DNA from: Mytilus trossulus
Taxonomy: Eukaryota
NCBI RefSeq assembly: GCF_036588685.1
Contig: NC_086386.1
Location: forward strand, 58,218,001-58,282,000
Direction: 5' to 3'
DNA: 64,000 nucleotides
Shown here: positions 1 through 64,000 of the stretch, piece by piece
Layout: every line of letters begins with the position of its first letter
How positions within the stretch are numbered: position 1 is the first letter of the stretch
Position numbers and translations under genes: made by a program
The notes under the pieces: generated by a model
Told to the model about the DNA's origin: nothing
Databases searched by the model: none
What the model saw: only the letters and a program-made list of their open reading frames with translations

Positions 1-1850
1 TGCATGAATTATAGACGGTGAATGTGGCTGATGCAAACACTATTCAGTGCAAACATGCTACAGTTGATTCTATTAAACGTATAACTACCAATAACATTAT
101 TTTTAAGTACATAATTCATATGCAACTTGCTATATGTTTTCGTTTTGATGTTTTCACAGCATCAGTTAAGGAATAACGTTACACGACTTAACATATATAT
201 ATATATCTAGGGAGCCGTGGCAATACATAACGAACCTCCATTCAATCATGATCACTAAGCCACTGCTAGTTACATATAATTAACACAATTCATTAAACTT
301 AGCAAAGTGGCTAGAAACAGTTGAATTGGACTCAATAAAAGTTGTTGGAAGAAACCGTGTAAAATTTAATGGGATTGATCAAACGCGTTTTAATGAACAT
401 TTAAATGTCGCGGGTGAGCAAATATCGCACAGCTAATATACACGCGAACATAGGCTTGGATTTAATGTTGGTTTTTTACATTCGTCCATGTTAATTGCCC
501 GATTTGTATCTACTGGTTATCGCTATATATTTATTATGTGATTATTCTTGTATTCAAAATGACGCATTGTACAATTATCTTTTAAACAAATTAAGATATA
601 TTTGTTGACCAAATAATATCAATTTTATTTTAACATGCATTATGTTGACTATCAACATTGCAAAGTATGACATAACAGGATATATTGACAAAGAATATGT
701 TATAACAGTACTTTTATTAATTCATTCAAGTTACAATGGATTGTAATTGAATAGAAACAATAATAATAATTTGAAAATAATAAAACATAAAACATAAAAA
801 AAAAGATTTGGAAAGATCTAAAGAAAAATGGATGTAAAACATTGAAGTATTTGAGTACAACCACACAGTTGCGTAGTTTGAACTAATGCAATGGAAATAA
901 AGAATCATGCTTGAGTTCATATAAGGAAATGGTATACATATTAATGTTTAAAAACTGCTATTGCAGTTGATCGAGCATGCAATGCGGTTTTATTTTCTTT
1001 CAAAAAGTAATGGGAAACAATATGTTGAGTTCAACAGTTGCAAATGCTGAAATGGTCTTTCATCATTGGTGATTCAAAATAGATTTTATAACAAAATGAT
1101 ATGATGCAATTTTGAACTCAGGAAAAATGGATTTTAGAACATAAGCATCAAATTGAACGTAAATGATAGAATCAGACAGTGAAACTCACAAAGAGTTTTA
1201 TAAAATAAAAAATATATACACGATAACAAAAGATTACACCCCACTGTAAAATATACAATGGTCAAATCATAAGCATTAAACAAGCTGAATATCCTAATCA
1301 GATTGGTTAATGCATAACACATTCCAATTATTGTAAAGTACGCAGTGTTCCAAAGATGATAGACCCGGTGTTTGGATAAATTATTGAATGAGTATTTGTA
1401 ATTATCAAATATGAAGAATTCTCATTTAAAAACATAAAAAATGGTAAAATATATAAATAAAATAAACCTAAATGTATCAAACATAAAGTTATTTGGGAAT
1501 ATTTAAAATCCAGTTGATTGGCATAATCTCAAATACAACTTATTAAATATTGAAGAAGAAGAAGCTGTTTATATATATTCACACCGACATGCTATGCAAT
1601 ATAATTGATAAGGGGATATTACCAAATCATGATTTATATTTTACAGCGTATCTTAAAGTTAGCATACGTTTTTAAATTGCAATATCGTATTCAATGGACA
1701 CAATACTCTAACCATCTCACAATCTTTTAAACAACAGGTGAACCTTTCTCCAATACGAAAATATCGATAAATATTGTAAATAACAATTCATCATATTTCA
1801 ATTAATGTTGTTAAACTAAACTTTCAGCAATGAATACAAGTAGAAGTGAA
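1..1850 (+). pseudogene. Heavily decayed LRR/TIR (Toll-like receptor-like) remnant; paralogous pieces at ~2470-3600 and ~20780-21560
   Basis: Fragments LRNNVTRLNI, ETVELDSIK, GCKTLKYLS, LLNIEEEEAVYIYSHR, AYLKVSIRF*IA occur in TLR-like order but with many stops. DNA similarity between copies is clear; protein identity is tentative. Confidence 0.4.
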
Positions 1851-3000
1851 ATTAAATTATTCTTTAGGTAAAACACAACAAAAAAGTGTCAGGTTCTGCA
1901 AAGATAAGAATATTTTGAGACCAAAAACTGTTTCTGTTAAAGTAGGATGTTAAATTACTCAGGTGTCGAATTAGTCAGGTTGTACTGTACATGCATCAAT
2001 GTCATTACAATAAATTTGTACTTTGATGAATCTTTTAACAAATTTTATAATTGAATATAAAAAAAATGTCATTATCTTTGAGATGGAATTGGTTTGTGTG
2101 TGTGCACTTGTTCTGTGGGTTTCATTTTGGACTACTGAAAAAGTATAATGTTGTATTGGCTAACTGGGCATATGGACATGATGGCAGATAGGGAATGAAT
2201 GCACATTAATTTTTTTTTAATTCCAATAAACAAATAAATTTACAAAAAAATCTGTCACTGCATTGTAATTTTCAAATGATGAAACATCAAATTCAATTCA
2301 TTCTTGTTCAATATTCTTCACTTTGCCAGTGTACAAATTCAAGTTTATAACACCACCTGTGATTGTTGCCCCAAACAATATATTTCAAGTAGTGTTTTTC
2401 TTCCTTGTAGCTTTTGATATTATTTTTCATTCTATTGAAAATTGAAATGTAGCGTATTTTTAGTGCAATGCTGTGTTATGTAAGAGTTGTAGACTGTAAA
2501 TTATAATGATGCAAACACAATATATCGCAAACATGCATGCAGATGATTCTTTTAAACGTTAATCTACCACTTACATTTTTAAGTACATCATTCATATGTA
2601 ACTGGCTGTGTTTATGACGTTTGAATGGCAAAGTATTAGTTTTGGGATTACGTCACACAGTTTCACGTTAATAGATATCTATGCAACCGTAACAACACAT
2701 ACTGGTCTTTGATTCAAACAAAATAACTAAGTCATTGCTAGCTCAAAATACATATAACAATATTCATTAAGCTCTAACACAGCATTATGATACAGTTGAA
2801 TTGAACTAAGTACATATAGTATTTTAATACATCGACCACTATTTGAAATAATACTGCGTAAATGCTTCATGAGATTGATCATATGCGTTTAACTAAACAT
2901 TGGCATGCTTCAGATGAGGAAATATCAAATCACGCATATATATACTTGACCATAGTCTTGAATTAAATGGTCATTTATTAAAGTCTCTGACTATTCGGTA

Positions 3001-3268
3001 TTACTCGATTTATTTCACTTGACTGGGCGGAGTTTAACCGGTTCGCTCATAATAAACCAGTCCATCTATAGATAGGTGTTTTAGGATAAACTCATCAATG
3101 AAGTTTCTAGACATTCTTTTGTAAATTCCTTTGATGACACTGATTGGTGATTAGAAATCAGTATTAATTATAACGGCAATCATCCTTATCCCACACATCT
3201 TCAAATAGACTGTCCACATGCAAATTAAAACTTTAGCTCCGCCCGATCAGTTGAAATAACATTGGTAA
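3001..3268. mobile_element. TA-flanked MITE with ~37-bp imperfect TIRs
   Basis: ttactcgatttatttcacttgactgggcggagttt / ttagctccgcccgatcagttgaaataacattggtaa. The paralogous block near 21250-21280 lacks it. Confidence 0.75.
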
Positions 3269-3522
3269 TATCTGCAGTTATGTTCTGAAAGCACCGGCTG
3301 ATCAAAACGGGCTTACTGTAAAATGAAACAATACAAATATTATCCTTCTTACATATCTTTTTTTATTTGCTGTAAAAACATGATATATCATAGTTCTGTT
3401 CCATGAGAATGATATTTTATTAGAAAGATCACCATATGTTCACAAGCGCAATTTATGCATTAATAAACTGTTGAAGAGAATACCGGAGATCCAAAGCTGA
3501 ATCCTATATAATTATTGACAAG

Positions 3523-3562
3523 ATATTTGACATGTTCCGCCAATATTTGACATGTTCCGCCA
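3523..3562. repeat. Perfect 20-bp tandem duplication
   Basis: atatttgacatgttccgcca x2. Confidence 0.9.
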
Positions 3563-3689
3563 GTTAATTCGTTATAATTTCAAATATGTGAGATTTAGCC
3601 ACTGGGTATGCATCATAGTTACACTTGTAAACATTATTTACGTGGGAACATATGTTTCCAATAAAGGAGACAATATTGAGATATGTAAT

Positions 3690-6405
3690 TAGTATTAGTG
3701 CGTGATTAAAGATACCAAATATGTGAATGACCAGACTTCACGATTTGTCATTCAGTGGCCTTAGAACTAATTTAAAATACTATTTTGAGTTAACAAAACA
3801 CATAAAATATTAAATATTGCTCCTATACGTTATCATATAAATGAATGTAGATTTACAATAGCAACACATTATTGAAGATTTTCATTATCATAGATTAAAA
3901 TGAAATTCATTATAGTTCCATTTACGGAATTATTAAAATTCAGTTTCTGCCGACGTTCTCGTGCTTGTAATTTTATATTGTGTGTCAATCTAATGATAGT
4001 TTATCAGTCTCCACCTTACAGTTTGAAATTTAATGAACATAACGTGCATACAGTGTGTAGATTTATTGATTAAATGCATATGCTTCTTACGTCTTAACGG
4101 AAATACAACAAAACAGTCAAGACTATTTTTAATCAATAAATACAGTGTATTACTTTAGTTTAAAAAAGTCTCAATTCGAAAAACTTCAGATTCTACTGGA
4201 ATAAGATCATTGGATTTGCAAACAAAACAGTGGCTTACTCTTGTTTTAAGAAAGTATTTTTTTCAACCCCATCAGCAACCTTTAAATCATAAATACCATT
4301 CTTTTGTTTGTCTTTGATAAATGTTGACTATTCTCTGTATAAGATATGATTATCTATTTTTGATTTAATTTAATTTTAATTTTGAAAACAATGATATATA
4401 TGTACCAATAACTAATACATGTCATACATGTATATGGTGTTCAATGCTTATTTGTAAAACAAATATATAGGAACATGTTTAAGAATGCTTTGAGATCCAT
4501 TTTTCTGACAGATGTCAGTCACATCTCACAGATTTGAATCATGAAAAGCTAGATTAGAAATAAGCGGATTATCTAAAGCTGGTATATAAATCAACATGTC
4601 ATTTTCTCGCTCAGTTGTTTTCTTTATACTTGCATTGTGAATAGGAGTTTCATCTGATAGACATATATATATATATTAAACTATTCGTTTTTTAACTCCT
4701 ATGCAATCCAACTTAAATCATACCTACTGACATTTACATTGGTATAGTATTGTATAATTGACGTTCGAGTCGTTATATTTAAATGTTGCTTAGATATGAG
4801 GAGGTATATCTATTTTGGAATACTAATTGAGAGTCCGAAAGTATAAAACAAGGGTGAACGCAAATGTTTGACTTAGATCATAAAAGTGGCTTGTAAATTC
4901 ACACCAGCATGATTTACTGTTTTTGGATGGTCAATTACGAACCTTAGTGTGAACTCCGGGAAACAAAAAAAAGATTGCACTAAACTGGCACTGCAAAATA
5001 AAAAAAAGTGACCAGATACATCTTTAAAGTTCGATTTACCTTTTCTGTTGGCTATTTTAACTTCAATGCAAAATATAATTACATTTGTTGAATTTCGTTT
5101 GGATCCACTCATACACTACTTGTGTAAGTTTTTCGAAAGAAAAAAAAGCCAAGAATTGCTGTACGTTTTGCTAAAAATATATTGATATAAATGTATGCAC
5201 ATTTATGTTTGCACGACATGAAGGAATATAGAACCAACCAAATTTTACCTAGAAGTAATGTGTTGTCTATTCTTTTTGCACTCAGTCTTGATTTTGTGTA
5301 TCAAAAAATTAAATGACTTTTTACGTTTGAATAATGATAATAAAATACAAATGGAATACTATTTTAGCATATATAACAACAAACCATTACACAAACAAGA
5401 GCAAGCTGTGTCGATGCTTTATATTATTGGTCAGTTGTTTGCACCTGACTATATCTAACCACACACGAACGCAATTGGTGTTCATCTGTTGGCATTATTC
5501 TTATCTTTATTTCAAACATTAAAGAAAACGATACAAACCGATCAAATCAATTACACAAGGCGATTTCTTCATAAGCATGTATTTATAAAGACCACACTAT
5601 GATTATCAACCTTAAACGTAATAAATAAGCCATGAAGTGCTGCGAATTATATGCAGAATCGTCTTTTTTTGCAAGATAGCTTACATAACGACATTTTAAT
5701 TGTCACGTCCTCGAATTGAATGCAATGCAGAACTTCTTAAATGCTATCAACGCGTAAAAATCAGTGTTCTACCTTGACCGATTGCATGCTTATCGTTATC
5801 AATCACAGACATTATTAAAAACTTCTCAGACTTATATATGATTGTACTTTTAGATGTTGACTTTCATGTACACCATTATGTGATCTTTTATCACTTGATA
5901 TTGGAATATACCCTTGATAGCAATATGAAATGCTGTCATGTATGAACATATATTCCCATTGCATTCATTGAAATATATCATGAATAAATATGTTAAAATG
6001 AGGTCACCTCTGTCATAAATTTGTGTAATTATGCAATGCCTGCGTTCATAAAATATTTCATTGATAAAATGTTTGCATGTAAAAAGCGCACACACAAAGT
6101 GTTGTTGTACTGCTATTTAATGCGACAATGAATAAAAAACGCTATGTGACATAATAGTACAGGACAATACAACAAACAGATGAATGTATGCATCAGGTTT
6201 TTATAAAAGTGTCAGGTTGGCTATTTTACAAATGAAACAAATCAAAACATTGAATTCTTTCATTTTTCAAATCATAAACATCTTGATTAATCTTATACGA
6301 GCTTGCATAAGCAATATCAGATCACCAATCGTGAATTAATATTCAGAATTGTATAGAGTTACCTTATCACATTTAACATTTAAATGTCACACCCAGTTTT
6401 GAATA
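3690..6405. repeat. ~2.7 kb segmental duplication, paralog at 14515-17200
   Basis: Colinear shared strings, e.g. gtgattaaagataccaaa, cggaaatacaacaaaacagt, ttgcactaaactggcactgcaaa, caagatagcttacataacgacattttaattgtcacgtcctcgaattgaatgcaatgcagaact. Confidence 0.95.
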
Positions 6406-6505
6406 AAAATGTAAAAACCTTTTGCATTTAATATAAGTAATCATAGATTATAAAGATGTATCGATTTACAGTCAAGTAAATCATTTTAATTAGAACCAGG
6501 TTTTT

Positions 6506-6866
6506 CACCACTGGGTCGATGGCACTGCTAGTGGACGTTTCGTCCCCAAGGGCTTCACCAGCACAATAGTCAGCACTTCGGTGTTGACCTGAATATCAAT
6601 TATATGGTCATTTTAATCAATTTCCCGTTACAAAACTTAGAATTTTTCGAAAAGCTAACGATTTTCTTATTTCTAGGAATAAATGACCTGAGACGAATTT
6701 GGCACAATGTTTTAGAATTTTGGGTCCTCAATGCTCTTCAACTTAATTTGTACTTGTCTAGCTTTATTACTATTTTGATATGAGCGTCCCTGACGAGTCT
6801 TATGTACACGAAACGTGCGTCTGGTGTATTAAATAATAATCCTGGTACTTTTGATAACTATTTACA
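6506..6866 (+). mobile_element. Retrozyme monomer (~360 bp) with type I hammerhead at ~6784-6827
   Basis: gcgtcc-CTGACGA-gtct-tatgt-acac-GAAA-cgtgc-GTC-tggtgt; same family as 42630, 43761 and 48087. Confidence 0.8.
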
Positions 6867-8606
6867 AAAAATTGATCATTGTTGATGTGTTCATGTATAT
6901 CATTTTCACAATCGGACAATATTCCACCATCATGACCAGTACCATGAATAGATTTGAGACTGCTAATTTTGATATATGTTAATAATATAGCATGCTACAT
7001 TGTACACAGAGTAATTTTGCACAGTAGTAAACTTTAAAAAAAGATCTTAACAGGTTATCTTTTTAAAACATCATACGTTGTATAAAAGCTTTTGTAACAT
7101 ATATGAAAAATAAGGACACAGATATCAATAAATTCGTGTTTACAATAACACTATATCATAATATATATCAATGTGATCAGGTAATATTCGATATACAACT
7201 ATACTGTGATTTCTTAACTTGTTTAAAATATAACAAATATTGTTTTTTTTTAAGGAATTCTATCTTAAACAGTTAGTAAGTGACACTGTTGCTTTAACAA
7301 AACTGAAATATTTTAGGTAGACATTCCTTAAATATATGATAAAAATGCCTGTATCGTTGAACCCATATCATGCATCTTATTGTATTCTATTACAATTGCG
7401 TTTACCAGCTTTCATTTAACTAAGAGTACTAATAACATCGCTATTAGTCTTTAAGTTGCTTTTGCAAAGATTTGCAATGTGTCGATCAATGCATCTAGTG
7501 TGTCCAACTGATGCTGTTCAACTAACATTCCAGGTTAATAAACGATGGAAGAAATACAGAAACATCTGAAATTTCCATAGTTTTTAACTTGATTCGTTAC
7601 GTTTGTTTGTATTTATTTGTGTTTCAAAAGGACTTATGCATGTTATGAGTTAACATGAATTTTCGTTTCTTAGTCTTTTGAATGTGTTCTATAGAGTTAT
7701 CATTTTTCTAGATACAACTGTAATGTTTTCGTTATAACCTCTGCCTTTTTAAATATTTTCCTGGTGAAGAAGTTCAGTATAAAATTCAGAAATATATCTA
7801 TACTTTAAATTGCCTTATTAACCGACTATTTCTGCAAATAGCTTTTTGTAGTGCATAGCTTTTTTACATTCTAATATATAGATCTTATAAAGATCATCAA
7901 AACATATTGATCAATTGCAGACAGCTCCAGTTTAACAATAAAATGCTACCATTGACACCGACACGATTAGTAAAACAAAGTAATAAATTGTCCATAAGAG
8001 CACCAATATCGACGAGTACTTCTAGATATCATAACTGCTTGCTTGCTGGCTTGATGACATTTAATATATAACTGAGAGACAATAACAAATCCATCCGTTC
8101 CTTATGCATCTATACGTCTAAGAACGTCTGTATTTATATTGTAACCGCATAAACAAGAAATGTTAATATTATAAATTAGAACGACTGAAGCAGGTTGAAG
8201 GTCTGCCAAGAATTTTATACTAGATCACTGTTGAAGGAAACCATTTCACAGTTCCATTGAATTTAACATATGAAAAAGACGTTTTGATATTAAAGTTTGT
8301 ATATAAGAGCACTTACATACACATCCAATGTGATTTGTGCGCATGATTCTACTTTTATTGGGTGTCTAAACAAACAAAACACTTTGTTTTTCGATCATGA
8401 ACAAATTTTACAGGATTGAAACAAATATGTTAATAATTTAGAACTACTGTCCAATCTAAGCTGAACTATAAATCTTTTTAGGTTTGAGCAGTTCTGCAAC
8501 GTTTGCACTGGTTTTGGGATTTTTGATATTATGGCCGCGAGTATTCTTTGTCGAGTGGCGTGGCTGGGGCAGTCAAATTGAAACCGTTTATGTTGTAATT
8601 TCTCGA

Positions 8607-9157
8607 AGGAGTTGGTCCATTAAGACCCCTTTTTGGCCCAAAAATATATCAGTTTTACAAAATTGTTAAAATGAAAATCTCTAGCTTTTTATTGGAAAGA
8701 AGAATACTTCTGATACTGAAATATTGGCATTCTTTTTACAATTCAATACAAATATATGCTAAATTTCTGAAATCTTAACAAATTTAGCATTTGAGTTAAA
8801 TTTTTGAAGGTTTGCGTATTACTTGCAAGTGACTGCATTTGAGTTCATTCTTTATATATAAACGTTAGTTGTATTTAATGATAATATATAACATATATAA
8901 AGAATGGGGGTAAAGTAAACATTTTCATTGTTTACAAAACCATCGGAAAAGTGACTATTATGGCATATTTGATAGATTTCTCATATTTAAGCTTGACTTT
9001 GAGCGTCTTAAATGACTAAATCAGTGCAAATCTTTCACATAAACTGATTGAATCGACTGAAGTAGACACTTATTAAGTGTTCAAAAAGTGTCCAAAATCT
9101 TTCATTAGATGAATCTAAAATATGTAGCCAAAATCGGCCCTTATCTAACCTGCTCCT
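8607..9157. mobile_element. Decayed MITE with imperfect TIRs
   Basis: aggagttggtccattaagaccccttttggc ... gccaaaatcggcccttatctaacctgctcct|ttaa. Confidence 0.6.
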
Positions 9158-9959
9158 TTAAAGCGTTTTCTAAGTAATGTTTTCGTTATCTTCTATCCAT
9201 TCTACAGGCAAGCAGTAACAATGTTTTCACAACTTCCGAACACTCGTCGTATTAGACTTTTAACTCTATTGATATACTTCGAATGTGTATTAATGGATAT
9301 ATTTTACTTTTAAGCTTGGGCTTGTTTCAATCATTCATATGGTTCCTTCTTTGACCATGCTTTTTTCAGTTTTTTTTCAGCTTTTTATTGAATGTCACTT
9401 TGATTTCCCTCGATTCTCTTTTTTTAATGAATAGAATCGGATGATATCGATTTTTAAATACATACTTTAATGGGCCACTTCCCAAGCTTTTACATGTCGA
9501 AATGTACTATTATAATATTTATCTATGTATTTCTCTGTCCTGGGTGTTTTTGAACTTATTTGTACTGTAATGTAAAGTTTTTTTTAACGGTATTTTTAAC
9601 ATTGCAATATAAGCGGAAGATTTTTCTACCCAGTAAACAAGGTTTAATCGACCATTTTTCTTATCATGTCATGAACTAAGTCAGGAATTTTGCATTTACT
9701 TACAAAACTTTTTACCCCAATTTAAACAAAGTGTATGTCTTTTTCTTATGTTCAAAGCATACATGTATGTTTTTTAAATTGCGATTATCTATAGTTCCGT
9801 AACATTCTATCCAGTCGTATTAACGAATGATCGGCAGGTGCGTACATTTTTGTTAAATAAATATTTCTTGTATGTTTCAAACTGTCCTTCGTCAACAAGT
9901 ATATTGACAACGAGTGTATACTTACATTTTCCCGAACTTACCCTTGGAAAAATATGTCA

Positions 9960-10097
9960 ATAGATTTTTATTCAATTAAATCTTTATTTTTTTGGAATTA
10001 TTGAGATTTTCATTTAATCAAATCTTTTTTTTTTTTGGAATTATTTAGATTTTTATTCAATCAAATCTGTTGTTTTTGGATTCATTTAGATTTTTAT
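9960..10097. repeat. Minisatellite, ~43-bp unit x ~3
   Basis: tagatttttattcaat.aaatct...ttttggaattatt repeated. Confidence 0.8.
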
Positions 10098-11357
10098 AAA
10101 TAATATTCTTTACACCATAAATGTTATTCATAAACAAGCGTATGAATTTAGTAATGACTAGTGTATAACTATCGGACACGCAAGACAGAGATGTATATTA
10201 TACACCTGATAGATCAAAATGAAACGTTACAAGTTATCGGCCGTGTACACTGAGCAATACCTTCAGAAGTGAAACGATGCATGAACCTACCGGTACGTCT
10301 AAACACTGCTAAGGACTCCCTAGTGTACAAAGGACTATACAATGCAACTAAGGACTAGAAGGAGAGCTGTAATATGTATTATTTTCACATATTACGATAG
10401 AGATGGATATTTAATGTATGAATTTCAAATTTTATAGAAAAATAGTCATAAATAAACAAGATTTTCAACATTATTTAGGCACGTATCCGTTTTTTTTTAT
10501 ATGCCGAAAATCAAAGAACCGTTTGACACGTGCCAAATAACATAACAACTGATTAAACAATCATAATCTTTTTATTTTAGGTATTTTACAATTGTATCGA
10601 AAAGATTAATATGCTTAATATCGATAATTAAATGTTTTGTTCTTATTTAAAATGATTAAAATAACAAATAATTTTAATTTTGTTTTATATCTTTTCCGAC
10701 AAAGTTATTTGCCATAGAATCAAGACTTTGATGTGCGCAAACTAATAAGTTAAGAGTGTGGTCAGCTTGTTAAAATGTATGTTAGAGATTCGAAGACAAC
10801 ATGATATGTATAGTTTCATTAAAGTATGAGTAAATTCCGGAAAAAAATATGAATCATGATGTTTGCTTTTTCACTTTCTGTTATTGCTTGATACATCGTA
10901 CGAATAACGATAGAATTGAAAAAAAAAATCATACGGCGTCCTTTGGGTTTATCAAAACAACTAGTTTTCAACCAGTTTGATATCTGTTTACAAAGGTTTC
11001 ATACGGTACTAATTTGTTTGTAATTGTTCGACATTTTTTTTTTCGAAAAAGTAAAATAAGTTTAAAAAATCATTTATCGAAATTTAGTCATATTAAGTTT
11101 CATTTTCAAATATATAAAAGAAACAAATGTTTTTTTTAAATGTTCCACAGTTTTAGTACACTATTTACGAAAAATATCCAGTATGTGCTATGTTAATTTA
11201 GAGCTAACGAATTTTTACAGAAAACGAGAATGCCTTTAAAATATGCCTTTACCACATGATGTAAAAAGAATAGTTTTTGTAATACAATATAATCTGAATA
11301 TTTAAACCTAAATCTATCACGTGAAAAAATGAAAAAAAGCCGACAGAAACATTCAAT

Positions 11358-11787
11358 CATTTTGTTTATTTTCTTTGGTTACATCTTCTGACACCAGACT
11401 CGGACTTCTCTTGAACTGAATGCTAATGTGCGTATTATTATGCGTTAACTTTTCTTCATTGGTTAGAGATATAGGGGGAGAGTTGAGATCTCACAAACAT
11501 GTTTAACCCCGCCGCATTTTTGCGCCTGTCCCAAGTCAGGAGACTCTGGCCTTTGTAAGTCTTGTATTATTTTAATTTTAGTTTCTTGTGTAAAATTTGG
11601 AAATTAGTATGGCGTTCATTATCACTGGACTAGTATATATTTGTTATGGGGCCAGCTGAAGGACGTCTCCGGGTGCGGGAATTTCTCGCTACATTGAAGA
11701 CATGTTGGTGACCTTCTGCTGTTGTTTTTTTATTTGGTCGGGTTGTTGTCTCTTTGACACATTCACCATTTCCATTCTCAATTTTAT
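11358..11787 (+). mobile_element. Family A short element (3' end of the Naiad PLE)
   Basis: Colinear with 60648-60900 + 61417-61570; contains the twister fold. Confidence 0.85.
11461..11551 (+). ncRNA. Twister ribozyme-like fold (type P5), family A
   Basis: P2 CCCC/GGGG, P3 CGCA-TTTT-TGCG, P4 CCTG/CAGG with loop TCCCAAGT, P5 ggttagag/ctctggcc, T/AA site at 11504/11505. GAGAG instead of GAGGG weakens pseudoknot T1. Confidence 0.75.
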
Positions 11788-14514
11788 CAAATACTATTTC
11801 TTTAAATCTATTTTTCCTTAAGAAGAACAAGTATATAAATTGTCTGTTTAACATATTGTATGAAATAATTGATGAAATAGTATAACTATGTGGTATGTGC
11901 TTGACTCTCTGTTGAAGGCCGTATGGTGAATTATGGTTATTAATTTCTGTGTTATTTTGTCTCTTGTGAAGAGTTGTCTCATCGCCAATCATACCACATC
12001 TTCTTTTTTATATTGGTTGCATGCAGTAAAACTTTATTATCATATTGAACTCGTTTTTGTCCAGAAACTTATTGCTCAAATATGTTCTTCATATGATAAT
12101 AAATTATGAAAATGAACCATAGCAAACGCAAAAGATATTAGTTCTGTCTAAATACGTCTGTTCACATGTAGCTTACATTAAATAAATTTGCTTTACACGT
12201 AGTAAATATTTGTTATCATATGGAATTCGTTTTTTGTCCTGAAATGTATTGCTCAAACGTTTTCAAATATTTATAAAAAATATATATTCAGTCATTTATT
12301 GATATAAAAATTAATTTAAAAAAACGACATAATTTATATATTGCTCTGGTGGAAGTACGCCACTAATTCATGTTCCCATTACTTTCTATGTTATATTCCT
12401 CAATTTCAACCAGGCACACCTCTTTCATTTTAAGTTCAAATAAAGTGGCAATCATTGCATGTCAAACCAACACTTTATGGTGTCTTCTACTGATAAAATC
12501 AACATACCTTTAATCGCATATAAGAAAGAACTGGTTCCCGGAACTTTGGATGTACCAAAACAGGTACTTCAGATCTTACAAACAGACAAAATGTACCCTC
12601 TTTTTAAAATTTGGTGCAGTTTTTTTAATATTTAAAATTAAAAGTCCAAAAGTGTTCTACAATGATCACCAGTCCTTCAGCTTTCATTTGATGCCAAAAA
12701 TATCTAAACATCCTACATATTTTATAAGTTACTCTCATGCGTAGGAACTATTTTGCGTTAAATATGTACTACTTTCTGGTATGTGTTTTCTGGCGGGGCC
12801 CGAATTAGTGGTGTTACACCTGGTGACAAATTTATAACTTACAAGAAATAATTACAAAATACACTTGAGAAAATACTTCTTCATTCTGAAAATAAAACCT
12901 TAATAAAATTTCAACAACAAATCATTTATAAGTATCCAACTTTGCCAATCTTGTCGAATAAACACAACAGATAGAAGGGTTCCCGTGTAATCAGTTATGT
13001 AATTTGACACGTGTCGAACGGTTCAATCCACCATTTTCTACATTTGAAAATGCATGTACCAAGTCAGGAATATGACAGTTCTTGTCCATTGGTTTTTGAT
13101 GTGTGTTTCATTTGATTTTGCCACGTGATTATGGACTTTTCGATGGAATTTTCCTCTGAGTTCAGTATTTTTGTGATTTTTTTTTCATTGATTTTCGGCA
13201 CATATAAAAAACCAGACACGTGTCTAAATAATGTTGAATATCTGGTTTATTTATGATTATTTTTCTATAAAATTTGAATTTTTTTCCATTAAATATCAAT
13301 ATCTAACATTATATGGAAAGAAATTACAGCATCCCATCTAGTCCTTAGTGGCATGTTATATGGCCTTAGTGCACTAAGGACTCCTTAGCAGTGTTAAGAC
13401 GCACCCTGAACTTACAAGCCCGACAGGAAATCGCTTGAATACCTGGACGTGTCACCTCACACTACCTTTGGGAGTAATACCTTTAGCCATGCGGATGATC
13501 AGATAAGGGAAGGTCCGAATTTATTTAAATAAGTTGATTACATAAAAGAATTATGAACAAATTAGATTTTCGAAAACAATTTTCACGGAACACTTATTTA
13601 AGAGCATTTATGACTTTGAATTTTGACTTTTAAACTTATTCCTATATAAACAGTTTTAAAACGACAGACCACGGTTATTTAAAAATAATAACATTTCCGT
13701 ATCAAGTTAGTTAGTCGGATAAAACAACAGTACGATATCATTGACAAAATATCGACACTTCATTACGACTTCATTAGGTTACTGTTGTTTTGGTCCTTTG
13801 TGGTTTATAGACATATCGTGGCTTCTAATCGGAGGAGATGCCAAAACGGCGGCACGCAGAGAAATCTTTAATATTTATGAATTTGAGCAATTTTATACAG
13901 AATGGACATAATATCAATTCTTAATTTTTTTGCGAAGTTTCCCTTTAAGTTCGGATAAATTTTTCATGTTTAGTAAAAGATCCTTTAAACTTCTCATAGG
14001 TTGAGATATACCTGTTATTTTACAAGTAATGCAATCGAATACGTGTATTTTGTATGGAGTTTGAATTCGAAGTCATACAACTGATATATGTTAAATTGTA
14101 AATTAAACTAAATCGTTCTATTCATTTATTTTCTCGGTTGATCTGTATTCATGTCCTTGATTATATATATATATATATGCGTTTTACTAGTGTATCATGT
14201 GTATATGTTTTTTTTAAATTCAGTTTTGTCAACAGACAAGATGGCTTTTACTATCTGATACGAACCACTAAAACTGGTGATCTTTATGTTTTTGTTTCCT
14301 GTCGTTAATGTGGTAAACACATTACAGTTGATAACATTTCCGTGATCGTTCTCTGTTGCAATGATTTCCACTGTTATATTTGATTTTTATGCAAGGAATG
14401 CTGACATAACGTTACAATGTTCTAATTGTTAAATAAGTTTATCAGTTGAAAACCGTTTTTTTCGAATAAAGCAGTTAGTTATATATGTTTAATGAAGTTA
14501 ATGTTTATATCATG

Positions 14515-17200
14515 TAATGAGTGATTAAAGATACCAAACCTTTAAGTGAATGACCAGACCTCACGATTTGTCATCCAATCTCTTTAGAACTAATTGAAAA
14601 AATACTATTTTGAGCTAACAAAACACATAAAATATACAATTTTGCTTCTATATAACATACGTTATTATCAAATTTAATGTAGATATATAATAGCAACACA
14701 TTATTGGAAATTAAAATACAAATCAGTATAGTTTCATTTACGATATTAGTTATATATATTCATTTTTTTGTCGATGTTCTCGTGCTTATCTATTGTGTGT
14801 CAGTCTAAAAACCATTTCTCACTCTCCGTATTATATTTTGAAATTGAATGAGTATAACGTATATATAATTTGTAGATATATTTATTAAATGGATATACAT
14901 CTAACGTCTCAGCGGAAATACAACAAAACAGTTAGACTCTTATTATCAATACACGCAGATACAAAAGCACTTGTAGTTAATGTAATATTTTAGTATTTAA
15001 TAGTCTCAATTCGAAACACTATTGATCCTTCTTGCACATGATCTCTGATTAATTATTGTTTGGAGGAAGTACTTTGTGTGTTCAACAACATCAGCAATTG
15101 TTTAATCATAAATACAATCATTTGTGTCATTTATTATTATTGAATGTTCTCTTTATAACATATGATTATATATTATATATGTTTTTTTAATTTAATTTTA
15201 ATTTTAAATACATGTATACATAAACCCTTACTAATAAAGTTTAAACATGGATAAATATGATGTGTATTGCTTGTTTGTTGCACCAACATATACGAACATG
15301 TTTAATAACGCTTTTTATATCATGACATTTATCTGATAGACGTCAGTCGCATCTCACAGATTTGCATCATACTAAGCCAGATTAGAATTGAGCGGATTAT
15401 CTTAAGCTGGTATATTATAAGCATGTCATTTGCTCGCTCAGTTGTTTTCTATGTACTTTCATTGTGAATAGCAAAATATATGTGAAACCATTCTTTTTTT
15501 TGTAACTCATTGGCAGTCCGACTAAAATCATACACAACGACCTTAATCTTAATGTAGTTTTATATAATTGAAGTTCGTCTCTCATATTAAACCGATAATT
15601 CGTTATCAACATGTATATCTATGTTGAAAAAACAATCCAGAGTTTAGAGGTTTTACACACGTGTTTATGTCAAATGTATTCCTAGATCTTTAGAGTAGCT
15701 TATAAATTGATACTGCCTTATTGTACTGGGATCGGTTTGCAAATCACGGCACCAAAGGAAGTTTTTTTGTTTGCACTAAAACTGGCACTGCAAATTACAA
15801 AATTGAATCAGATACATCTTGAAATATTAATTTTTCTTTTCTGTTGGCTATCTTAATGTGAATGCAAAATATAAAACAATGTGGCTGACATGTCGTGTGG
15901 ATCCACTCATACGCCTTCTGTATTAGTTCTTTGAGATAATAATAAGAAAGTTCCTTATTGCTGTACATTTTATGAATACATAGATTTATATAAATTTGTA
16001 TTTTCACGACCTAAAGATGAAATTAATATAGAACCAATACATATATACCAAGAAGTAGTGCGATGTCTGTCTTTTTTGTATTCTGACTTTTGTAATTGAT
16101 CACAATCTCGATTGTATGTATCTAGAATTGAAAGACTTTTGTACATTTAAATACTGATAACATACTACAAATGTAATAATACTTTAACATTAATAAAAAT
16201 GTATATAAACGTAAAGTATCATTACACAAACCACAGTAAGCTGTGTCGATGCTATATAAAATTGGTCGGTTATTTGCACCTTACTTTATCTTAACATACT
16301 CATGAGTAATGTTTTTTTTTTTTATCTATTTGTCAATTCTTATCTTTGAATTCAAACATAATGAGAAAGAGATAGTAACCGATGATTCTTATATTAAACA
16401 AGTCGATTTCTTGTAAACCATGTGTTTATAAAGACCATACTAAAATTATCAACCTTAAACGTAATTATTTAGCCATGCATTGGGGCGAATTATATGCAAC
16501 ATCGTCTTTTTGATCAAGATAGCTTACATAACGACATTTTAATTGTCACGTCCTCGAATTGAATGCAATGCAGAACTACTTAAATACTATCAAAGCGTAA
16601 TGATCAGTCCTCTTTCTTCACGTCTTGACTGATTGCATGCTTATCGTAATGAATCACAGCCATGATTAAAAATTTCCCAGACTGATAGCTGCTTGCACTT
16701 TTATATGCTCATTTTTAAGTACAAATGTGATCTTTATACACTTGATATTGAAATATAGCAAGATTAAATGATGTCATGTATGAACATACACACCCAGTTG
16801 ATTCATTGAAATGAATTATGTATAAATATGTAAAAATGAGGTCAACTCTTTCATAAATTTGTGTAATTATGCCATGTTGCGTTCGTAATATATTTCATTG
16901 CTACAATGTGTGCATGTAAAATAGCACAACATATATGTTGCTGTGCTGCTATTCAATGCGACTACGAACAAAACATAATATGTGACATACTAGTTTAGGG
17001 CAATGCAATATTTGTTGTTTGTCAATTGAACCAACTCAAAATTGAATCCTTTTTATTTTTAAAATCATAAACATCTTTGTTGATCTTATATGAGTGTGCA
17101 TAAGCAATATTTGACCACCAATCGTAAAATAAATATTCAGAATTGTATAGAGTTTCCTTATCACATTTTGTATTTAAATGTCACACCCTGTTTTGAATTT
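14515..17200. repeat. Second copy of the ~2.7 kb duplication
   Basis: Same orientation and block order as 3690-6405. Confidence 0.95.
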
Positions 17201-18427
17201 TGAAGAAAATGTTTTTATAGCCAGGTCAACCACTAACTTGTATAACACTCGCATTACATTTTGCTAGTTTATACTAATACATTTTAGACATGAGTATAAG
17301 CAAATATGCCTTTAAATTACTTCAACTTAAACTAAGCGTATTAAAAGTAAATCGTAAAACAATCATGTTTCAATATTTTGCTGTGTATGTCTGCAAACTT
17401 CGATCGAAGAATAGTGACACCAGCGCACTGTCATAGTTCTTTTTTTGTATATTGTTTTTAGTGGTTTATTATTTATGTTTTTTTTTGTCAATTCTGTACA
17501 TTTCTTGGCTTATTACGTATTAATTGCTTAATAATCAATTGATGATATTTTGTTGTTTATGTTTTCTTGCATGGCTTTTTAATGCTACTAGTTTAATGTT
17601 AAACACACCATGTTTGTGATTTACACTGAATACAGCAATTATAGCAACCCAACAGTTAGATTTTTATTTATTCGTGTCAAATTATTGCTTCTCTCTGTGT
17701 TTTTTTTCTGCTGTTACATAAAAACTCTGCAAACATGCTTATTTATTTAACAACATAATCACAAATTCACGTCAAGTAGTTTGGCATTTATTCTTTGATT
17801 GAAAATACAATCCATTGTTCCAGAAAAAAGAATGTAACTCTTCCATGTTGAAGTATTAATTTTAAAGTCATTGTGTTTACATTTAAAACAACTTGTTGAT
17901 TCTAATTAATATAATTGAAAAAACGGAAAATTAAATCCTGAAATGTGTCATTGTAATTCACATTGCGACTGTCTCTGAGTTTTGGTGAATAAAGATTAAA
18001 CGGAGTCAAATTTCCACAATAATTTGATCGAAAAAAAATTTCTTTTGAAAAATGTTCAATAACCAGTACATAGTTTTTATTTACAAGAATTAGTACTCGA
18101 TTAGAAATTGATATTATTCATCTACAAATGTAATCATAAACAAACCCAAAAATTAAAACTACGTTGTTGTCGAGTAAATATTAACATGGTTATAATGTGT
18201 CTAGAGGGTACTTAATGTCATTGAACATGTTGAAATACTTAACATTTGTCTACACTTTTCAGTTTCCCCGCACTTAATATTTTGTTTGCTTAAATTGACA
18301 AATCTTCCTCTTTGTGTCCAAATCAAATTACGTAATTATGAGAGGGACACAATAAGAAAAAAAAAAAAAAATTGTGTCTTAATGACATCAAATCAAGGAC
18401 AAGTAATTATCAAATCAAATTGTTTGA

Positions 18428-18811
18428 GGATGTACTTAGGTGAGGTTAGGTAAAATTTAAGAAATTAAGAAATTAAAATTGATACTATAAGCTGGTAGAT
18501 CTTCAATTAACGACAAAAATAAGCTGAACATATTGGAAGGTCATGGACCTCCTTTTCGAGATATTTGAGATTTAAAATATGGCGGGAAAAGGCTGACTCT
18601 TACTTTCACCTTATATTTGCATTGGTATTCTTAGGGTCTCAAAACAAAAGAAAGAAAATCAAGAATCTTCTAAAATTCATGAGCTATTAAATCTTATATG
18701 AAAAAATAAATGGGTGTTAAGGGGCAAAATATTTTACATTGTATTGTATGGAAAAACACCAAGGAGTTCGAACATTTGACACAAATTCCAGAACCTCACC
18801 TAAGTACATCC
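18428..18811. mobile_element. TTAA-type MITE, 384 bp
   Basis: Perfect 20-bp TIR ggatgtacttaggtgaggtt / aacctcacctaagtacatcc; flanks ttga / ttaa. Confidence 0.85.
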
Positions 18812-19328
18812 TTAAAAGAGATGTGAAATTGAGTCTGATTTCATTTGTCACATGCATGCATACGTTTATTCATTGGTTATTGCCTCAGCATGTCCTTTAA
18901 TCAGACCCCCAGCCGAGCTAAGTCAAATAAATTGCCATGTTTTATCAATTCTAGGATTTTCGAAAGGGTTTACACATTTTAAACCCCAAATAATGCATAT
19001 ACGCGTAAAAAAATCTGATTTTGAAGGGGAGTGCACTACCGCATTATATTCTTGGATTTTTCTGCGTACTTCTGTACGGAAAAGTGACAGTTTGTTCCTT
19101 TTTTAACATGATCCTTGTCAAATTATTGTTGTGTTCATTTGTCCTTTGAGTACTTGATTACTTCAGCCAGTTGTATAAGTAAGATAAAGTTGTTGCATGA
19201 TAACAATCACCTAAGTTTATCGCTCAGATCAACGCTAGATAAATGACAAGACGTCGGTACTTACTTATAGGCTGATTTGGTGCCTTTCCTGAATGTCTCG
19301 GAGAGTAAATGTAACAACAAACATGTCA

Positions 19329-19479
19329 TTGCAAGGTATATTAGATGAACAGCAAACGTGGCCTTCTTGACCAAAAGGAATTTGTTGATTTATATACACC
19401 ACACAGCTACAAAGACGCCTAACATTTGTAACGGCTCTTATGTTGCTCGGAAGAGTTTATGTAAATAAAAGGCAGCTTT
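19329..19479. repeat. 150-bp direct repeat, partner at 23913-24062
   Basis: ttgcaaggta.attagatg.acagcaaacgtggccttcttgac...ggaagagtttatgtaaataaa.ggcagcttt, roughly 90% identical by eye. Confidence 0.9.
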
Positions 19480-20061
19480 GTTAAGACTTTAACTCTTAAG
19501 ATATAAATAATAAGGACTTTGAGTTTTGGCATCACGGTAGAAAACCACGAATAGTCAATAAAACAGGTTAATGAATTACCTACCTTTTAAAAGAATCACA
19601 GACTTGGGACTATATCTCTTCATATTGACACCGTCACATTTAATGAACGAAGGAGGTAATCGATCAACATGTATGGTTATACAAGGAACATACAATCAAC
19701 GAATTAGATGTCAATATCAAAGTACGTTGTTCGCCTTAAGGTAAGTTATAACCAGTGATAGTCAAACTAATAAATTAATCTGAATATTGAAATAAAATAT
19801 ACATGGTGTGCCATTTTTTCAAACCACTAGATATTCACGATCAGCATTTATTGGGGCTAGTTCTTTTAATCCTTTTTTTTTTTAAAAGTATTATTTATTT
19901 GTTACATTTTTGCACCTCATTATTATCTTGTATTTAGGGGGGGGGGGCTATAATTTTTTTGAATTTTCTGTTGAAACATTTTCTGATGTGCACCTTTTGT
20001 TCATTGTTTAAAAGTATGTTGCTAACTCAACCGGATCTTATATCATTGACTTGTACTTTAA

Positions 20062-20334
20062 GGTGGTACCCAACACTTTCACTAAAATTAATTTGGTTCG
20101 TTTAATTTTCATAAAATTTTGACAATGTATTTACTTTGACCCTTTAACAAAAATATAAAAAATTCAAAAATTTTGAACCAACCGTTTTGTCAGAAAAAAT
20201 ACACTGGTTATATAGCAATTTGACAAACACCAATTTTGATCATTGAAAAGCTTAATATTCCCTTTACAACACAACGTAATTAAAACGTTTAGCTGACTTT
20301 ACAGAGTTATCTCCCTGTAGTGTTAGGTACCACC
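20062..20334. mobile_element. TTAA-TSD MITE (Kolobok/piggyBac-type), 273 bp
   Basis: TTAA|ggtggtacccaacact ... agtgttaggtaccacc|TTAA (16-bp TIR, 1 mismatch). Confidence 0.9.
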
Positions 20335-20353
20335 TTAAATAAACTCCGAGATC

Positions 20354-20582
20354 CTCTACAGTAAGGCCTAGGACACAAGGTCCTAGTCACCGTGTGCTGT
20401 CGCGGGGAGGCACTGTAGAAGTCGTGTTAGTGTAGAGGCTATGTACCGGCAGGACAGACTTACGCACTCGCTCGGCTTTCTTTTCCCCTATGAATATAAG
20501 CTATCCAGCGGCAGTTTAAGAGTCTATGACTCCCAACTGCACTAGGCGCATACACAAACCTGTGGCAACACCACCAGCACAC
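20354..20582 (-). ncRNA. HDV-like ribozyme fold with long J1/2, partly degenerate
   Basis: Minus strand: P1 GTGTGCT(20582-20576)/AGCACAC(20398-20392), P2 TCTACAGT/ACTGTAGA, P3 GCC/GAC with L3 TCCCCGC, P1.1 GG, P4 CTAGGAC/GTCCTAG, J4/2 GCCTT. Elements are in canonical HDV order. Confidence 0.65.
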
Positions 20583-21728
20583 ACTATATTAAGTGGGTAT
20601 ACTATAATCTGTTTTGTATTGTCTTTAATCATATTAATAAAATTCATTTTTTAAAACAATTCACAACCTGCTGTGTATCATATGAATATGTTGAAACAAT
20701 TGAACTATCTTTATATTTTCCCCGCAGTAAAAGAGAATATTTATTATACATTTTTATGAGTATTTAACCCTTCACGCAGGTATTTGCTCATTTGTGCATG
20801 CTGAATTGTGACATTCAAAACATATAATAAATCTGTTTTTTATCAAAAGGAACAAACGAATAATATGTTTCAAACAATTCATGGAAATGATGCTGGATTT
20901 TATTCCTTTTCATGTTTTCACAGCATCAGATATTCAATTTGATCACACGATTAAAAACTCATATATTCACTCAAGCGTGAAAACAAATAACGAGTTCCGA
21001 ATAAAACCGAAGCGATATTACCAGACAAAACATATATACAAAACCACAAGACACCGTTTTAATGAATAAGTCCAAATCTATATTTTAATAAATTGGCCAT
21101 TATTTGAAATAATGCTGTTAAATTGCTTCAAGGGATCGATCAAAAGCGCTGTACTGAACATTGACAGTTATTTGTTTCAGTCGGGGAAATGTTGACTCCC
21201 GAAGATATACGTGATAATACGCTTAGATTTACTAGTCATTCAACTCTTAAAAGATGTTCATTTACATGAATGTTCCGGTCGCACCAGCTGATCGGAACTG
21301 ACTTTAATATGGCAAAACGTCTAATTGGAAATAATCCTTTTCAATTTGTTTTCTTCGTCAATAGATTAGCTTAAAAAAAGATGATTATGTCATTAAAAAA
21401 AGTAGCTCTGTGTTTACCAGCACAAGGTAATGGATCATTATACTGTATCAGAATATATCGGAAATTCTAAGATAATTCCCTGATATTTTATGAAAAGACA
21501 TTTACATCGTTGACATTTTCTGCCAGTAAGATCGTTAAACTCTCAGTATTGGTGATTAAGCCGTTGGATATTCATCATAGTAAGAAATGACAAAGTTAAG
21601 TCGTTTACCTGGGAACATTTTTTTTTTCAATAATGAAAAACAGTATCTGGATATACATAAGCACTGATTTATCTGGAGATCAATTAAATGCAAATATGCC
21701 AAAACTGGATTAGTTGAAATGACAGTGT

Positions 21729-21802
21729 TGTTAATGCAGCTCATTCGTTAAATACAGATGTAAATGCAGCTCAATTGATAAATACAGATGTTAATGCAGC
21801 TC
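21729..21802. repeat. 30-bp tandem repeat x2.5, ~90 bp upstream of the candidate first exon
   Basis: tgt(t/a)aatgcagctca....aaatacaga repeated. Confidence 0.8.
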
Positions 21803-21890
21803 TACTTTTTAATATAATTGTGAGTTTATTTAACAACACATACATTTGATTTGATAAACGACATTTCATATTTGTGTGATGCACTAGGAG

Positions 21891-22106
21891 ATGTCAATGT
21901 TGACCAGGAAGGGAACGATGGTTCGTAAGAACCGAGGGTCTTTAAAACGACAATCGGTTCGGAGACAAGGGAACGGATCCATAACAAGGAAACAACAAAA
22001 AACAACATCGGAAATGCCAGAATCTCCTCGTGTCATTGCTGTCAAGCAACAGGAATTTCAATATCCCCAGTCATCGCCGACAAGGAGTGTTGCAAGCACT
22101 ATTGTA
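21891..22106 (+). CDS. Probable first coding exon (72 aa, basic/Ser-Pro-rich), possibly of the TMEM272-like gene
   Basis: GC-richer open frame from ATG (MSMLTRKGTMVRKNRGSLKRQSVRRQ...SPTRSVASTIV) ending at a consensus GTAAGT donor in phase 0, compatible with the phase-0 start of exon 62145. Linkage to the downstream exons is inferred. Confidence 0.6.
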
Positions 22107-22291
22107 GTAAGTATTTACTTTTCCAGCATTGTTTTCGTAGGAAACTATCATCAGCGCACTGTCTTCATCAGTAAAAATTTTGCAAGTACTAATCACTTAT
22201 GTTATTCTTCCTTTTAATTTAACTGTGTTTTCAAATGTACGAAGTCGTAACGTTTGACACATGAAAAAAAGTGAAAAACATTTCAGTTTAA

Positions 22292-22337
22292 TTAGTTATC
22301 AAAGGTACCAGAATTATAATATAGTACACCAAACGCG
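22292..22337 (-). repeat. 3'-terminal fragment of hammerhead retrozyme
   Basis: Reverse complement cgcgtttggtgtactatattataattctggtacctttgataacta matches the retrozyme 3' end. Confidence 0.6.
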
Positions 22338-25300
22338 GCTGAAAGTTTACATACGATTTCAACAGATAACACATGTAGTAGGTTTACGATGTTAGACATG
22401 AAACAGTCGACCAACTAGGCCTCGATCCTGATGATTTTCATATTAAAAATTTAATGAACTGCTGATAATCTAGTTCGATTCAATTGCCAACTTTCCGCGT
22501 AAATTCTTTTTCTTGTATTTCTGAAATAGATTGAAATGGTTTCAATGTTAAATATCATTAAAATAATATGCAATTTTTTCTTTTATTCTTTTTCATGTTT
22601 GCATTTAACATTTTCATGTTTTGCTTGCATGACCAATTTTAAACGATAACAAGATTAGTTCTCGTTTCGTTCCTATAGTTTGGTATTTCAGTCTGTCATG
22701 TTTATTCTTTGACATATTTATAAAGCAATAAAATATAACATCGAAATGACTTCAAAGAGGGCAATGGTACATTTGAATTTCCCTTCAAAAGTGGCCTTTC
22801 TTTCATTTTATTCTTTTACAAAGACAGTAAACGTGTTATGTGAATGAATTATCCCATGTTCCAATTACTACACATTCTACACGATATCCATTTCTCATTT
22901 AAAAAACAAATAAATAGCATTGAAAAAAAAAATGAATGTGATGTTGAAATAGTTAACCAAGTACTTTTGCAATTAAAATGAACGAAATTGCCTTTCTGAT
23001 ACACATACATTTTTGCACAGACAGGTGTCCCATATGAATACTTAAAATTAAAAAAATAAACTGATGAACAGCTCGATGTTCCGATAGTTGTTCATAGTGT
23101 TGTGAACAATTGTTTGTATGCAATATAATAGATATTTGTTGGTTTTTTTCCCACCACAGAGGGCAATTTTGGGTTTCATGTTTGTTTTGTATAATTATGC
23201 ATTAGTTAGTTCAATTGGTATGGCTGGATTGCAATCATATCTGAATACATTATTTTCATAGTTTCATGTAAGATGGACGGACTTTTTTTATACATTGCGC
23301 TAACATATTCGATGAGAAAACACTACTCATGTCAATTTCTCTATCTCTAAATGAATAAGGTAACTTTGTGTAAATGTGTAAATACTGATAAATCGAGTAT
23401 AAATTAATTCAACCAATGATACCTGACGAGCAATGCTTTTACTCACCAAAAAGCTTAAAAGTATCCTTCAAAGGTTATGAATATTAGTTACAATCAATGT
23501 TATTTATTTGTGTAATGATCTCACAATAACAGTGATGAAAACAGATTGATTAAATTAATATTGAACGTGAACTATTTGAAATTTTTTTTTCATGTCACTA
23601 ACATTAATATTTCTGATATCATTTTATTTCAATGAAACAATGTTTTATACCTATCTGATTATAAATGTATCATATTAAAGCAATGTTAAAAATAATATAA
23701 AATGTTTTTGAAGAAATATAGATCCTGAAGCAGTATATGGTTTTACATTTCATTTCTACTTTTCGTATAAATAAACAAAAAAAAGACGTGTGAACACTAA
23801 AGGCGATCCCTGTATACTACTTATTAGCTGAGTCGGTCATAAACCTTGGAGAATGCAGTTGAAAATTAAGATTCTAGTGAATAAGGCACTGAAATGAATA
23901 ACTGAAATGGCGTTGCAAGGTAAATTAGATGCACAGCAAACGTGGCCTTCTTGACTAAAGGAATCCATTGATTCATATACACCACACAGCTACAAAGACG
24001 CCCAACATTTGTAACAGCTCTTATGTTGATCGGAAGAGTTTATGTAAATAAACGGCAGCTTTTTTATAACTATATACAGTTGGTATTGTGTTTGCACTTA
24101 AACTAATATAGTCTAAGAGTAATACATATAGTCATTTTCTGAAACACGTTAAACTTTATTTAATCGAATAAAACAAGTAATAACATGAATGCTAACCGAT
24201 GAATTCAAATAACAGACATATCAACGCTGTTTTCGATTGTATAAATTACATTATCAGTTCAGCTAATTACATTTAATGCCAAGTTAGCTGTATTTAACGA
24301 CCAACGTTAGACATCAACAGCTCTGCATTGTATGCAACAATGTCTTTTGGGAGATATTATGCATATAACATCTTTAAATGTCACATCTTCAACGTGTCCG
24401 AGTTCACTGCAATGCAACACTAATAATTGAGTACCAAAAAGTAATTGGCAGAAGTCCCTCATATGTCTTGGCCGATTGTATGTGCATTGTAATGAATCAA
24501 TGTATGATTGTTTCAATATTTGCTATTTACACGTTTTTTCGTTTAGATGTGGAGTTGAAGAACACAGATGCTTGCAAAACAAGTGACATGATAATTAGTA
24601 TAAACGAAAAAAAAAGATACGTTTAATATCTAAACATGTTAAAAAAAAGCAAAAATTTCAAACATTTATTTTGTCTTTTATTTGTAATGCAACGATGTCG
24701 TTCTTTCTTGTGATTAATAAACATTCCGTTGTGTAATGATAAATCAGAATATGGAAGTATTACATAACACGTTAATGGTAATACATCCGTATTCTTGGTA
24801 CTTTTAAGTTGCTCGTTAATGAAGACCGGTATGATGTACTGCAACCAGTCTGTCAATTACGAACTCTCATGAAATAACTTGTTTTCGTTATATCAATAAT
24901 ATCCTGGTCAGTGTAATTTGGGCAATATATAACGTAATGGCTTTTTTTTGTTTTATGATACTGACTTTATCAGCAATAATAACAAACGAGAACACAAGGT
25001 GATGAAGTCAGTATCAAGAAAAAAATATGAAATCATTCTTTTGATTTTGGTAATTTTAAAAATTAGTGTCTGTTTATTTGTTTATAATAATGAACTAAAA
25101 TGAATAAAATAGTGCTTTTAGTGTTTTTGGTGATTATTTTCGTGTCCGTATTTTTTTTATCACTCTGATACTCTTAAATTTTCTTTTAAAATAATCAATA
25201 GCATTCTGCAAGCAATATAACTTTAATATTGTAGTATAAAATTTCGTAGGAGTTGGAAATTAAAATAATCTCCTTTTTAATAACAACATACAATGTGTTC

Positions 25301-28300
25301 AGGTCTATTTAGGTCGAATAACCATACTGTTGAACACATCACGATTTTGTAAGAAAGAAACGAATTTGGGCAATTTATTGTTCATAACAGGACTTTAGTT
25401 AAAATCGGCATGGGATAAAAATGGACTAAGTAACGCTCAAATAAAGATTAGTTTTTATAATGCAGGCTTTTACTAAAATGCAGTGCAGTTGCTATATTGG
25501 GACATGTTGAGTTGTTTAAAGCAATTTTGGTGAGATATGTTTTGACTAGTCTGAATAAGTCTGAAATAGATTTAAAAACATAAAAAAATCCCCATAAATT
25601 AGGATTTCACAATTCATATTTACCATAGATTAGGAATCGGCAACAGATCTGGAACCAATCATAAATTTTAGTCTTACATATTTATTATCAAATTGTGTTT
25701 AAAGGGTTGCTAAGTTTATTGCAGGGTATACACATTGCAAATTCATATAGTTCTTATTGAAACAACACATTACAAACAACACCTAGTAATTCTATATTTT
25801 GAATAGATGGCCTACAAACGAATATATCCAATTAATTAAAAACATTCAGTTGTAGTTTCAAACTTTTAGATTTGTGGGAATTTTTGGGGTTTCTTACATT
25901 TGCGTTATATGGTTACGCTGTTACATACAGACGGTAATAAATATATTTCATCAAAAAATATATATTCAACATTTAGTTATTACAAAAAATAGTATGGTTT
26001 ACCAAATGCCCATGGTACAGTCGAATTGATATCGTCATCATCAGCTAATATCTTTAATCATGCTTTTACTTAATAATTGGGAAGCAAGAAATCTAAGGAT
26101 AAATTAGATTAAACGAATGCGGATTCATAATTGAGTATGATTAACAATACAGTCTAGTAATAGCAACCTAAGCATAAAGTACCAGTGTGCTCAGGTGTTA
26201 GTGGTATTATACATGCAATACTTTGCGCTTTTATCGGCCATTTCGTTTTAAATCAGATCATGACTAAATCCTCACAAAATGATTATCTCTTAAAGACTAA
26301 TGGTATCTAATGGTGTTGTTGACAAGACGGAGCATGATTGAATGTATTGATAACTAAACGTACTAATTATTGACACATTTAAATTTTACTTTACGAAGAA
26401 AATCCCTGAAACAATTTGAATGCCTTTATATAGTATATATTAGTGCCTTGATTCCCAATTTACCTGGACATGAAAATGGAAACATGCATTTATGTATCAT
26501 GTAAAACGAACTAATTGAATCAAAAAATTAAACGAAAACCCATATCGACCTCTTAACATATTTGAAATGATGCATTGATGACTTTTTTGCTGGTGTTTCC
26601 ATAATCTTGAATAACAATTATGTCCAATTTGTTCCTACATCATGTTCGATTCAAAAAACGCAAAATAAGAAATGCAACACTTCAAATTGTTCATTTTGTT
26701 AACACAAAAAAATAGTGAAATTTCAATACACAAAATAAAGTATGCAGTTGAAAAAGGAACAGTATAATTCTAATGTCGGGCAAACATAGAATGTTATAGA
26801 ATCACCGCATTCATTTATTTGTTTTTTTCAAGATTATTTTTATTTGTAAATTATTAACAAACATTGCTCACACCAGCAGGAAATATGCTTCCATAAGTTT
26901 GACCAGATCATATAAAGACGTCATTTGGTTTGCTGATAAAACAAAGACACACTTTGTTTCTATCATAGACAAAACCAACTCAATAGCGCAAGTGTATAGT
27001 TGTCAGCTTATTGATATTGTAAAATACCACCTACAAGACACAGTATGCAGCTCACGCTAAAAAAAGTTAAATTTTGTTCCAAGAAGCTGACATTTTATAA
27101 TATAATTTTGCTGATAAACGGTAGGATTTTAACTGAATTATTGGTATAAACATATATGATAGATATATACGAAGATATTGTATGAGTGCCAAAGAAACAA
27201 CTCTCCATCCAACCTACTGTTTGTAAAAGAAAGATTTTTTTTTGGTCAAAGTACGGTCTTCAACACGGAGTCTTGGATCACATCGAATAGCAAGCTATAA
27301 ATGGCACAAACAACGACTTATGAAACACGATTCTAACGGGAAAACCAACATAATAATCTATATAATAAACGAGAACCAGAAACACTTCTAAACTACACTA
27401 ACAAACGACAACTATGCAAATTAGATAATCTATTAGTCTTTGAAATTAATAATGATATACTGTCAGTTATGTTTTTTTATAGAGATAAACACATTTATTG
27501 TTTATGTACGATGTTGTCGCAAACAATACTGTTGGGGAATCTGAAATTCTAATGTGACTTTTCTTTGATTCAAGCTATTGTTGTTCATTTCAAGTAAACG
27601 GCAACAAGAAATTGCGAATTATGAAAAACTGATAAATGTTAACTTTTGCTTACACATTTATCAATATTTGACTGTTTAACGTGTATTGAAAGTTGATAAA
27701 TGTCAAAATGGCAATGAGAAACGAAGAAAAGATGAACGTTTAACCCCTTTTTCATAATATTGTTCTGCTAGTTATCTTACAAATGAACCTATTAAAATGT
27801 AATCATTTGTAATAGGAACAATTAAAAACATAATGTATTAGCTTGTACAAACACGGTTAAATTACCAATCATGGATTTAATTTTCAGAAACTTGTAGTTT
27901 TTTTACTTGTGCAATTTAACGTAACACCCAATTTTGCATAATGCATTTTGTAAATTAAAAAGCTTTAGCTTTAAAGAATATACGTTATAGATTATAACGA
28001 TCTTTCAATGTACAGCTCGGTAAATTGAAACAACTTTCAGCTAATTTCTTGCATATCAATTTATAAAATTAATCAAATTGACAAAGCCTGCAAAAGTAAT
28101 ATTTTATTTGTACAGCAAAAACATAGTATTGTTCATAAAGTCATGAACGTAATATCACAGGAAATGAACAATTTGCTTATAATGTATAAAACTTGTTTTA
28201 TATGCAGAATGGCATGTCACTAAACTACATGTCAGGATTTCGTATGTGTCAAAAGTATGCCGTTGGGTTAGTATAGCCCTAAATGTAAACATATTGTTTT

Positions 28301-29134
28301 CTGCAACTTTATCATTTCATGATGTATTATGTAGTGCTCAACAAAAGACAGGTGTCTAGTTCTAAATTCAGCTCTGTGTATGTTTAATCCATTGAATTGA
28401 TAAATAAAGGCAACAGTAGTAAACCCTTTTCGAAACTCATAAATCAATAGAAAAAAAGAGGGTTACGAACTAAAACTGAGGGAAAAGCATTAAATAACCA
28501 TATTCATTTCATTTTTTTTGTTTGTTTTTTCAATTATCCTATCGTGTAAGTATTACAAAATAATGTTGTCGAGACAAAGACTAGGCATTGCATGTTCATT
28601 TAATTGTTTTAACTAGTTAAAAAAAACGATGAGCATACCCTTTTCAAACAACTTAGATATAAACATGGTATATACTTTTGACTCAGGGTTGGTTAAAAAA
28701 ACAGTATACTAATGTCATTCATATAATTGTCAACAAAACAACAAACAGTAAACAAATACTCGAGCTTTATATTCTGCACACGAATGTTATTATTCTGTTC
28801 AAATAACTTTAAATGCCCTTAAAGACATCAAATTTTGTCGTTTATGCTCATTTAAGATAAAACGTTATTATTTGGTCGGCCAAACCTTTTTTTCATGATT
28901 ATAGTTCTGTTATCAAGATATTATAAGACTATAATATGATAATATAATACTAAATCATAATACCTGATGTTCTGAATCTGTCGTTAGTTAATGTGGTTCA
29001 TAAGTGTGTCTCGTTTCTTGTGTTTTATATAGATTATACCGTTGGTTTTCTAGTTTCAATGGTTTTACATTCATTTAGTCATTATTTTAGATCTTTCATA
29101 CATTGCTGTTAACAGTAGGCTAATACTCCGCTTG

Positions 29135-29376
29135 GACAAAATCAAGTTATTTCAATTTTTCTTAAAGTGTCCAGTACAAAGTCAGGAAAATTACCATTGC
29201 TATATAAAAGTTCGATTCTGTGTGTGTGTTGCATTTTAATGTTGTGTTTCTGTTGTGTCGTATTTCTCCTCTTATATCTTATGTGTTTCCCTCAGTTTTA
29301 TTGTGTAACCCGGGCTTGTTTTTTTCTCAATCGATTGATACATTCCGAACAGCGATATACTACTGTTGCCTTATTT
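29135..29376 (+). mobile_element. Family D short element nested in a family B copy; fragments at 28402-28497 (-), 39361-39473 (-), ~9500-9700 (+)
   Basis: Shared gtgtttccctcagtttta...gaacagcg.tatactactgttgcctt; decayed aagtcagga twister-like core at ~29170-29190 and ~9640-9690. Confidence 0.65.
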
Positions 29377-32300
29377 GATCTATAATGGTTTTCTTTTACA
29401 AAATAGGACTTGGATGGAGAAGTGTCTCATTGACACTCATGCCACATCTTCATATGTCTTTGAAGTGTTGTTGTCTTTGTGTATGTATGATGCATGAAAT
29501 ATTTTGTATATTGCTGTTTTATTATAATTCAGAAACCGACTTTTGATAATAGACATTATCGACAAAAAATCGTTAGATCAACACTTCTATCGGTGAACAT
29601 TTCTTTGGTTTTCAACAAAAAACAATAATACATACTAAACAGAGTGGAAATTTTCATTTCTTTTTTTCATTCCGATGGCTTTAATCTTATGAGTTTAAAT
29701 TTACCTCAGAGCTGTTTGCAATATTGATGTAACATCAAAGCCATTTCATTTTTGATTAAAAAAAAGCGTGTTTTCTTTTTTTCGGTCTTCTTGTCAATTT
29801 ATTAGTCTGTGGTAGAGATTTCTCAAACGGAAATGTTATAATCGATTTCAAAAATGATTCCATTTCATCTTATACATGTACTTGTGGCATGAATGAACCT
29901 CAATTGCATATAAGTGTATTGCTCATTGTCAGAAACGTTTATTGATATTCTATTTGCAAACCAAACCAAGTAGCAATAACTTAAGAACCATTTCACAAAT
30001 ACAATTTTGATCTAAAAATGACAGAGAGCGAAATTTGTCTTTCAAAATATAGTGCTCCCTTAAAAATTCCTTTCTTGTCTAAGCAATTTACAATTCGCAA
30101 TTTCAATTGTGACTTAAAGCATGTGCAGCTTACGTTTTGTATCAATTGAAACATAACTTTCAAAAAACGAAAGAAGAACGCAATATTAGAATATAAGATG
30201 TACGCAGCATGTCAGAAGGTCTATTTCGATTACAAACCGAGGCGTAGAAATAGTCAGTAGATCTGAAATAGCCGTGATCACCTAATCAACGAAACGTCTT
30301 AAGTAGAAAATTAATTAGAGGTATAGCGGTAAAAGTTAAGACAAGTGTGAGGTTTACATTCCGGTACACCAAATACATCTAATGTTAGTCGTTTCGTTTG
30401 TATAACTAGTTACCCCAACAATCCTGCATGTTGACATATCTTCCTTTTTTAGCGGCAAGAATCCGTTTATCGGTTTGCATGGTTATAATTTACTGTTTCA
30501 ATGTGCTAAACTAGCATGCTCACATTGAAATGGTGCTGTGAAGTGTCTTTATTTCCTTTAATACATATTTTGAATTGTATTATGTTCCCTTCTTAACAGG
30601 TTTGAATTTTGCAATGTTTTGTAAATTCACTTATTTTTGCCGTATTTCAAAAAACATGTCAACTTTTTATAGTTTACAGGTACAGATATTCCAAGCTAAA
30701 GAATTAACCTTGATTTTTTTTTTGGAAATTGTATATTATCATGCAAAAATATAGTACCATACACATACACCATTTGCAGGGGAGAAATATTGCTGAAAAG
30801 TATTGCCTGAAGTAGGGAGTTTTTGTTGATATCAAATTAATATGTATATTAAAAAGATATTTTCATATTGCTACATTACAAGTCATAAGCACTGTTGTCA
30901 TTATTTTTTTCTGGAAATTATCCGTTAATCTAGCAACAAAGAGCACTGTTTCTTTTGCACAAAATGTCAAAAATGACAGTTATACGTCAATAAGAAACCA
31001 TGAGGAAATATCTTAGAACAAGACCAGATGAGCATCAGTATTTATTTCAATCAGAAAATTTGTATTGTGACAGTTTTGCATTTTATTGCAACTGTTATAG
31101 AAAATGGACATTGACCAATTATTGTCAATAGTATTTTGATAATTACAATTTTATATACAGCAGTATTTCTTCTGGAGATGTTACTATCAGGTCTTAGGCT
31201 AAACTTTTGATGAATTTGTTTACATTGCATTTTTTGGAACTAAGGCCGTCTTCACATTGACCTAAACTCTGTGTTGTGTTAGTATAACTCACACATAAAC
31301 TAAACATAATTACGTTCTCATTGATAAAACTCAATGTTTACATGTAGTGTAAATCATGTTTTTTATACATGCAGTCGATAGTCGATGTAGGCCTTGTGTA
31401 GGTTAAGTGTACATAAAAATAGGCATTCGAAACTTTAAGTTTCCAATGTATATTTAAAAAAGAAGCGATGTTTATATAAAGTTAATACTTATAACACTTA
31501 TTAATAAAGTTCTTTGCAGAAATATTCGTCTAAACTTGATATACTTATTTGTTATAAAAACACTCTACGTAGCCTTATTAACCCCTTATCAAGACAGACA
31601 AGACTCATCCATCATCATTGCCGAACATATAATTCATTTGAAAAGGTCTTCCCGAATCGACTTGACGTACTCACTGACATAAATATTTGCCACTTTTCTT
31701 TACTCAAACAACAATTCACTCATAAATGCATTACTGAAAAAGAGTGAGGCAAATGTTTGTTTGTGCAGTATCTCAGGTCCGTTAAAATATAGTTAGAAAA
31801 GAAGAAAAAAAAACATAACCCTCTTCTTTTGCCAAACACTCCTTGGAGAAATTGTTTTTGTGTTATTAAAAGTCAATCCCTGAAAAATGAACTTCTTGAT
31901 GTTCCCTTCAGGGAAAACTGCCATGTAACAAAAATAAGTGCTACTTACTGTTAACATAACTTCCTGATGTGTAATCTTTAAGAATTTGAATTTAAATTCT
32001 TTACAGCAAATGAAATAAAACAAACGATATTTGTCATACAGATAATCCATTACACAGATAGGTATATCAATGCATCAATTGATCATTAAGTATTATTTCA
32101 GATGAAATAAATCACAATTTACGACATCGGCTTAATTGATCACGTGGATGATTTATAAAAACCCAACAACATTGTGTTTTCAAATTCAATTCACGCCATT
32201 ATGTTCTAGAAAAATTATACAAATGTTATATCATCCAGATAGTCTATTTTTGAAAAAAAATACAGAGGAAAATATCCAAACTTTTATTATATCTATTTTT

Positions 32301-32769
32301 TAGGAGAATTAGATCTAATATAAATACTTCAGTCAGTATTTAAGTAAAATGCAACTATCAAAAGATATAAATATAAAGTATATTTTGCTAATCAAATTCC
32401 CTGGTTTTATAAGCAATTAACAACACAGGGGGAACCTTAGCGTCATTGTTGTAGCACTAAAGGACATTGTTCACAACCAGGAATGAAATAAAATATTTAA
32501 AGTTGAAAAAAAAGAAAAGAAAAATTATGCATATTGCAGATTCCTGTTTATAAACTTCAAATGAAACAATCAGACTTATTTTCAATATACCTTTATTTAT
32601 TGAGAAACTGTGACCACTAATTGAATTTAAAAGTTTGTTCACATCAATTCGATGTTGCAATTACGCAATTATGAAAAATATGGCTTGTATATCTTAATAA
32701 AAAGATGTACTTCATTCGTCCCTTAGTTTTGTAATATCTTACAACAGGTTCTTTAATGTTTCCTAATCT

Positions 32770-32990
32770 GTTATTTTGAATATTGATAGTATCAAATTTT
32801 TAGTATTGCTATTATTACTTTTTGAACATTTTTGAATTTAGTTTTGAATATTGATGGAGTTAAGTTTTGAATAGCAATATCATACAATAATGAATATTGA
32901 TAGCTTTAGGATCTGACAAATAATATAATTAGGTTTTTATAAACGTTGATTACATTAAGTTTTTAAGATTTACAACATTATTTTTTTATT
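32770..32990. repeat. Degenerate ~22-bp minisatellite, also at ~40535-40640 and ~50105-50130
   Basis: Repeated ttttgaatattgatag(c)a..aag-like units. Confidence 0.6.
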
Positions 32991-33657
32991 AATATAAGTA
33001 GCATCAAATTACCACACCTAATCTACGTTTAACATTCTAAATGCTCGGCTCATCGTATTTAAACGCAATCATTATACCATTTATTGTTTGCTGTGCATTG
33101 TATACAACAATGTCTTTTTGGACACACTAGGTATATGACAGTCTTCTAATTGTAACGTCTTCAACATGTTAAAGTTAGCTGCAATGTAGAAATCATAATA
33201 TACTACATAACAGAAATATGCTATAGTCCTGCTTGGTGTTATGACTGATTGCATGCGTATCGTAATAAAACATAGTTTGATAACATAATTTTAATGATTT
33301 AAAAAATCTTGCACTTTTCAATGTAGATCTTTAATACGTAAACAATCTTAGAATCATCGATATGATGTATAGTATAAACAAAAACAATAATCTAGGTTAT
33401 CGAAATGTCTAAATATGGTAAAATTAAGCGAAATCAAAAACGCTTGTGTTATGCCATGAGTAAGTGCTACCTTGTATTTAAGATAAACCCTATTTTATAA
33501 TGATTTTTTAAGAATCCGGAAGCCTTACATAGACGTTAATGCTGATGTCTACGTTTTCTAATTACTTTTAAGTTGTTCATTAATGCAAACGATATATAAT
33601 GTACTGCAGTCAGCTTTTCAATTGCAAACTCTCATGAATTCACTAGTCTCCGTTAGA

Positions 33658-34078
33658 TAAAATTGAGAATGGAAATAGGGAGTGTGTCAAAGAGACATCA
33701 ACCCGACCATAAAAAAAAACAACAGCAGAAAGTCACCAACAGGTCTTCAATGTGGCGAGAAATTCCCGCACCCAGAGGCGTCCTTCAGCTGGCTCCTAAA
33801 CAAATATATGCTAGTTCAGTGATAATGAACGCCATACTAATTTCCAAATTGTACATAAGGAACTAAAATTAAAATAATACAAGAATAACAAAGGCCAGAG
33901 GCTTCCGACTTGGGACCTCTAGCCAATGTAGAAAAGTAAACGCATAACAATACACACATTTCAATTCAGTTGACGAGAAGTCTGAGTCTGATGTCAGAAG
34001 ATGTAACCAAAGAAAATAAACAAAAAGACAATAATATATATATAACAACAGACTACTTGGAGCTAACTGACATGCCAG
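33658..34078 (-). mobile_element. Family A short element with twister core deleted
   Basis: Reverse complement of family A; reads ggctagagg-tcccaagtcggaagcctctggcc, lacking ~55-60 nt. Confidence 0.85.
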
Positions 34079-37000
34079 CAATATATATAAGTGATAGTCA
34101 TGGCCAATGTCATTGCGGCAACATATATTAATTCGTTCAATTGTATGTTGTGTGATGTAGGGTTTTGATCTCCATTACAGGATACGATCAATGCATACAG
34201 TTGATAACATATAATTCATTTCAAACATACTGTACAAATCATTGAGCTATCTCAAACGATAATACGATTGACGAAATGTCAATTGTACAGATTAATAAGT
34301 ATCTGCATTCTCATAAGCTGATATAGCTTTGTACGAATTTAGATATTATTGGAAATCAATCAATCTGTAATTCGACTTAACTGATGTGGATAAATGGTAA
34401 TTCAATATGATTGAAATGTATTAAATCTATTGATAACAACCGGAGCTGGAGGTACACGTGTGATCAGGTGATAGTCGGATTACACATGCTACACCTTTTG
34501 CTGTATTTACACTTTGTATTTAAATTCCAACATTGTAATACTCTGTTCACAATCAATAGCAGTGTACTGATGCTATCCAATGTTGTTGAAAAGACGGGGT
34601 AGGATTTGATTATTGATAACTAAAAGTTCTAATTAGTGACAAATTGAAATTTACACTGTCGATGAAATTCCATGAAACGATTTGAACAAGTATAAACAAG
34701 TGTTTTAATTCTCAATTTATCTGAACATGCAAACGGAAACATGTATTCACGTATCCTGTTAAATGCATTTATTGAATCAAGAATTGAAACGACAACCCAT
34801 ATCAGCCCTTAAACATATTTAAAAGGATGCATTAATGACTGGTTAGCTGCTGTTTTGATAATCTGACATAACAATTATATCCAATTTGTATCTAAATTAT
34901 GTTCGATGCATACTCCAAACGACCAAAGATTGCAAAACAAGAAATTCAACACTATACAATTGTTCATATTGTAAACAAAATATAAAACATTAGGTTATAA
35001 GTTTAACTAACACATATAAGTATGCACTGGAAACCGTAACAACATAACTTGAATGTCAGGCAAAAATGAATTGACATACAATCACTTCTTTCTGTAATTG
35101 TGTTATTATTATATGTACTGGTAAATAATTAAGAAAGATTCCTTACACTAGACGGAAATATGCCTTCCGTTTTGGATGCTCCGAATTGTGTTCCGCTTCA
35201 ACTACAATCTCTCAACGTGGAGCTTACTGAGATCAGTAACATTATAAAGTTGTTGCGGATAAATGTGTAAACTTTTTAATTCAGTGGTGAGATTTGTAGC
35301 TGTACAATCATGCTATTTTATGTTTTTGAGCGGTAAGGAAACGGGCGTATACACTATTGTAAAATTCAAACATACAATTTACCTTGTGTAAATTTATATC
35401 AATATTTAAACACCAAATGAAACATATGTTAAATGTATGTGTTTTATATATTAACTGATAAAAAATAGTTGAATGACTCTAGCATGTCTAGTAAGTACAA
35501 TTCATAACTATTTTAATAAATCTAAATGAAATATAGTTCGGAAAATATTTATATCATGCTGACCATTCTTAGATTTAAGTGACCAATTTCTCAGTTTCAA
35601 GAAAAAGGCAACGATAACAAGAAATTGTAAAATCATATGGAACTGATAGTGTCAACCTTGTTTTGCAAATTTATCAACTTGAAACTGATAAACGTGTATT
35701 TAAAGCTGAGAAATGTCAAATTTAAGTTCGAAATGTCAAAATGCCAATATAAAATGAAAAAAGATGAATGTTTTCATAATACTTTTCTGCTAGTTATCAT
35801 ACAAATGAACGAATTTAAATGTTATCTTTTTTTAATGATAAAATAATAACCATAGTGTGGGACTTTGCACAAACACTATCAGATTACCATTCGTGGAATT
35901 ATTTTTCAGAAATTTATTGTTGAATTACCGAATTTAAAGTAAAACATAATTTTTCATAATCCATATTGCAATTTAAAAGCCTTTAGCATAAAAGATTATG
36001 AATAATATATTATCATGATATATCAATGTGTAGCTCAGTCAATCGAAACAATTATCTGCTCATTTGCTTTTGAAGCAATTACATAGCTCGCTTTTGCATT
36101 TTGCCTTGTTTCTAAAATACTTCACAGGATTTCGTTTAAAATGCACGCGTAGGAAAAAGTTTTATCTTAAGTAAGTACTGTTAATACTGTTGAACAAAGT
36201 GATACATACAAACTCTCAATCAGTGATAGTCTGCAATTCGTCCTGATCTTGATATCACCAAATGAAAACGATTGTTTCTGTTGTTGCAGAGCTTTCACCA
36301 GAATTTTGTTCACTAATGCGCATGTTTCATGGTTCTTTGTTTTTTATTAGATGGGTAGCAATTAAGATAGTATACATTTATATATGGGAACCTGCATTGT
36401 TTCTCTTTCCTTTTTGTATATAGATTAGACTGTTAGTTTTTCCATTTGAATGCTTTCATACTAGTAATGCTGGGACCCTTTATAGCTTGCTGTTCGGTGT
36501 GATCCAGACTCCGTGTTGAAAACTGTATTTAACCTATAATGGTTTAATTTCCAAATTTTGACTTCGATAGAGAGTTATCTATTCGACACTTATACCACAT
36601 ATGCTTATGTCAATAAACTGTAGTTGTCTTGGTGCATTACATATTTTGTATAATAATATTTTGTAGAAATACAAAAAAACATTCTTTTGATGTTATACAT
36701 TATCAACAAATAATTATAAGATCAGAGCTTCAATCAGTGAACATTTCTTTTGGTTTCAAGAAACAATGATAAATATAACTCACAACAAACATTTGCAAAT
36801 AATTTTATTTCATTCCGTTAGCTTTCATGCTATGAATTCAACTTTACCTCAGAAATATTGATCAAACATCAAAGTCATTTGGTTTTTGATTCCAAAGATT
36901 TTGTTGTTGTTGCTGTCTTATTGTCAATTTATTAGTCTTTTATAGAGATTTCTCAGACAGAAATGTTATAATTACGATCAAAGATGTTCAAATTCCATCT

Positions 37001-37219
37001 GAATGCAGTTACTATTACTGAACCGTGAGGGCATATTGCCGTATTTCTAATTGTTAGAAACTTACATTTATATACGAATAGGCTATTTGCCAATTCCGGT
37101 AATTGACCCTTTTATTAGAGATCCCTATAAAAGTTTTCTCCCTTTTGAGGGACTCTAATTTTTATATGAAGCATATATGCATTGTATTGCAACTGTTATA
37201 GAAAAGGGACATTGCATTG

Positions 37220-37692
37220 CATTCAGATATCGCAGATCAATTTTATTAGTTTATTGTGTTTTATTTACGTTTTTTTTTTAATTGAGTTAAGTCGACCAAT
37301 TGATATTTTATCATGTATTTTTCTATTTTGTGATGTTATGCTATTATATCAGAAAAAGGGAGAAAGTTTGGATCCATTAAACGTTTAATCCCGCTGCAAA
37401 TGTTTTCACCTGTCCTTAGTCAGGAATCTGATGTACATTAGTTGTCGTTTTTATTATGTAATATATATGTGTTTCTCGTCTCTCGTTTATGTATATAGAT
37501 TAGACAGTTGGTTTTCCCGTTTGAATGGTTTTACACTAGTAATTTTGGGGCTCTTTATAGCTTGTTGATCGGTGTGAGCCAAGGCTCCGTGTAGAAGGCC
37601 GCACATTGACCTATAATGGTTTACTTTTTTTAAATTGTTATTTGGATGGAGAGTTGTCTCATTGGCACTCACACCACATCTTCCTATATCTA
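37220..37692 (+). mobile_element. Family B short retro-element (twister-bearing); 3' fragments at 11889-12012 (+), 27163-27412 (-), 28962-29460 (+, interrupted), 36400-36612 (+)
   Basis: Shared tagattagac.gttggttttccc...gctccgtgt(t)gaaggcc...gagagttgtctcattggcactca.accacatctt. Confidence 0.75.
37345..37435 (+). ncRNA. Twister ribozyme-like fold (type P5), family B
   Basis: P5 tatatcaga/tctgatgta, P2 TCCC/GGGA, GC, P3 tgcaaa..ttttca, P4 CCTG/CAGG with loop TCCTTAGT, T/AA at 37386/37387. Confidence 0.65.
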
Positions 37693-37819
37693 TTGATCTA
37701 TCATTATTTTACAATAAAAATCTAAAATACAGCAGTTTTACTTTAGGAGTTGTACTTATCAGGTTATTTGCCGAACTTTCAATTTCACCTTGCATTTTGA
37801 AAACTAATTCAGCGTGTCT

Positions 37820-38025
37820 AAAATAGGGGCGAAAAAAAACCGAGGAACTTTGAAACTAATAAATCAAAATAAACTAAAAAACGCGAGACAAAAAATAGAA
37901 CATAATAAGCAAAATAGAAAACAACCGAATGAGCAACACGAACCGCACTCAAACTGGGGGTATGCAGGTGCTCCGAAAGGGTAGGCAGATCCTGCTTTAC
38001 GTGTAGAAATGCTGCTCTGTTAATA
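37820..38025 (-). repeat. Dispersed repeat fragment, probably the 3' end of another Penelope-like family
   Basis: Minus strand gcaggatctgcctaccctttcggagcacctg...gttcgtgttgctca is recalled as a common mollusc repeat motif; single copy here. Confidence 0.45.
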
Positions 38026-38495
38026 AATGAGGCTCCATGGTAAATACAAATATGCAAAATTTGAAGCATTTTTTTTTCCATTACAATTTGTATTCATTAT
38101 TCTTTAAGTTGTTACTTTATGATATGGTACAAAAATCAACCAAAAAATATATATGTATTGGCACCAGATGACTTTTAAAATATTTATATCATTGAAAAAG
38201 TTGCAAATTATCTCCCTTTGGTGAAAAAAGAACATTTGTTTGCATTAAAATTGAATTGACCTGTTTTAACTCATTGATGAACTACATTTTGTAATATGTT
38301 TTTCAAATAAACTATACTTAAACTTAGCCATTGTAAAATAGAAGCGATTTCTTTAGTTTACTTTTTTTTTTATTTCGATATTACTTTTATTTTTCCAATT
38401 AGTTCAACAGAAAAAAAAGTACCTTAATTGAAATACACGCTTCTTTCAAAAGGTATCGCCATATTTTCATTTTAGTTTTCCATTATATGTATAGA

Positions 38496-38812
38496 AACAA
38501 GTAAAATCACAAAAATACTGAACTCAGAGGAAAATCAATTTGGAAAGTCCATAATCACATGGCAAAATCAAAAAACAAAACGCATCAAAAACGAATGGAC
38601 AAGAACTGTCATATTCCTGACTTGGTACAGGCATTTTCAAATGTAGAAAATGGTGGATTAAACCTGGTTCTAAAGCGCTAACCCTCTCACTTTAATAACA
38701 GTCTCATCAAATTCCGCTTTATTTACATGATGCGTTAAATAAACAGTCACAATTAATAAAATAGTCAAAATATGGGTACACCAGTCATCATCGTATAACA
38801 ATTTTAAAAGGA
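38496..38812 (-). mobile_element. Family C short retro-element (twister-bearing); other copies 13025-13185 (+), ~53950-54150 (-)
   Basis: Shared aatccaccattttctacatttgaaaatgc.tgtaccaagtcaggaatatgacagtt...ttcctctgagttcagtatttttgtgatttt. Confidence 0.8.
38605..38702 (-). ncRNA. Twister ribozyme-like fold (type P5), family C
   Basis: Minus strand: actgttat-taaa-GTGA-GAGGG-ttagcgct..aaccaggtt-T/AA-TCC-AC-CATTTTC/GAAAATG-CCTG-TACCAAGT-CAGG-A-at-atgacagt. Confidence 0.65.
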
Positions 38813-40667
38813 ATACAGTTTATTTATGGAAAAACATACCGAAATCCTATGTATCCTTAATCGTTTATTTTCTTATATGGTGTAATAAATAAAATCGGAC
38901 AGGAGCTGATATATGAAATTTGTTTTTTAAACAAGATCCAGATATTTAAAGTTCAATAAGAAAAGGAAATCGTTGCTTTGCTATTGTCTTATTATATGGG
39001 TAATTGTTATTGCCGATATGCATTTTTTTCCATCTAATGAAGGAAATGGACATTGATTATGCGTTAATTTATAATCAAAATATAATATAAATCGGTTAAA
39101 GTTCTGGAGTTGTACTCATTTGGACATTGACCACCTGTTGGTAATTACGTTAATCTTGTTTTAGACCAATGTTTGCATGTACTTAGTTTAGTCATTGTCT
39201 TAATGTTGACGATATATGTTTATGAGATCATTTGTTATTTTACCAGCATTTAAAAATTTGATATACAGAATCCAGCACTCTCACGCAAATAAAAATGTAT
39301 TTTTGTTTCAGGATATTCAACAATAAGATATACCTGTATTTTCACTCACTTCTATGTCTGAAATAAAGGCAACAGTCGTATACCGCTGTTCGAAATTCAC
39401 AAATCGATTGAGAGAAAAAAACAACCCGGGTTTCAAACTAAAACTGAGGGAAACACATCAAATATAAGAGAAGATGTAAATAAAATGTATGCATGTTGTG
39501 TTTTCAAATCATGTATTGGACATTTATAAGATATGTAGTTACTTATTTGACAAATATAATCATAGCTTCGAATGCTCAGACAATATGATGGTCGTCTTAA
39601 ATTCAAATGAACGGATTATGAAATGCATGTATCGTTATTTTGTTTATACCGGATTGGTCAGAAATATGATGAATTAAGAAGATATATATAGAAAGATATG
39701 TTGACCATGTTTACACTTCCTGGTATAAGTAATTATGGAGTCGAGACAATTCCACCAGGATAGGTTCCTTAAAAATTTGCATCTTTAAAATTAATTTACT
39801 AGTGTTGAACAAATGAAAACTACAATTGCCTTAATAAGATTGATGGTATATCTGACGAAACTTCACCAAATATATTGTAAAAGTATATTTTTAAATCCCT
39901 TTTGATAATGTTTGTGTCATTTTTATCTTTGTTTTATGTTAAAAATCAATCTTTGAAATATGAATTTCTTGATGGTTTCTCCAGGGAAAGCTACCGTGTT
40001 TCAAAGATAATTACTATCTTCTGTTGATATTTTTTCCTGATATGTGATTTTTTAGAATTTAAAATACCCCTTTTAATTCTTCAAAGCAAATGGAATACAA
40101 CTAAACTATATTTGTCATAAAGATCGCCCATTTACGTAAGTGGGTAAACAAAGGCCTCTTTTGGAGATTACAAATTACTTCAAATGAAGTAAATGACAGA
40201 TCCAACATTTGCAAAATTGACTACGGAGACAATTTAAAAATTAAAAATACCCGTTTTGATTTCAAATTCAATTTACATCAATCTCCAAAAGTGATACATA
40301 TTGCAGATTCCGGTTAATAAAATTCAAATGAGATAATTAAGATTATTTTCAATATACCTTTCTTCATTGAGTAAATGTGTACGCTTTTTGAATTTAAAAG
40401 TTTGTTCAAATCAAACCGGTGACATCTTTGCGTAATTTAGAGAAAATGGTTGGTATATCTGCATTAATATGTGTTCTGATCCGTTTCTTAGTTTAGAGCT
40501 ATCTAACATTTTGTATTTGGCAATCCCTTTTCTGCCATTTTGAATTTTGATAGCATTAAGTTTTGAATTTTAACAGCGTTTATTTTTATGGTATTGGTAG
40601 CATCAAATGATGAATATTGATATTATTATGATTTGGAAAATTGTAAAAATCATTTTGTTTCAGATCT

Positions 40668-40945
40668 TTATAATTGAATTTTGGAAGTAACGCGTCTCCT
40701 GATGGGCTGACATTTTTTTTTTATCAGCTCGTAGACATAATTTTGTCATGTGACTGTGACGTCATTAACGTTTTGTCATGGTTTAAAATAGAATTTATAA
40801 TTAAATTATAAGAAATAACTGTAATACTGTTTCTGTCTATTCGAAATAACTTCTAAATAAAACGTACGCAGGTTATTCAGTGTGCACCACATTTTTGATA
40901 TGTTATTTCGAATAGACAGAAAAAATATATAAGTCATTCCTTAGA
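40668..40945. mobile_element. Second insertion with subterminal palindrome
   Basis: Perfect 21-bp IR 40830-40850 / 40902-40922; absent from the paralogous block at ~32900-32960. Confidence 0.55.
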
Positions 40946-42629
40946 AAACATTACGTTTTGAAAATTAACAACATTATTATTTATAATTGTAAGCATCTAG
41001 TTACCGAACAAAACTTCCTTTTGACTTTCTCATTGAACTTGACAGATTTTCAACGCAATTATTAGGCCATTAATTGCTGTGCATTGAATGCAACAAGGTA
41101 TTTTTGGACACATTAAGTATATAGCGACCTTTTAATTGTCACGTGTTTCAAATATACATGTTAACTAAAATGTATAACGTATTATACACTACCGTAAAGT
41201 TATAGCCTAAAGTCCAGCCTGATGTCGGGACGGATTGAATGCGTTTCGTAATTAATCAAAGTATAATAACATTAATTCATGATTTATAAAATATCAAACT
41301 GCTAAAACTCATAATTAATCTTAGATAAAAGGACTATGAAAGATTTAATGGTGTTCAGTATGAACAAAATAATTAATTTAGTAGCCCGAAATGGTAACGC
41401 ATGTTAAAATAAAGCCAAATATTTCAACCGTTTATGTTTTGCCATGGGTTCGTGAGTCCTCGTTATTAAATAATATTTCTATGTCGTAAATGTTGTGATG
41501 ATTAATCAGAATCAAGAAGTCTTACATTTACGTTAATGCTTATAAATACGTTGTCTTAGTACTTTTAAGATTGTCGTTAAATCGAACCGCCATAATGTAC
41601 TGCAGTCAACATGTCAATTACGAACTCTCATGAAATCACGAGTTTCCTCTAAATATATATGCCAATATTACTCATGGCCAGTGTAAATGCGGCTAAAACT
41701 ATATATAAAGTCGTGAAATTGTATGTAATTTAGTAATGGATTGTGATATTCATTGTAGAGTTCGATGAATGCAAATTCATATATTTTTTTTTTATAAAAA
41801 CAAAATAACAAACTACACACAATAATCTTTTATTATGAACAGATGGCCCTTTTAACCATCTATCCAATTATTTCATAAAATGTAGTGGTAGTTTCAAACC
41901 TATTATATTTGAAGGCATATTGTGTGGTTTATGTTTATTTGCATTCTGTTATTGTATTCTTTACATACATGTGGTAAACTATTAATTTTATAAAACATAC
42001 TGTATTTATCAGAAAGCTATCTCACACAGTACTATAATTGCCGGAATGTGCGCAGGTGTTAATCGAAACATTGAAATACTTTGTGCTTTCGTCAATCTTT
42101 TAAATCACAGCATGTCTAACATCTGTGCACAACATTATCCACAAGGAAACATTAATGGTTTGCATTGTTTTTGAAAAAAGTATGATTGTATGTACTGGTA
42201 ACTAAACTAAGTAAGAGTAGAGGAATTTAGATCTACTTTTTAAGAAGTTTCATGTATGTACAAAGTTAAAAATATACTAGTTGTCATCAATTCGAATGAT
42301 ATTTATGAGCTTTTTATTCAGCCAAATGAGTACCGACGTTTTGTTTTGAATTCTGCTCAAAATTCAGAATTTGCTGTTTTTCTCTATACAACCTTGTTGG
42401 ATCCTTTTTAATTTCAAATTGATATTTCTTAGCTTTAAGTTAACGTTCCTCTATTTCAAGTTCAAGGTACCGACAACATGATATTGTGACATAATGACGA
42501 AATAACTGTCAACTTTTACGTACACATTTATTTATTTGGAACTAATCAACGAGTTATCAATTTCAGAAATGTCAAACTGAAAATTAGATATATCAAAATG
42601 ACAATTAAAATGAAGAAAAGGTGAATGTA

Positions 42630-42840
42630 AAATTTTGAAATGCTAAGGCTTTTCTACCTCAGGAATATATTACCTCAGATGTTTTTTTGCATAACGTTTT
42701 GGAATTTTTGGTCCTCAATGCTCTTCAACTTTGTACTGTATTTGACTTTTTTAAATTTTTGGATTCGGGCGTCACTGATGAGTCTTTGTCAGACTGACGC
42801 AAATATAAAATTGCGATCCTGGTATTTATGATGATTTTTT
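42630..42840 (+). mobile_element. Truncated retrozyme copy with deleted hammerhead core
   Basis: ctaaggcttttctacctcagg...tcctcaatgctcttcaactt...gcgtcactgatgagtcttt. Absent from the paralogous blocks at ~27740 and ~35770. Confidence 0.7.
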
Positions 42841-43760
42841 TACCAGTTGTATATGATATTTTTCTGCTAGTCTTAAACCTGCACCAATTAAAATATTATC
42901 TATTTTTTAAATAAGAAAAATAATAACCATATTGTATAAGCTTGCACAAACACTATCAGATACTCGTTGAATTGAATTTCCAACATTTATAGTTTTTTTA
43001 CCTATTGAATTAAACGTAACGCCTAATTTTGCATATCACATATCGTAATTTAAAAGCCTTTAACATTAAATATCATAAATCATAGATTATAATTATCTAT
43101 CAAAGTACAGCTCAGTGAATTGAAATGATACTTTATCGATAATTGATCAATAGATCATAACTTCAATCAGTTAAAATGTCTTTTGGTTTTCAAACCACAA
43201 TAATATATATTAACAGAGCCGATAGTTTCACATACTTCAATTCTATTTCGAGTTCTTAAATGCGTTCAACTTTACCTCAATGCATTTTGCAATATTGATC
43301 AAACATCAAAGTGTAATCAGTATAGATTTTAAAGAACATATGTTTTCATTTTTGCGCTCTTCTTGTCAATTTATTAGTCTTTTATAGAACTTTTTCAGAC
43401 AGAAATGTTATAATTACGTTCAAAGATGATTTAAAATTCATCTAAAAACGTACTGTGCGACTGGTGAACCGTAATGGCGTATTGAAGTATTGCTCATTGT
43501 AGATTCTTGCATTCATATATGACTTCCAACGATCTAAAAGACTGATTGAATCAGAAAAAATAATTGAATTTGCAGCTTTATTTTTCATGTTTTCCAAATT
43601 ATTTCAAAAAAGCTCACATTGTATAAATCGTTGGAAGAAAACAGATACGTACATTTATAATCTTTTAATAAATGATGACTATACCAAGTATGAAAGAACA
43701 CAGTAGACACTTGTACAGTGAGAGAAACCCGCCAATGAAGCCGGTTTTGTAAACCTTGTA

Positions 43761-43965
43761 AAACTAAGGATTTTCTTATCCCAGGTATAGATTACCTTAG
43801 ACGTATTTGGCACAACTTTTTGGAATTTTGGATCCTCAATGCTCTTCAACTTTGTACTTGTTTGGGTTTATAAATATTTTTGATTTGAGCGTCACTGATG
43901 AGTCTTATGTAGAGAAAACGCGCGTCTGGCGTACTAAATTATAATCCTGGTACCTTTGATAACTA
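43761..43965 (+). mobile_element. 5'-truncated hammerhead retrozyme copy
   Basis: gcgtca-CTGATGA-gtcttatgtaga-gaaaa-cgcgcGTC-tggcgt at 43889-43932; ttgta on both sides (possible TSD). Confidence 0.8.
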
Positions 43966-44460
43966 TTGTACGGCTGGATGTAATGTTTTATATGCATCCA
44001 TAAAAATGTTAGCAATTACCTTCCTTTAACATATTTTGAGCTTGCTCAGTTAAGCATTTCATTTAAAAATGTATATGACAGATTTGATTTAATCTGATTA
44101 AATCTTTGACATGTTGAAAACTATATGATTGTAATTATTAAAAAAATATATGGTGATTAAACAACTATAAGTGACAGGTATAAAGGACTTCGAAATACTG
44201 GTTTTCTTGTAAGATACTTTGGTTTGTTTTGTCTCCGTGTTTGAAACTTAATCCATTATTTAACATTTGTAATGTCTGTTTGTACTGTTTATGCTTTATA
44301 TGTTTGTAGTCAAAGTCAGTAATATGAATGTCTATCCGATGTTTCCACGATAGATAATTGTATTCTGTGTGTCTAGCCAGAGTAATTTGAGAAAATTTGT
44401 CTCCATTACAACATGGACTACTGGTGTTTGTTTCAGAAGCTCATGTCCATTCCGTGTTAA

Positions 44461-45010
44461 GGAGGCTCGCTGGTATAAGATTTTCAGAAGAAAAAAATAA
44501 ACTTTAATCTTTCATTACAAATTCTATTTTTTACCTTTAGTAGTTATTACTTTATCGTATGGTACACTAATCATTCCAAAAAATCAATTCGTATTGGCAC
44601 CAGGTGACTTTAAAAATGTAGATACCAATAAAATAGCTTCAAATTATCTCCCTTTGATGGAAAAATGCCATCTTTTGGCATTAAAATTGAAATATCTTTT
44701 AACTCATCGGTGACCTATATTTTTATTGTTGTTTTCGAAAAAGCTGTACATAAACTACATAATTGTTAAATTAAGCGATTTCTGTAATTTAGTTCTTTTT
44801 TCTTTCGATAGTACCACTATGTCTACTATTAATTCAACAGAAAAAAAGGACATTTACAAAAATGTATGCTTCTTTCGAAGACAAAATATGAGAATAAATG
44901 AACGGTGACCAATTTTTTTTATTTAGGTATAAGCTTAAGTTCATTTATAAAAAAAATATAGGGAAATCTTATATTAAATAAAAAAAAAATGATTCAAACC
45001 CGCGAGCCCC
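44461..45010. mobile_element. TTAA-TSD MITE, 550 bp; partial copies at ~38040-38455 (+) and ~48040-48613 (-)
   Basis: TTAA|ggaggctcgctggt ... acccgcgagcccc|TTAA; internal gtattggcacca..gacttt..aaattatctccctttg is shared by the copies. Confidence 0.85.
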
Positions 45011-45611
45011 TTAAATGATTTCAAACAGTTATCAGTTATAATGTGACAATGAGGAAACATCATAGAACAAGACCATATGATGTATTGTCAATATAATTAT
45101 TTATCTTAATAAGAAAACATCTGATTGAAAAAAATCCTGATCATATTTAGGCTGTTTGTTTGTTAACAATATGTAATCAAAATCCCTGGAAATATTTTAC
45201 CATATTTCCATTTGTTTAAAGATATTACCAATGCTATTTCATCTTACGTTTTAATTTGCATAAGTACAGTTTATTTCAGTACGTATGTGATAAGGATTAT
45301 TGCCGTTATAATCATTATTGTTTTCTAATGTCACCAAAGGATTTTACAAAACAATGAATGGACACTTCATTGATGAGTTTATAATCATAAACACATATCT
45401 ATACATGAACTGGTTTATTGTGAGCGAATCGGTTAAACTCAAATGAAATAAATCGAGTAATACAAGTATATTCTTTTAGCTAAATTAACTCTCTATTATG
45501 TATTTGTAAGTACCAATGTGAAACTCAATAGGAATTTTAAAAAAATCGTTGCAATATTTTTTTCAAAGGTATTGTAGCAGATATGCATTTTATTTAAACT
45601 GGCCCTGAATA

Positions 45612-45819
45612 CTGTAGATTCTTTATTATTCGTTGTATACTAATTTTCGTGGATTTCATGGTTATATGTTTAGCCCGAAATTTAATGTTCAACGAATGAC
45701 AAATTTTCCATAGGGGTGTATGCAAACTTAGGCAAAACCACGAAATTAAATATCCACGAACATGCAAGTTTTCCTTAATCCACGAACATTGGTACCCACG
45801 AAAATAAATGAATCCACAG
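45612..45819. mobile_element. Short Tc1/mariner-like MITE
   Basis: ta|ctgtagattctttattattcgt ... acgaaaataaatgaatccacag, with internal ccacgaa repeats. Confidence 0.7.
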
Positions 45820-46676
45820 AATTGACCAAACGGTATTTCATGATTATAATATAATATTCATCAGTGTAACGTCTAGAGAAGTAATTAGCAGGTCATTGAC
45901 CCACAGTTCGGTTACTTGTTTACCTTGCATTCTTAAGAACTAATTAATCTTATTCCAAATAGTGTCTAATTGCCAAAATATTGACGATTTTAACTGATGA
46001 ATCGATCGGGTTTTTTTTAGTATATCGTAAAAAGTAAACCCGGATAGGAACTGCTATATGAAACCTTTTCCTGTAAGCAGGATCTAAATATTAAAATTGA
46101 AATTAGTAAAGAAAATCGTTTCAATACTATTGTCTTATTTTATGTGTTTTTGTTTGGGCTGATATTAATTTTTATTTCAGCTGTTAGAGAAAATGAACAT
46201 TGATTGTGCGTTATATGATAATTAAAATCTAATCTAAATCAATAAACTATCTGGAGTTGTAATCATCAGGTCATTGGCCAACAATTGGTTAACACTTTAA
46301 CTTGTTTAAGACCAATAATTGCTGGTACATGGTCGAGCCATTTCTAAGTGTTGACAATATGTTTTATTAGGTCATATGCTATTTTACAAGCATTTTAAAA
46401 CATTGTATACAACTTTCAAGCAGACCCATGCCAAAATACTTTGTTTCCATGTTTTGTTTAAGTCATTTCATGTATCAGTAGTAAACGTGTCCATGTTTTG
46501 TGGTATTTGGCAATGTATTAGACCCGAATACAAACATGTGTTTATCCATGTGACACATTAATTCAATGTTTTGAATTATAAGATAATATGATGGTCTTAA
46601 ATGCAATTTTACGGATAATAAAATGTCTGTATCGCATTTTTATTGAATCTGAAAGTTTGAACATTTTAACACTTAA

Positions 46677-47249
46677 GGGCATACGATACAATTTTGATCC
46701 TGTATTTACAAGTTCGTGAACATTTGCATATAGGCTATTTTTTACCTGATTAAATCAAATAATTTTTTATGTAATAAAAAATATACCTTCATGTGCTACT
46801 TTTTGAGTAAAACGAGGTCGAAATTTTGTATATTTGCTAAAAATTCAGATTTGTTATAAAAGATAAACACATATTGTTTTTTGTAAAATAATCAGTAATT
46901 TCTGTTTTTCATAAGTATCTTTAAAAATCATGCATTGTTTATTCAAAAATAACTCATATTTATCAAATGTTCATGAATTGAGGAAAATAAGCATATTTAT
47001 CAAAATTAAAAAAAAACCCTCTATTTACAGTTTTATAAAATTTGGATCATGTAATGTCCCTGCAAAATGAAACAAATTGCTGTTTTGAAAAATGGGGGTT
47101 TATGAACTCGTTTTCAAATTAAATCAGTTTGAATGATAAAAACCAGTCGAAAAATGCATCTTTTCCCGATATATCACAGTTTGACGTCGCGGAAATAACA
47201 TTTAACGTTAGCAACGTCATAACCTCCCCTGTAACTGTATCGCATGCCC
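46677..47249. mobile_element. TTAA-TSD MITE, 573 bp
   Basis: TTAA|gggcatacgataca ... tgtatcgcatgccc|TTAA. Explains the overlapping spurious ORFs at 47119-47374. Confidence 0.9.
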
Positions 47250-48086
47250 TTAATGGTGTCACTACCAATGACATCACTTCACCAATTACATTGTCAAATG
47301 ATATTTTGAAATCCATTTCGATAAGGTTTCTGTCATTTTTATCTTCTTTTATGTTATTAAAAGTCGATCCTTGAAATATGAATTTCTTGATGTTTCCTTC
47401 AGGGAAAGCTGTCGTGTATCAAAGATAATTGCTACTCTTAGTAAACATAATTTCCTGAATGTGATCTTTTAGAATTTGAAACACATATATGAATTCGATA
47501 TAGTTACGGGAATAAAACTAAATGATATTTGTCCTTTTATGCAAGTGGGTAAATAAATGCATCAATGTAAGTGTACATATTACTTCAAATGAATTAAATG
47601 ACTATTTCTGACATCTGCTTTATTGACCACAAGGACAATTGTCCAACAAAATAACATAATTGTGTTTTCTATTTCAAAACACTCCAACATGTCATAGACT
47701 TGATAGAAAGAAAACTGATGCATATTGCAGATTCCCGTCAAGAGTTATCTGAACTTTTCCTTGTTAGTTCCTATATTGAGGTATGGAAACTACTGAAATT
47801 TGTTCACGATTCAATATTTTGTCACTTAGACACTATTTTGAATAAGATAAATAAGTTCTTGAAAATACAAGATTAACAATTAACCGAACGCTAGGTCAAT
47901 GACCTTGAAAATACTACCCTAGAATTAACACTGCTGTATATCAGATTTTTATCACAAAATACCAATTGCCCAATAATCATGTCATATATCAGTACCAATA
48001 ACATTGATTTTCTTGATAGAGGGTTGCGGCTCATATTGCAAAAAAAAAATAGGTCACCGATGATTTAAAAAAAAAACAATGTAAAA

Positions 48087-48390
48087 GTAGTCAGTACTGT
48101 TTGTGCTGACATGAATTGTCATTGATATGGTTATGTTTATAAATTTACTGTTTACAATTTTTTGATTTTTTTGAAATACTAAGGCTTTTCTACCTCAGGC
48201 ATATATTAGCTAGGCTGTATTTGGCAACACTTTTGTGAATTTTGGTTCTCAATGCCCTTCAACTTCGTACTTAATTTGGCATTTTTAACTTCTTTGGATT
48301 CGAGCGTCATTGATGAGTCTTTTGTAGACGAAACGCGCGTCTGGCGTATGTATACTAAATTTAGTCCTGGTATCAATGATAAGTTTGTTT
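48087..48390 (+). mobile_element. Hammerhead retrozyme copy nested in a TTAA MITE
   Basis: Core 48304-48347 gcgtca-tTGATGA-gtct-tttgt-agac-GAAA-cgcgc-GTC-tggcgt (single C>T in CUGAUGA). Flanked by aatgtaaaa/aatgcaaaa, a putative TSD. Confidence 0.85.
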
Positions 48391-49699
48391 AATGCAAAAA
48401 TAAACCCATTTTTGCACCAAAATGAGATAATTTGGAGCTTTCACAATGATATATACGTTTTAAAAGTCCCTTTGGGCCAACACGAATTGATTTTTTGGAA
48501 TCATTTTTGTACCATATGATAAAGTAACAACTACTTAAGGTTATAAATAAAATTTGTAATGAAAAAAATAATGTTTAATTTTTTTTCTGAAAATCTTATA
48601 CCCGCGAGTCTTCTTAATTGATGGATTGATCGTTTGTTTTTGAAATGTGTATTAAGTAAGCCCGGAAGGGAGCTGACATATACAACCTTTTCCTGTAAGC
48701 AAGATCTTCATATTCGTTTGACATAAGAAAAGGAAATTGGTAATTTACTATTGTCTTATGTTATATGTGTTTTCAATCTTGCTAATATGCATTTTATTTC
48801 AGCGATTTAAGGAAATGAACATTGATCATGCGTAATATGATTAGTAAAATCTAATCTAAATTAATTGACCATCTGGAGTTGAAATCATCAGGTCATTTGC
48901 CGCCAATTGGTAAATACCTTAACCTTGTTTAAGACCAATGTTTGCTGGTTCTTAGTGGAGTCATTTTCTAATTGTTGACAATTCATCAATTATATTGTAA
49001 AATTATATTTTGACATCCCCTTCGATATCTTTTTTGATGTAATTAAAAGTCGATCCTTGAAATATGAATTTCTTGATGTTTCCTTCAGGGAAAACTGTCG
49101 TGTATCAAAGATAATTATTAATTTTAGTAAACAAAACTTCTTGACTGTAATCATTGTAATCTTTTAGAATTTTAACACAAATTTTAATCTGTATAGTCAA
49201 GGGAATAACACTAAATGATATTTGTTCATTGAGGCAGGTTGGTTAATAAATGCATCAATTCAAGAGTAAATATTTCTTGAAAATGAAATAAATGACTATT
49301 TCTGAAATCTGTTTTATTGACCAAAATGACAATTGTCAAACATAACAGCAACTTTATGTTTTCCAATTCAAAACACGCCATCATGTCATAGACTTGATTA
49401 AGAGAAAAGTGATGCATATTGCAGATTTCCGTCAATAAATTTCAAATTATGAAAGTTATCTTAACTTTTACATGCCATTTCATATATTTAGTTAAAGTGA
49501 ACGCCATTTGAATCTAAATGTTTTAATCAAACTGGTGTTATATAACAGTAGAAAGACAAAAGGCGTACTACATACATTCCTTGAACTATCTAACGTTAGG
49601 TACGTGCATGATCCTTGTTCTGCTATTTTACATTGAAATCAATTTGCGACCATCAAATCCCCAATTGATGATGTCGGAGCTTAAAATACAATACAGTTA

Positions 49700-50112
49700 T
49701 CTCCTAATTGTAGACATAAATGACTTTTTAAAGCACCAAACCGATCAAGAACAAAACACAGACATGACAAAGATCCAATGTGTCAAACACTTAGGACAGT
49801 GGTGTTGGTCATTTTGTGTCATGTGTAATGAACTTGTTTGTCAAAGTTGCATTTCTAGATTTCATAAGAACCATAGCATGACAGGAATAACTGAAGCTTT
49901 TCATGAAAAATTAAAATTCTCAAAACAAAGGAAAATAGTATAAATCAGAAAGTGTGTGAATTAACTGCTCATGAGACAAGTCTCGACAAATTTAACACTT
50001 CAGTTTATGACAAAGTTAAAGAAGAAATATTAGATAAAGATAAACAATTGAAAGAAAAAATAAGCGAGAACACAAAAAAACTTCTTGAGGAAATTGATAG
50101 TACTACGTTTTG
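49700..50112 (+). pseudogene. TRIM-like fragment: B-box type 2 plus coiled coil, frameshifted
   Basis: CVKHLGQWCWSFCVMCNELVCQSCISRFHKNH (49779-49874). After a frameshift near 49925: KENSINQKVCELTAHETSLDKFNTSVYDKVKEEILDKDKQLKEKISENTKKLLEEID. Confidence 0.8.
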
Positions 50113-51345
50113 AATATTGATAGCAGTTTTTATTGTGGTGTTTATGCCTTTTAACTGTAAAGTACCCTGAAATGGTTAGTATCTATACGAACAAGGTTTC
50201 AGATAGATAAGTATTTTCTTATATTTTATATTAGACTATAACAATTTAATACAATGTTCAATAATATTATACTACAATTCAATTCACTGATCTGAAATTA
50301 ATGATATACATTTCTTCATTACATGTTATCAAATTTAATAACGCCCGTATAATACACATATTCGAAATTGATTGTTCCCCTTTTTTCTTAGTTTTGACAA
50401 TGAGCTTGATGGCAGCGTATGTTATTTGACAAGAATTGTAATAAGTATTAATTTATTATCGCTGTAGGTTTCAATCATTATACATACGTGTAGCTAAACT
50501 AAAAAAGCATATAATGTACATGTATAGATACATATATAAACCCATGCGACACATCTAGTCACGACAATAAAACTAAAGACAATATTATAATATTCTTAAA
50601 TTCAAGTATAAAGAATACAATAATCTTCATCGTTACTCTTTTTTTATATATGAATTTAAATGAACTATGATGCTATTATATATTCACATTTATAAATATA
50701 GATAGCAAGTATTATCTTCCTGGTTTCCGTACTTATGATTGGTTCTTGAAATTGAATGTTCAAGTGTAAAACAAATGAAAACCACTGCTGTCTAAGTTGC
50801 ATAACTAATTATTTTGTAAAATAATATTATGAAATCCATTTACAAAAAACAACTGTAATCATTAAAAAAATTGTTTGGTGTAATAAGAATGTAATCTTTA
50901 AAATATGAACTCCTTGATGTTTCCTTCAGGGGAAAATGTTGCTAATCAATAATAATTGCTTCTTTGAGCTGACATTACTTCTTGATATGTGAACTTTTTG
51001 AATGTTAATCACAAATATTCAATTCTATATAGAAAATTAAATAATACTAAATGATAGTTGTCATACAGATTGTTCATTTACGCAAGTGGGTACATAAATT
51101 TCGATATTTGGAGATTAAAGATTACATAAAATTAATTAATTGACAATTTAAAACATCTGCTTAATTGAAGACGTGATGGTTATGGGGTCATAAACTAATA
51201 GACTAACTTCTTAAAATACATCTTATCGTATAAAGTACATTCAGTTGTGTCTTCAAACCCCAAACATTGTATCTTTTGTCGAAGTAAGTTAAACTAAAAT
51301 AGTTCCATTTATTACAAATCATGCATTTGTCATAAAACGGACTTT

Positions 51346-51695
51346 AGTTATGCGTTTACTTTTCAACATTGGCCAGAGGTAAAGGGGAGGGTTGAGATGT
51401 TATAAACATGATTAACCCCACCACAATTGTGAGTTGTCCCAAGTCAGGAGCCGCTGGCCTATGTTAGTCTTGTATGATTTTTGATTTTAGTTGCTTGTGT
51501 ATAATTCGGAGTTTAGTGTGACGTCCATTATCACTGTACTAGTAAACATATTTTAAGGGGCCAGCTGAAGAACGCCTACGAGCGCGGGCGTTTCTCTCTA
51601 CATTGAAGATCCTTTGGTGGCTTTCGGCTGTTGTCTGATCTATAGTCGGGTTGTTGCCGCTTTGACACATTCACCATTTTCTTTCTCAATTTTAT
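51346..51695 (+). mobile_element. Family A short element (diverged)
   Basis: ttatgcgtttacttttc...ggggccagctgaag...gttgttgccgctttgacacattcacc...tctcaatttta. Confidence 0.8.
51371..51459 (+). ncRNA. Twister ribozyme-like fold, family A variant (P4 damaged)
   Basis: ggccagaggt...GGGGAGGG...TAACCCC-AC-cacaattgtg-agttg-TCCCAAGT-CAGG-A-gccgctggcc; alternative P3 hairpin and AC/GT pseudoknot pair. Confidence 0.6.
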
Positions 51696-52259
51696 TTGAA
51701 GTCGTCTTTCTGTTATCAGTCTTGGTAGTTTTTTAATGAATAGTAAGTCATGTAAATGGTAACAGCAAAATATGCAAGAAATCTTTAAAAAGATGAAGTT
51801 GTGTGAAATTAATCAGTATACAAAATGTATAATAAGGTGCAACTGCAACTATTTTCTTTTGCTTTTTTCTGAAGTATTTTTTATGGAAAACTTAGCATTG
51901 CTATATAAAGACTATACACTTTACATTAATTGTTATGGGGTATATAATCAGGTATAACATGTATGCGGTATTTATTACTTCTTAGCGCATTCGTTATGAA
52001 CAAATATAACAATGTAAATCGGAGTATTACAATGTATCAGTATGATTATTTTTCTATTAACAAATCTAAAAGAATAATGTTTTGCTATTTATTTTTTTAT
52101 TTTTTTTCACGTAAATAACATGAATAATACAATATTACATGTATATGTTTCTTTCATTTGTTTTTGCATAATGAATATATCTACAATATTCATATTTTTA
52201 TTATTATAAAAAAACGGATCGATATTGTTATTTATATTAAATCTGTCCATATTCTGTTT

Positions 52260-52950
52260 CATCAATTTTTTTCCCACAACATAACTTTAAAAAGTAATAA
52301 ACCATTCATTGATCTCTCACGTGATTGATATACAGTCTGTCAACATAAATGAAGAAAGAATTACATCCCTTTTATCTGAAAAAATACACGTGGAAATTTA
52401 AATATTATTTCAATACAGATAAGGTTACTTTATTTCTTCAAATAAAGTTCGTTATCTGTATTTTATCATGGGTGATCACTATTGTGATTGCAACTGTATT
52501 TTTTTTTCAAAAGATACAATCAAGTAACACTCGATACAAACGTGTTGTACATTCAAATGCACCAGATGTTAGTTACCACATGTTTCACATTCGATCCAGA
52601 GTAACATAGTTAATATTTTATCAATTACAACTTTACTACAAGTTACGATATCATGTCGGACACTGGCAATGTGAAAATGACATGGTTTTGTAAAAAGGGG
52701 GTAAGTTTATATTTTTCATTACTTTTTATGGTGGCTAAGAAGATAGGATTTTTTTTCACTTTTCCAGTATAATTTGAGGATGTTTTTCTTGCTTAATCTT
52801 GATAATCTATCATGGTATCTAAGACTAGAACGTAACTCAATTAATTTTACCAATTTAACTTGTCCATAACGACCAATACAATTACTAAGTAATATAAAAA
52901 AAGTGTTTGATAATCATCGAGAATAAAAACCGATAATTTAGATTCTTTAA
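52260..52950 (+). repeat. ~0.7 kb duplication, partner at 55630-56290, with exon-like segment ending aaaaagggg|gtaagt
   Basis: Shared ttttcccacaacat, gtgttgtacattcaaatg.accag, ttacaactttacta, gtgaaaatgac, ttagattctttaa. Confidence 0.8.
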
Positions 52951-55900
52951 AATAAAAAGTACAAACTATGTGAAGATCAATATACATTATTTGATTTTGA
53001 TTTTTTTAAGATTATAAACATGTTGATATTTAATGTAATATCATGGGTTAGAAATATTTGTATATACGATGTCTGCACAAACAATGTTTTATTTGTACAA
53101 TTGCATTTACACAAACTCGCTCCAAAGTTATGTCCATGCGATAAATCTTATAAAATCTTTTTTTTTTTAATTCATTCTATAAATTCACTAGTATTTCTTA
53201 TGTGTATTATACAAACATACATGTAGTCAGTATGGATGAATTCAAAACTTGGTGAAGTTCTTAAATTTTATTGCTTAAATATGTGTTTATGCTCATGATT
53301 GAATTATTCCTCAGCGTAGAACACAAACATGTGTCTATAACTAAAACTTGAACAATGATATATTCAGAATATTACAGTTATATTGCTTCATATAGCATTG
53401 GTGTCAAAGCAGACCATGTCAATTTTATATAAAAGGTATTTGTAAAAATAGTTGATATGTAATAATACATCAATAGGAAAACTGATTTAAACAACACTTT
53501 GTTAAATGAAGGCACACGCGGGAGTTGTGGTTTACAAATTACATGAACGCATATTGGTTATTTAATATTGAGCAGTCATGGATAGGGACTGATATAACTA
53601 TAAACTTGTTTAAAGATAAAACTACATTATTTTTACACATAAGACTTGCTATTGTGCTTAAGTGTGTGTAATATAGTTCATTACTAATAATGTTTAAGTT
53701 CATCAAAATATATCAAGCGAAAAAAAATATAGTTGAGCTAGCATTGATGTATGTGCTTTTACTGTAATCGGTATATATTCTATTGAAACTGTTGGAGGAC
53801 ATGAATATTGCTTAACCATTATCTAACTATTAAAATCAAGTATACAATAATTTTACAACTGTATTTATCGTTATCAAAAAATCAAACGTGCATCGGTAAC
53901 GAATTTTATATAGTTAGATTAACAATTTTCTAAGAACTTATAAAAAGAGAAGTAAAAAAAAAAGAAAAATTCCTAGAAGAATTCTGCATGGAAAGTTTAT
54001 AAGCAAATGGCAAATGACAAAATTAGAGACTAAAAAACATCAATCGAACTGATAACAACTTTCATATTCCGGACTTGGTACAGGCATTTAGAAAATGGTG
54101 GAATAAAACTGGGTTTACACTTAGCTAAACATTTTACTTGTATGTCAATAGCCTTCTGAAACGAGGTATGTTTTAAGTGCCGGAACTACTTTTTCATTAA
54201 CCGAGAAATTATTTTAACTAAAAACATTTCTCTAAAAAAAACCTGATATATACTACTAAAACAATCAACAACATACAATACTCTGAAACGCCATCTTTGC
54301 AAAATAATGTAAGGGTTTTCAATATTATCAATCAAATCATCTTTTTTACAAATATGTAATGACATTTTAAGAGTATCATGCCATTTCAATGTACTCTCAG
54401 TAACTTTGAAACACAGATTGTAATCATAAGGTCTGTTTTTTTTCGTAATATCTAAAAATGTATTGAATATTAAGATCCAAGACGACATATTCGTTGCATG
54501 TGTCGTCTTACATTTTAAGATCATGTATGATCGTTACATATGTGGACATATATAATGATGCAAATATAAATAAAACAAGACAAGACAATGCTCGCCAATC
54601 ACACTACTCAATACATTCACGTAATTCCGTCATGAGTCTCTCATGATTTTCATATTAAAAATCAGTTTACCACAATCTATGAAATGAACAGCTACATGTT
54701 GAACCTATCATTGATTTGTTCTCCCAAATGATCTGTTGAAATCAATAATGATAAAACCACTGTCATTGGTGGCATCGAATTTCATTATGTTATTAAAAGT
54801 CTATCCTTGAAATATGAACATCTTGATGTTGTTTTCAGGCAACACTTTACTGTCTCAAAGATAATTGCTACATTCAGTTGAAATATTTTTTTTTTAAATG
54901 AGATCTGTAGAATATAAAACAAAAATTTCATTTATGTATAGCAAACGGAATAAAACTGTACTATATTGGTCATTAAGCAGTCGATTTACGCAATTCGGTA
55001 CATACATGCTTCACATGTAGATAATTTTTTTTTTTTTTTAAATTAAGTTAAATGTTAATTAAGTAACACGGGGACAAGTTGCAAAAAAAAAATATTACAT
55101 GTACCCCGGTTCTATTGAAAGTAAATGAGTCTAGACTATTATAAAAACTGTAGCGAGTACAGTTTCATTTAAGGTAAATAAAAGAATCTACTATTAATAC
55201 TTACCTCCTAGAGCACGCGCGTTTACATTATCTTCAGGTTTTATCCTCGCATTTGCGATATGTTATTTCGAACGTATAATGAAAGGTCTCGTAGTTGAGG
55301 TCAGAACATACGGAAAGAAACTGACGAATAAGAGTCTGGCAGGCCAATGACTTAATGATGGTACATTATGAATACTTTGATGAATTAAAAAAAAGGATTT
55401 TTGTTTAAAACGAGGTTACGTTTACTTTAGTTGAGTTAAATTTAGCTATTCGATTATGTGAACAATACTAAAAAAAAAAAATAATTTAAGTTTAATATCA
55501 CTTTAAAATGTATATCACAATTCAAATTATGTCCTTGAATTGCACTTTTGTGTCCTAAAGGTATCTACTATGTACCTCTTTCTATATTACATCCATGTAT
55601 ATATCTATCTATATTCCCTTTTAACAAATATTTTCCCACAACATCTTTTTGTCAGTTACTAACTAGGAAAACTATGTTAATCGATACATAATTGAAATAC
55701 AGTCCGTCAAAATAAATGAACAAATTATGACAATCCCCATATCGAAAAAAAAGAATACACGTAAAAACTATAATGCAATAAACTTAGGTTTGTTCACAAT
55801 GGTCTAACAAATGTAATCCTTGATCAGTGTTTTTTTCTTCTTTTCTCCAGTTTGTTTTTAACTATATTCTTATATTCTGTTTCTTATATAGAAAATAGAA

Positions 55901-58900
55901 TTAAACTCTTTACAAAAGTGTTGTACATTCAAATGTACCAGGTGTAAGGAAACAACTGTTACACATTCGATCAAGATTAACACAGTTCAATATTTTATAA
56001 TTTACAACTTTACTATACATTACAATATCGTGTTGGAAAGTTGCAAGGTGAAAATGACCTGTTTTGGAAAAAAGGGGGTAAGTGTCCGATTTTCTTTATT
56101 TCTTTTGTTCGAGAAGTAGCCGTTCGACATATCTAAAGAACATTTTCTTGGTAATTAAGAATAGCCTTTGATGATATATAAAAGCAATAAATAAAATTGT
56201 TATTAACGTGCACTAGAAGTTTTCTAATTAGTAGATAAACCGTTCGAAAACCCTTAACAGCATATAAGTTAGATTCTTTAAGATTAAAAATAAAAATGAA
56301 TTTTATTGGTAGCTTAATGCATGATGAATACAGACAAGCAAAACATAGACATTAAAAACAAAGGATGAAGACATTTTTGGAATTATATGACAAAAAGAAG
56401 CCTATAAATTCAAACCAAATTCATCATATGTAAGTTTCACTAAAGTCAGTAAATACGTACATAATGACAACAATAATCAATTATTTCTGTTTTTTCCATA
56501 CTTTTCAAGTTGAAGAAAACTTGCCTCCTATAACGTCTATTTATCGTATAATATATGCATTGCTATAATCATGATGTTTTAAAAATTTGAGATACAATTT
56601 TTCTCTGAACTATTCTGCTAGTTGTAAACTTTAAGAAGAAGAATTATGATAGAAGTTATCACTCTAAGTAACGCATTTGTCTCGATTTTGAAAAATTAAA
56701 ATTATGATGTTTTCGCCGATTTTTAAATTTGCGATATAATTTTACTCGAATATTAATTACAGCATCAGATGATAAGTATGCATTTCACATCATTGTGTTA
56801 ACTTAACCATTATAGCAAAAGATATCGTATACGTACAAATACGTCAAATTAGTATATTGACTCATTTGGAAATGTTTCGATTTATCCAAAGTATATACGA
56901 TCAGATCAGAAACGGTAAAGGTGTAGCTAACATTTTATTAAACAAAATATTCACTTTTACAATTTACTGAATGATAATTCCTTTATAGATGGATCTTCAT
57001 TATTTAGTTTTTATAAATGCGGCAAACGAGCCAATACGAGACTCTGATATTTGTGAGCAGGAATATGATACCGTTTTAACAAATGTATTAGTAATATCAA
57101 AAGCAGCAATGTGTGATCCCCACAACATGCAAAATGATGTTAAAAGTCTTTTAATTTGTTAAACAAACGCTTCGTTTTATATAAAAAAAAAATCAACATA
57201 ATCTTAAAATGGCATGTAAGTCCGAAATGCCTCCTAAAACCAAAATATGCACTGTTAAACAAAATAAAGATTTATTTTTATGGGAAAATATATCAAGCAC
57301 TTGAAGCCGATTTACGATATAAATCTATTTCATGCACCATATTGTTTGAAAATTCTAATGTTACAAATAAACAGCTTTATCTAATAAGCTTCCTAAATTG
57401 ATTGTTGATTGACAATATGACAGAAAAGAATCAATCAAGACTTAAAATCTTACAATGTATATTTATAAGGATTTCCTTCAACGAGATTTTCATAATAATT
57501 GTTTATTCAATAATAACATACTACGGTTCAAGAATACTAAGTGTTATAGTGTCTGAATGATGTACATTTACGTGTTGGTTACATATTGGTAAAATGGAAA
57601 ACCGACATATAAACGTGATATATATGATAAATTTATAGTGTGTATTGTAGAGAAAGAAATAGTTTAATGATTGTATTTGTTATTTAATATTTTGAGGAGT
57701 AATTAATTTAATTAAGAAAACGTATTGAGCATTATTGAATACTGTGCGAAATAGAAGCATACGATTTGATTTGTTATCTTTGTTATACGTTACTCTAAAT
57801 AAGGCATTACACAATATAACTTCACACGATATTCCCCCCCCCCCCTCTTTTTCCCCCGACTTTTCGTTAATGGCTGTTGATTTTAGCAAATTATATATTT
57901 TCAAACACAGAAACGAAACAAAGAAAAAATAACTTTCATTTACTACACACATCACATTCGTGTTTACACTCACTTTCAGATACTTTATCGGTATAATTGT
58001 TAGTATTTATAACTCAGTATGACGTGTTGATTTCTTACTTCTTTTTTCTTCAATTTGTTCATCTTAAAGAAATGCGTCCTTCAAGGTTTCACCAACCATA
58101 CCCAATATTTCCAATCGCCATTACTTAAAAACAACTTAAAAGTTCTAAATGTATAGATGTCAATGATTTTTTCATGAAAATATAACAAGAAACAAACATA
58201 AATAAAATGCAAGATGTTGATCGATTTTTTGTAGATTATATTGTAGACATACAGTTTCAAGCTGCATGCCGTCGTGTCATATGTTATCGCACGTCATAGG
58301 GTTGTGCACGTCATATATTGTAGTATGTCAAATTTTATCATACGTCACATATGCATGATGTTTTTGTATCATCCATATTTCGTCAGGTTCAATTATACAC
58401 ACCTACAATGTGACGTGGCTTCCTGTTACTTTTTTTAGAAAGTCAATAACACAGAATGTGATACATATAAAACATGTTGAAAGTCGCTTTTTAAAGATAA
58501 AAATTAACAATTACTTAACTTATCTGTTGAGCCATTTTGTAATATAAAGGATTGCATTCCTAGCAAATTAATTTGATTTGATCAGAAATTCGCAGTAAAC
58601 TTTGATGAATAAATTATTGCACATCAAAACAATCTTCAGAAGACGCTTCAAATGTTCCAGCTTTAATATGACTGATCAACGGTTGTAGAAGATACTATTT
58701 AAAAGTGTAATTTTAACAAAAAGACGAGACTACTATAGTGTTGCGTATTTTTATCACAATTGCAACATGTGTTAGAATAAGAGATATTAGTTGTATGTTT
58801 AACATGTTTAAGTTAATCTGTAAATCAGTTCATTATGGGTCTACAATATATCTTAATAGAAACATGAAAACGTATACGACTAATGGAGCTGTATACGGTA

Positions 58901-59129
58901 CATGTATATTTTGGTTGTCTATATTATATCAATCCTATTTATTAGAAACAAAGAAATATACTCTGATTTGTCATGTTTTTTCTTCCGCTCATTGCCCTTA
59001 CTGTATTCTTCTCCCTCGACTCATGAGTTGTGATATGGTTTCTGGTATGTAACCACTCTGAACAATTGTACACGTTAGCCGTTAATAGAATGGATACATT
59101 TTGTGAGGTTGCTAACATATATGACCGGA

Positions 59130-60441
59130 CAATAAACTTGTATCTACCGCTTTACAAGCAGAAACAAAAACATTGAAAGTACCAAATATGTATTGGCTTT
59201 CGAGACTACATAAAACAACTTACAAATATAGATTTATTTCCTCATCAAGCCATTGTTCCACTACTAACTTATCTATTATTCGTACCAGTACACTTGGTAC
59301 AATCAAAAACCTGATAACAAAATGTTCAAACAAGGCCTTCGAATACAATGGAATTAGTTAATTTGGAGTTTCAAGAACTCGTTGGAAGTATTTTATAAAT
59401 GGCATGCATATATTAGGGATTTTGAATCTGTTCAAAGTATTGATTTTTCTAACCTTTATACCACATTGCCTCATATTCTCATAAAGAAAAATTCACACAC
59501 CTAATTAGATGCGCATTTAAAAAGTCAGAATGTGAATATATATGTTCAAATTCTTTAAGGTCATTTTAAGTAGCAATAAGCAAAAAAAACTATGTTAATT
59601 AGACATGCTTTGATACTATATCTGCCCTTGGATTGTTACTAGATAATATTTTTCGGATATCCGGATATCGTCAGGTTATCGGAATTTTTATAGGGACTAA
59701 CTGTGCACCACTTATTGCGGACCTGTTTTTGTATTGCTATGAGTTACAATTTATGACAAAAATCAGCAAAGCCCCATCGAAACAACATCTGATACACAAA
59801 TTTAATCATACTTTCCGATATTGGATGATCATTTGACTCTCAATAGTTCCGACTTTGGTATGTATACTAAGAAATGTGCCCTGTTTAACTTACTTTAAAT
59901 AAAGCTAAAACTAACAATGACCACTGCCCTTTCCACGATCTTGATATCTGTATCATTAACGGAAAGCTTCATACTAAAATTTATGATAAAAGACATAATT
60001 TCTCATTTCCTATCGTTAATTATCCATTTTTAGATAGTGACTTTCTCTTGTCACCATTTACGGTGTTTATATATTTCAACTTGTACGATTCGCTCGTATA
60101 TGTAACAATGTTTTAGATTTGTAAAAATATTACACCAGAGTTTTCGATATCACAAACTAGTCAAACAAATTACTAAATGTTATCATCGGTATAAGAACAT
60201 CATTCGTAAATATAGCTCAACCTGCAGACTTCTAAAAGGTTCAGGTACTTCACATCCAATATTTTATGGACATATTCTTTTAAAAGCACAAAAATATTAG
60301 TATTCACCTAAGAGGCTAAAACAACCTTTAAATAGACTTATTAAGAAGGGATATAGTTACGGTACTGTAGTCAGAACATTAAAGATTGTATATTTTGGCG
60401 TTAGTATTGATTTACTTATAGGGTCTTTGCATCGGAACTAA
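59130..60441 (+). pseudogene. 5'-truncated, frameshifted reverse transcriptase of a Penelope-like element (Naiad/Chlamys-type)
   Basis: Fragments across frameshifts: VPNMYWLSRLHKTTYKYRFISSSSHCSTT; LYTTLPH; YRQVIGIFIGTNCAPLIADLFLYCYE; FRY(L)DD; CPFHDLDI; TKIYDKRHNFSFPIVNYPFLDSD..YGVYIFQLVRFARIC; ends SLHRN-TAA at 60441. No C-terminal GIY-YIG, consistent with the permuted (N-terminal EN) clade. Confidence 0.9.
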
Positions 60442-60490
60442 ACACATTTATTTAAAAACCAGTTGTTGGCATGACACGGGTTATTTTCCT

Positions 60491-60560
60491 ATCATGCATG
60501 TTATGATGGTATAATACTGAACCCTTCACGGAAGGATCGTGCCTGACATTCATATGATGA
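60491..60560 (+). promoter_or_regulatory. SECIS-like (type II) stem-loop in retroelement 3' UTR, slightly decayed
   Basis: ATGA(60503)-TGGTATAATACT-GAA-apical ministem-AGGATCGTGCC-TGAC(60547). GA/GA core, GGTATAAT/ATCGTGCC helix, apical AA, and lower helix atcatgcatg/catatgat; ~60 nt after the RT stop. Confidence 0.65.
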
Positions 60561-60751
60561 AGACATACTCTTTCAATCAGTTTAATTGAAGTCACGAGCC
60601 GGCAAGTCAGTTAACTGCTAGTAGTCTTTTTTAATTATATATTATTGGCATTTTGTTTATTTTCTTTGGTTGCTTCTTCTGACATCAGAATCGGTCTTCT
60701 CTTAAACTGAAGTTCAATGTGCGTATTGTTATACGTTTACGTTTCTGCATT

Positions 60752-60842
60752 AGTAAGAGGTATAGGGGGAGGGTTGAGATCTCATAAACATGTTTAACCC
60801 CGCCGCATTTTTGGGCCTGTCCCAAAGCAGGTGCCTCTAGCC
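60752..60842 (+). ncRNA. Twister ribozyme-like fold (type P5), family A, inside the Naiad 3' UTR
   Basis: agaggt-ata-GGGG-GAGGG...T/AA-CCCC-GC-cgcatttttggg-CCTG-TCCCAAAG-CAGG-t-gcctct. Predicted cleavage 60795/60796; loop 4 and P3 mutated in this copy. Confidence 0.65.
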
Positions 60843-60900
60843 TTTTTTATATTTTGTAATTTGGAGTTTAGTATGGCGTTCATTATGACTGAACTAGTAT

Positions 60901-61416
60901 ATTATATAAATAACACATAGCTGAGAGGGTGATAGAACAGATCGGTACCCCGAGAAAACATTGTCAACCGCGGCGCAGCCAAGGTTGACAATGCCTTTTC
61001 GAGGGGTTCGAATCTGCTCTATCACCCTCTCAGCTATGTGTTATTTAATTTATTATACTGAATGTCCTATCATTATTGACTTTTACGGATTACTTTTATT
61101 TCAAAAGTATTTTCTATGACGTCACGTTTATAACAACATTACGGGCATTAGAAAAAAAACCCAATAAAAGTCAAGCAAGATGTTTTATTTTATTTATTCT
61201 AACAGTCGATATTAAAATCTGAGCCAAAACGAAGAACTTAAGCATTCTATGTAATTCCTTGATGTAAATTCAATTCTTTGAATTATCGATTTCTGATTAG
61301 TGTAGACGAGAGGGTCACATTAAAACAAATTGTCCCGGCTCAGCCATGTGATAGAGTAAATTGACACACTCGTCTTAGCCAATCAAAATATGGCATTTTA
61401 ACGTGAAGTATAATAA
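60901..61416. mobile_element. Insertion with long subterminal palindrome (possibly non-autonomous Crypton-type)
   Basis: Interrupts the family-A sequence between gaactagtat and atatatttgtt. Hairpin 60907-61047 has a perfect 30-bp outer stem; no TIR or TSD seen. Confidence 0.7.
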
Positions 61417-62144
61417 ATATATTTGTTAAGGGGTACCAGCTGAAGACCGCTTCCGGGTGCTGGAATTTCTCGCTGCATTGAAGACTTGATGGTGAACTTC
61501 TGCTGTTGTCAGCTCTATGGTCGGGTTATTGTCTCTTTGACACCTTCCCCATTTTCATTCTCAATTTTATCTTACTCAAACGTGTCTCATTTACGTATAC
61601 ATCACGTTGTCTTTTAATAGACATAATTAAATCCACGATACTTATATAAGGCTATATGTAAAAATAAAAGGTGAATGCATGTTTGATTAGTATAGAAAGC
61701 CACACTAAATTAAAGTGTATTGTAAAAAAATATTAACGTGAAATGTATACAACGTTTGTGGCAGCTATTCTTCCTAATACCTATTCAATTACATTTTATG
61801 TTCGACTACAAAAATGTTAGAGAGTAATAAAAAAAGGTGCAATACTTACTATGAGTGGACACAAAAAGTGGTCAACTGGAAAGCTATAAATTGACAAGCA
61901 ATGATTCCTGAAACGCAGTTATGACATTAACAAATATATGACACCTTTCAAATCGTGACGAATATAACTTACATGTAATTGTTGGAATGTACAATGATAT
62001 TTATATGTAGTTGTAATGTAAGTGACATTCAAAATACTCAACTCAATCGGCGACTCCTAGTAGCTTTTTGAAGTAGTAATGAAAACAGTTTTCGCTAGTG
62101 TTATTTTTGGTGATATTATATCGGCCTTTTCTTTTAATTTTCAG

Positions 62145-62319
62145 TCATTTGACGATGAAAAGCAGTTGTGTAAAACATCAATTGATTGGAGAAAAAACAA
62201 ACAATGTGACCAAGAGCCCCAATATGAAGCAATTATGATACAAATCCAGGAGGCAAACAAAGAGGCTGAAAACACATGTGATTTCATTTGCAGAAGTAGT
62301 AAAATAATGTGTCATACAG
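62145..62319 (+). CDS. Internal coding exon of a TMEM272-like membrane protein gene (N-terminal cytoplasmic part)
   Basis: Pyrimidine tract + CAG acceptor (cttttaattttcag|62145) and CAG|GTGAAT donor. Encodes SFDDEKQLCKTSIDWRKNKQCDQEPQYEAIMIQIQEANKEAENTCDFICRSSKIMCHT plus 1 nt; the phase-1 end splices in frame to 63486. Confidence 0.75.
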
Positions 62320-63485
62320 GTGAATAAATTATGTTTTACAATTCCTACAAACGTTTTTAATATGCCTCGCTAACACAGAGTTGTCATGTCTATTCTTTCC
62401 AAAGCAAATTCAATTCAAAAGTTTGCAGTGCAACCAATCTTAGTCTTGTTAGTAAAACAACTTGCACTATTTACAACGCATATGCAGCTTATTCTACATG
62501 ATATACTGACTGAACGAGGATTTTAAGATTGAGACAACACATTTAATATCAGGTTACATGTTATTAACTATATATGTGTGTGAAACAATTTTCCAGCTAA
62601 TATGATTTCATATCAATACGATACATGTACTTCAGACTTCGTGGATCCTGTCCAACATAAACACGGCTAATTTGTAATTGTCATAATCGATATAACGTTC
62701 TGCCATCTTTAATGTTAATATGAATCATATGAATTTTCTATATGGAACCTTTTCTATTATTTAAGATTGTTTATATCCGGCTTGATATGTTGTGTGTATT
62801 GATTTCGCTGGACGGCAGGCTAATACTTTAACTTTCAGTTCTCTTCATTGAAACAGTCTGTTGCTACATGTACGCAAAACTAAATGCATGAGGTATAAAT
62901 TTCATGTGAACGGTAAACAGGCTATGTTTTGTTTTCATTCTTAAACTTAGAATAACAAGAATACTGATCCCCTATGAAAATTGAAATCGTAGCACTGTAA
63001 ATAATACAAATATTTGTCATAATATACATGTACGTACCAAAGTGTTTTATGTAATGGTATTCTTTCTGTACCTTCTGAACTTCTTTGACTATAAAATTCA
63101 ATGCTGAGATAATTATGTTAGCATAAAACATCAGGCTGTCGTTTCCTCCTGCATGATGAACCATTTTGATAATACTTAAGACTTCTATAAAGTTGGAAAA
63201 TACTTTAAAAGAGAAAGCCAACACGCTTATTTATTGCTATGGAATTCACTTAAAAAATAATTGCAGACAACCTTGGCTATATGATACATTATACTTTGGT
63301 CGATGATCACGACTATTGTAAAGAATTGATCAATGCAGATCTTATGAAATACTTTTATTTTAATAAAAACTGATTTGTGTAGCTTGTTTGTTGGATATTG
63401 AATGTATGAGGACGCGGATGACTAGACAGAACGTCTTATTTTATTCGTATTGATTGATTTGTATCACATTTCATTTCTGTTTTAG

Positions 63486-63545
63486 TCCTTGTTACAGTGA
63501 TTGTTGGTTTATCAATGGCCTTACCGATTACCATGATGTCAGTAG
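63486..63545 (+). CDS. 60-nt exon of TMEM272-like gene (first TM helix)
   Basis: ttcatttctgttttag acceptor, G|GTAGGT donor, phase 1/1. Gives (V)LVTVIVGLSMALPITMMSV(G), hydrophobic and in frame with both neighbours. Confidence 0.85.
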
Positions 63546-63865
63546 GTAGGTAAATCTGGATCAATTATCAATAGTGAGAGCAATATAATTAAAAATGTAG
63601 AATATTACCAGAAATTATTAATTAATTGTTGTTTTTTTTTCTGCTAACAAATGAATTCACGAACTAGTATATTACACCTCGTGTGGAAACTGATACAACA
63701 TATTGCATGCATGTCTTGTTGTTGAGTGACTCTGTCATTGGCATACACAAATAATTCATATGTCCATTGTAGCCCGAATATACATGTAAAATTTGGCAAT
63801 GAATGTACTTATGACTAACAATGGTTGATAGCTAGTATTTAAAAATTTTCTTGTTTACGTTTAAG

Positions 63866-64000
63866 GTGTCAAATACCTGAATGAATGTCCAAAACAGAAG
63901 AAAGTTCCAGTATACTTACTAGTTGGAGGCTGCTTTGGGATGCTAAAGGTACTCGGAACAATATGGCGAAATATTCGATACCGTCGCTATGATGACATGG
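63866..64000 (+). CDS. Exon of TMEM272-like gene, runs off window end
   Basis: ttttcttgtttacgtttaag acceptor. Translates (G)VKYLNECPKQKKVPVYLLVGGCFGMLKVLGTIWRNIRYRRYDDM; the GxxYLxxCP...P.YLLVGG.FG motif is recalled as typical of TMEM272-family proteins. Confidence 0.85.

What the first reader, a model, noticed from the sequence alone, without database searches (positions are those of the whole stretch)
11461..60842. Twister ribozymes shared by a Penelope-like retroelement and several unrelated short repeat families ('twister retrozymes')
Seen: families A (11461-11551, 51371-51459, 60752-60842), B (37345-37435) and C (38605-38702 minus, 13025-13080, ~54055-54150 minus), plus decayed D copies, share little sequence yet all read P5-P2'-GA-T1'-...-U/AA-P2-(GC|AC)-P3-CCTG-T(C/A)C(C/T)(A/T)AGT-CAGG-A-P5'. 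Stems co-vary between families: P2 CCCC/GGGG vs TCCC/GGGA; P3 CGCA/TGCG vs CATTTTC/GAAAATG vs CACA/TGTG; each family has a different P5. Established: this is the twister consensus (cf. the rice twister UAACACUGCC..CCGGUCCCAAGCCCGGA..AGUGGAGGG, from memory) in the P5 permutation. Penelope-like pseudo-LTRs and animal retrozymes are normally described with hammerheads. Inference: a twister-based processing system used by a Naiad PLE and its non-autonomous parasites; I cannot confirm it is unreported.
Basis: partly seen in the sequence, partly recalled or inferred. Interest (0 to 1): 0.92.

Follow-up and report, generated by a model that had tools for sequence, protein, structure and literature searches.

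The report
Twister ribozymes in Naiad retroelement tails
The 3' untranslated tails of at least three Naiad-type Penelope-like retrotransposon families in this bivalve-like genome carry a circularly permuted (type-P5) twister self-cleaving-ribozyme motif, which matters because Naiads were described as the Penelope-like clade that lacks a ribozyme.

Summary
In detail: all named sites exist at the stated coordinates. They read as type-P5 twister motifs.

Rfam alone does not call them. The best result is Twister-P5 at 23.1 bits against a cut-off of 37.6, on a less mutated genomic copy.

The case rests on structure. In 13 copies from about 11 lineages, 91% of cells in P2, P3, P4 and both pseudoknots pair, against 66% after partner shuffling (0/2000). 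Compensatory changes occur in T1, T2, P2, P3 and P4, and each lineage has its own P5.

The interpretation needs correcting. Families A, B and C are not unrelated short repeats or retrozymes. They are 5'-truncated 3' ends of three divergent Naiad families: N-terminal GIY-YIG, C-terminal reverse transcriptase, DKA motif.

The same motif lies downstream of the reverse transcriptase in 7 of 9 marine-metagenome Naiad contigs with close RTs, and in 3 of 23 with distant ones.

P1 is replaced by two covarying palindromes, which suggests dimerisation.

Cleavage is not shown. One RNA-seq run gave no end pile-up, and genomic 5' ends do not cluster at the site.

No paper in the searched library links twister to Naiads or molluscs.

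The parts
11357..11787 (+). 5'-truncated copy of the Naiad-A 3' UTR (431 bp). It has the fixed 3' end ...CTCAATTTTAT.
   Evidence: 95-96% identical to the 40 best-scoring genomic copies (over 5,400 first-look candidates). Sharp 3' end and variable 5' ends.
11461..11551 (+). Type-P5 twister motif A1. Order: P5 (5' strand), UAUA, P2' GGGG, GA, T1', two palindromes, U/AA (11504/11505), P2 CCCC, GC, P3, P4-L4-P4', A, P5 (3' strand). It has private mutations at 11481 (T1') and 11543 (P5).
   Evidence: R1 97.9 bits. Reads from other copies show G at 11481 and C at 11543. The intact relative L016:1605-1695 scores 23.1 bits on Rfam Twister-P5.
37213..37693 (+). 5'-truncated copy of the Naiad-B 3' UTR (about 480 bp).
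   Evidence: 89-90% identical to the 40 best-scoring genomic copies (about 4,900 first-look candidates). Other copies have a Naiad RT 66-73% identical to Naiad-A upstream on the same strand. The near-complete element is in L095.
37352..37435 (+). Twister motif B. P5 UCAGA/UCUGA, P2' GGGA / P2 UCCC, scissile bond 37386/37387. The family form has T1' AGG / T1 CCU; the window copy has AAG and CCUU.
   Evidence: R1 77.8 bits. Family form in L043 and L095.
38496..38813 (-). 5'-truncated copy of the Naiad-C 3' end (318 bp).
   Evidence: 97-98% identical to the 40 best-scoring genomic copies (about 1,600 first-look candidates). Upstream tandem units of about 260 nt. RT C-terminus, UTR and C are colinear in L072 and L114.
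38605..38702 (-). Twister motif C, a variant. It has an 8-bp P5, UAAA linker, P2' GUGA, GA, T1' GGG (GGU in relatives) against T1 ACC, U/AA (38660/38659), a short and imperfect P2 UCC, L2 AC pairing with GU of L4, and a 7-bp P3.
   Evidence: R1 68.3 bits. Rfam twister-P1 20.1 bits, from the P3-P4 part only. Parse.
13020..13185 (+). Naiad-C copy truncated 5 nt upstream of the predicted scissile bond. It holds only the 3' two-thirds of the twister.
   Evidence: Reads of full copies continue upstream of 13020 (table 7).
51347..51694 (+). Older A-like copy (82% identity). Its twister A2 at 51371-51459 is decayed: P4 is broken and the G of GAGGG is lost. It retains the ACC form of L2 and a CACA/UGUG P3.
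   Evidence: 69.6 bits.
59152..60285 (+). Decayed Naiad reverse-transcriptase fragments with stops and frameshifts.
   Evidence: tblastn with the 399-aa open frame of L036 gives 55-76% identity in pieces. ORF pieces carry DFSNLYTTLPH and GTNCAPLIADLFL.
60649..61569 (+). 3' UTR of that decayed Naiad copy, interrupted by about 500 bp. Twister A3 at 60752-60842 has L4 mutated (CCCAAAGC).
   Evidence: 88.8 bits.
54058..54149 (-). Decayed C-like twister copy.
   Evidence: R1 48.6 bits; sequence.
9601..9696 (+).
   Evidence: R1 32.4 bits; sequence.
29171..29187 (+).
   Evidence: 3 mismatches to the core. Not found by R1 at E<=1.
33658..33916 (-). Naiad-A copy truncated 23 nt downstream of the scissile bond. 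It lacks the 5' half of the twister.

Best explanation
The motif is a type-P5 (circularly permuted) twister-class RNA. It is built into the 3' untranslated region of Naiad-type Penelope-like retrotransposons, in sense orientation. It lies about 100-850 nt after the reverse-transcriptase coding region and about 240-300 nt before the element's fixed 3' end.

What is shown:
- The motif, its helices and both pseudoknots are conserved through compensatory changes across Naiad lineages whose RTs are only 38-90% identical.
- The window's families A, B and C are 5'-truncated 3' ends of three such lineages.

What is inferred:
- The RNA self-cleaves between N(-1) (U or C) and the first A of the AA in L1, for example U11504/A11505. 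The catalytic guanine would be the invariant G of the AAG in L4.
- The ribozyme would do for Naiads what the hammerhead is thought to do for other Penelope-like elements. That is, it would cut unit-length RNA out of read-through or partial-tandem (pseudo-LTR) transcripts, leaving 5'-OH and 2',3'-cyclic phosphate ends that could be ligated.
- P1 is absent. In its place are two palindromes that covary as palindromes. They most likely pair between two ribozyme copies, so that cleavage depends on two copies being present.
For: Twister identity:
- Rfam Twister-P5 aligns over its whole length (positions 1-58) to L016:1618-1684 at 23.1 bits, E 0.0036 for the 141 nt searched. It matches P2' GGGG, GAGGG, a 21-nt insert, UAA, P2, GC and P4/L4 GUCCCAAGUC.
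- The count of structure pairs on 12 sequences gives 92.1% paired cells against 84.5% shuffled (0/500) and 29-46% when partners are slid. Six pairs have changes on both sides, including two of the three T1 pairs and all three counted P3 pairs.
- A curated parse of 13 copies gives 201/221 cells paired against 146.9 +/- 4.7 (0/2000).
- T1 plus T2 give 61/65 against 47.0 +/- 2.6 (0/5000).
- T1 states are CCC/GGG, CCU/AGG, ACC/GGU, UCU/AGA and CGA/UCG. T2 states are GC/GC, GC/GU, AC/GU and CC/GG.
- P5 is 5-16 bp with unrelated sequences in each lineage.

Naiad identity:
- L036 holds a 399-aa open RT frame upstream of the A UTR.
- Full-length homologues are 850-1100 aa, with N-terminal GIY-YIG and C-terminal RT and the PADKA motif.
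- B and C sit downstream of other Naiad RTs.

Independent loci: model R1 found new copies on the sense strand downstream of the RT in metagenome contigs L098, L102/L103, L104, L109, L117 and L163. In L101 the copy lies about 2.5 kb upstream of the RT. Twisters are present in 7/9 loci with RT >=50% identical and in 3/23 at 30-49%.

Palindromes.

Literature: Naiads 'lack canonical HHR' (PMC8557442). Penelope-like-element hammerheads have a palindromic stem III loop and act as dimers (PMC6765202). Twister can cleave, inefficiently, without P1 (PMC8501958).
Against: - No Rfam twister model reaches its gathering score: 23.1 against 37.6 bits for P5 and 20.1 against 67.2 for P1. There are no hits at all in whole-window or multi-locus scans.
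- No canonical P1 exists.
- The C-type and the L101/L102/L104/L109 type have an internal P2 mismatch. Three of those four, and the window's C copy, also have a mismatch at the third T1 pair.
- L4 ends in GU or GG rather than the usual GC in most lineages.
- One raw RNA-seq run, of which about 6% was read, covers both strands about equally. It shows no pile-up of molecule ends and no dip in depth at 11504/11505.
- The 5' ends of about 35 incidental genomic copies are spread along the element and do not cluster at the scissile bond.
- Most distant Naiad-like loci have no detectable twister or any Rfam ribozyme, so the module is not needed by all Naiads.
- The lineages are few and related, so the shuffle statistics overstate independence.
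Confidence: 0.75

Rival explanations
1. The element is a twister-fold RNA that no longer cleaves, or cleaves negligibly. It would be kept because the compact double-pseudoknot fold in the 3' UTR is what the Naiad reverse transcriptase (or a host factor) recognises to start target-primed reverse transcription or to package the RNA.
For: - It lies in the 3' UTR, about 240-300 nt from the fixed 3' end that every truncated copy keeps.
- P1 is missing and P2 is weakened in several lineages.
- No cleavage signal appears in RNA reads or in the 5' ends of copies.
- Rfam scores are below the cut-off.
Against: - Positions that matter for catalysis rather than for the fold alone are invariant in all 13 parsed copies. 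These are the AA after the scissile bond, the GA before T1', and the AAG of L4 with its T2 C-G pair.
- That invariance is partly circular: my parser required those letters.
- A pure protein-binding fold would not be expected to keep them.
- Truncated copies lacking the 5' half of the motif were still inserted, so an intact fold is not needed in cis for insertion.
Confidence: 0.15
2. The ribozyme is an independent passenger. It would be a small ribozyme-bearing non-autonomous element (retrozyme-like) that has repeatedly inserted into, or been captured by, Naiad tails, and that uses Naiads for its own spread rather than serving them.
For: - The literature raises the same idea for hammerheads in Penelope-like elements ('if HHRs simply parasitize PLEs', PMC8557442).
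- The motif is patchy among distant Naiads, at 3/23.
- The genome holds very many copies without any coding part.
Against: - The coding-free copies have the variable 5' ends and constant 3' end of ordinary 5' truncation.
- No unit flanked by two ribozymes and no back-joined RNA was seen.
- The position relative to the RT is nearly constant (+479 to +494 nt) in five contigs whose RTs are only 51-90% identical to the Naiad-A query. That fits vertical descent with the element.
Confidence: 0.07
3. The resemblance is chance: a conserved repeat core that happens to look like twister.
For: Rfam finds nothing at its curated thresholds. A loose descriptor of my own gives many false hits in AU-rich sequence: 31 control hits.
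Against: - Every conserved twister loop nucleotide is present, in the right order and spacing.
- Five helices and two pseudoknots are kept by compensatory changes.
- The model recovers new copies only on the sense strand next to Naiad RTs.
Confidence: 0.02

Closest known systems
Twister ribozyme, type-P5 permutation (Rfam RF02684, clan CL00120; Roth et al. 2014, cited from my own knowledge and via PMC8501958 and PMC10085705)
   Same: - Same order of elements: P5, P2', GA, T1', (P1), N/AA, P2, GC, (P3), P4-L4-P4', P5'.
- Same conserved loop nucleotides and the same two pseudoknots.
- Full-length alignment to the model.
   Different: - The score is below the gathering cut-off.
- P1 is replaced by two palindromes separated from each other by 1-5 nt.
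- T2 is mostly G-U, A-U or C-G at its first pair instead of G-C.
- P3 is always present and often long.
- The host is an animal retrotransposon tail.
Hammerhead ribozymes in the pseudo-LTRs of canonical Penelope-like elements (Cervera and de la Pena 2014; dimers: Lunse et al. 2017, as summarised in PMC6765202)
   Same: - A small self-cleaving-ribozyme motif in sense orientation near the 3' end / pseudo-LTR of a Penelope-like element.
- A palindromic element where the terminal helix should close, which suggests action as a dimer of two copies.
   Different: It is a different ribozyme class, in the clade (Naiad) reported to lack hammerheads (PMC8557442). The window's own hammerheads (6784, 48304) belong to another repeat family.
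Twister 'T-variants' at the 5' end of Perere-3/RTE non-LTR retrotransposons of Schistosoma mansoni (PMC8501958; also 'in preparation' note in PMC7761336)
   Same: A twister-class motif used by a retrotransposon, with P1 relaxed or missing.
   Different: - Those are type-P1 and sit at the very 5' end. Copies there start at the AA of the cleavage site, with the target-site duplication forming P1.
- Here the motif is type-P5, internal to the 3' UTR, and copies do not start at the site.
Metazoan retrozymes (PMC7229834; bioRxiv 10.64898/2026.07.22.740005)
   Same: Abundant non-coding repeat copies that carry a ribozyme and derive from Penelope-like elements; mussels are a known host.
   Different: Retrozymes are short tandem units, each with a hammerhead, expressed as circular RNA. 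Here the copies are dispersed 5'-truncated element tails with one twister each, and no circle signal was found.
Naiad Penelope-like elements, including selenoprotein-encoding ones of clams (PMC8557442)
   Same: - N-terminal GIY-YIG, C-terminal RT and the DKA motif.
- Length about 4.4 kb (L095).
- In-frame UGA codons with a SECIS-like element just after the stop.
- Very high copy number in a bivalve-like genome.
   Different: That paper searched only for hammerheads and reports none. A twister in the 3' UTR is not mentioned there.

Membership tests
Twister ribozyme (type P5) | Conserved loop nucleotides: N/AA in L1, GC-type L2, GA + GGG-type strand, and U-NNN-AA-G-Y in L4. | tested here: met
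   L016, L093 and L094 read GGGG GA GGG ... U/AA CCCC GC(C) ... CCUG U CCC AA GU CAGG. GA, AA and AAG are found in all 13 parsed copies, although the parser required them.
Twister ribozyme (type P5) | Helices P2 and P4, plus optional P3 and P5, supported by covariation. | tested here: met
   Paired cells: P2.1 13/13 with 5 pair types, P3 50/52, P4 49/52. P5 is 5-16 bp with unrelated sequences. P2.3 is mismatched in 7/13.
Twister ribozyme (type P5) | Double pseudoknot: T1 (L4 with the strand after GA) and T2 (L4 with L2). | tested here: met
   61/65 cells paired against 47.0 +/- 2.6 shuffled (0/5000). There are 5 T1 states and 4 T2 states, and the tool count agrees. The partner assignment comes from my knowledge of the crystal structures; it was not read from a paper here.
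Twister ribozyme (type P5) | P1 helix closing next to the scissile bond. | tested here: not met
   The strand after T1' and the strand before N(-1) are not complementary. Two separate palindromes sit there instead. P1 is reported to be dispensable for weak cleavage (PMC8501958).
Twister ribozyme (type P5) | Score at or above Rfam's gathering cut-off. | tested here: not met
   23.1 against 37.6 bits. No hit in larger scans. The model scores neither the pseudoknots nor P3 and P5.
Twister ribozyme (type P5) | Site-specific self-cleavage giving 5'-OH and 2',3'-cyclic phosphate. | tested here: inconclusive
   No end pile-up at 11504/11505 in one RNA-seq run, of which 6% was read on a multi-copy target. 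No clustering of genomic 5' ends. Biochemistry cannot be tested with these tools.
Naiad clade of Penelope-like elements | N-terminal GIY-YIG endonuclease, C-terminal RT, and DKA instead of DKG. | tested here: met
   This was shown for relatives of the RT next to family A. Pfam GIY-YIG falls at residues about 20-200 of 855-1105-aa homologues, with the RT match at their C-terminus. PADKA appears in the alignment consensus. The window's own copy holds only decayed RT pieces.
Naiad clade of Penelope-like elements | No canonical hammerhead; 5' truncation and partial tandems / tails. | tested here: met
   No hammerhead was found in the Naiad loci. 5' ends are variable with a fixed 3' end. A 58-nt upstream tail is present in L095.
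Metazoan retrozyme | Short tandem units each carrying a ribozyme; unit-length circular RNA. | tested here: not met
   The tandem units of about 260 nt in family C lack the ribozyme core. A and B copies are dispersed. No supported back-joint appears in RNA reads.
5'-terminal retrotransposon twister (Perere-3/RTE type) | The ribozyme sits at the element's 5' end, and copies begin at the AA of the cleavage site. | tested here: not met
   The motif is 859 nt (A), 868 nt (B) and 384 nt (C) into the reference stretches used, which all start inside the element. Copy starts range from -224 to +247 around the site with no peak.

The most novel reading that the evidence does not exclude
Naiad twisters are the first obligately dimeric twister ribozymes. 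The two covarying palindromes that replace P1 would pair between two copies, either in two RNAs or in the two pseudo-LTR copies of one partial-tandem transcript. Cleavage would then happen only where two copies meet. It would release unit-length (possibly circularisable) template RNA, a convergent solution to the one used by dimeric hammerheads in other Penelope-like elements.
Probability: 0.3. Interest if true: 0.85.

Novelty: new variant of a known kind. Interest (0 to 1): 0.8.

Why it matters
Penelope-like elements are known for carrying hammerhead ribozymes. The Naiad/Chlamys clade dominates bivalve genomes and was singled out as lacking them. This led to the suggestion that ribozymes are dispensable passengers (PMC8557442).

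If a large Naiad subclade carries a twister at the equivalent place, three things follow:
- The rule 'Penelope-like elements need a self-cleaving RNA' may hold after all, with a swap of ribozyme class. The question becomes testable with natural sequences.
- The known biology of twisters widens. The result adds a third retrotransposon context, a type-P5 form in animals, hundreds of thousands of rough candidate copies in one genome, and a P1-less form with palindromes.
- It shows why curated covariance models miss these copies.

Tried and rejected
- **Rfam scans.** The gathering scan and the E-value scan of the whole window gave no twister hit.
- **Genome-wide Rfam Twister-P5.** Only 79 of 26,711 candidates were scored, so this was uninformative.
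- **Type-P1 reading of family C.** The Rfam alignment leaves P2 and T1' unpaired. I rejected it in favour of the P5 reading.
- **Comparing copy numbers either side of the scissile bond.** I tried to use first-look candidate counts, but the upstream query returned 0 because common words are skipped. The comparison is unusable.
- **5'-end pile-up at the scissile bond.** Not seen, with n of about 35.
- **RNA reads.** No support for cleavage and none for circles. In the contig-based depths all post-site bins are about 2-14 times the two pre-site bins. I judged this unreliable, because the raw reads show only about 1.5-fold.
- **P5 cross-lineage control.** It allowed G-U pairs and was not clean: cross-lineage mean 6.0 bp against 8.8 for own partners. 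I therefore rest P5 on its position at the junction, not on that statistic.
- **My loose descriptor.** It gives about as many hits on control strands as on the sense strand. Only G/C-rich hits downstream of the RT were accepted.
- **A simple two-molecule model with both palindrome duplexes stacked coaxially.** This is topologically strained, because the spacer is only 1-5 nt. The geometry of any dimer is left open.
- As a result, animal genomes other than this one could not be sampled, and genome-wide copy statistics could not be made.
- **Sequence-string search in papers.** It found only unrelated primers.
- **One paper search** was badly framed and wasted.
- **Consensus sequences.** Only column majorities of the roughly 120-nt non-coding motif were inspected.

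Full report
**1. Observation.**
The sites are real.
- The core CCTGTCCCAAGTCAGGA, with up to 3 mismatches, occurs 8 times in the window against 0 in shuffles.
- A covariance model built later (R1) finds the same places, plus one more decayed copy at 9601-9696.
- The window is G000:C14:58218001-58282000 of a 1.3-Gb genome in 541 contigs. The repeat content and type-I hammerhead repeats fit a bivalve. Organism names were coded in the read tools, so I do not name a species.

**2. What the repeats are.**
All three families have a constant 3' end and variable 5' ends. The window copies are 5'-truncated: other copies continue upstream with conserved sequence.

*Family A.*
- Long copies of family A run into a reverse-transcriptase frame.
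- L036:3-1199 is a 399-aa open stretch.
- Its relatives among 1.84 billion proteins include many of 850-1100 aa in which the match is C-terminal.
- Seven of eight full-length homologues tested match Pfam GIY-YIG near the N-terminus, four of them above its cut-off.
- The alignment consensus has PADKA.
- N-terminal endonuclease, C-terminal RT and DKA are the diagnostic features of Naiads in Craig et al. 2021 (PMC8557442).

*Family B.*
- It lies downstream of a second Naiad RT that is 66-73% identical.
- A near-complete element of about 4.4 kb is in metagenome contig L095.

*Family C.*
- It looked non-autonomous at first, because its 5' part is a tandemly repeated unit of about 260 nt.
- However, in L072 an RT C-terminus, a UTR and C are contiguous and colinear with metagenome contig L114, whose RT is about 40% identical.
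- A C-type motif also follows an uninterrupted ORF of about 1,000 aa in L122.

So the 'unrelated short repeat families' are tails of three divergent Naiad families. The window also holds one decayed Naiad body at 59152-61569.

**3. Is it a twister?**
*Rfam.*
- At its own thresholds Rfam says no.
- On the small candidate loci, only C hit twister-P1, at 20.1 bits, through its P3-P4 part.
- The window's A1 copy carries two private mutations.
- On the less mutated copy L016, Twister-P5 aligns end to end at 23.1 bits (cut-off 37.6; E 0.0036 for the 141 nt searched).
- That alignment matches P2' GGGG, GAGGG, a 21-nt insert where the model has about 20, UAA, P2, GC and P4/L4.
- Reads and contigs of other copies confirm G at 11481 and C at 11543, which restore T1' and P5.
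- The Rfam models score neither the pseudoknots nor P3 and P5, which here carry much of the signal.

*Structure, 12-sequence alignment.*
- 92.1% of cells pair, against 84.5% in shuffles (0/500) and 29-46% when partners are slid.
- Six pairs change on both sides. These include two of the three T1 pairs and all three counted P3 pairs.
- The first T2 pair alternates between G-U and A-U.

*New copies.* I fetched 80 marine-metagenome contigs that encode relatives of the Naiad RT. R1 recovered copies that were not in its training set, all on the sense strand:
- downstream of the RT in L098, L102/L103, L104, L109, L117 and L163, plus L114, which is cut by the contig end;
- about 2.5 kb upstream of the RT in L101, which looks like the tail of a preceding copy.

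*Structure, curated parse of 13 copies from about 11 lineages.*
- 201/221 cells pair, against 146.9 +/- 4.7 after shuffling partners (0/2000).
- T1 plus T2 alone give 61/65, against 47.0 +/- 2.6 (0/5000).
- T1 appears as CCC/GGG, CCU/AGG, ACC/GGU, UCU/AGA and CGA/UCG.
- T2 appears as GC/GC, GC/GU, AC/GU and CC/GG.
- P4 switches between CCUG/CAGG, ACUG/CAGU, ACCG/CGGU and CGG/CCG.
- P5 has a different sequence in every lineage, yet forms 5-16 bp at the junction.

*Folding.* Minimum-free-energy folds recover P5, P3 and P4 in all lineages tested.

*Weak points.*
- P2 has an internal mismatch in the C-type and in the L101/L102/L104/L109 type.
- The window's C copy and three of the L101/L102/L104/L109 group have a mismatch at the third T1 pair.
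- The lineages are few and related, so the shuffle counts are not probabilities.

**4. P1 and the palindromes.**
- The strand after T1' and the strand before the scissile bond are not complementary, so there is no P1.
- Instead, every copy has a perfect 6-10-nt palindrome 0-2 nt after T1'. Examples are UGAGAUCUCA, UGGGAUCCCA, GGGGCCCC, UGUGCGCACA and GGGUACCC.
- In 11 of 13 copies a second palindrome ends at or next to N(-1). Examples are AAACAUGUUU, AACUAGUU, AACCGGUU and AAGUCAGACUU.
- Shuffles reach such a terminal palindrome in 2.6% of trials.
- The palindromes differ between lineages but stay palindromic, including their central bases. Several have a single central base.
- Both facts argue against hairpins and for pairing between two copies.
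- RNAcofold favours homodimers by 8-17 kcal/mol.
- This parallels the palindromic stem III loop and dimeric action of hammerheads in Penelope-like elements (PMC6765202).
- The idea is an inference. A simple coaxial two-molecule model is strained, so I leave the geometry open.

**5. Does it cleave?**
Cleavage is not shown.
- One raw RNA-seq run covers the repeats on both strands about equally.
- It shows no pile-up of molecule ends and no dip at 11504/11505.
- This is weak evidence. Only 6% of the run was read. Thousands of dead copies contribute read-through signal. Ordinary libraries also capture such ends poorly.
- The 5' ends of about 35 incidental genomic copies do not cluster at the site.
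- The window's C copy at 13020 starts 5 nt upstream of the site, not at it.

**6. Scope.**
- In this genome all 150 model hits that were scored reach at least 92 bits, out of about 582,000 rough first-look candidates.
- Among metagenome loci with at least 600 nt after the RT match, 7 of 9 with RT >=50% identical carry the motif. Five of these have it at +479 to +494 nt; the other two are at +639 and +839.
- Only 3 of 23 at 30-49% identity carry it, plus L163, which has a shorter flank.
- The negatives have no Rfam ribozyme and no R1 hit with filters off.
- The module therefore marks a Naiad subclade and a few other lineages, not all Naiads.
- The close group has only UGA as in-frame stops, and a sub-threshold SECIS_1 match right after the terminal stop. 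This matches the selenoprotein Naiads of clams (PMC8557442).

**7. Comparison with what is known, and novelty.**
- Twister permutations P1, P3 and P5 are known (PMC10085705).
- Twisters at the 5' end of Perere-3/RTE elements are known (PMC8501958; PMC7761336).
- Hammerheads in Penelope-like elements and retrozymes are known (PMC6765202, PMC7229834, bioRxiv 10.64898/2026.07.22.740005).
- Craig et al. state that Naiads lack canonical hammerheads. Their paper does not contain the word twister.
- No paper in the library holds 'twister' together with 'Naiad'.
- None links twister ribozymes with molluscs beyond reviews.
- The original twister survey (Roth et al. 2014) is not held, so I cannot exclude that single mollusc hits were listed there.
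- I rate this a new variant of a known kind.

- Because of this, cross-species evidence rests on unnamed metagenome contigs.

Noticed in passing
window 6698-6828, 43806-43933, 48219-48348 (+): A separate repeat family carries a type-I hammerhead. Rfam Hammerhead_1 scores 28.3 bits at 48304-48347 and 20.3 bits at 6784-6827, both below the 34-bit cut-off. The copy at 43867-43933 has GAAAAC in place of CGAAAC. It looks like the known mussel-type hammerhead repeats and is unrelated to the twister families.
   Followed up: partly
L093:617-3040, L095:788-3484, L102:509-3208; SECIS-like at L093:3095-3159, L102:3207-3269, L094:1913-1977, L109:3318-3385, L104:2319-2380: In three near-complete Naiad ORFs (L093, L095, L102) the only in-frame stops are one or two TGA codons, and the ORF ends in TAA or TAG. 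A SECIS_1 match of 26.6-30.9 bits (cut-off 35) lies within about 55 nt downstream of the L093 stop and overlaps the L102 stop; similar matches occur in L094, L104 and L109. This suggests selenocysteine-encoding Naiads, as described for clams. The 3' UTR order would be stop, SECIS, twister, 3' end.
   Followed up: partly
L092 (G000:C8:78626500-78633000): This is a tandem array with a period of about 1181 bp. Each unit holds the RT-coding part of Naiad-A (about residues 68-391 of the L036 frame) but not the twister-bearing tail.
   Followed up: partly
L079:1271-1512 and its repeats in L072, L081, L084, L091: The 3' UTR of Naiad-C contains a unit of about 260 nt that is tandemly repeated one to three times upstream of the twister. 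The copy number differs between insertions.
   Followed up: no
window 11787->11357 joint in run X15 contigs: Contigs of a DNA-like run join the 3' end of family A to position 11357, with TG between. This is a head-to-tail arrangement of a truncated copy behind a complete tail, as expected for the partial tandems of Penelope-like elements (table 5c).
   Followed up: no
L122:4751-4858 (-): A decayed A-like twister copy lies in inverted orientation about 1.3 kb downstream of the C-type twister of the same contig. It fits the inverted truncated copies described for Penelope-like insertions.
   Followed up: no
3' ends of A (window 11740-11787) and B (window 37650-37693): The last roughly 45 nt of A and B share a GTTGTCTC(T/A)TTG(A/G)CAC motif, although the UTRs are otherwise unalignable outside the twister. 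This may be the part the reverse transcriptase recognises.
   Followed up: no

Follow-up and report, generated by a model that had tools for sequence, protein, structure and literature searches.

Genomic Context of the Ribozyme-Like Relic

The window analyzed in this study, i.e., the whole stretch of mussel DNA with a length of 64 kb, has an overall GC content of 30% and carries a stretch of 229 nt that reaches its highest GC value (0.52, followed by 0.46 for the next-best stretch), which corresponds to the GC-rich island previously proposed for this locus. On the minus strand, this island is predicted to fold into an HDV-like ribozyme (Table 1). The sequence shared with a second copy of the same element, identified in metagenome data and designated L001, ends at 20343, 10 nt after P2; it is referred to as the relic in the following. 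Four unrelated bases follow, and then a MITE. Such a TTAA-flanked MITE had been announced about 15 bp downstream of the ribozyme, and it indeed begins 15 nt after P2, so that 4 nt separate it from the relic. Judged from the type of its ends, it presumably belongs to the Kolobok superfamily, and it is extremely abundant, with a summed contig depth of over one million (1e6) in the public sequencing run X1. As the element sequence known from L001 does not contain its TTAA site, the insertion of the MITE looks like an event separate from the loss of the element's 3' part.

The candidate first exon, expected about 1.3 kb away and in antisense orientation to the ribozyme, was identified as the first coding exon of a TMEM272-like gene, located on the plus strand at a distance of 1309 nt from G20582. 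The named relative of this gene originates from scallop (47% identity), in line with a bivalve as the likely host. Within the window, the gene spans 21891-63999 (plus strand), and its first coding intron measures about 40 kb (22107-62144). Being antisense and placed 1309 nt ahead of the start codon, the relic would not cut the TMEM272-like mRNA.

Further features were observed elsewhere in the window. Between 24300 and 50000, inside the TMEM272-like intron, many old segmental repeats with identities of 66-80% were detected (Table 1), and a duplication of 2.8 kb connects 3696-6404 with 14515-17198. A stop-to-stop frame on the plus strand (49527-49943) features a Cys/His pattern, which we take to resemble a B-box, and probably represents a gene fragment inside the intron. 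Broken reverse-transcriptase-like frames, presumably Penelope-like, are located at 59125-60116 on the plus strand and, judged by their distance and strand, have no relation to the ribozyme relic. Finally, an inverted repeat of 164 nt (60896-61059), being 83% self-complementary, is likely another MITE.

Table 1. Features of the ribozyme-like relic, its surroundings, and the contigs aligned to it (positions refer to the window).
Feature	Position	Strand	Remarks
Whole relic	20343-20582	minus	shared with L001:146-383; 227/242 columns identical
P1	20582-20576 with 20398-20392	minus	7 bp, G1-C pair at base
J1/2	20575-20422	minus	154 nt; peripheral domain predicted to contain several helices, about -49 kcal/mol by itself
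Strand within J1/2 able to pair with P1 5' strand	20450-20441	minus	10 bp, prediction
P2	20421-20412 with 20362-20353	minus	10 bp, one U·G
P3 (GCC/GAC)	within 20399-20411	minus	central C·A at 20410/20400
L3 (UCCCCGC)	20408-20402	minus	same letters in window copy and L001
P1.1 (GG)	20391-20390	minus	GG in both copies
P4 hairpin	20386-20368	minus	7 bp, 5-nt loop
J4/2 (GCCUU)	20367-20363	minus	GCUUU in L001; putative catalytic C 20366, or 20365 in shifted register
Contig departure points	20584 (X15:15); 20583 (X15:16); 20579 (X9:32)
TTAA-flanked MITE	20058-20338		21-nt inverted ends starting GG; separate element
TMEM272-like coding exons	21891-22106; 62145-62318; 63485-63547; from 63865	plus	first holds start codon
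Segmental repeats	25970-26892 with 34240-35168; 39860-40234 with 47276-47640, 48982-49537, 50804-51168

Predicted Fold and Its Statistical Support

All elements of the nested double pseudoknot claimed for the minus strand were recovered at the predicted positions and in the predicted order (20582-20353), including the hairpin gcagtt..gagtc/gactc..aactgc inside the 154-nt J1/2. In the window copy as well as in L001, 28 of the 29 core pairs are standard; within P3, two of the three pairs are standard and the central one is C·A. L3 fits the type UCCNCGY in both copies, featuring the U and the G to which the accessible sections of two reports assign the reverse wobble of HDV-like ribozymes (PMC6326823, PMC3774820), and the CC/GG pairing of P1.1 is present as well. 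The G at position +1 is paired at the base of P1, namely as G1-C in the window and as G1·U in L001. J4/2 contains a C in both copies and, in the direct register, UU in place of the RA of C-N-R-A, the putative catalytic C having been assigned by comparison with drz-Agam-2-1, a ribozyme from mosquito. Both deviations noticed in the original prediction, the P3 mismatch and GCCTT in J4/2, are present as described. Taken as a whole, the relic is predicted to adopt an HDV-like self-cleaving fold, for which the cut is expected 5' of G20582.

A relaxed HDV descriptor, permitting one P3 mismatch and any J4/2 containing a C, produced one match on both strands of the 64 kb, corresponding to the 20582-20353 fold. 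No match was obtained in 40 shuffles of the whole window, and none of the 20,000 dinucleotide-shuffled versions of the 290-nt island fitted the descriptor; as it had been loosened with the candidate already in view, the shuffle figure represents a ceiling on chance for the looser pattern. A fold that arose by chance in a GC-rich patch would agree with three other results: the strict descriptor (perfect P3, CNRA) had no match in the 64-kb window, an Rfam search of the ribozyme region (19000-22000) and of L001 returned no match to the HDV family or to any other ribozyme family, and the plain folding stability of the patch was unremarkable (z = -1.4). However, the shuffles, the coincidence of the repeat boundary with the predicted cut site, and L001, in which every helix is retained and an RTE-type domain is present (see below), effectively refute a chance fold, the probability of which is considered negligible.

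In both copies, the predicted minimum-energy structure is a competing fold that buries the 5' strand of P1 (-82.9, versus -68.5 for the native-like fold plus -12.5 for the P2 duplex, before any pseudoknot penalty). When P1 is forced, J1/2 folds as a multi-helix domain, and the strand 20450-20441 is then held in a J1/2 helix. Without constraints, this strand is predicted to capture the P1 5' strand in both copies, resulting in an inactive fold of similar energy, and such a competing fold could slow cleavage.

A Second Copy in Metagenome Data

Metagenomes were scanned with an exact pattern of the core, in which G or A was permitted at the P3 mismatch position, and a single match (L001) was obtained. 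The exact-pattern core scans had no match in viral contigs and none in prokaryote genomes. Moreover, 11 viral loci matching a loose pattern of the atypical core were discarded, as they were judged by eye to be devoid of P1 and P2. L001 starts at the same G as the window copy (G20582), the DNA upstream of it is unrelated, and on both sides the flanks of the two copies are unrelated. It had been proposed that other copies should keep the pairing of P1, P2, and P3 together with the cytosine in J4/2, and L001 does so, since every helix is kept and the C is present.

Of the nine substitutions that distinguish the window copy from L001, two hit one of the 58 columns paired in the core. Neither disrupts its pair: G-C is changed to G·U, representing the classical G1·U wobble in L001, and C-G is changed to U·G. 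A two-sided compensatory change was not found between the two full sequences (window and L001), and this lack of covariation is expected, because only two close sequences are available for comparison. Seven of the nine differences and an indel of 4 nt are common variants in the public runs, which places L001 near the family majority and identifies the window copy, being about seven changes away from that majority, as the derived one.

A Multi-Copy Family Sharing Its 5' End

The ribozyme was initially described as solitary, which is true within the 64-kb window but not in the genome, where the public runs point to a multi-copy family. In total, 20 of the 24 public runs listed contain part of the stretch, and none contains half of its words. 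Where a habitat is named, the matching runs are metagenomes of mollusc, gill, and seawater; three coded organisms come in addition. Contigs of four of these 20 runs (X1, X9, X15, and X17) were aligned to 19700-21000 at 80% likeness. Within the five bins of 20360-20579, the summed contig depth, which is no copy number, ranged between 451 and 2012 in X1, 56 and 1336 in X9, 152 and 484 in X15, and 0.8 and 3.6 in X17. The corresponding values were 58, 4, 15, and 0 in the bin 20580-20623, and 3, 0, 0, and 0 in the bin beyond it, and the flank bins of X1 reached values of 0-89. Up to 26-27 separate contigs per run carried one and the same variant, and the ribozyme family is therefore regarded as multi-copy.

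Three of the four listed contig pieces covering the ribozyme part leave the window sequence at most 3 nt from G20582 and continue with further unaligned letters (Table 1), the fourth (X17:24) simply ending at 20571. The similarity within the family stops at about G20582, which is the predicted cut site. Run contigs and L001 represent a multi-copy family that is dispersed and shares its 5' end, and ribozyme cleavage would be expected to leave just such a DNA boundary at G1 in several copies. The contig X17:24, originating from an RNA library, covers 20394-20571 with a depth of 3.6 and four differences from the window, the C·A being kept. It was not taken as an indication of expression, because it represents a different copy and DNA can occur in such runs.

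The location of the relic 1.3 kb upstream of, and antisense to, the TMEM272-like start codon, as well as the survival of the ribozyme part alone, would be in accordance with a host that kept the window copy for cutting antisense transcripts that leave the TMEM272-like promoter. However, the window copy departs from the family majority at about seven sites, as outlined above, and retention of this kind appears very improbable. No listed contig joins the ribozyme to the flanks of the window copy, and none of the runs contains half of the words of the stretch, although gaps of this type prove nothing.

Probable Relationship to RTE-Type Elements

L001 runs about 155 nt past the ribozyme, and this additional segment is foldable and richer in GC. 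Positions 453-474 of L001 agree in 20 of 22 letters with the RTE 5'-UTR domain that the supplement of PMC5786205 shows for OegopSINE and RTE-3_BF, which none of 200 shuffles did. A later block of the domain follows at the same spacing, as compared by eye. The GC-rich segment ends at about 535, right after the domain. In L001, the RTE-type domain begins at element position 308, similar to its position of about 325 in RTE-3_BF; it is missing from the window copy, and the rest of the element including this domain is absent from the 64-kb window beyond 20343-20582.

According to the available sections of Kojima (2018, PMC5786205), this domain lies in the middle of the 5'-UTR in RTEs of many phyla and occurs also in one Ingi element, one R4 element, and the tRNA-headed Ceph-SINEs, so that its presence does not prove membership in the RTE clade. 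The same sections name RTE among the clades with 5' ribozymes and count it among the four clades from which non-coding bipartite derivatives are known to arise. Because L001 continues into the RTE 5'-UTR domain and 5' ribozymes have been placed in RTE (PMC5786205), the parent of the relic is likely an RTE-clade element, as far as can be deduced from its sequence.

In agreement with the previous statement that no RT follows the ribozyme, a reverse-transcriptase frame was found neither beside the window copy nor beside L001, and downstream of the domain, the element strand of L001 offers no frame exceeding 40 codons. No tRNA was detected in the window, and the element starts with the ribozyme, unlike a tRNA-derived SINE. 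Likewise, an rRNA match, as would be typical of the 28S-inserted R2, was obtained neither in 19000-22000 nor in L001. A word of 5-6 nt located just before G1 in L001 recurs at 538 and may represent a target-site duplication; it is T-rich, was noticed post hoc, and is known from one copy only. For the window copy, the only matches of this kind were A/T-rich, 7-9 nt long, and far away, and they were taken as chance.

The first 20 letters of the domain in L001 (453-474) were also encountered as an exact motif in 32 phage-like contigs (L002-L033). These viral contigs are not considered relatives of the element, because the similarity comprises at most 25 letters and no HDV fold was found in the 700 nt upstream. 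In pattern scans for the RTE domain, the later block had no match in viral contigs, and no match was obtained in prokaryote genomes. As a rule, the phage motif closely follows a stop codon and is preceded by an extended Shine-Dalgarno-like stretch; it is also able to form a tiny H-type pseudoknot. Scanning with its upstream part revealed at least 105 loci (L045-L149), 90 of them being distinct among the matches listed. A strict pseudoknot test was passed by 17 of these 90 loci, which feature nine different stem pairings including two-sided changes, and many of the remaining loci listed are chance matches. An Rfam family was not assigned to the motif at the gathering score in 19 loci, nor at E-values of up to 10 in one locus, and this phage RNA motif is apparently uncatalogued. 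Its odd likeness to the RTE domain would represent convergence or a shared small pseudoknot. One of the phage contigs (L003) additionally encodes two DUF805b RNA motifs (1953-1989 and 2585-2623) and a tRNA.

Origin of the Relic

The assumption of the original prediction that the locus holds what is left of the 5' end of a retroelement headed by a ribozyme, or else an HDV-headed SINE, is borne out by the repeat boundary at the cut site and by L001 reaching into the RTE domain. With a probability of approximately 0.8, the relic represents the first 240 bases of a repeated element, likely of the RTE clade (either autonomous or a short derivative), the copy having been truncated on its 3' side. 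The RNA of the parent element would fold co-transcriptionally, the large J1/2 domain probably holding P1 and P2 together as in drz-Agam-2-1, and, by analogy with the R2, L1Tc, and mosquito ribozymes, the J4/2 cytosine would act as the general acid. Cleavage just 5' of G20582 would free the element RNA from the upstream transcript and give every full-length copy the same first base, as suggested by the repeat boundary and by the behavior of R2, L1Tc, and RTE. After insertion, everything located 3' of the ribozyme would have been lost, most likely by deletion; the window copy would then have gained its roughly seven private changes, and the MITE would have landed beside it. At its present locus, the window copy is probably inert. 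Target-primed reverse transcription usually truncates the 5' side, and relics comprising only the 5' part run against this pattern.

Both copies stop just after a structured domain, the window copy 10 nt after P2 and L001 right after the RTE domain, as would be expected if the window copy had been inserted as it is, i.e., if a stable ribozyme-only 5' RNA fragment had been reverse-transcribed in trans and no deletion had occurred. However, two copies cannot show a trend, the window copy has neither a target-site duplication nor a tail, and the depth in X1 and X9 rises towards the 3' part of the ribozyme, which is the pattern of ordinary 5' truncation. Insertion of such a fragment is therefore regarded as improbable.

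Compatible with the 3'-truncated copy, and differing only in the parent, is the tentative proposal that the family consists of an HDV-headed, SINE-like, non-coding unit of ~390 nt (ribozyme and RTE 5' domain) that the enzyme of an RTE mobilizes in trans. In this case, L001 would be a complete copy and the window copy a truncated one. The end of the GC-rich, foldable part of L001 at about 535, with no long frame behind it, and the possible target-site duplication at 538 are consistent with such a unit, as are the non-coding bipartite derivatives of RTE (PMC5786205) and the ribozyme-headed R2 SIDEs (PMC3414825), both as described in the accessible parts of these reports. Nevertheless, these features are known from one copy, the repeated word is short, T-rich, and was chosen after the fact, and a LINE-derived 3' tail was not recognized, whereas known bipartite elements have one. 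We consider a unit of this type possible, its likelihood being well below even.

Core Deviations and Predicted Activity

The C·A pair in P3 was found in the window copy, L001, and the RNA-library contig X17:24, and a J4/2 devoid of A in the window copy and L001. The original prediction envisaged a repaired version of the core; the deviations are real, but they are not decay private to the window copy, since L001 has both. It follows that 'repairing' P3 and J4/2 would restore no ancestral state shown by the data of this study. Variants restoring the P3 G or the AA of J4/2 were not present among the best 40 of 95 run-variant rows, which seem to be ordered by share, and probably do not represent the family majority.

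Three readings remain for the core, namely a working atypical core, a shifted register, and a dead fold. In the shifted register, C20365-U-U-A would be employed with U20412 unpaired, and L001, which does not have that C, would be a dead copy. In the HDV structure, the J4/2 adenosines presumably touch the middle pair of P3. The changes in P3 and J4/2 may be co-adapted, e.g., by a U of J4/2 pairing with the A of P3. A confirmation of the contact between J4/2 adenosine and P3 was not found in the literature: the available part of PMC9901934 gives no data on it, and the corresponding sections on HDV describe stacking of A77-A78 only (PMC6326823). The core departs from the HDV-like norm at P3 and J4/2, and the J4/2 A has been called 'constrained' (PMC3774820).

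A damaged master may have passed on a dead or very slow ribozyme, the common 5' end of the family being set by an internal promoter instead. The presence of both core deviations in both full copies and the competing fold as the predicted minimum-energy structure would fit this scenario, and the ribozyme head of L1Tc (Pr77) is described to have internal promoter activity starting at +1 (PMC3185411, available sections). However, both copies have retained P1, P1.1, P2, and P4 intact, as well as L3 (including the U and the G) and the J4/2 C. Furthermore, the active R2 ribozyme of the jewel wasp has a P3 mismatch (PMC3774820), and theta ribozymes tolerate an elongated J4/2 (PMC10879173), as reported in the accessible sections of both studies. 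A dead fold is thus a doubtful, though not a marginal, alternative. In our judgement, the odds are slightly in favor of at least some family copies being catalytically active and slightly against activity of the window copy. That a working ribozyme with a rewired core (P3 C·A; AA to UU in J4/2) heads a short, tail-less, RTE-derived bivalve element appears rather unlikely.

Should natural copies cleave without the J4/2 adenosine, which is regarded as near-invariant, the chemistry allowed for the HDV fold would be widened, and descriptor searches would be found to undercount such ribozymes. If the rewired core works, standard descriptors and covariance models would be blind to ribozymes of this type.

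Comparison with Known Ribozymes and Elements

Ribozyme-headed RTE elements are already known as a kind. The relic adds a bivalve family to the retrotransposons starting with an HDV-like ribozyme and indicates that ribozyme heads can be left alone near genes. In the literature searched for Mytilus, bivalves, molluscs, and mussels, the family was not found described, and the available parts of PMC4758252 and PMC7761336 do not describe it; Ruminski 2011, Webb 2009, or Repbase may list it.

The ribozyme drz-Agam-2-1 of Anopheles gambiae likewise forms a nested double pseudoknot with a P1 of 7 bp including G1-C, a long P2, an L3 of 7 nt, and a structured J1/2, its cut site being the start of the element, and its GG-UAA preceding P4 is matched in L001 (PMC4908430, accessible sections). 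It is active, and its structured J1/2 speeds up cleavage (PMC4908430). In contrast, J4/2 of the present family is GCYUU instead of GCUAA, P3 has the central C·A, J1/2 comprises about 150 nt, P4 is short, and activity is predicted only (compared with PMC4908430).

While the Ceph-SINEs have tRNA heads (PMC5786205, accessible parts), the family represented by the mussel window and L001 has a ribozyme head. The R2 ribozymes, as described in the available sections of PMC3774820, possess long J1/2 loops as found here, and that of the jewel wasp shares the P3 mismatch. R2 differs in its rDNA location and in the constrained A kept in J4/2 (PMC3774820), neither of which applies here. We take drz-Agam-2-1, compared above, to be the head of an RTE-clade LINE. 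According to the accessible sections, R2 SIDEs (PMC3414825) and NARTc (PMC3185411) carry the 3' end of their parent, whereas none was recognized in the window copy or L001; nevertheless, these elements are short, non-coding, and start with the ribozyme of the parent LINE, as may also be the case here.
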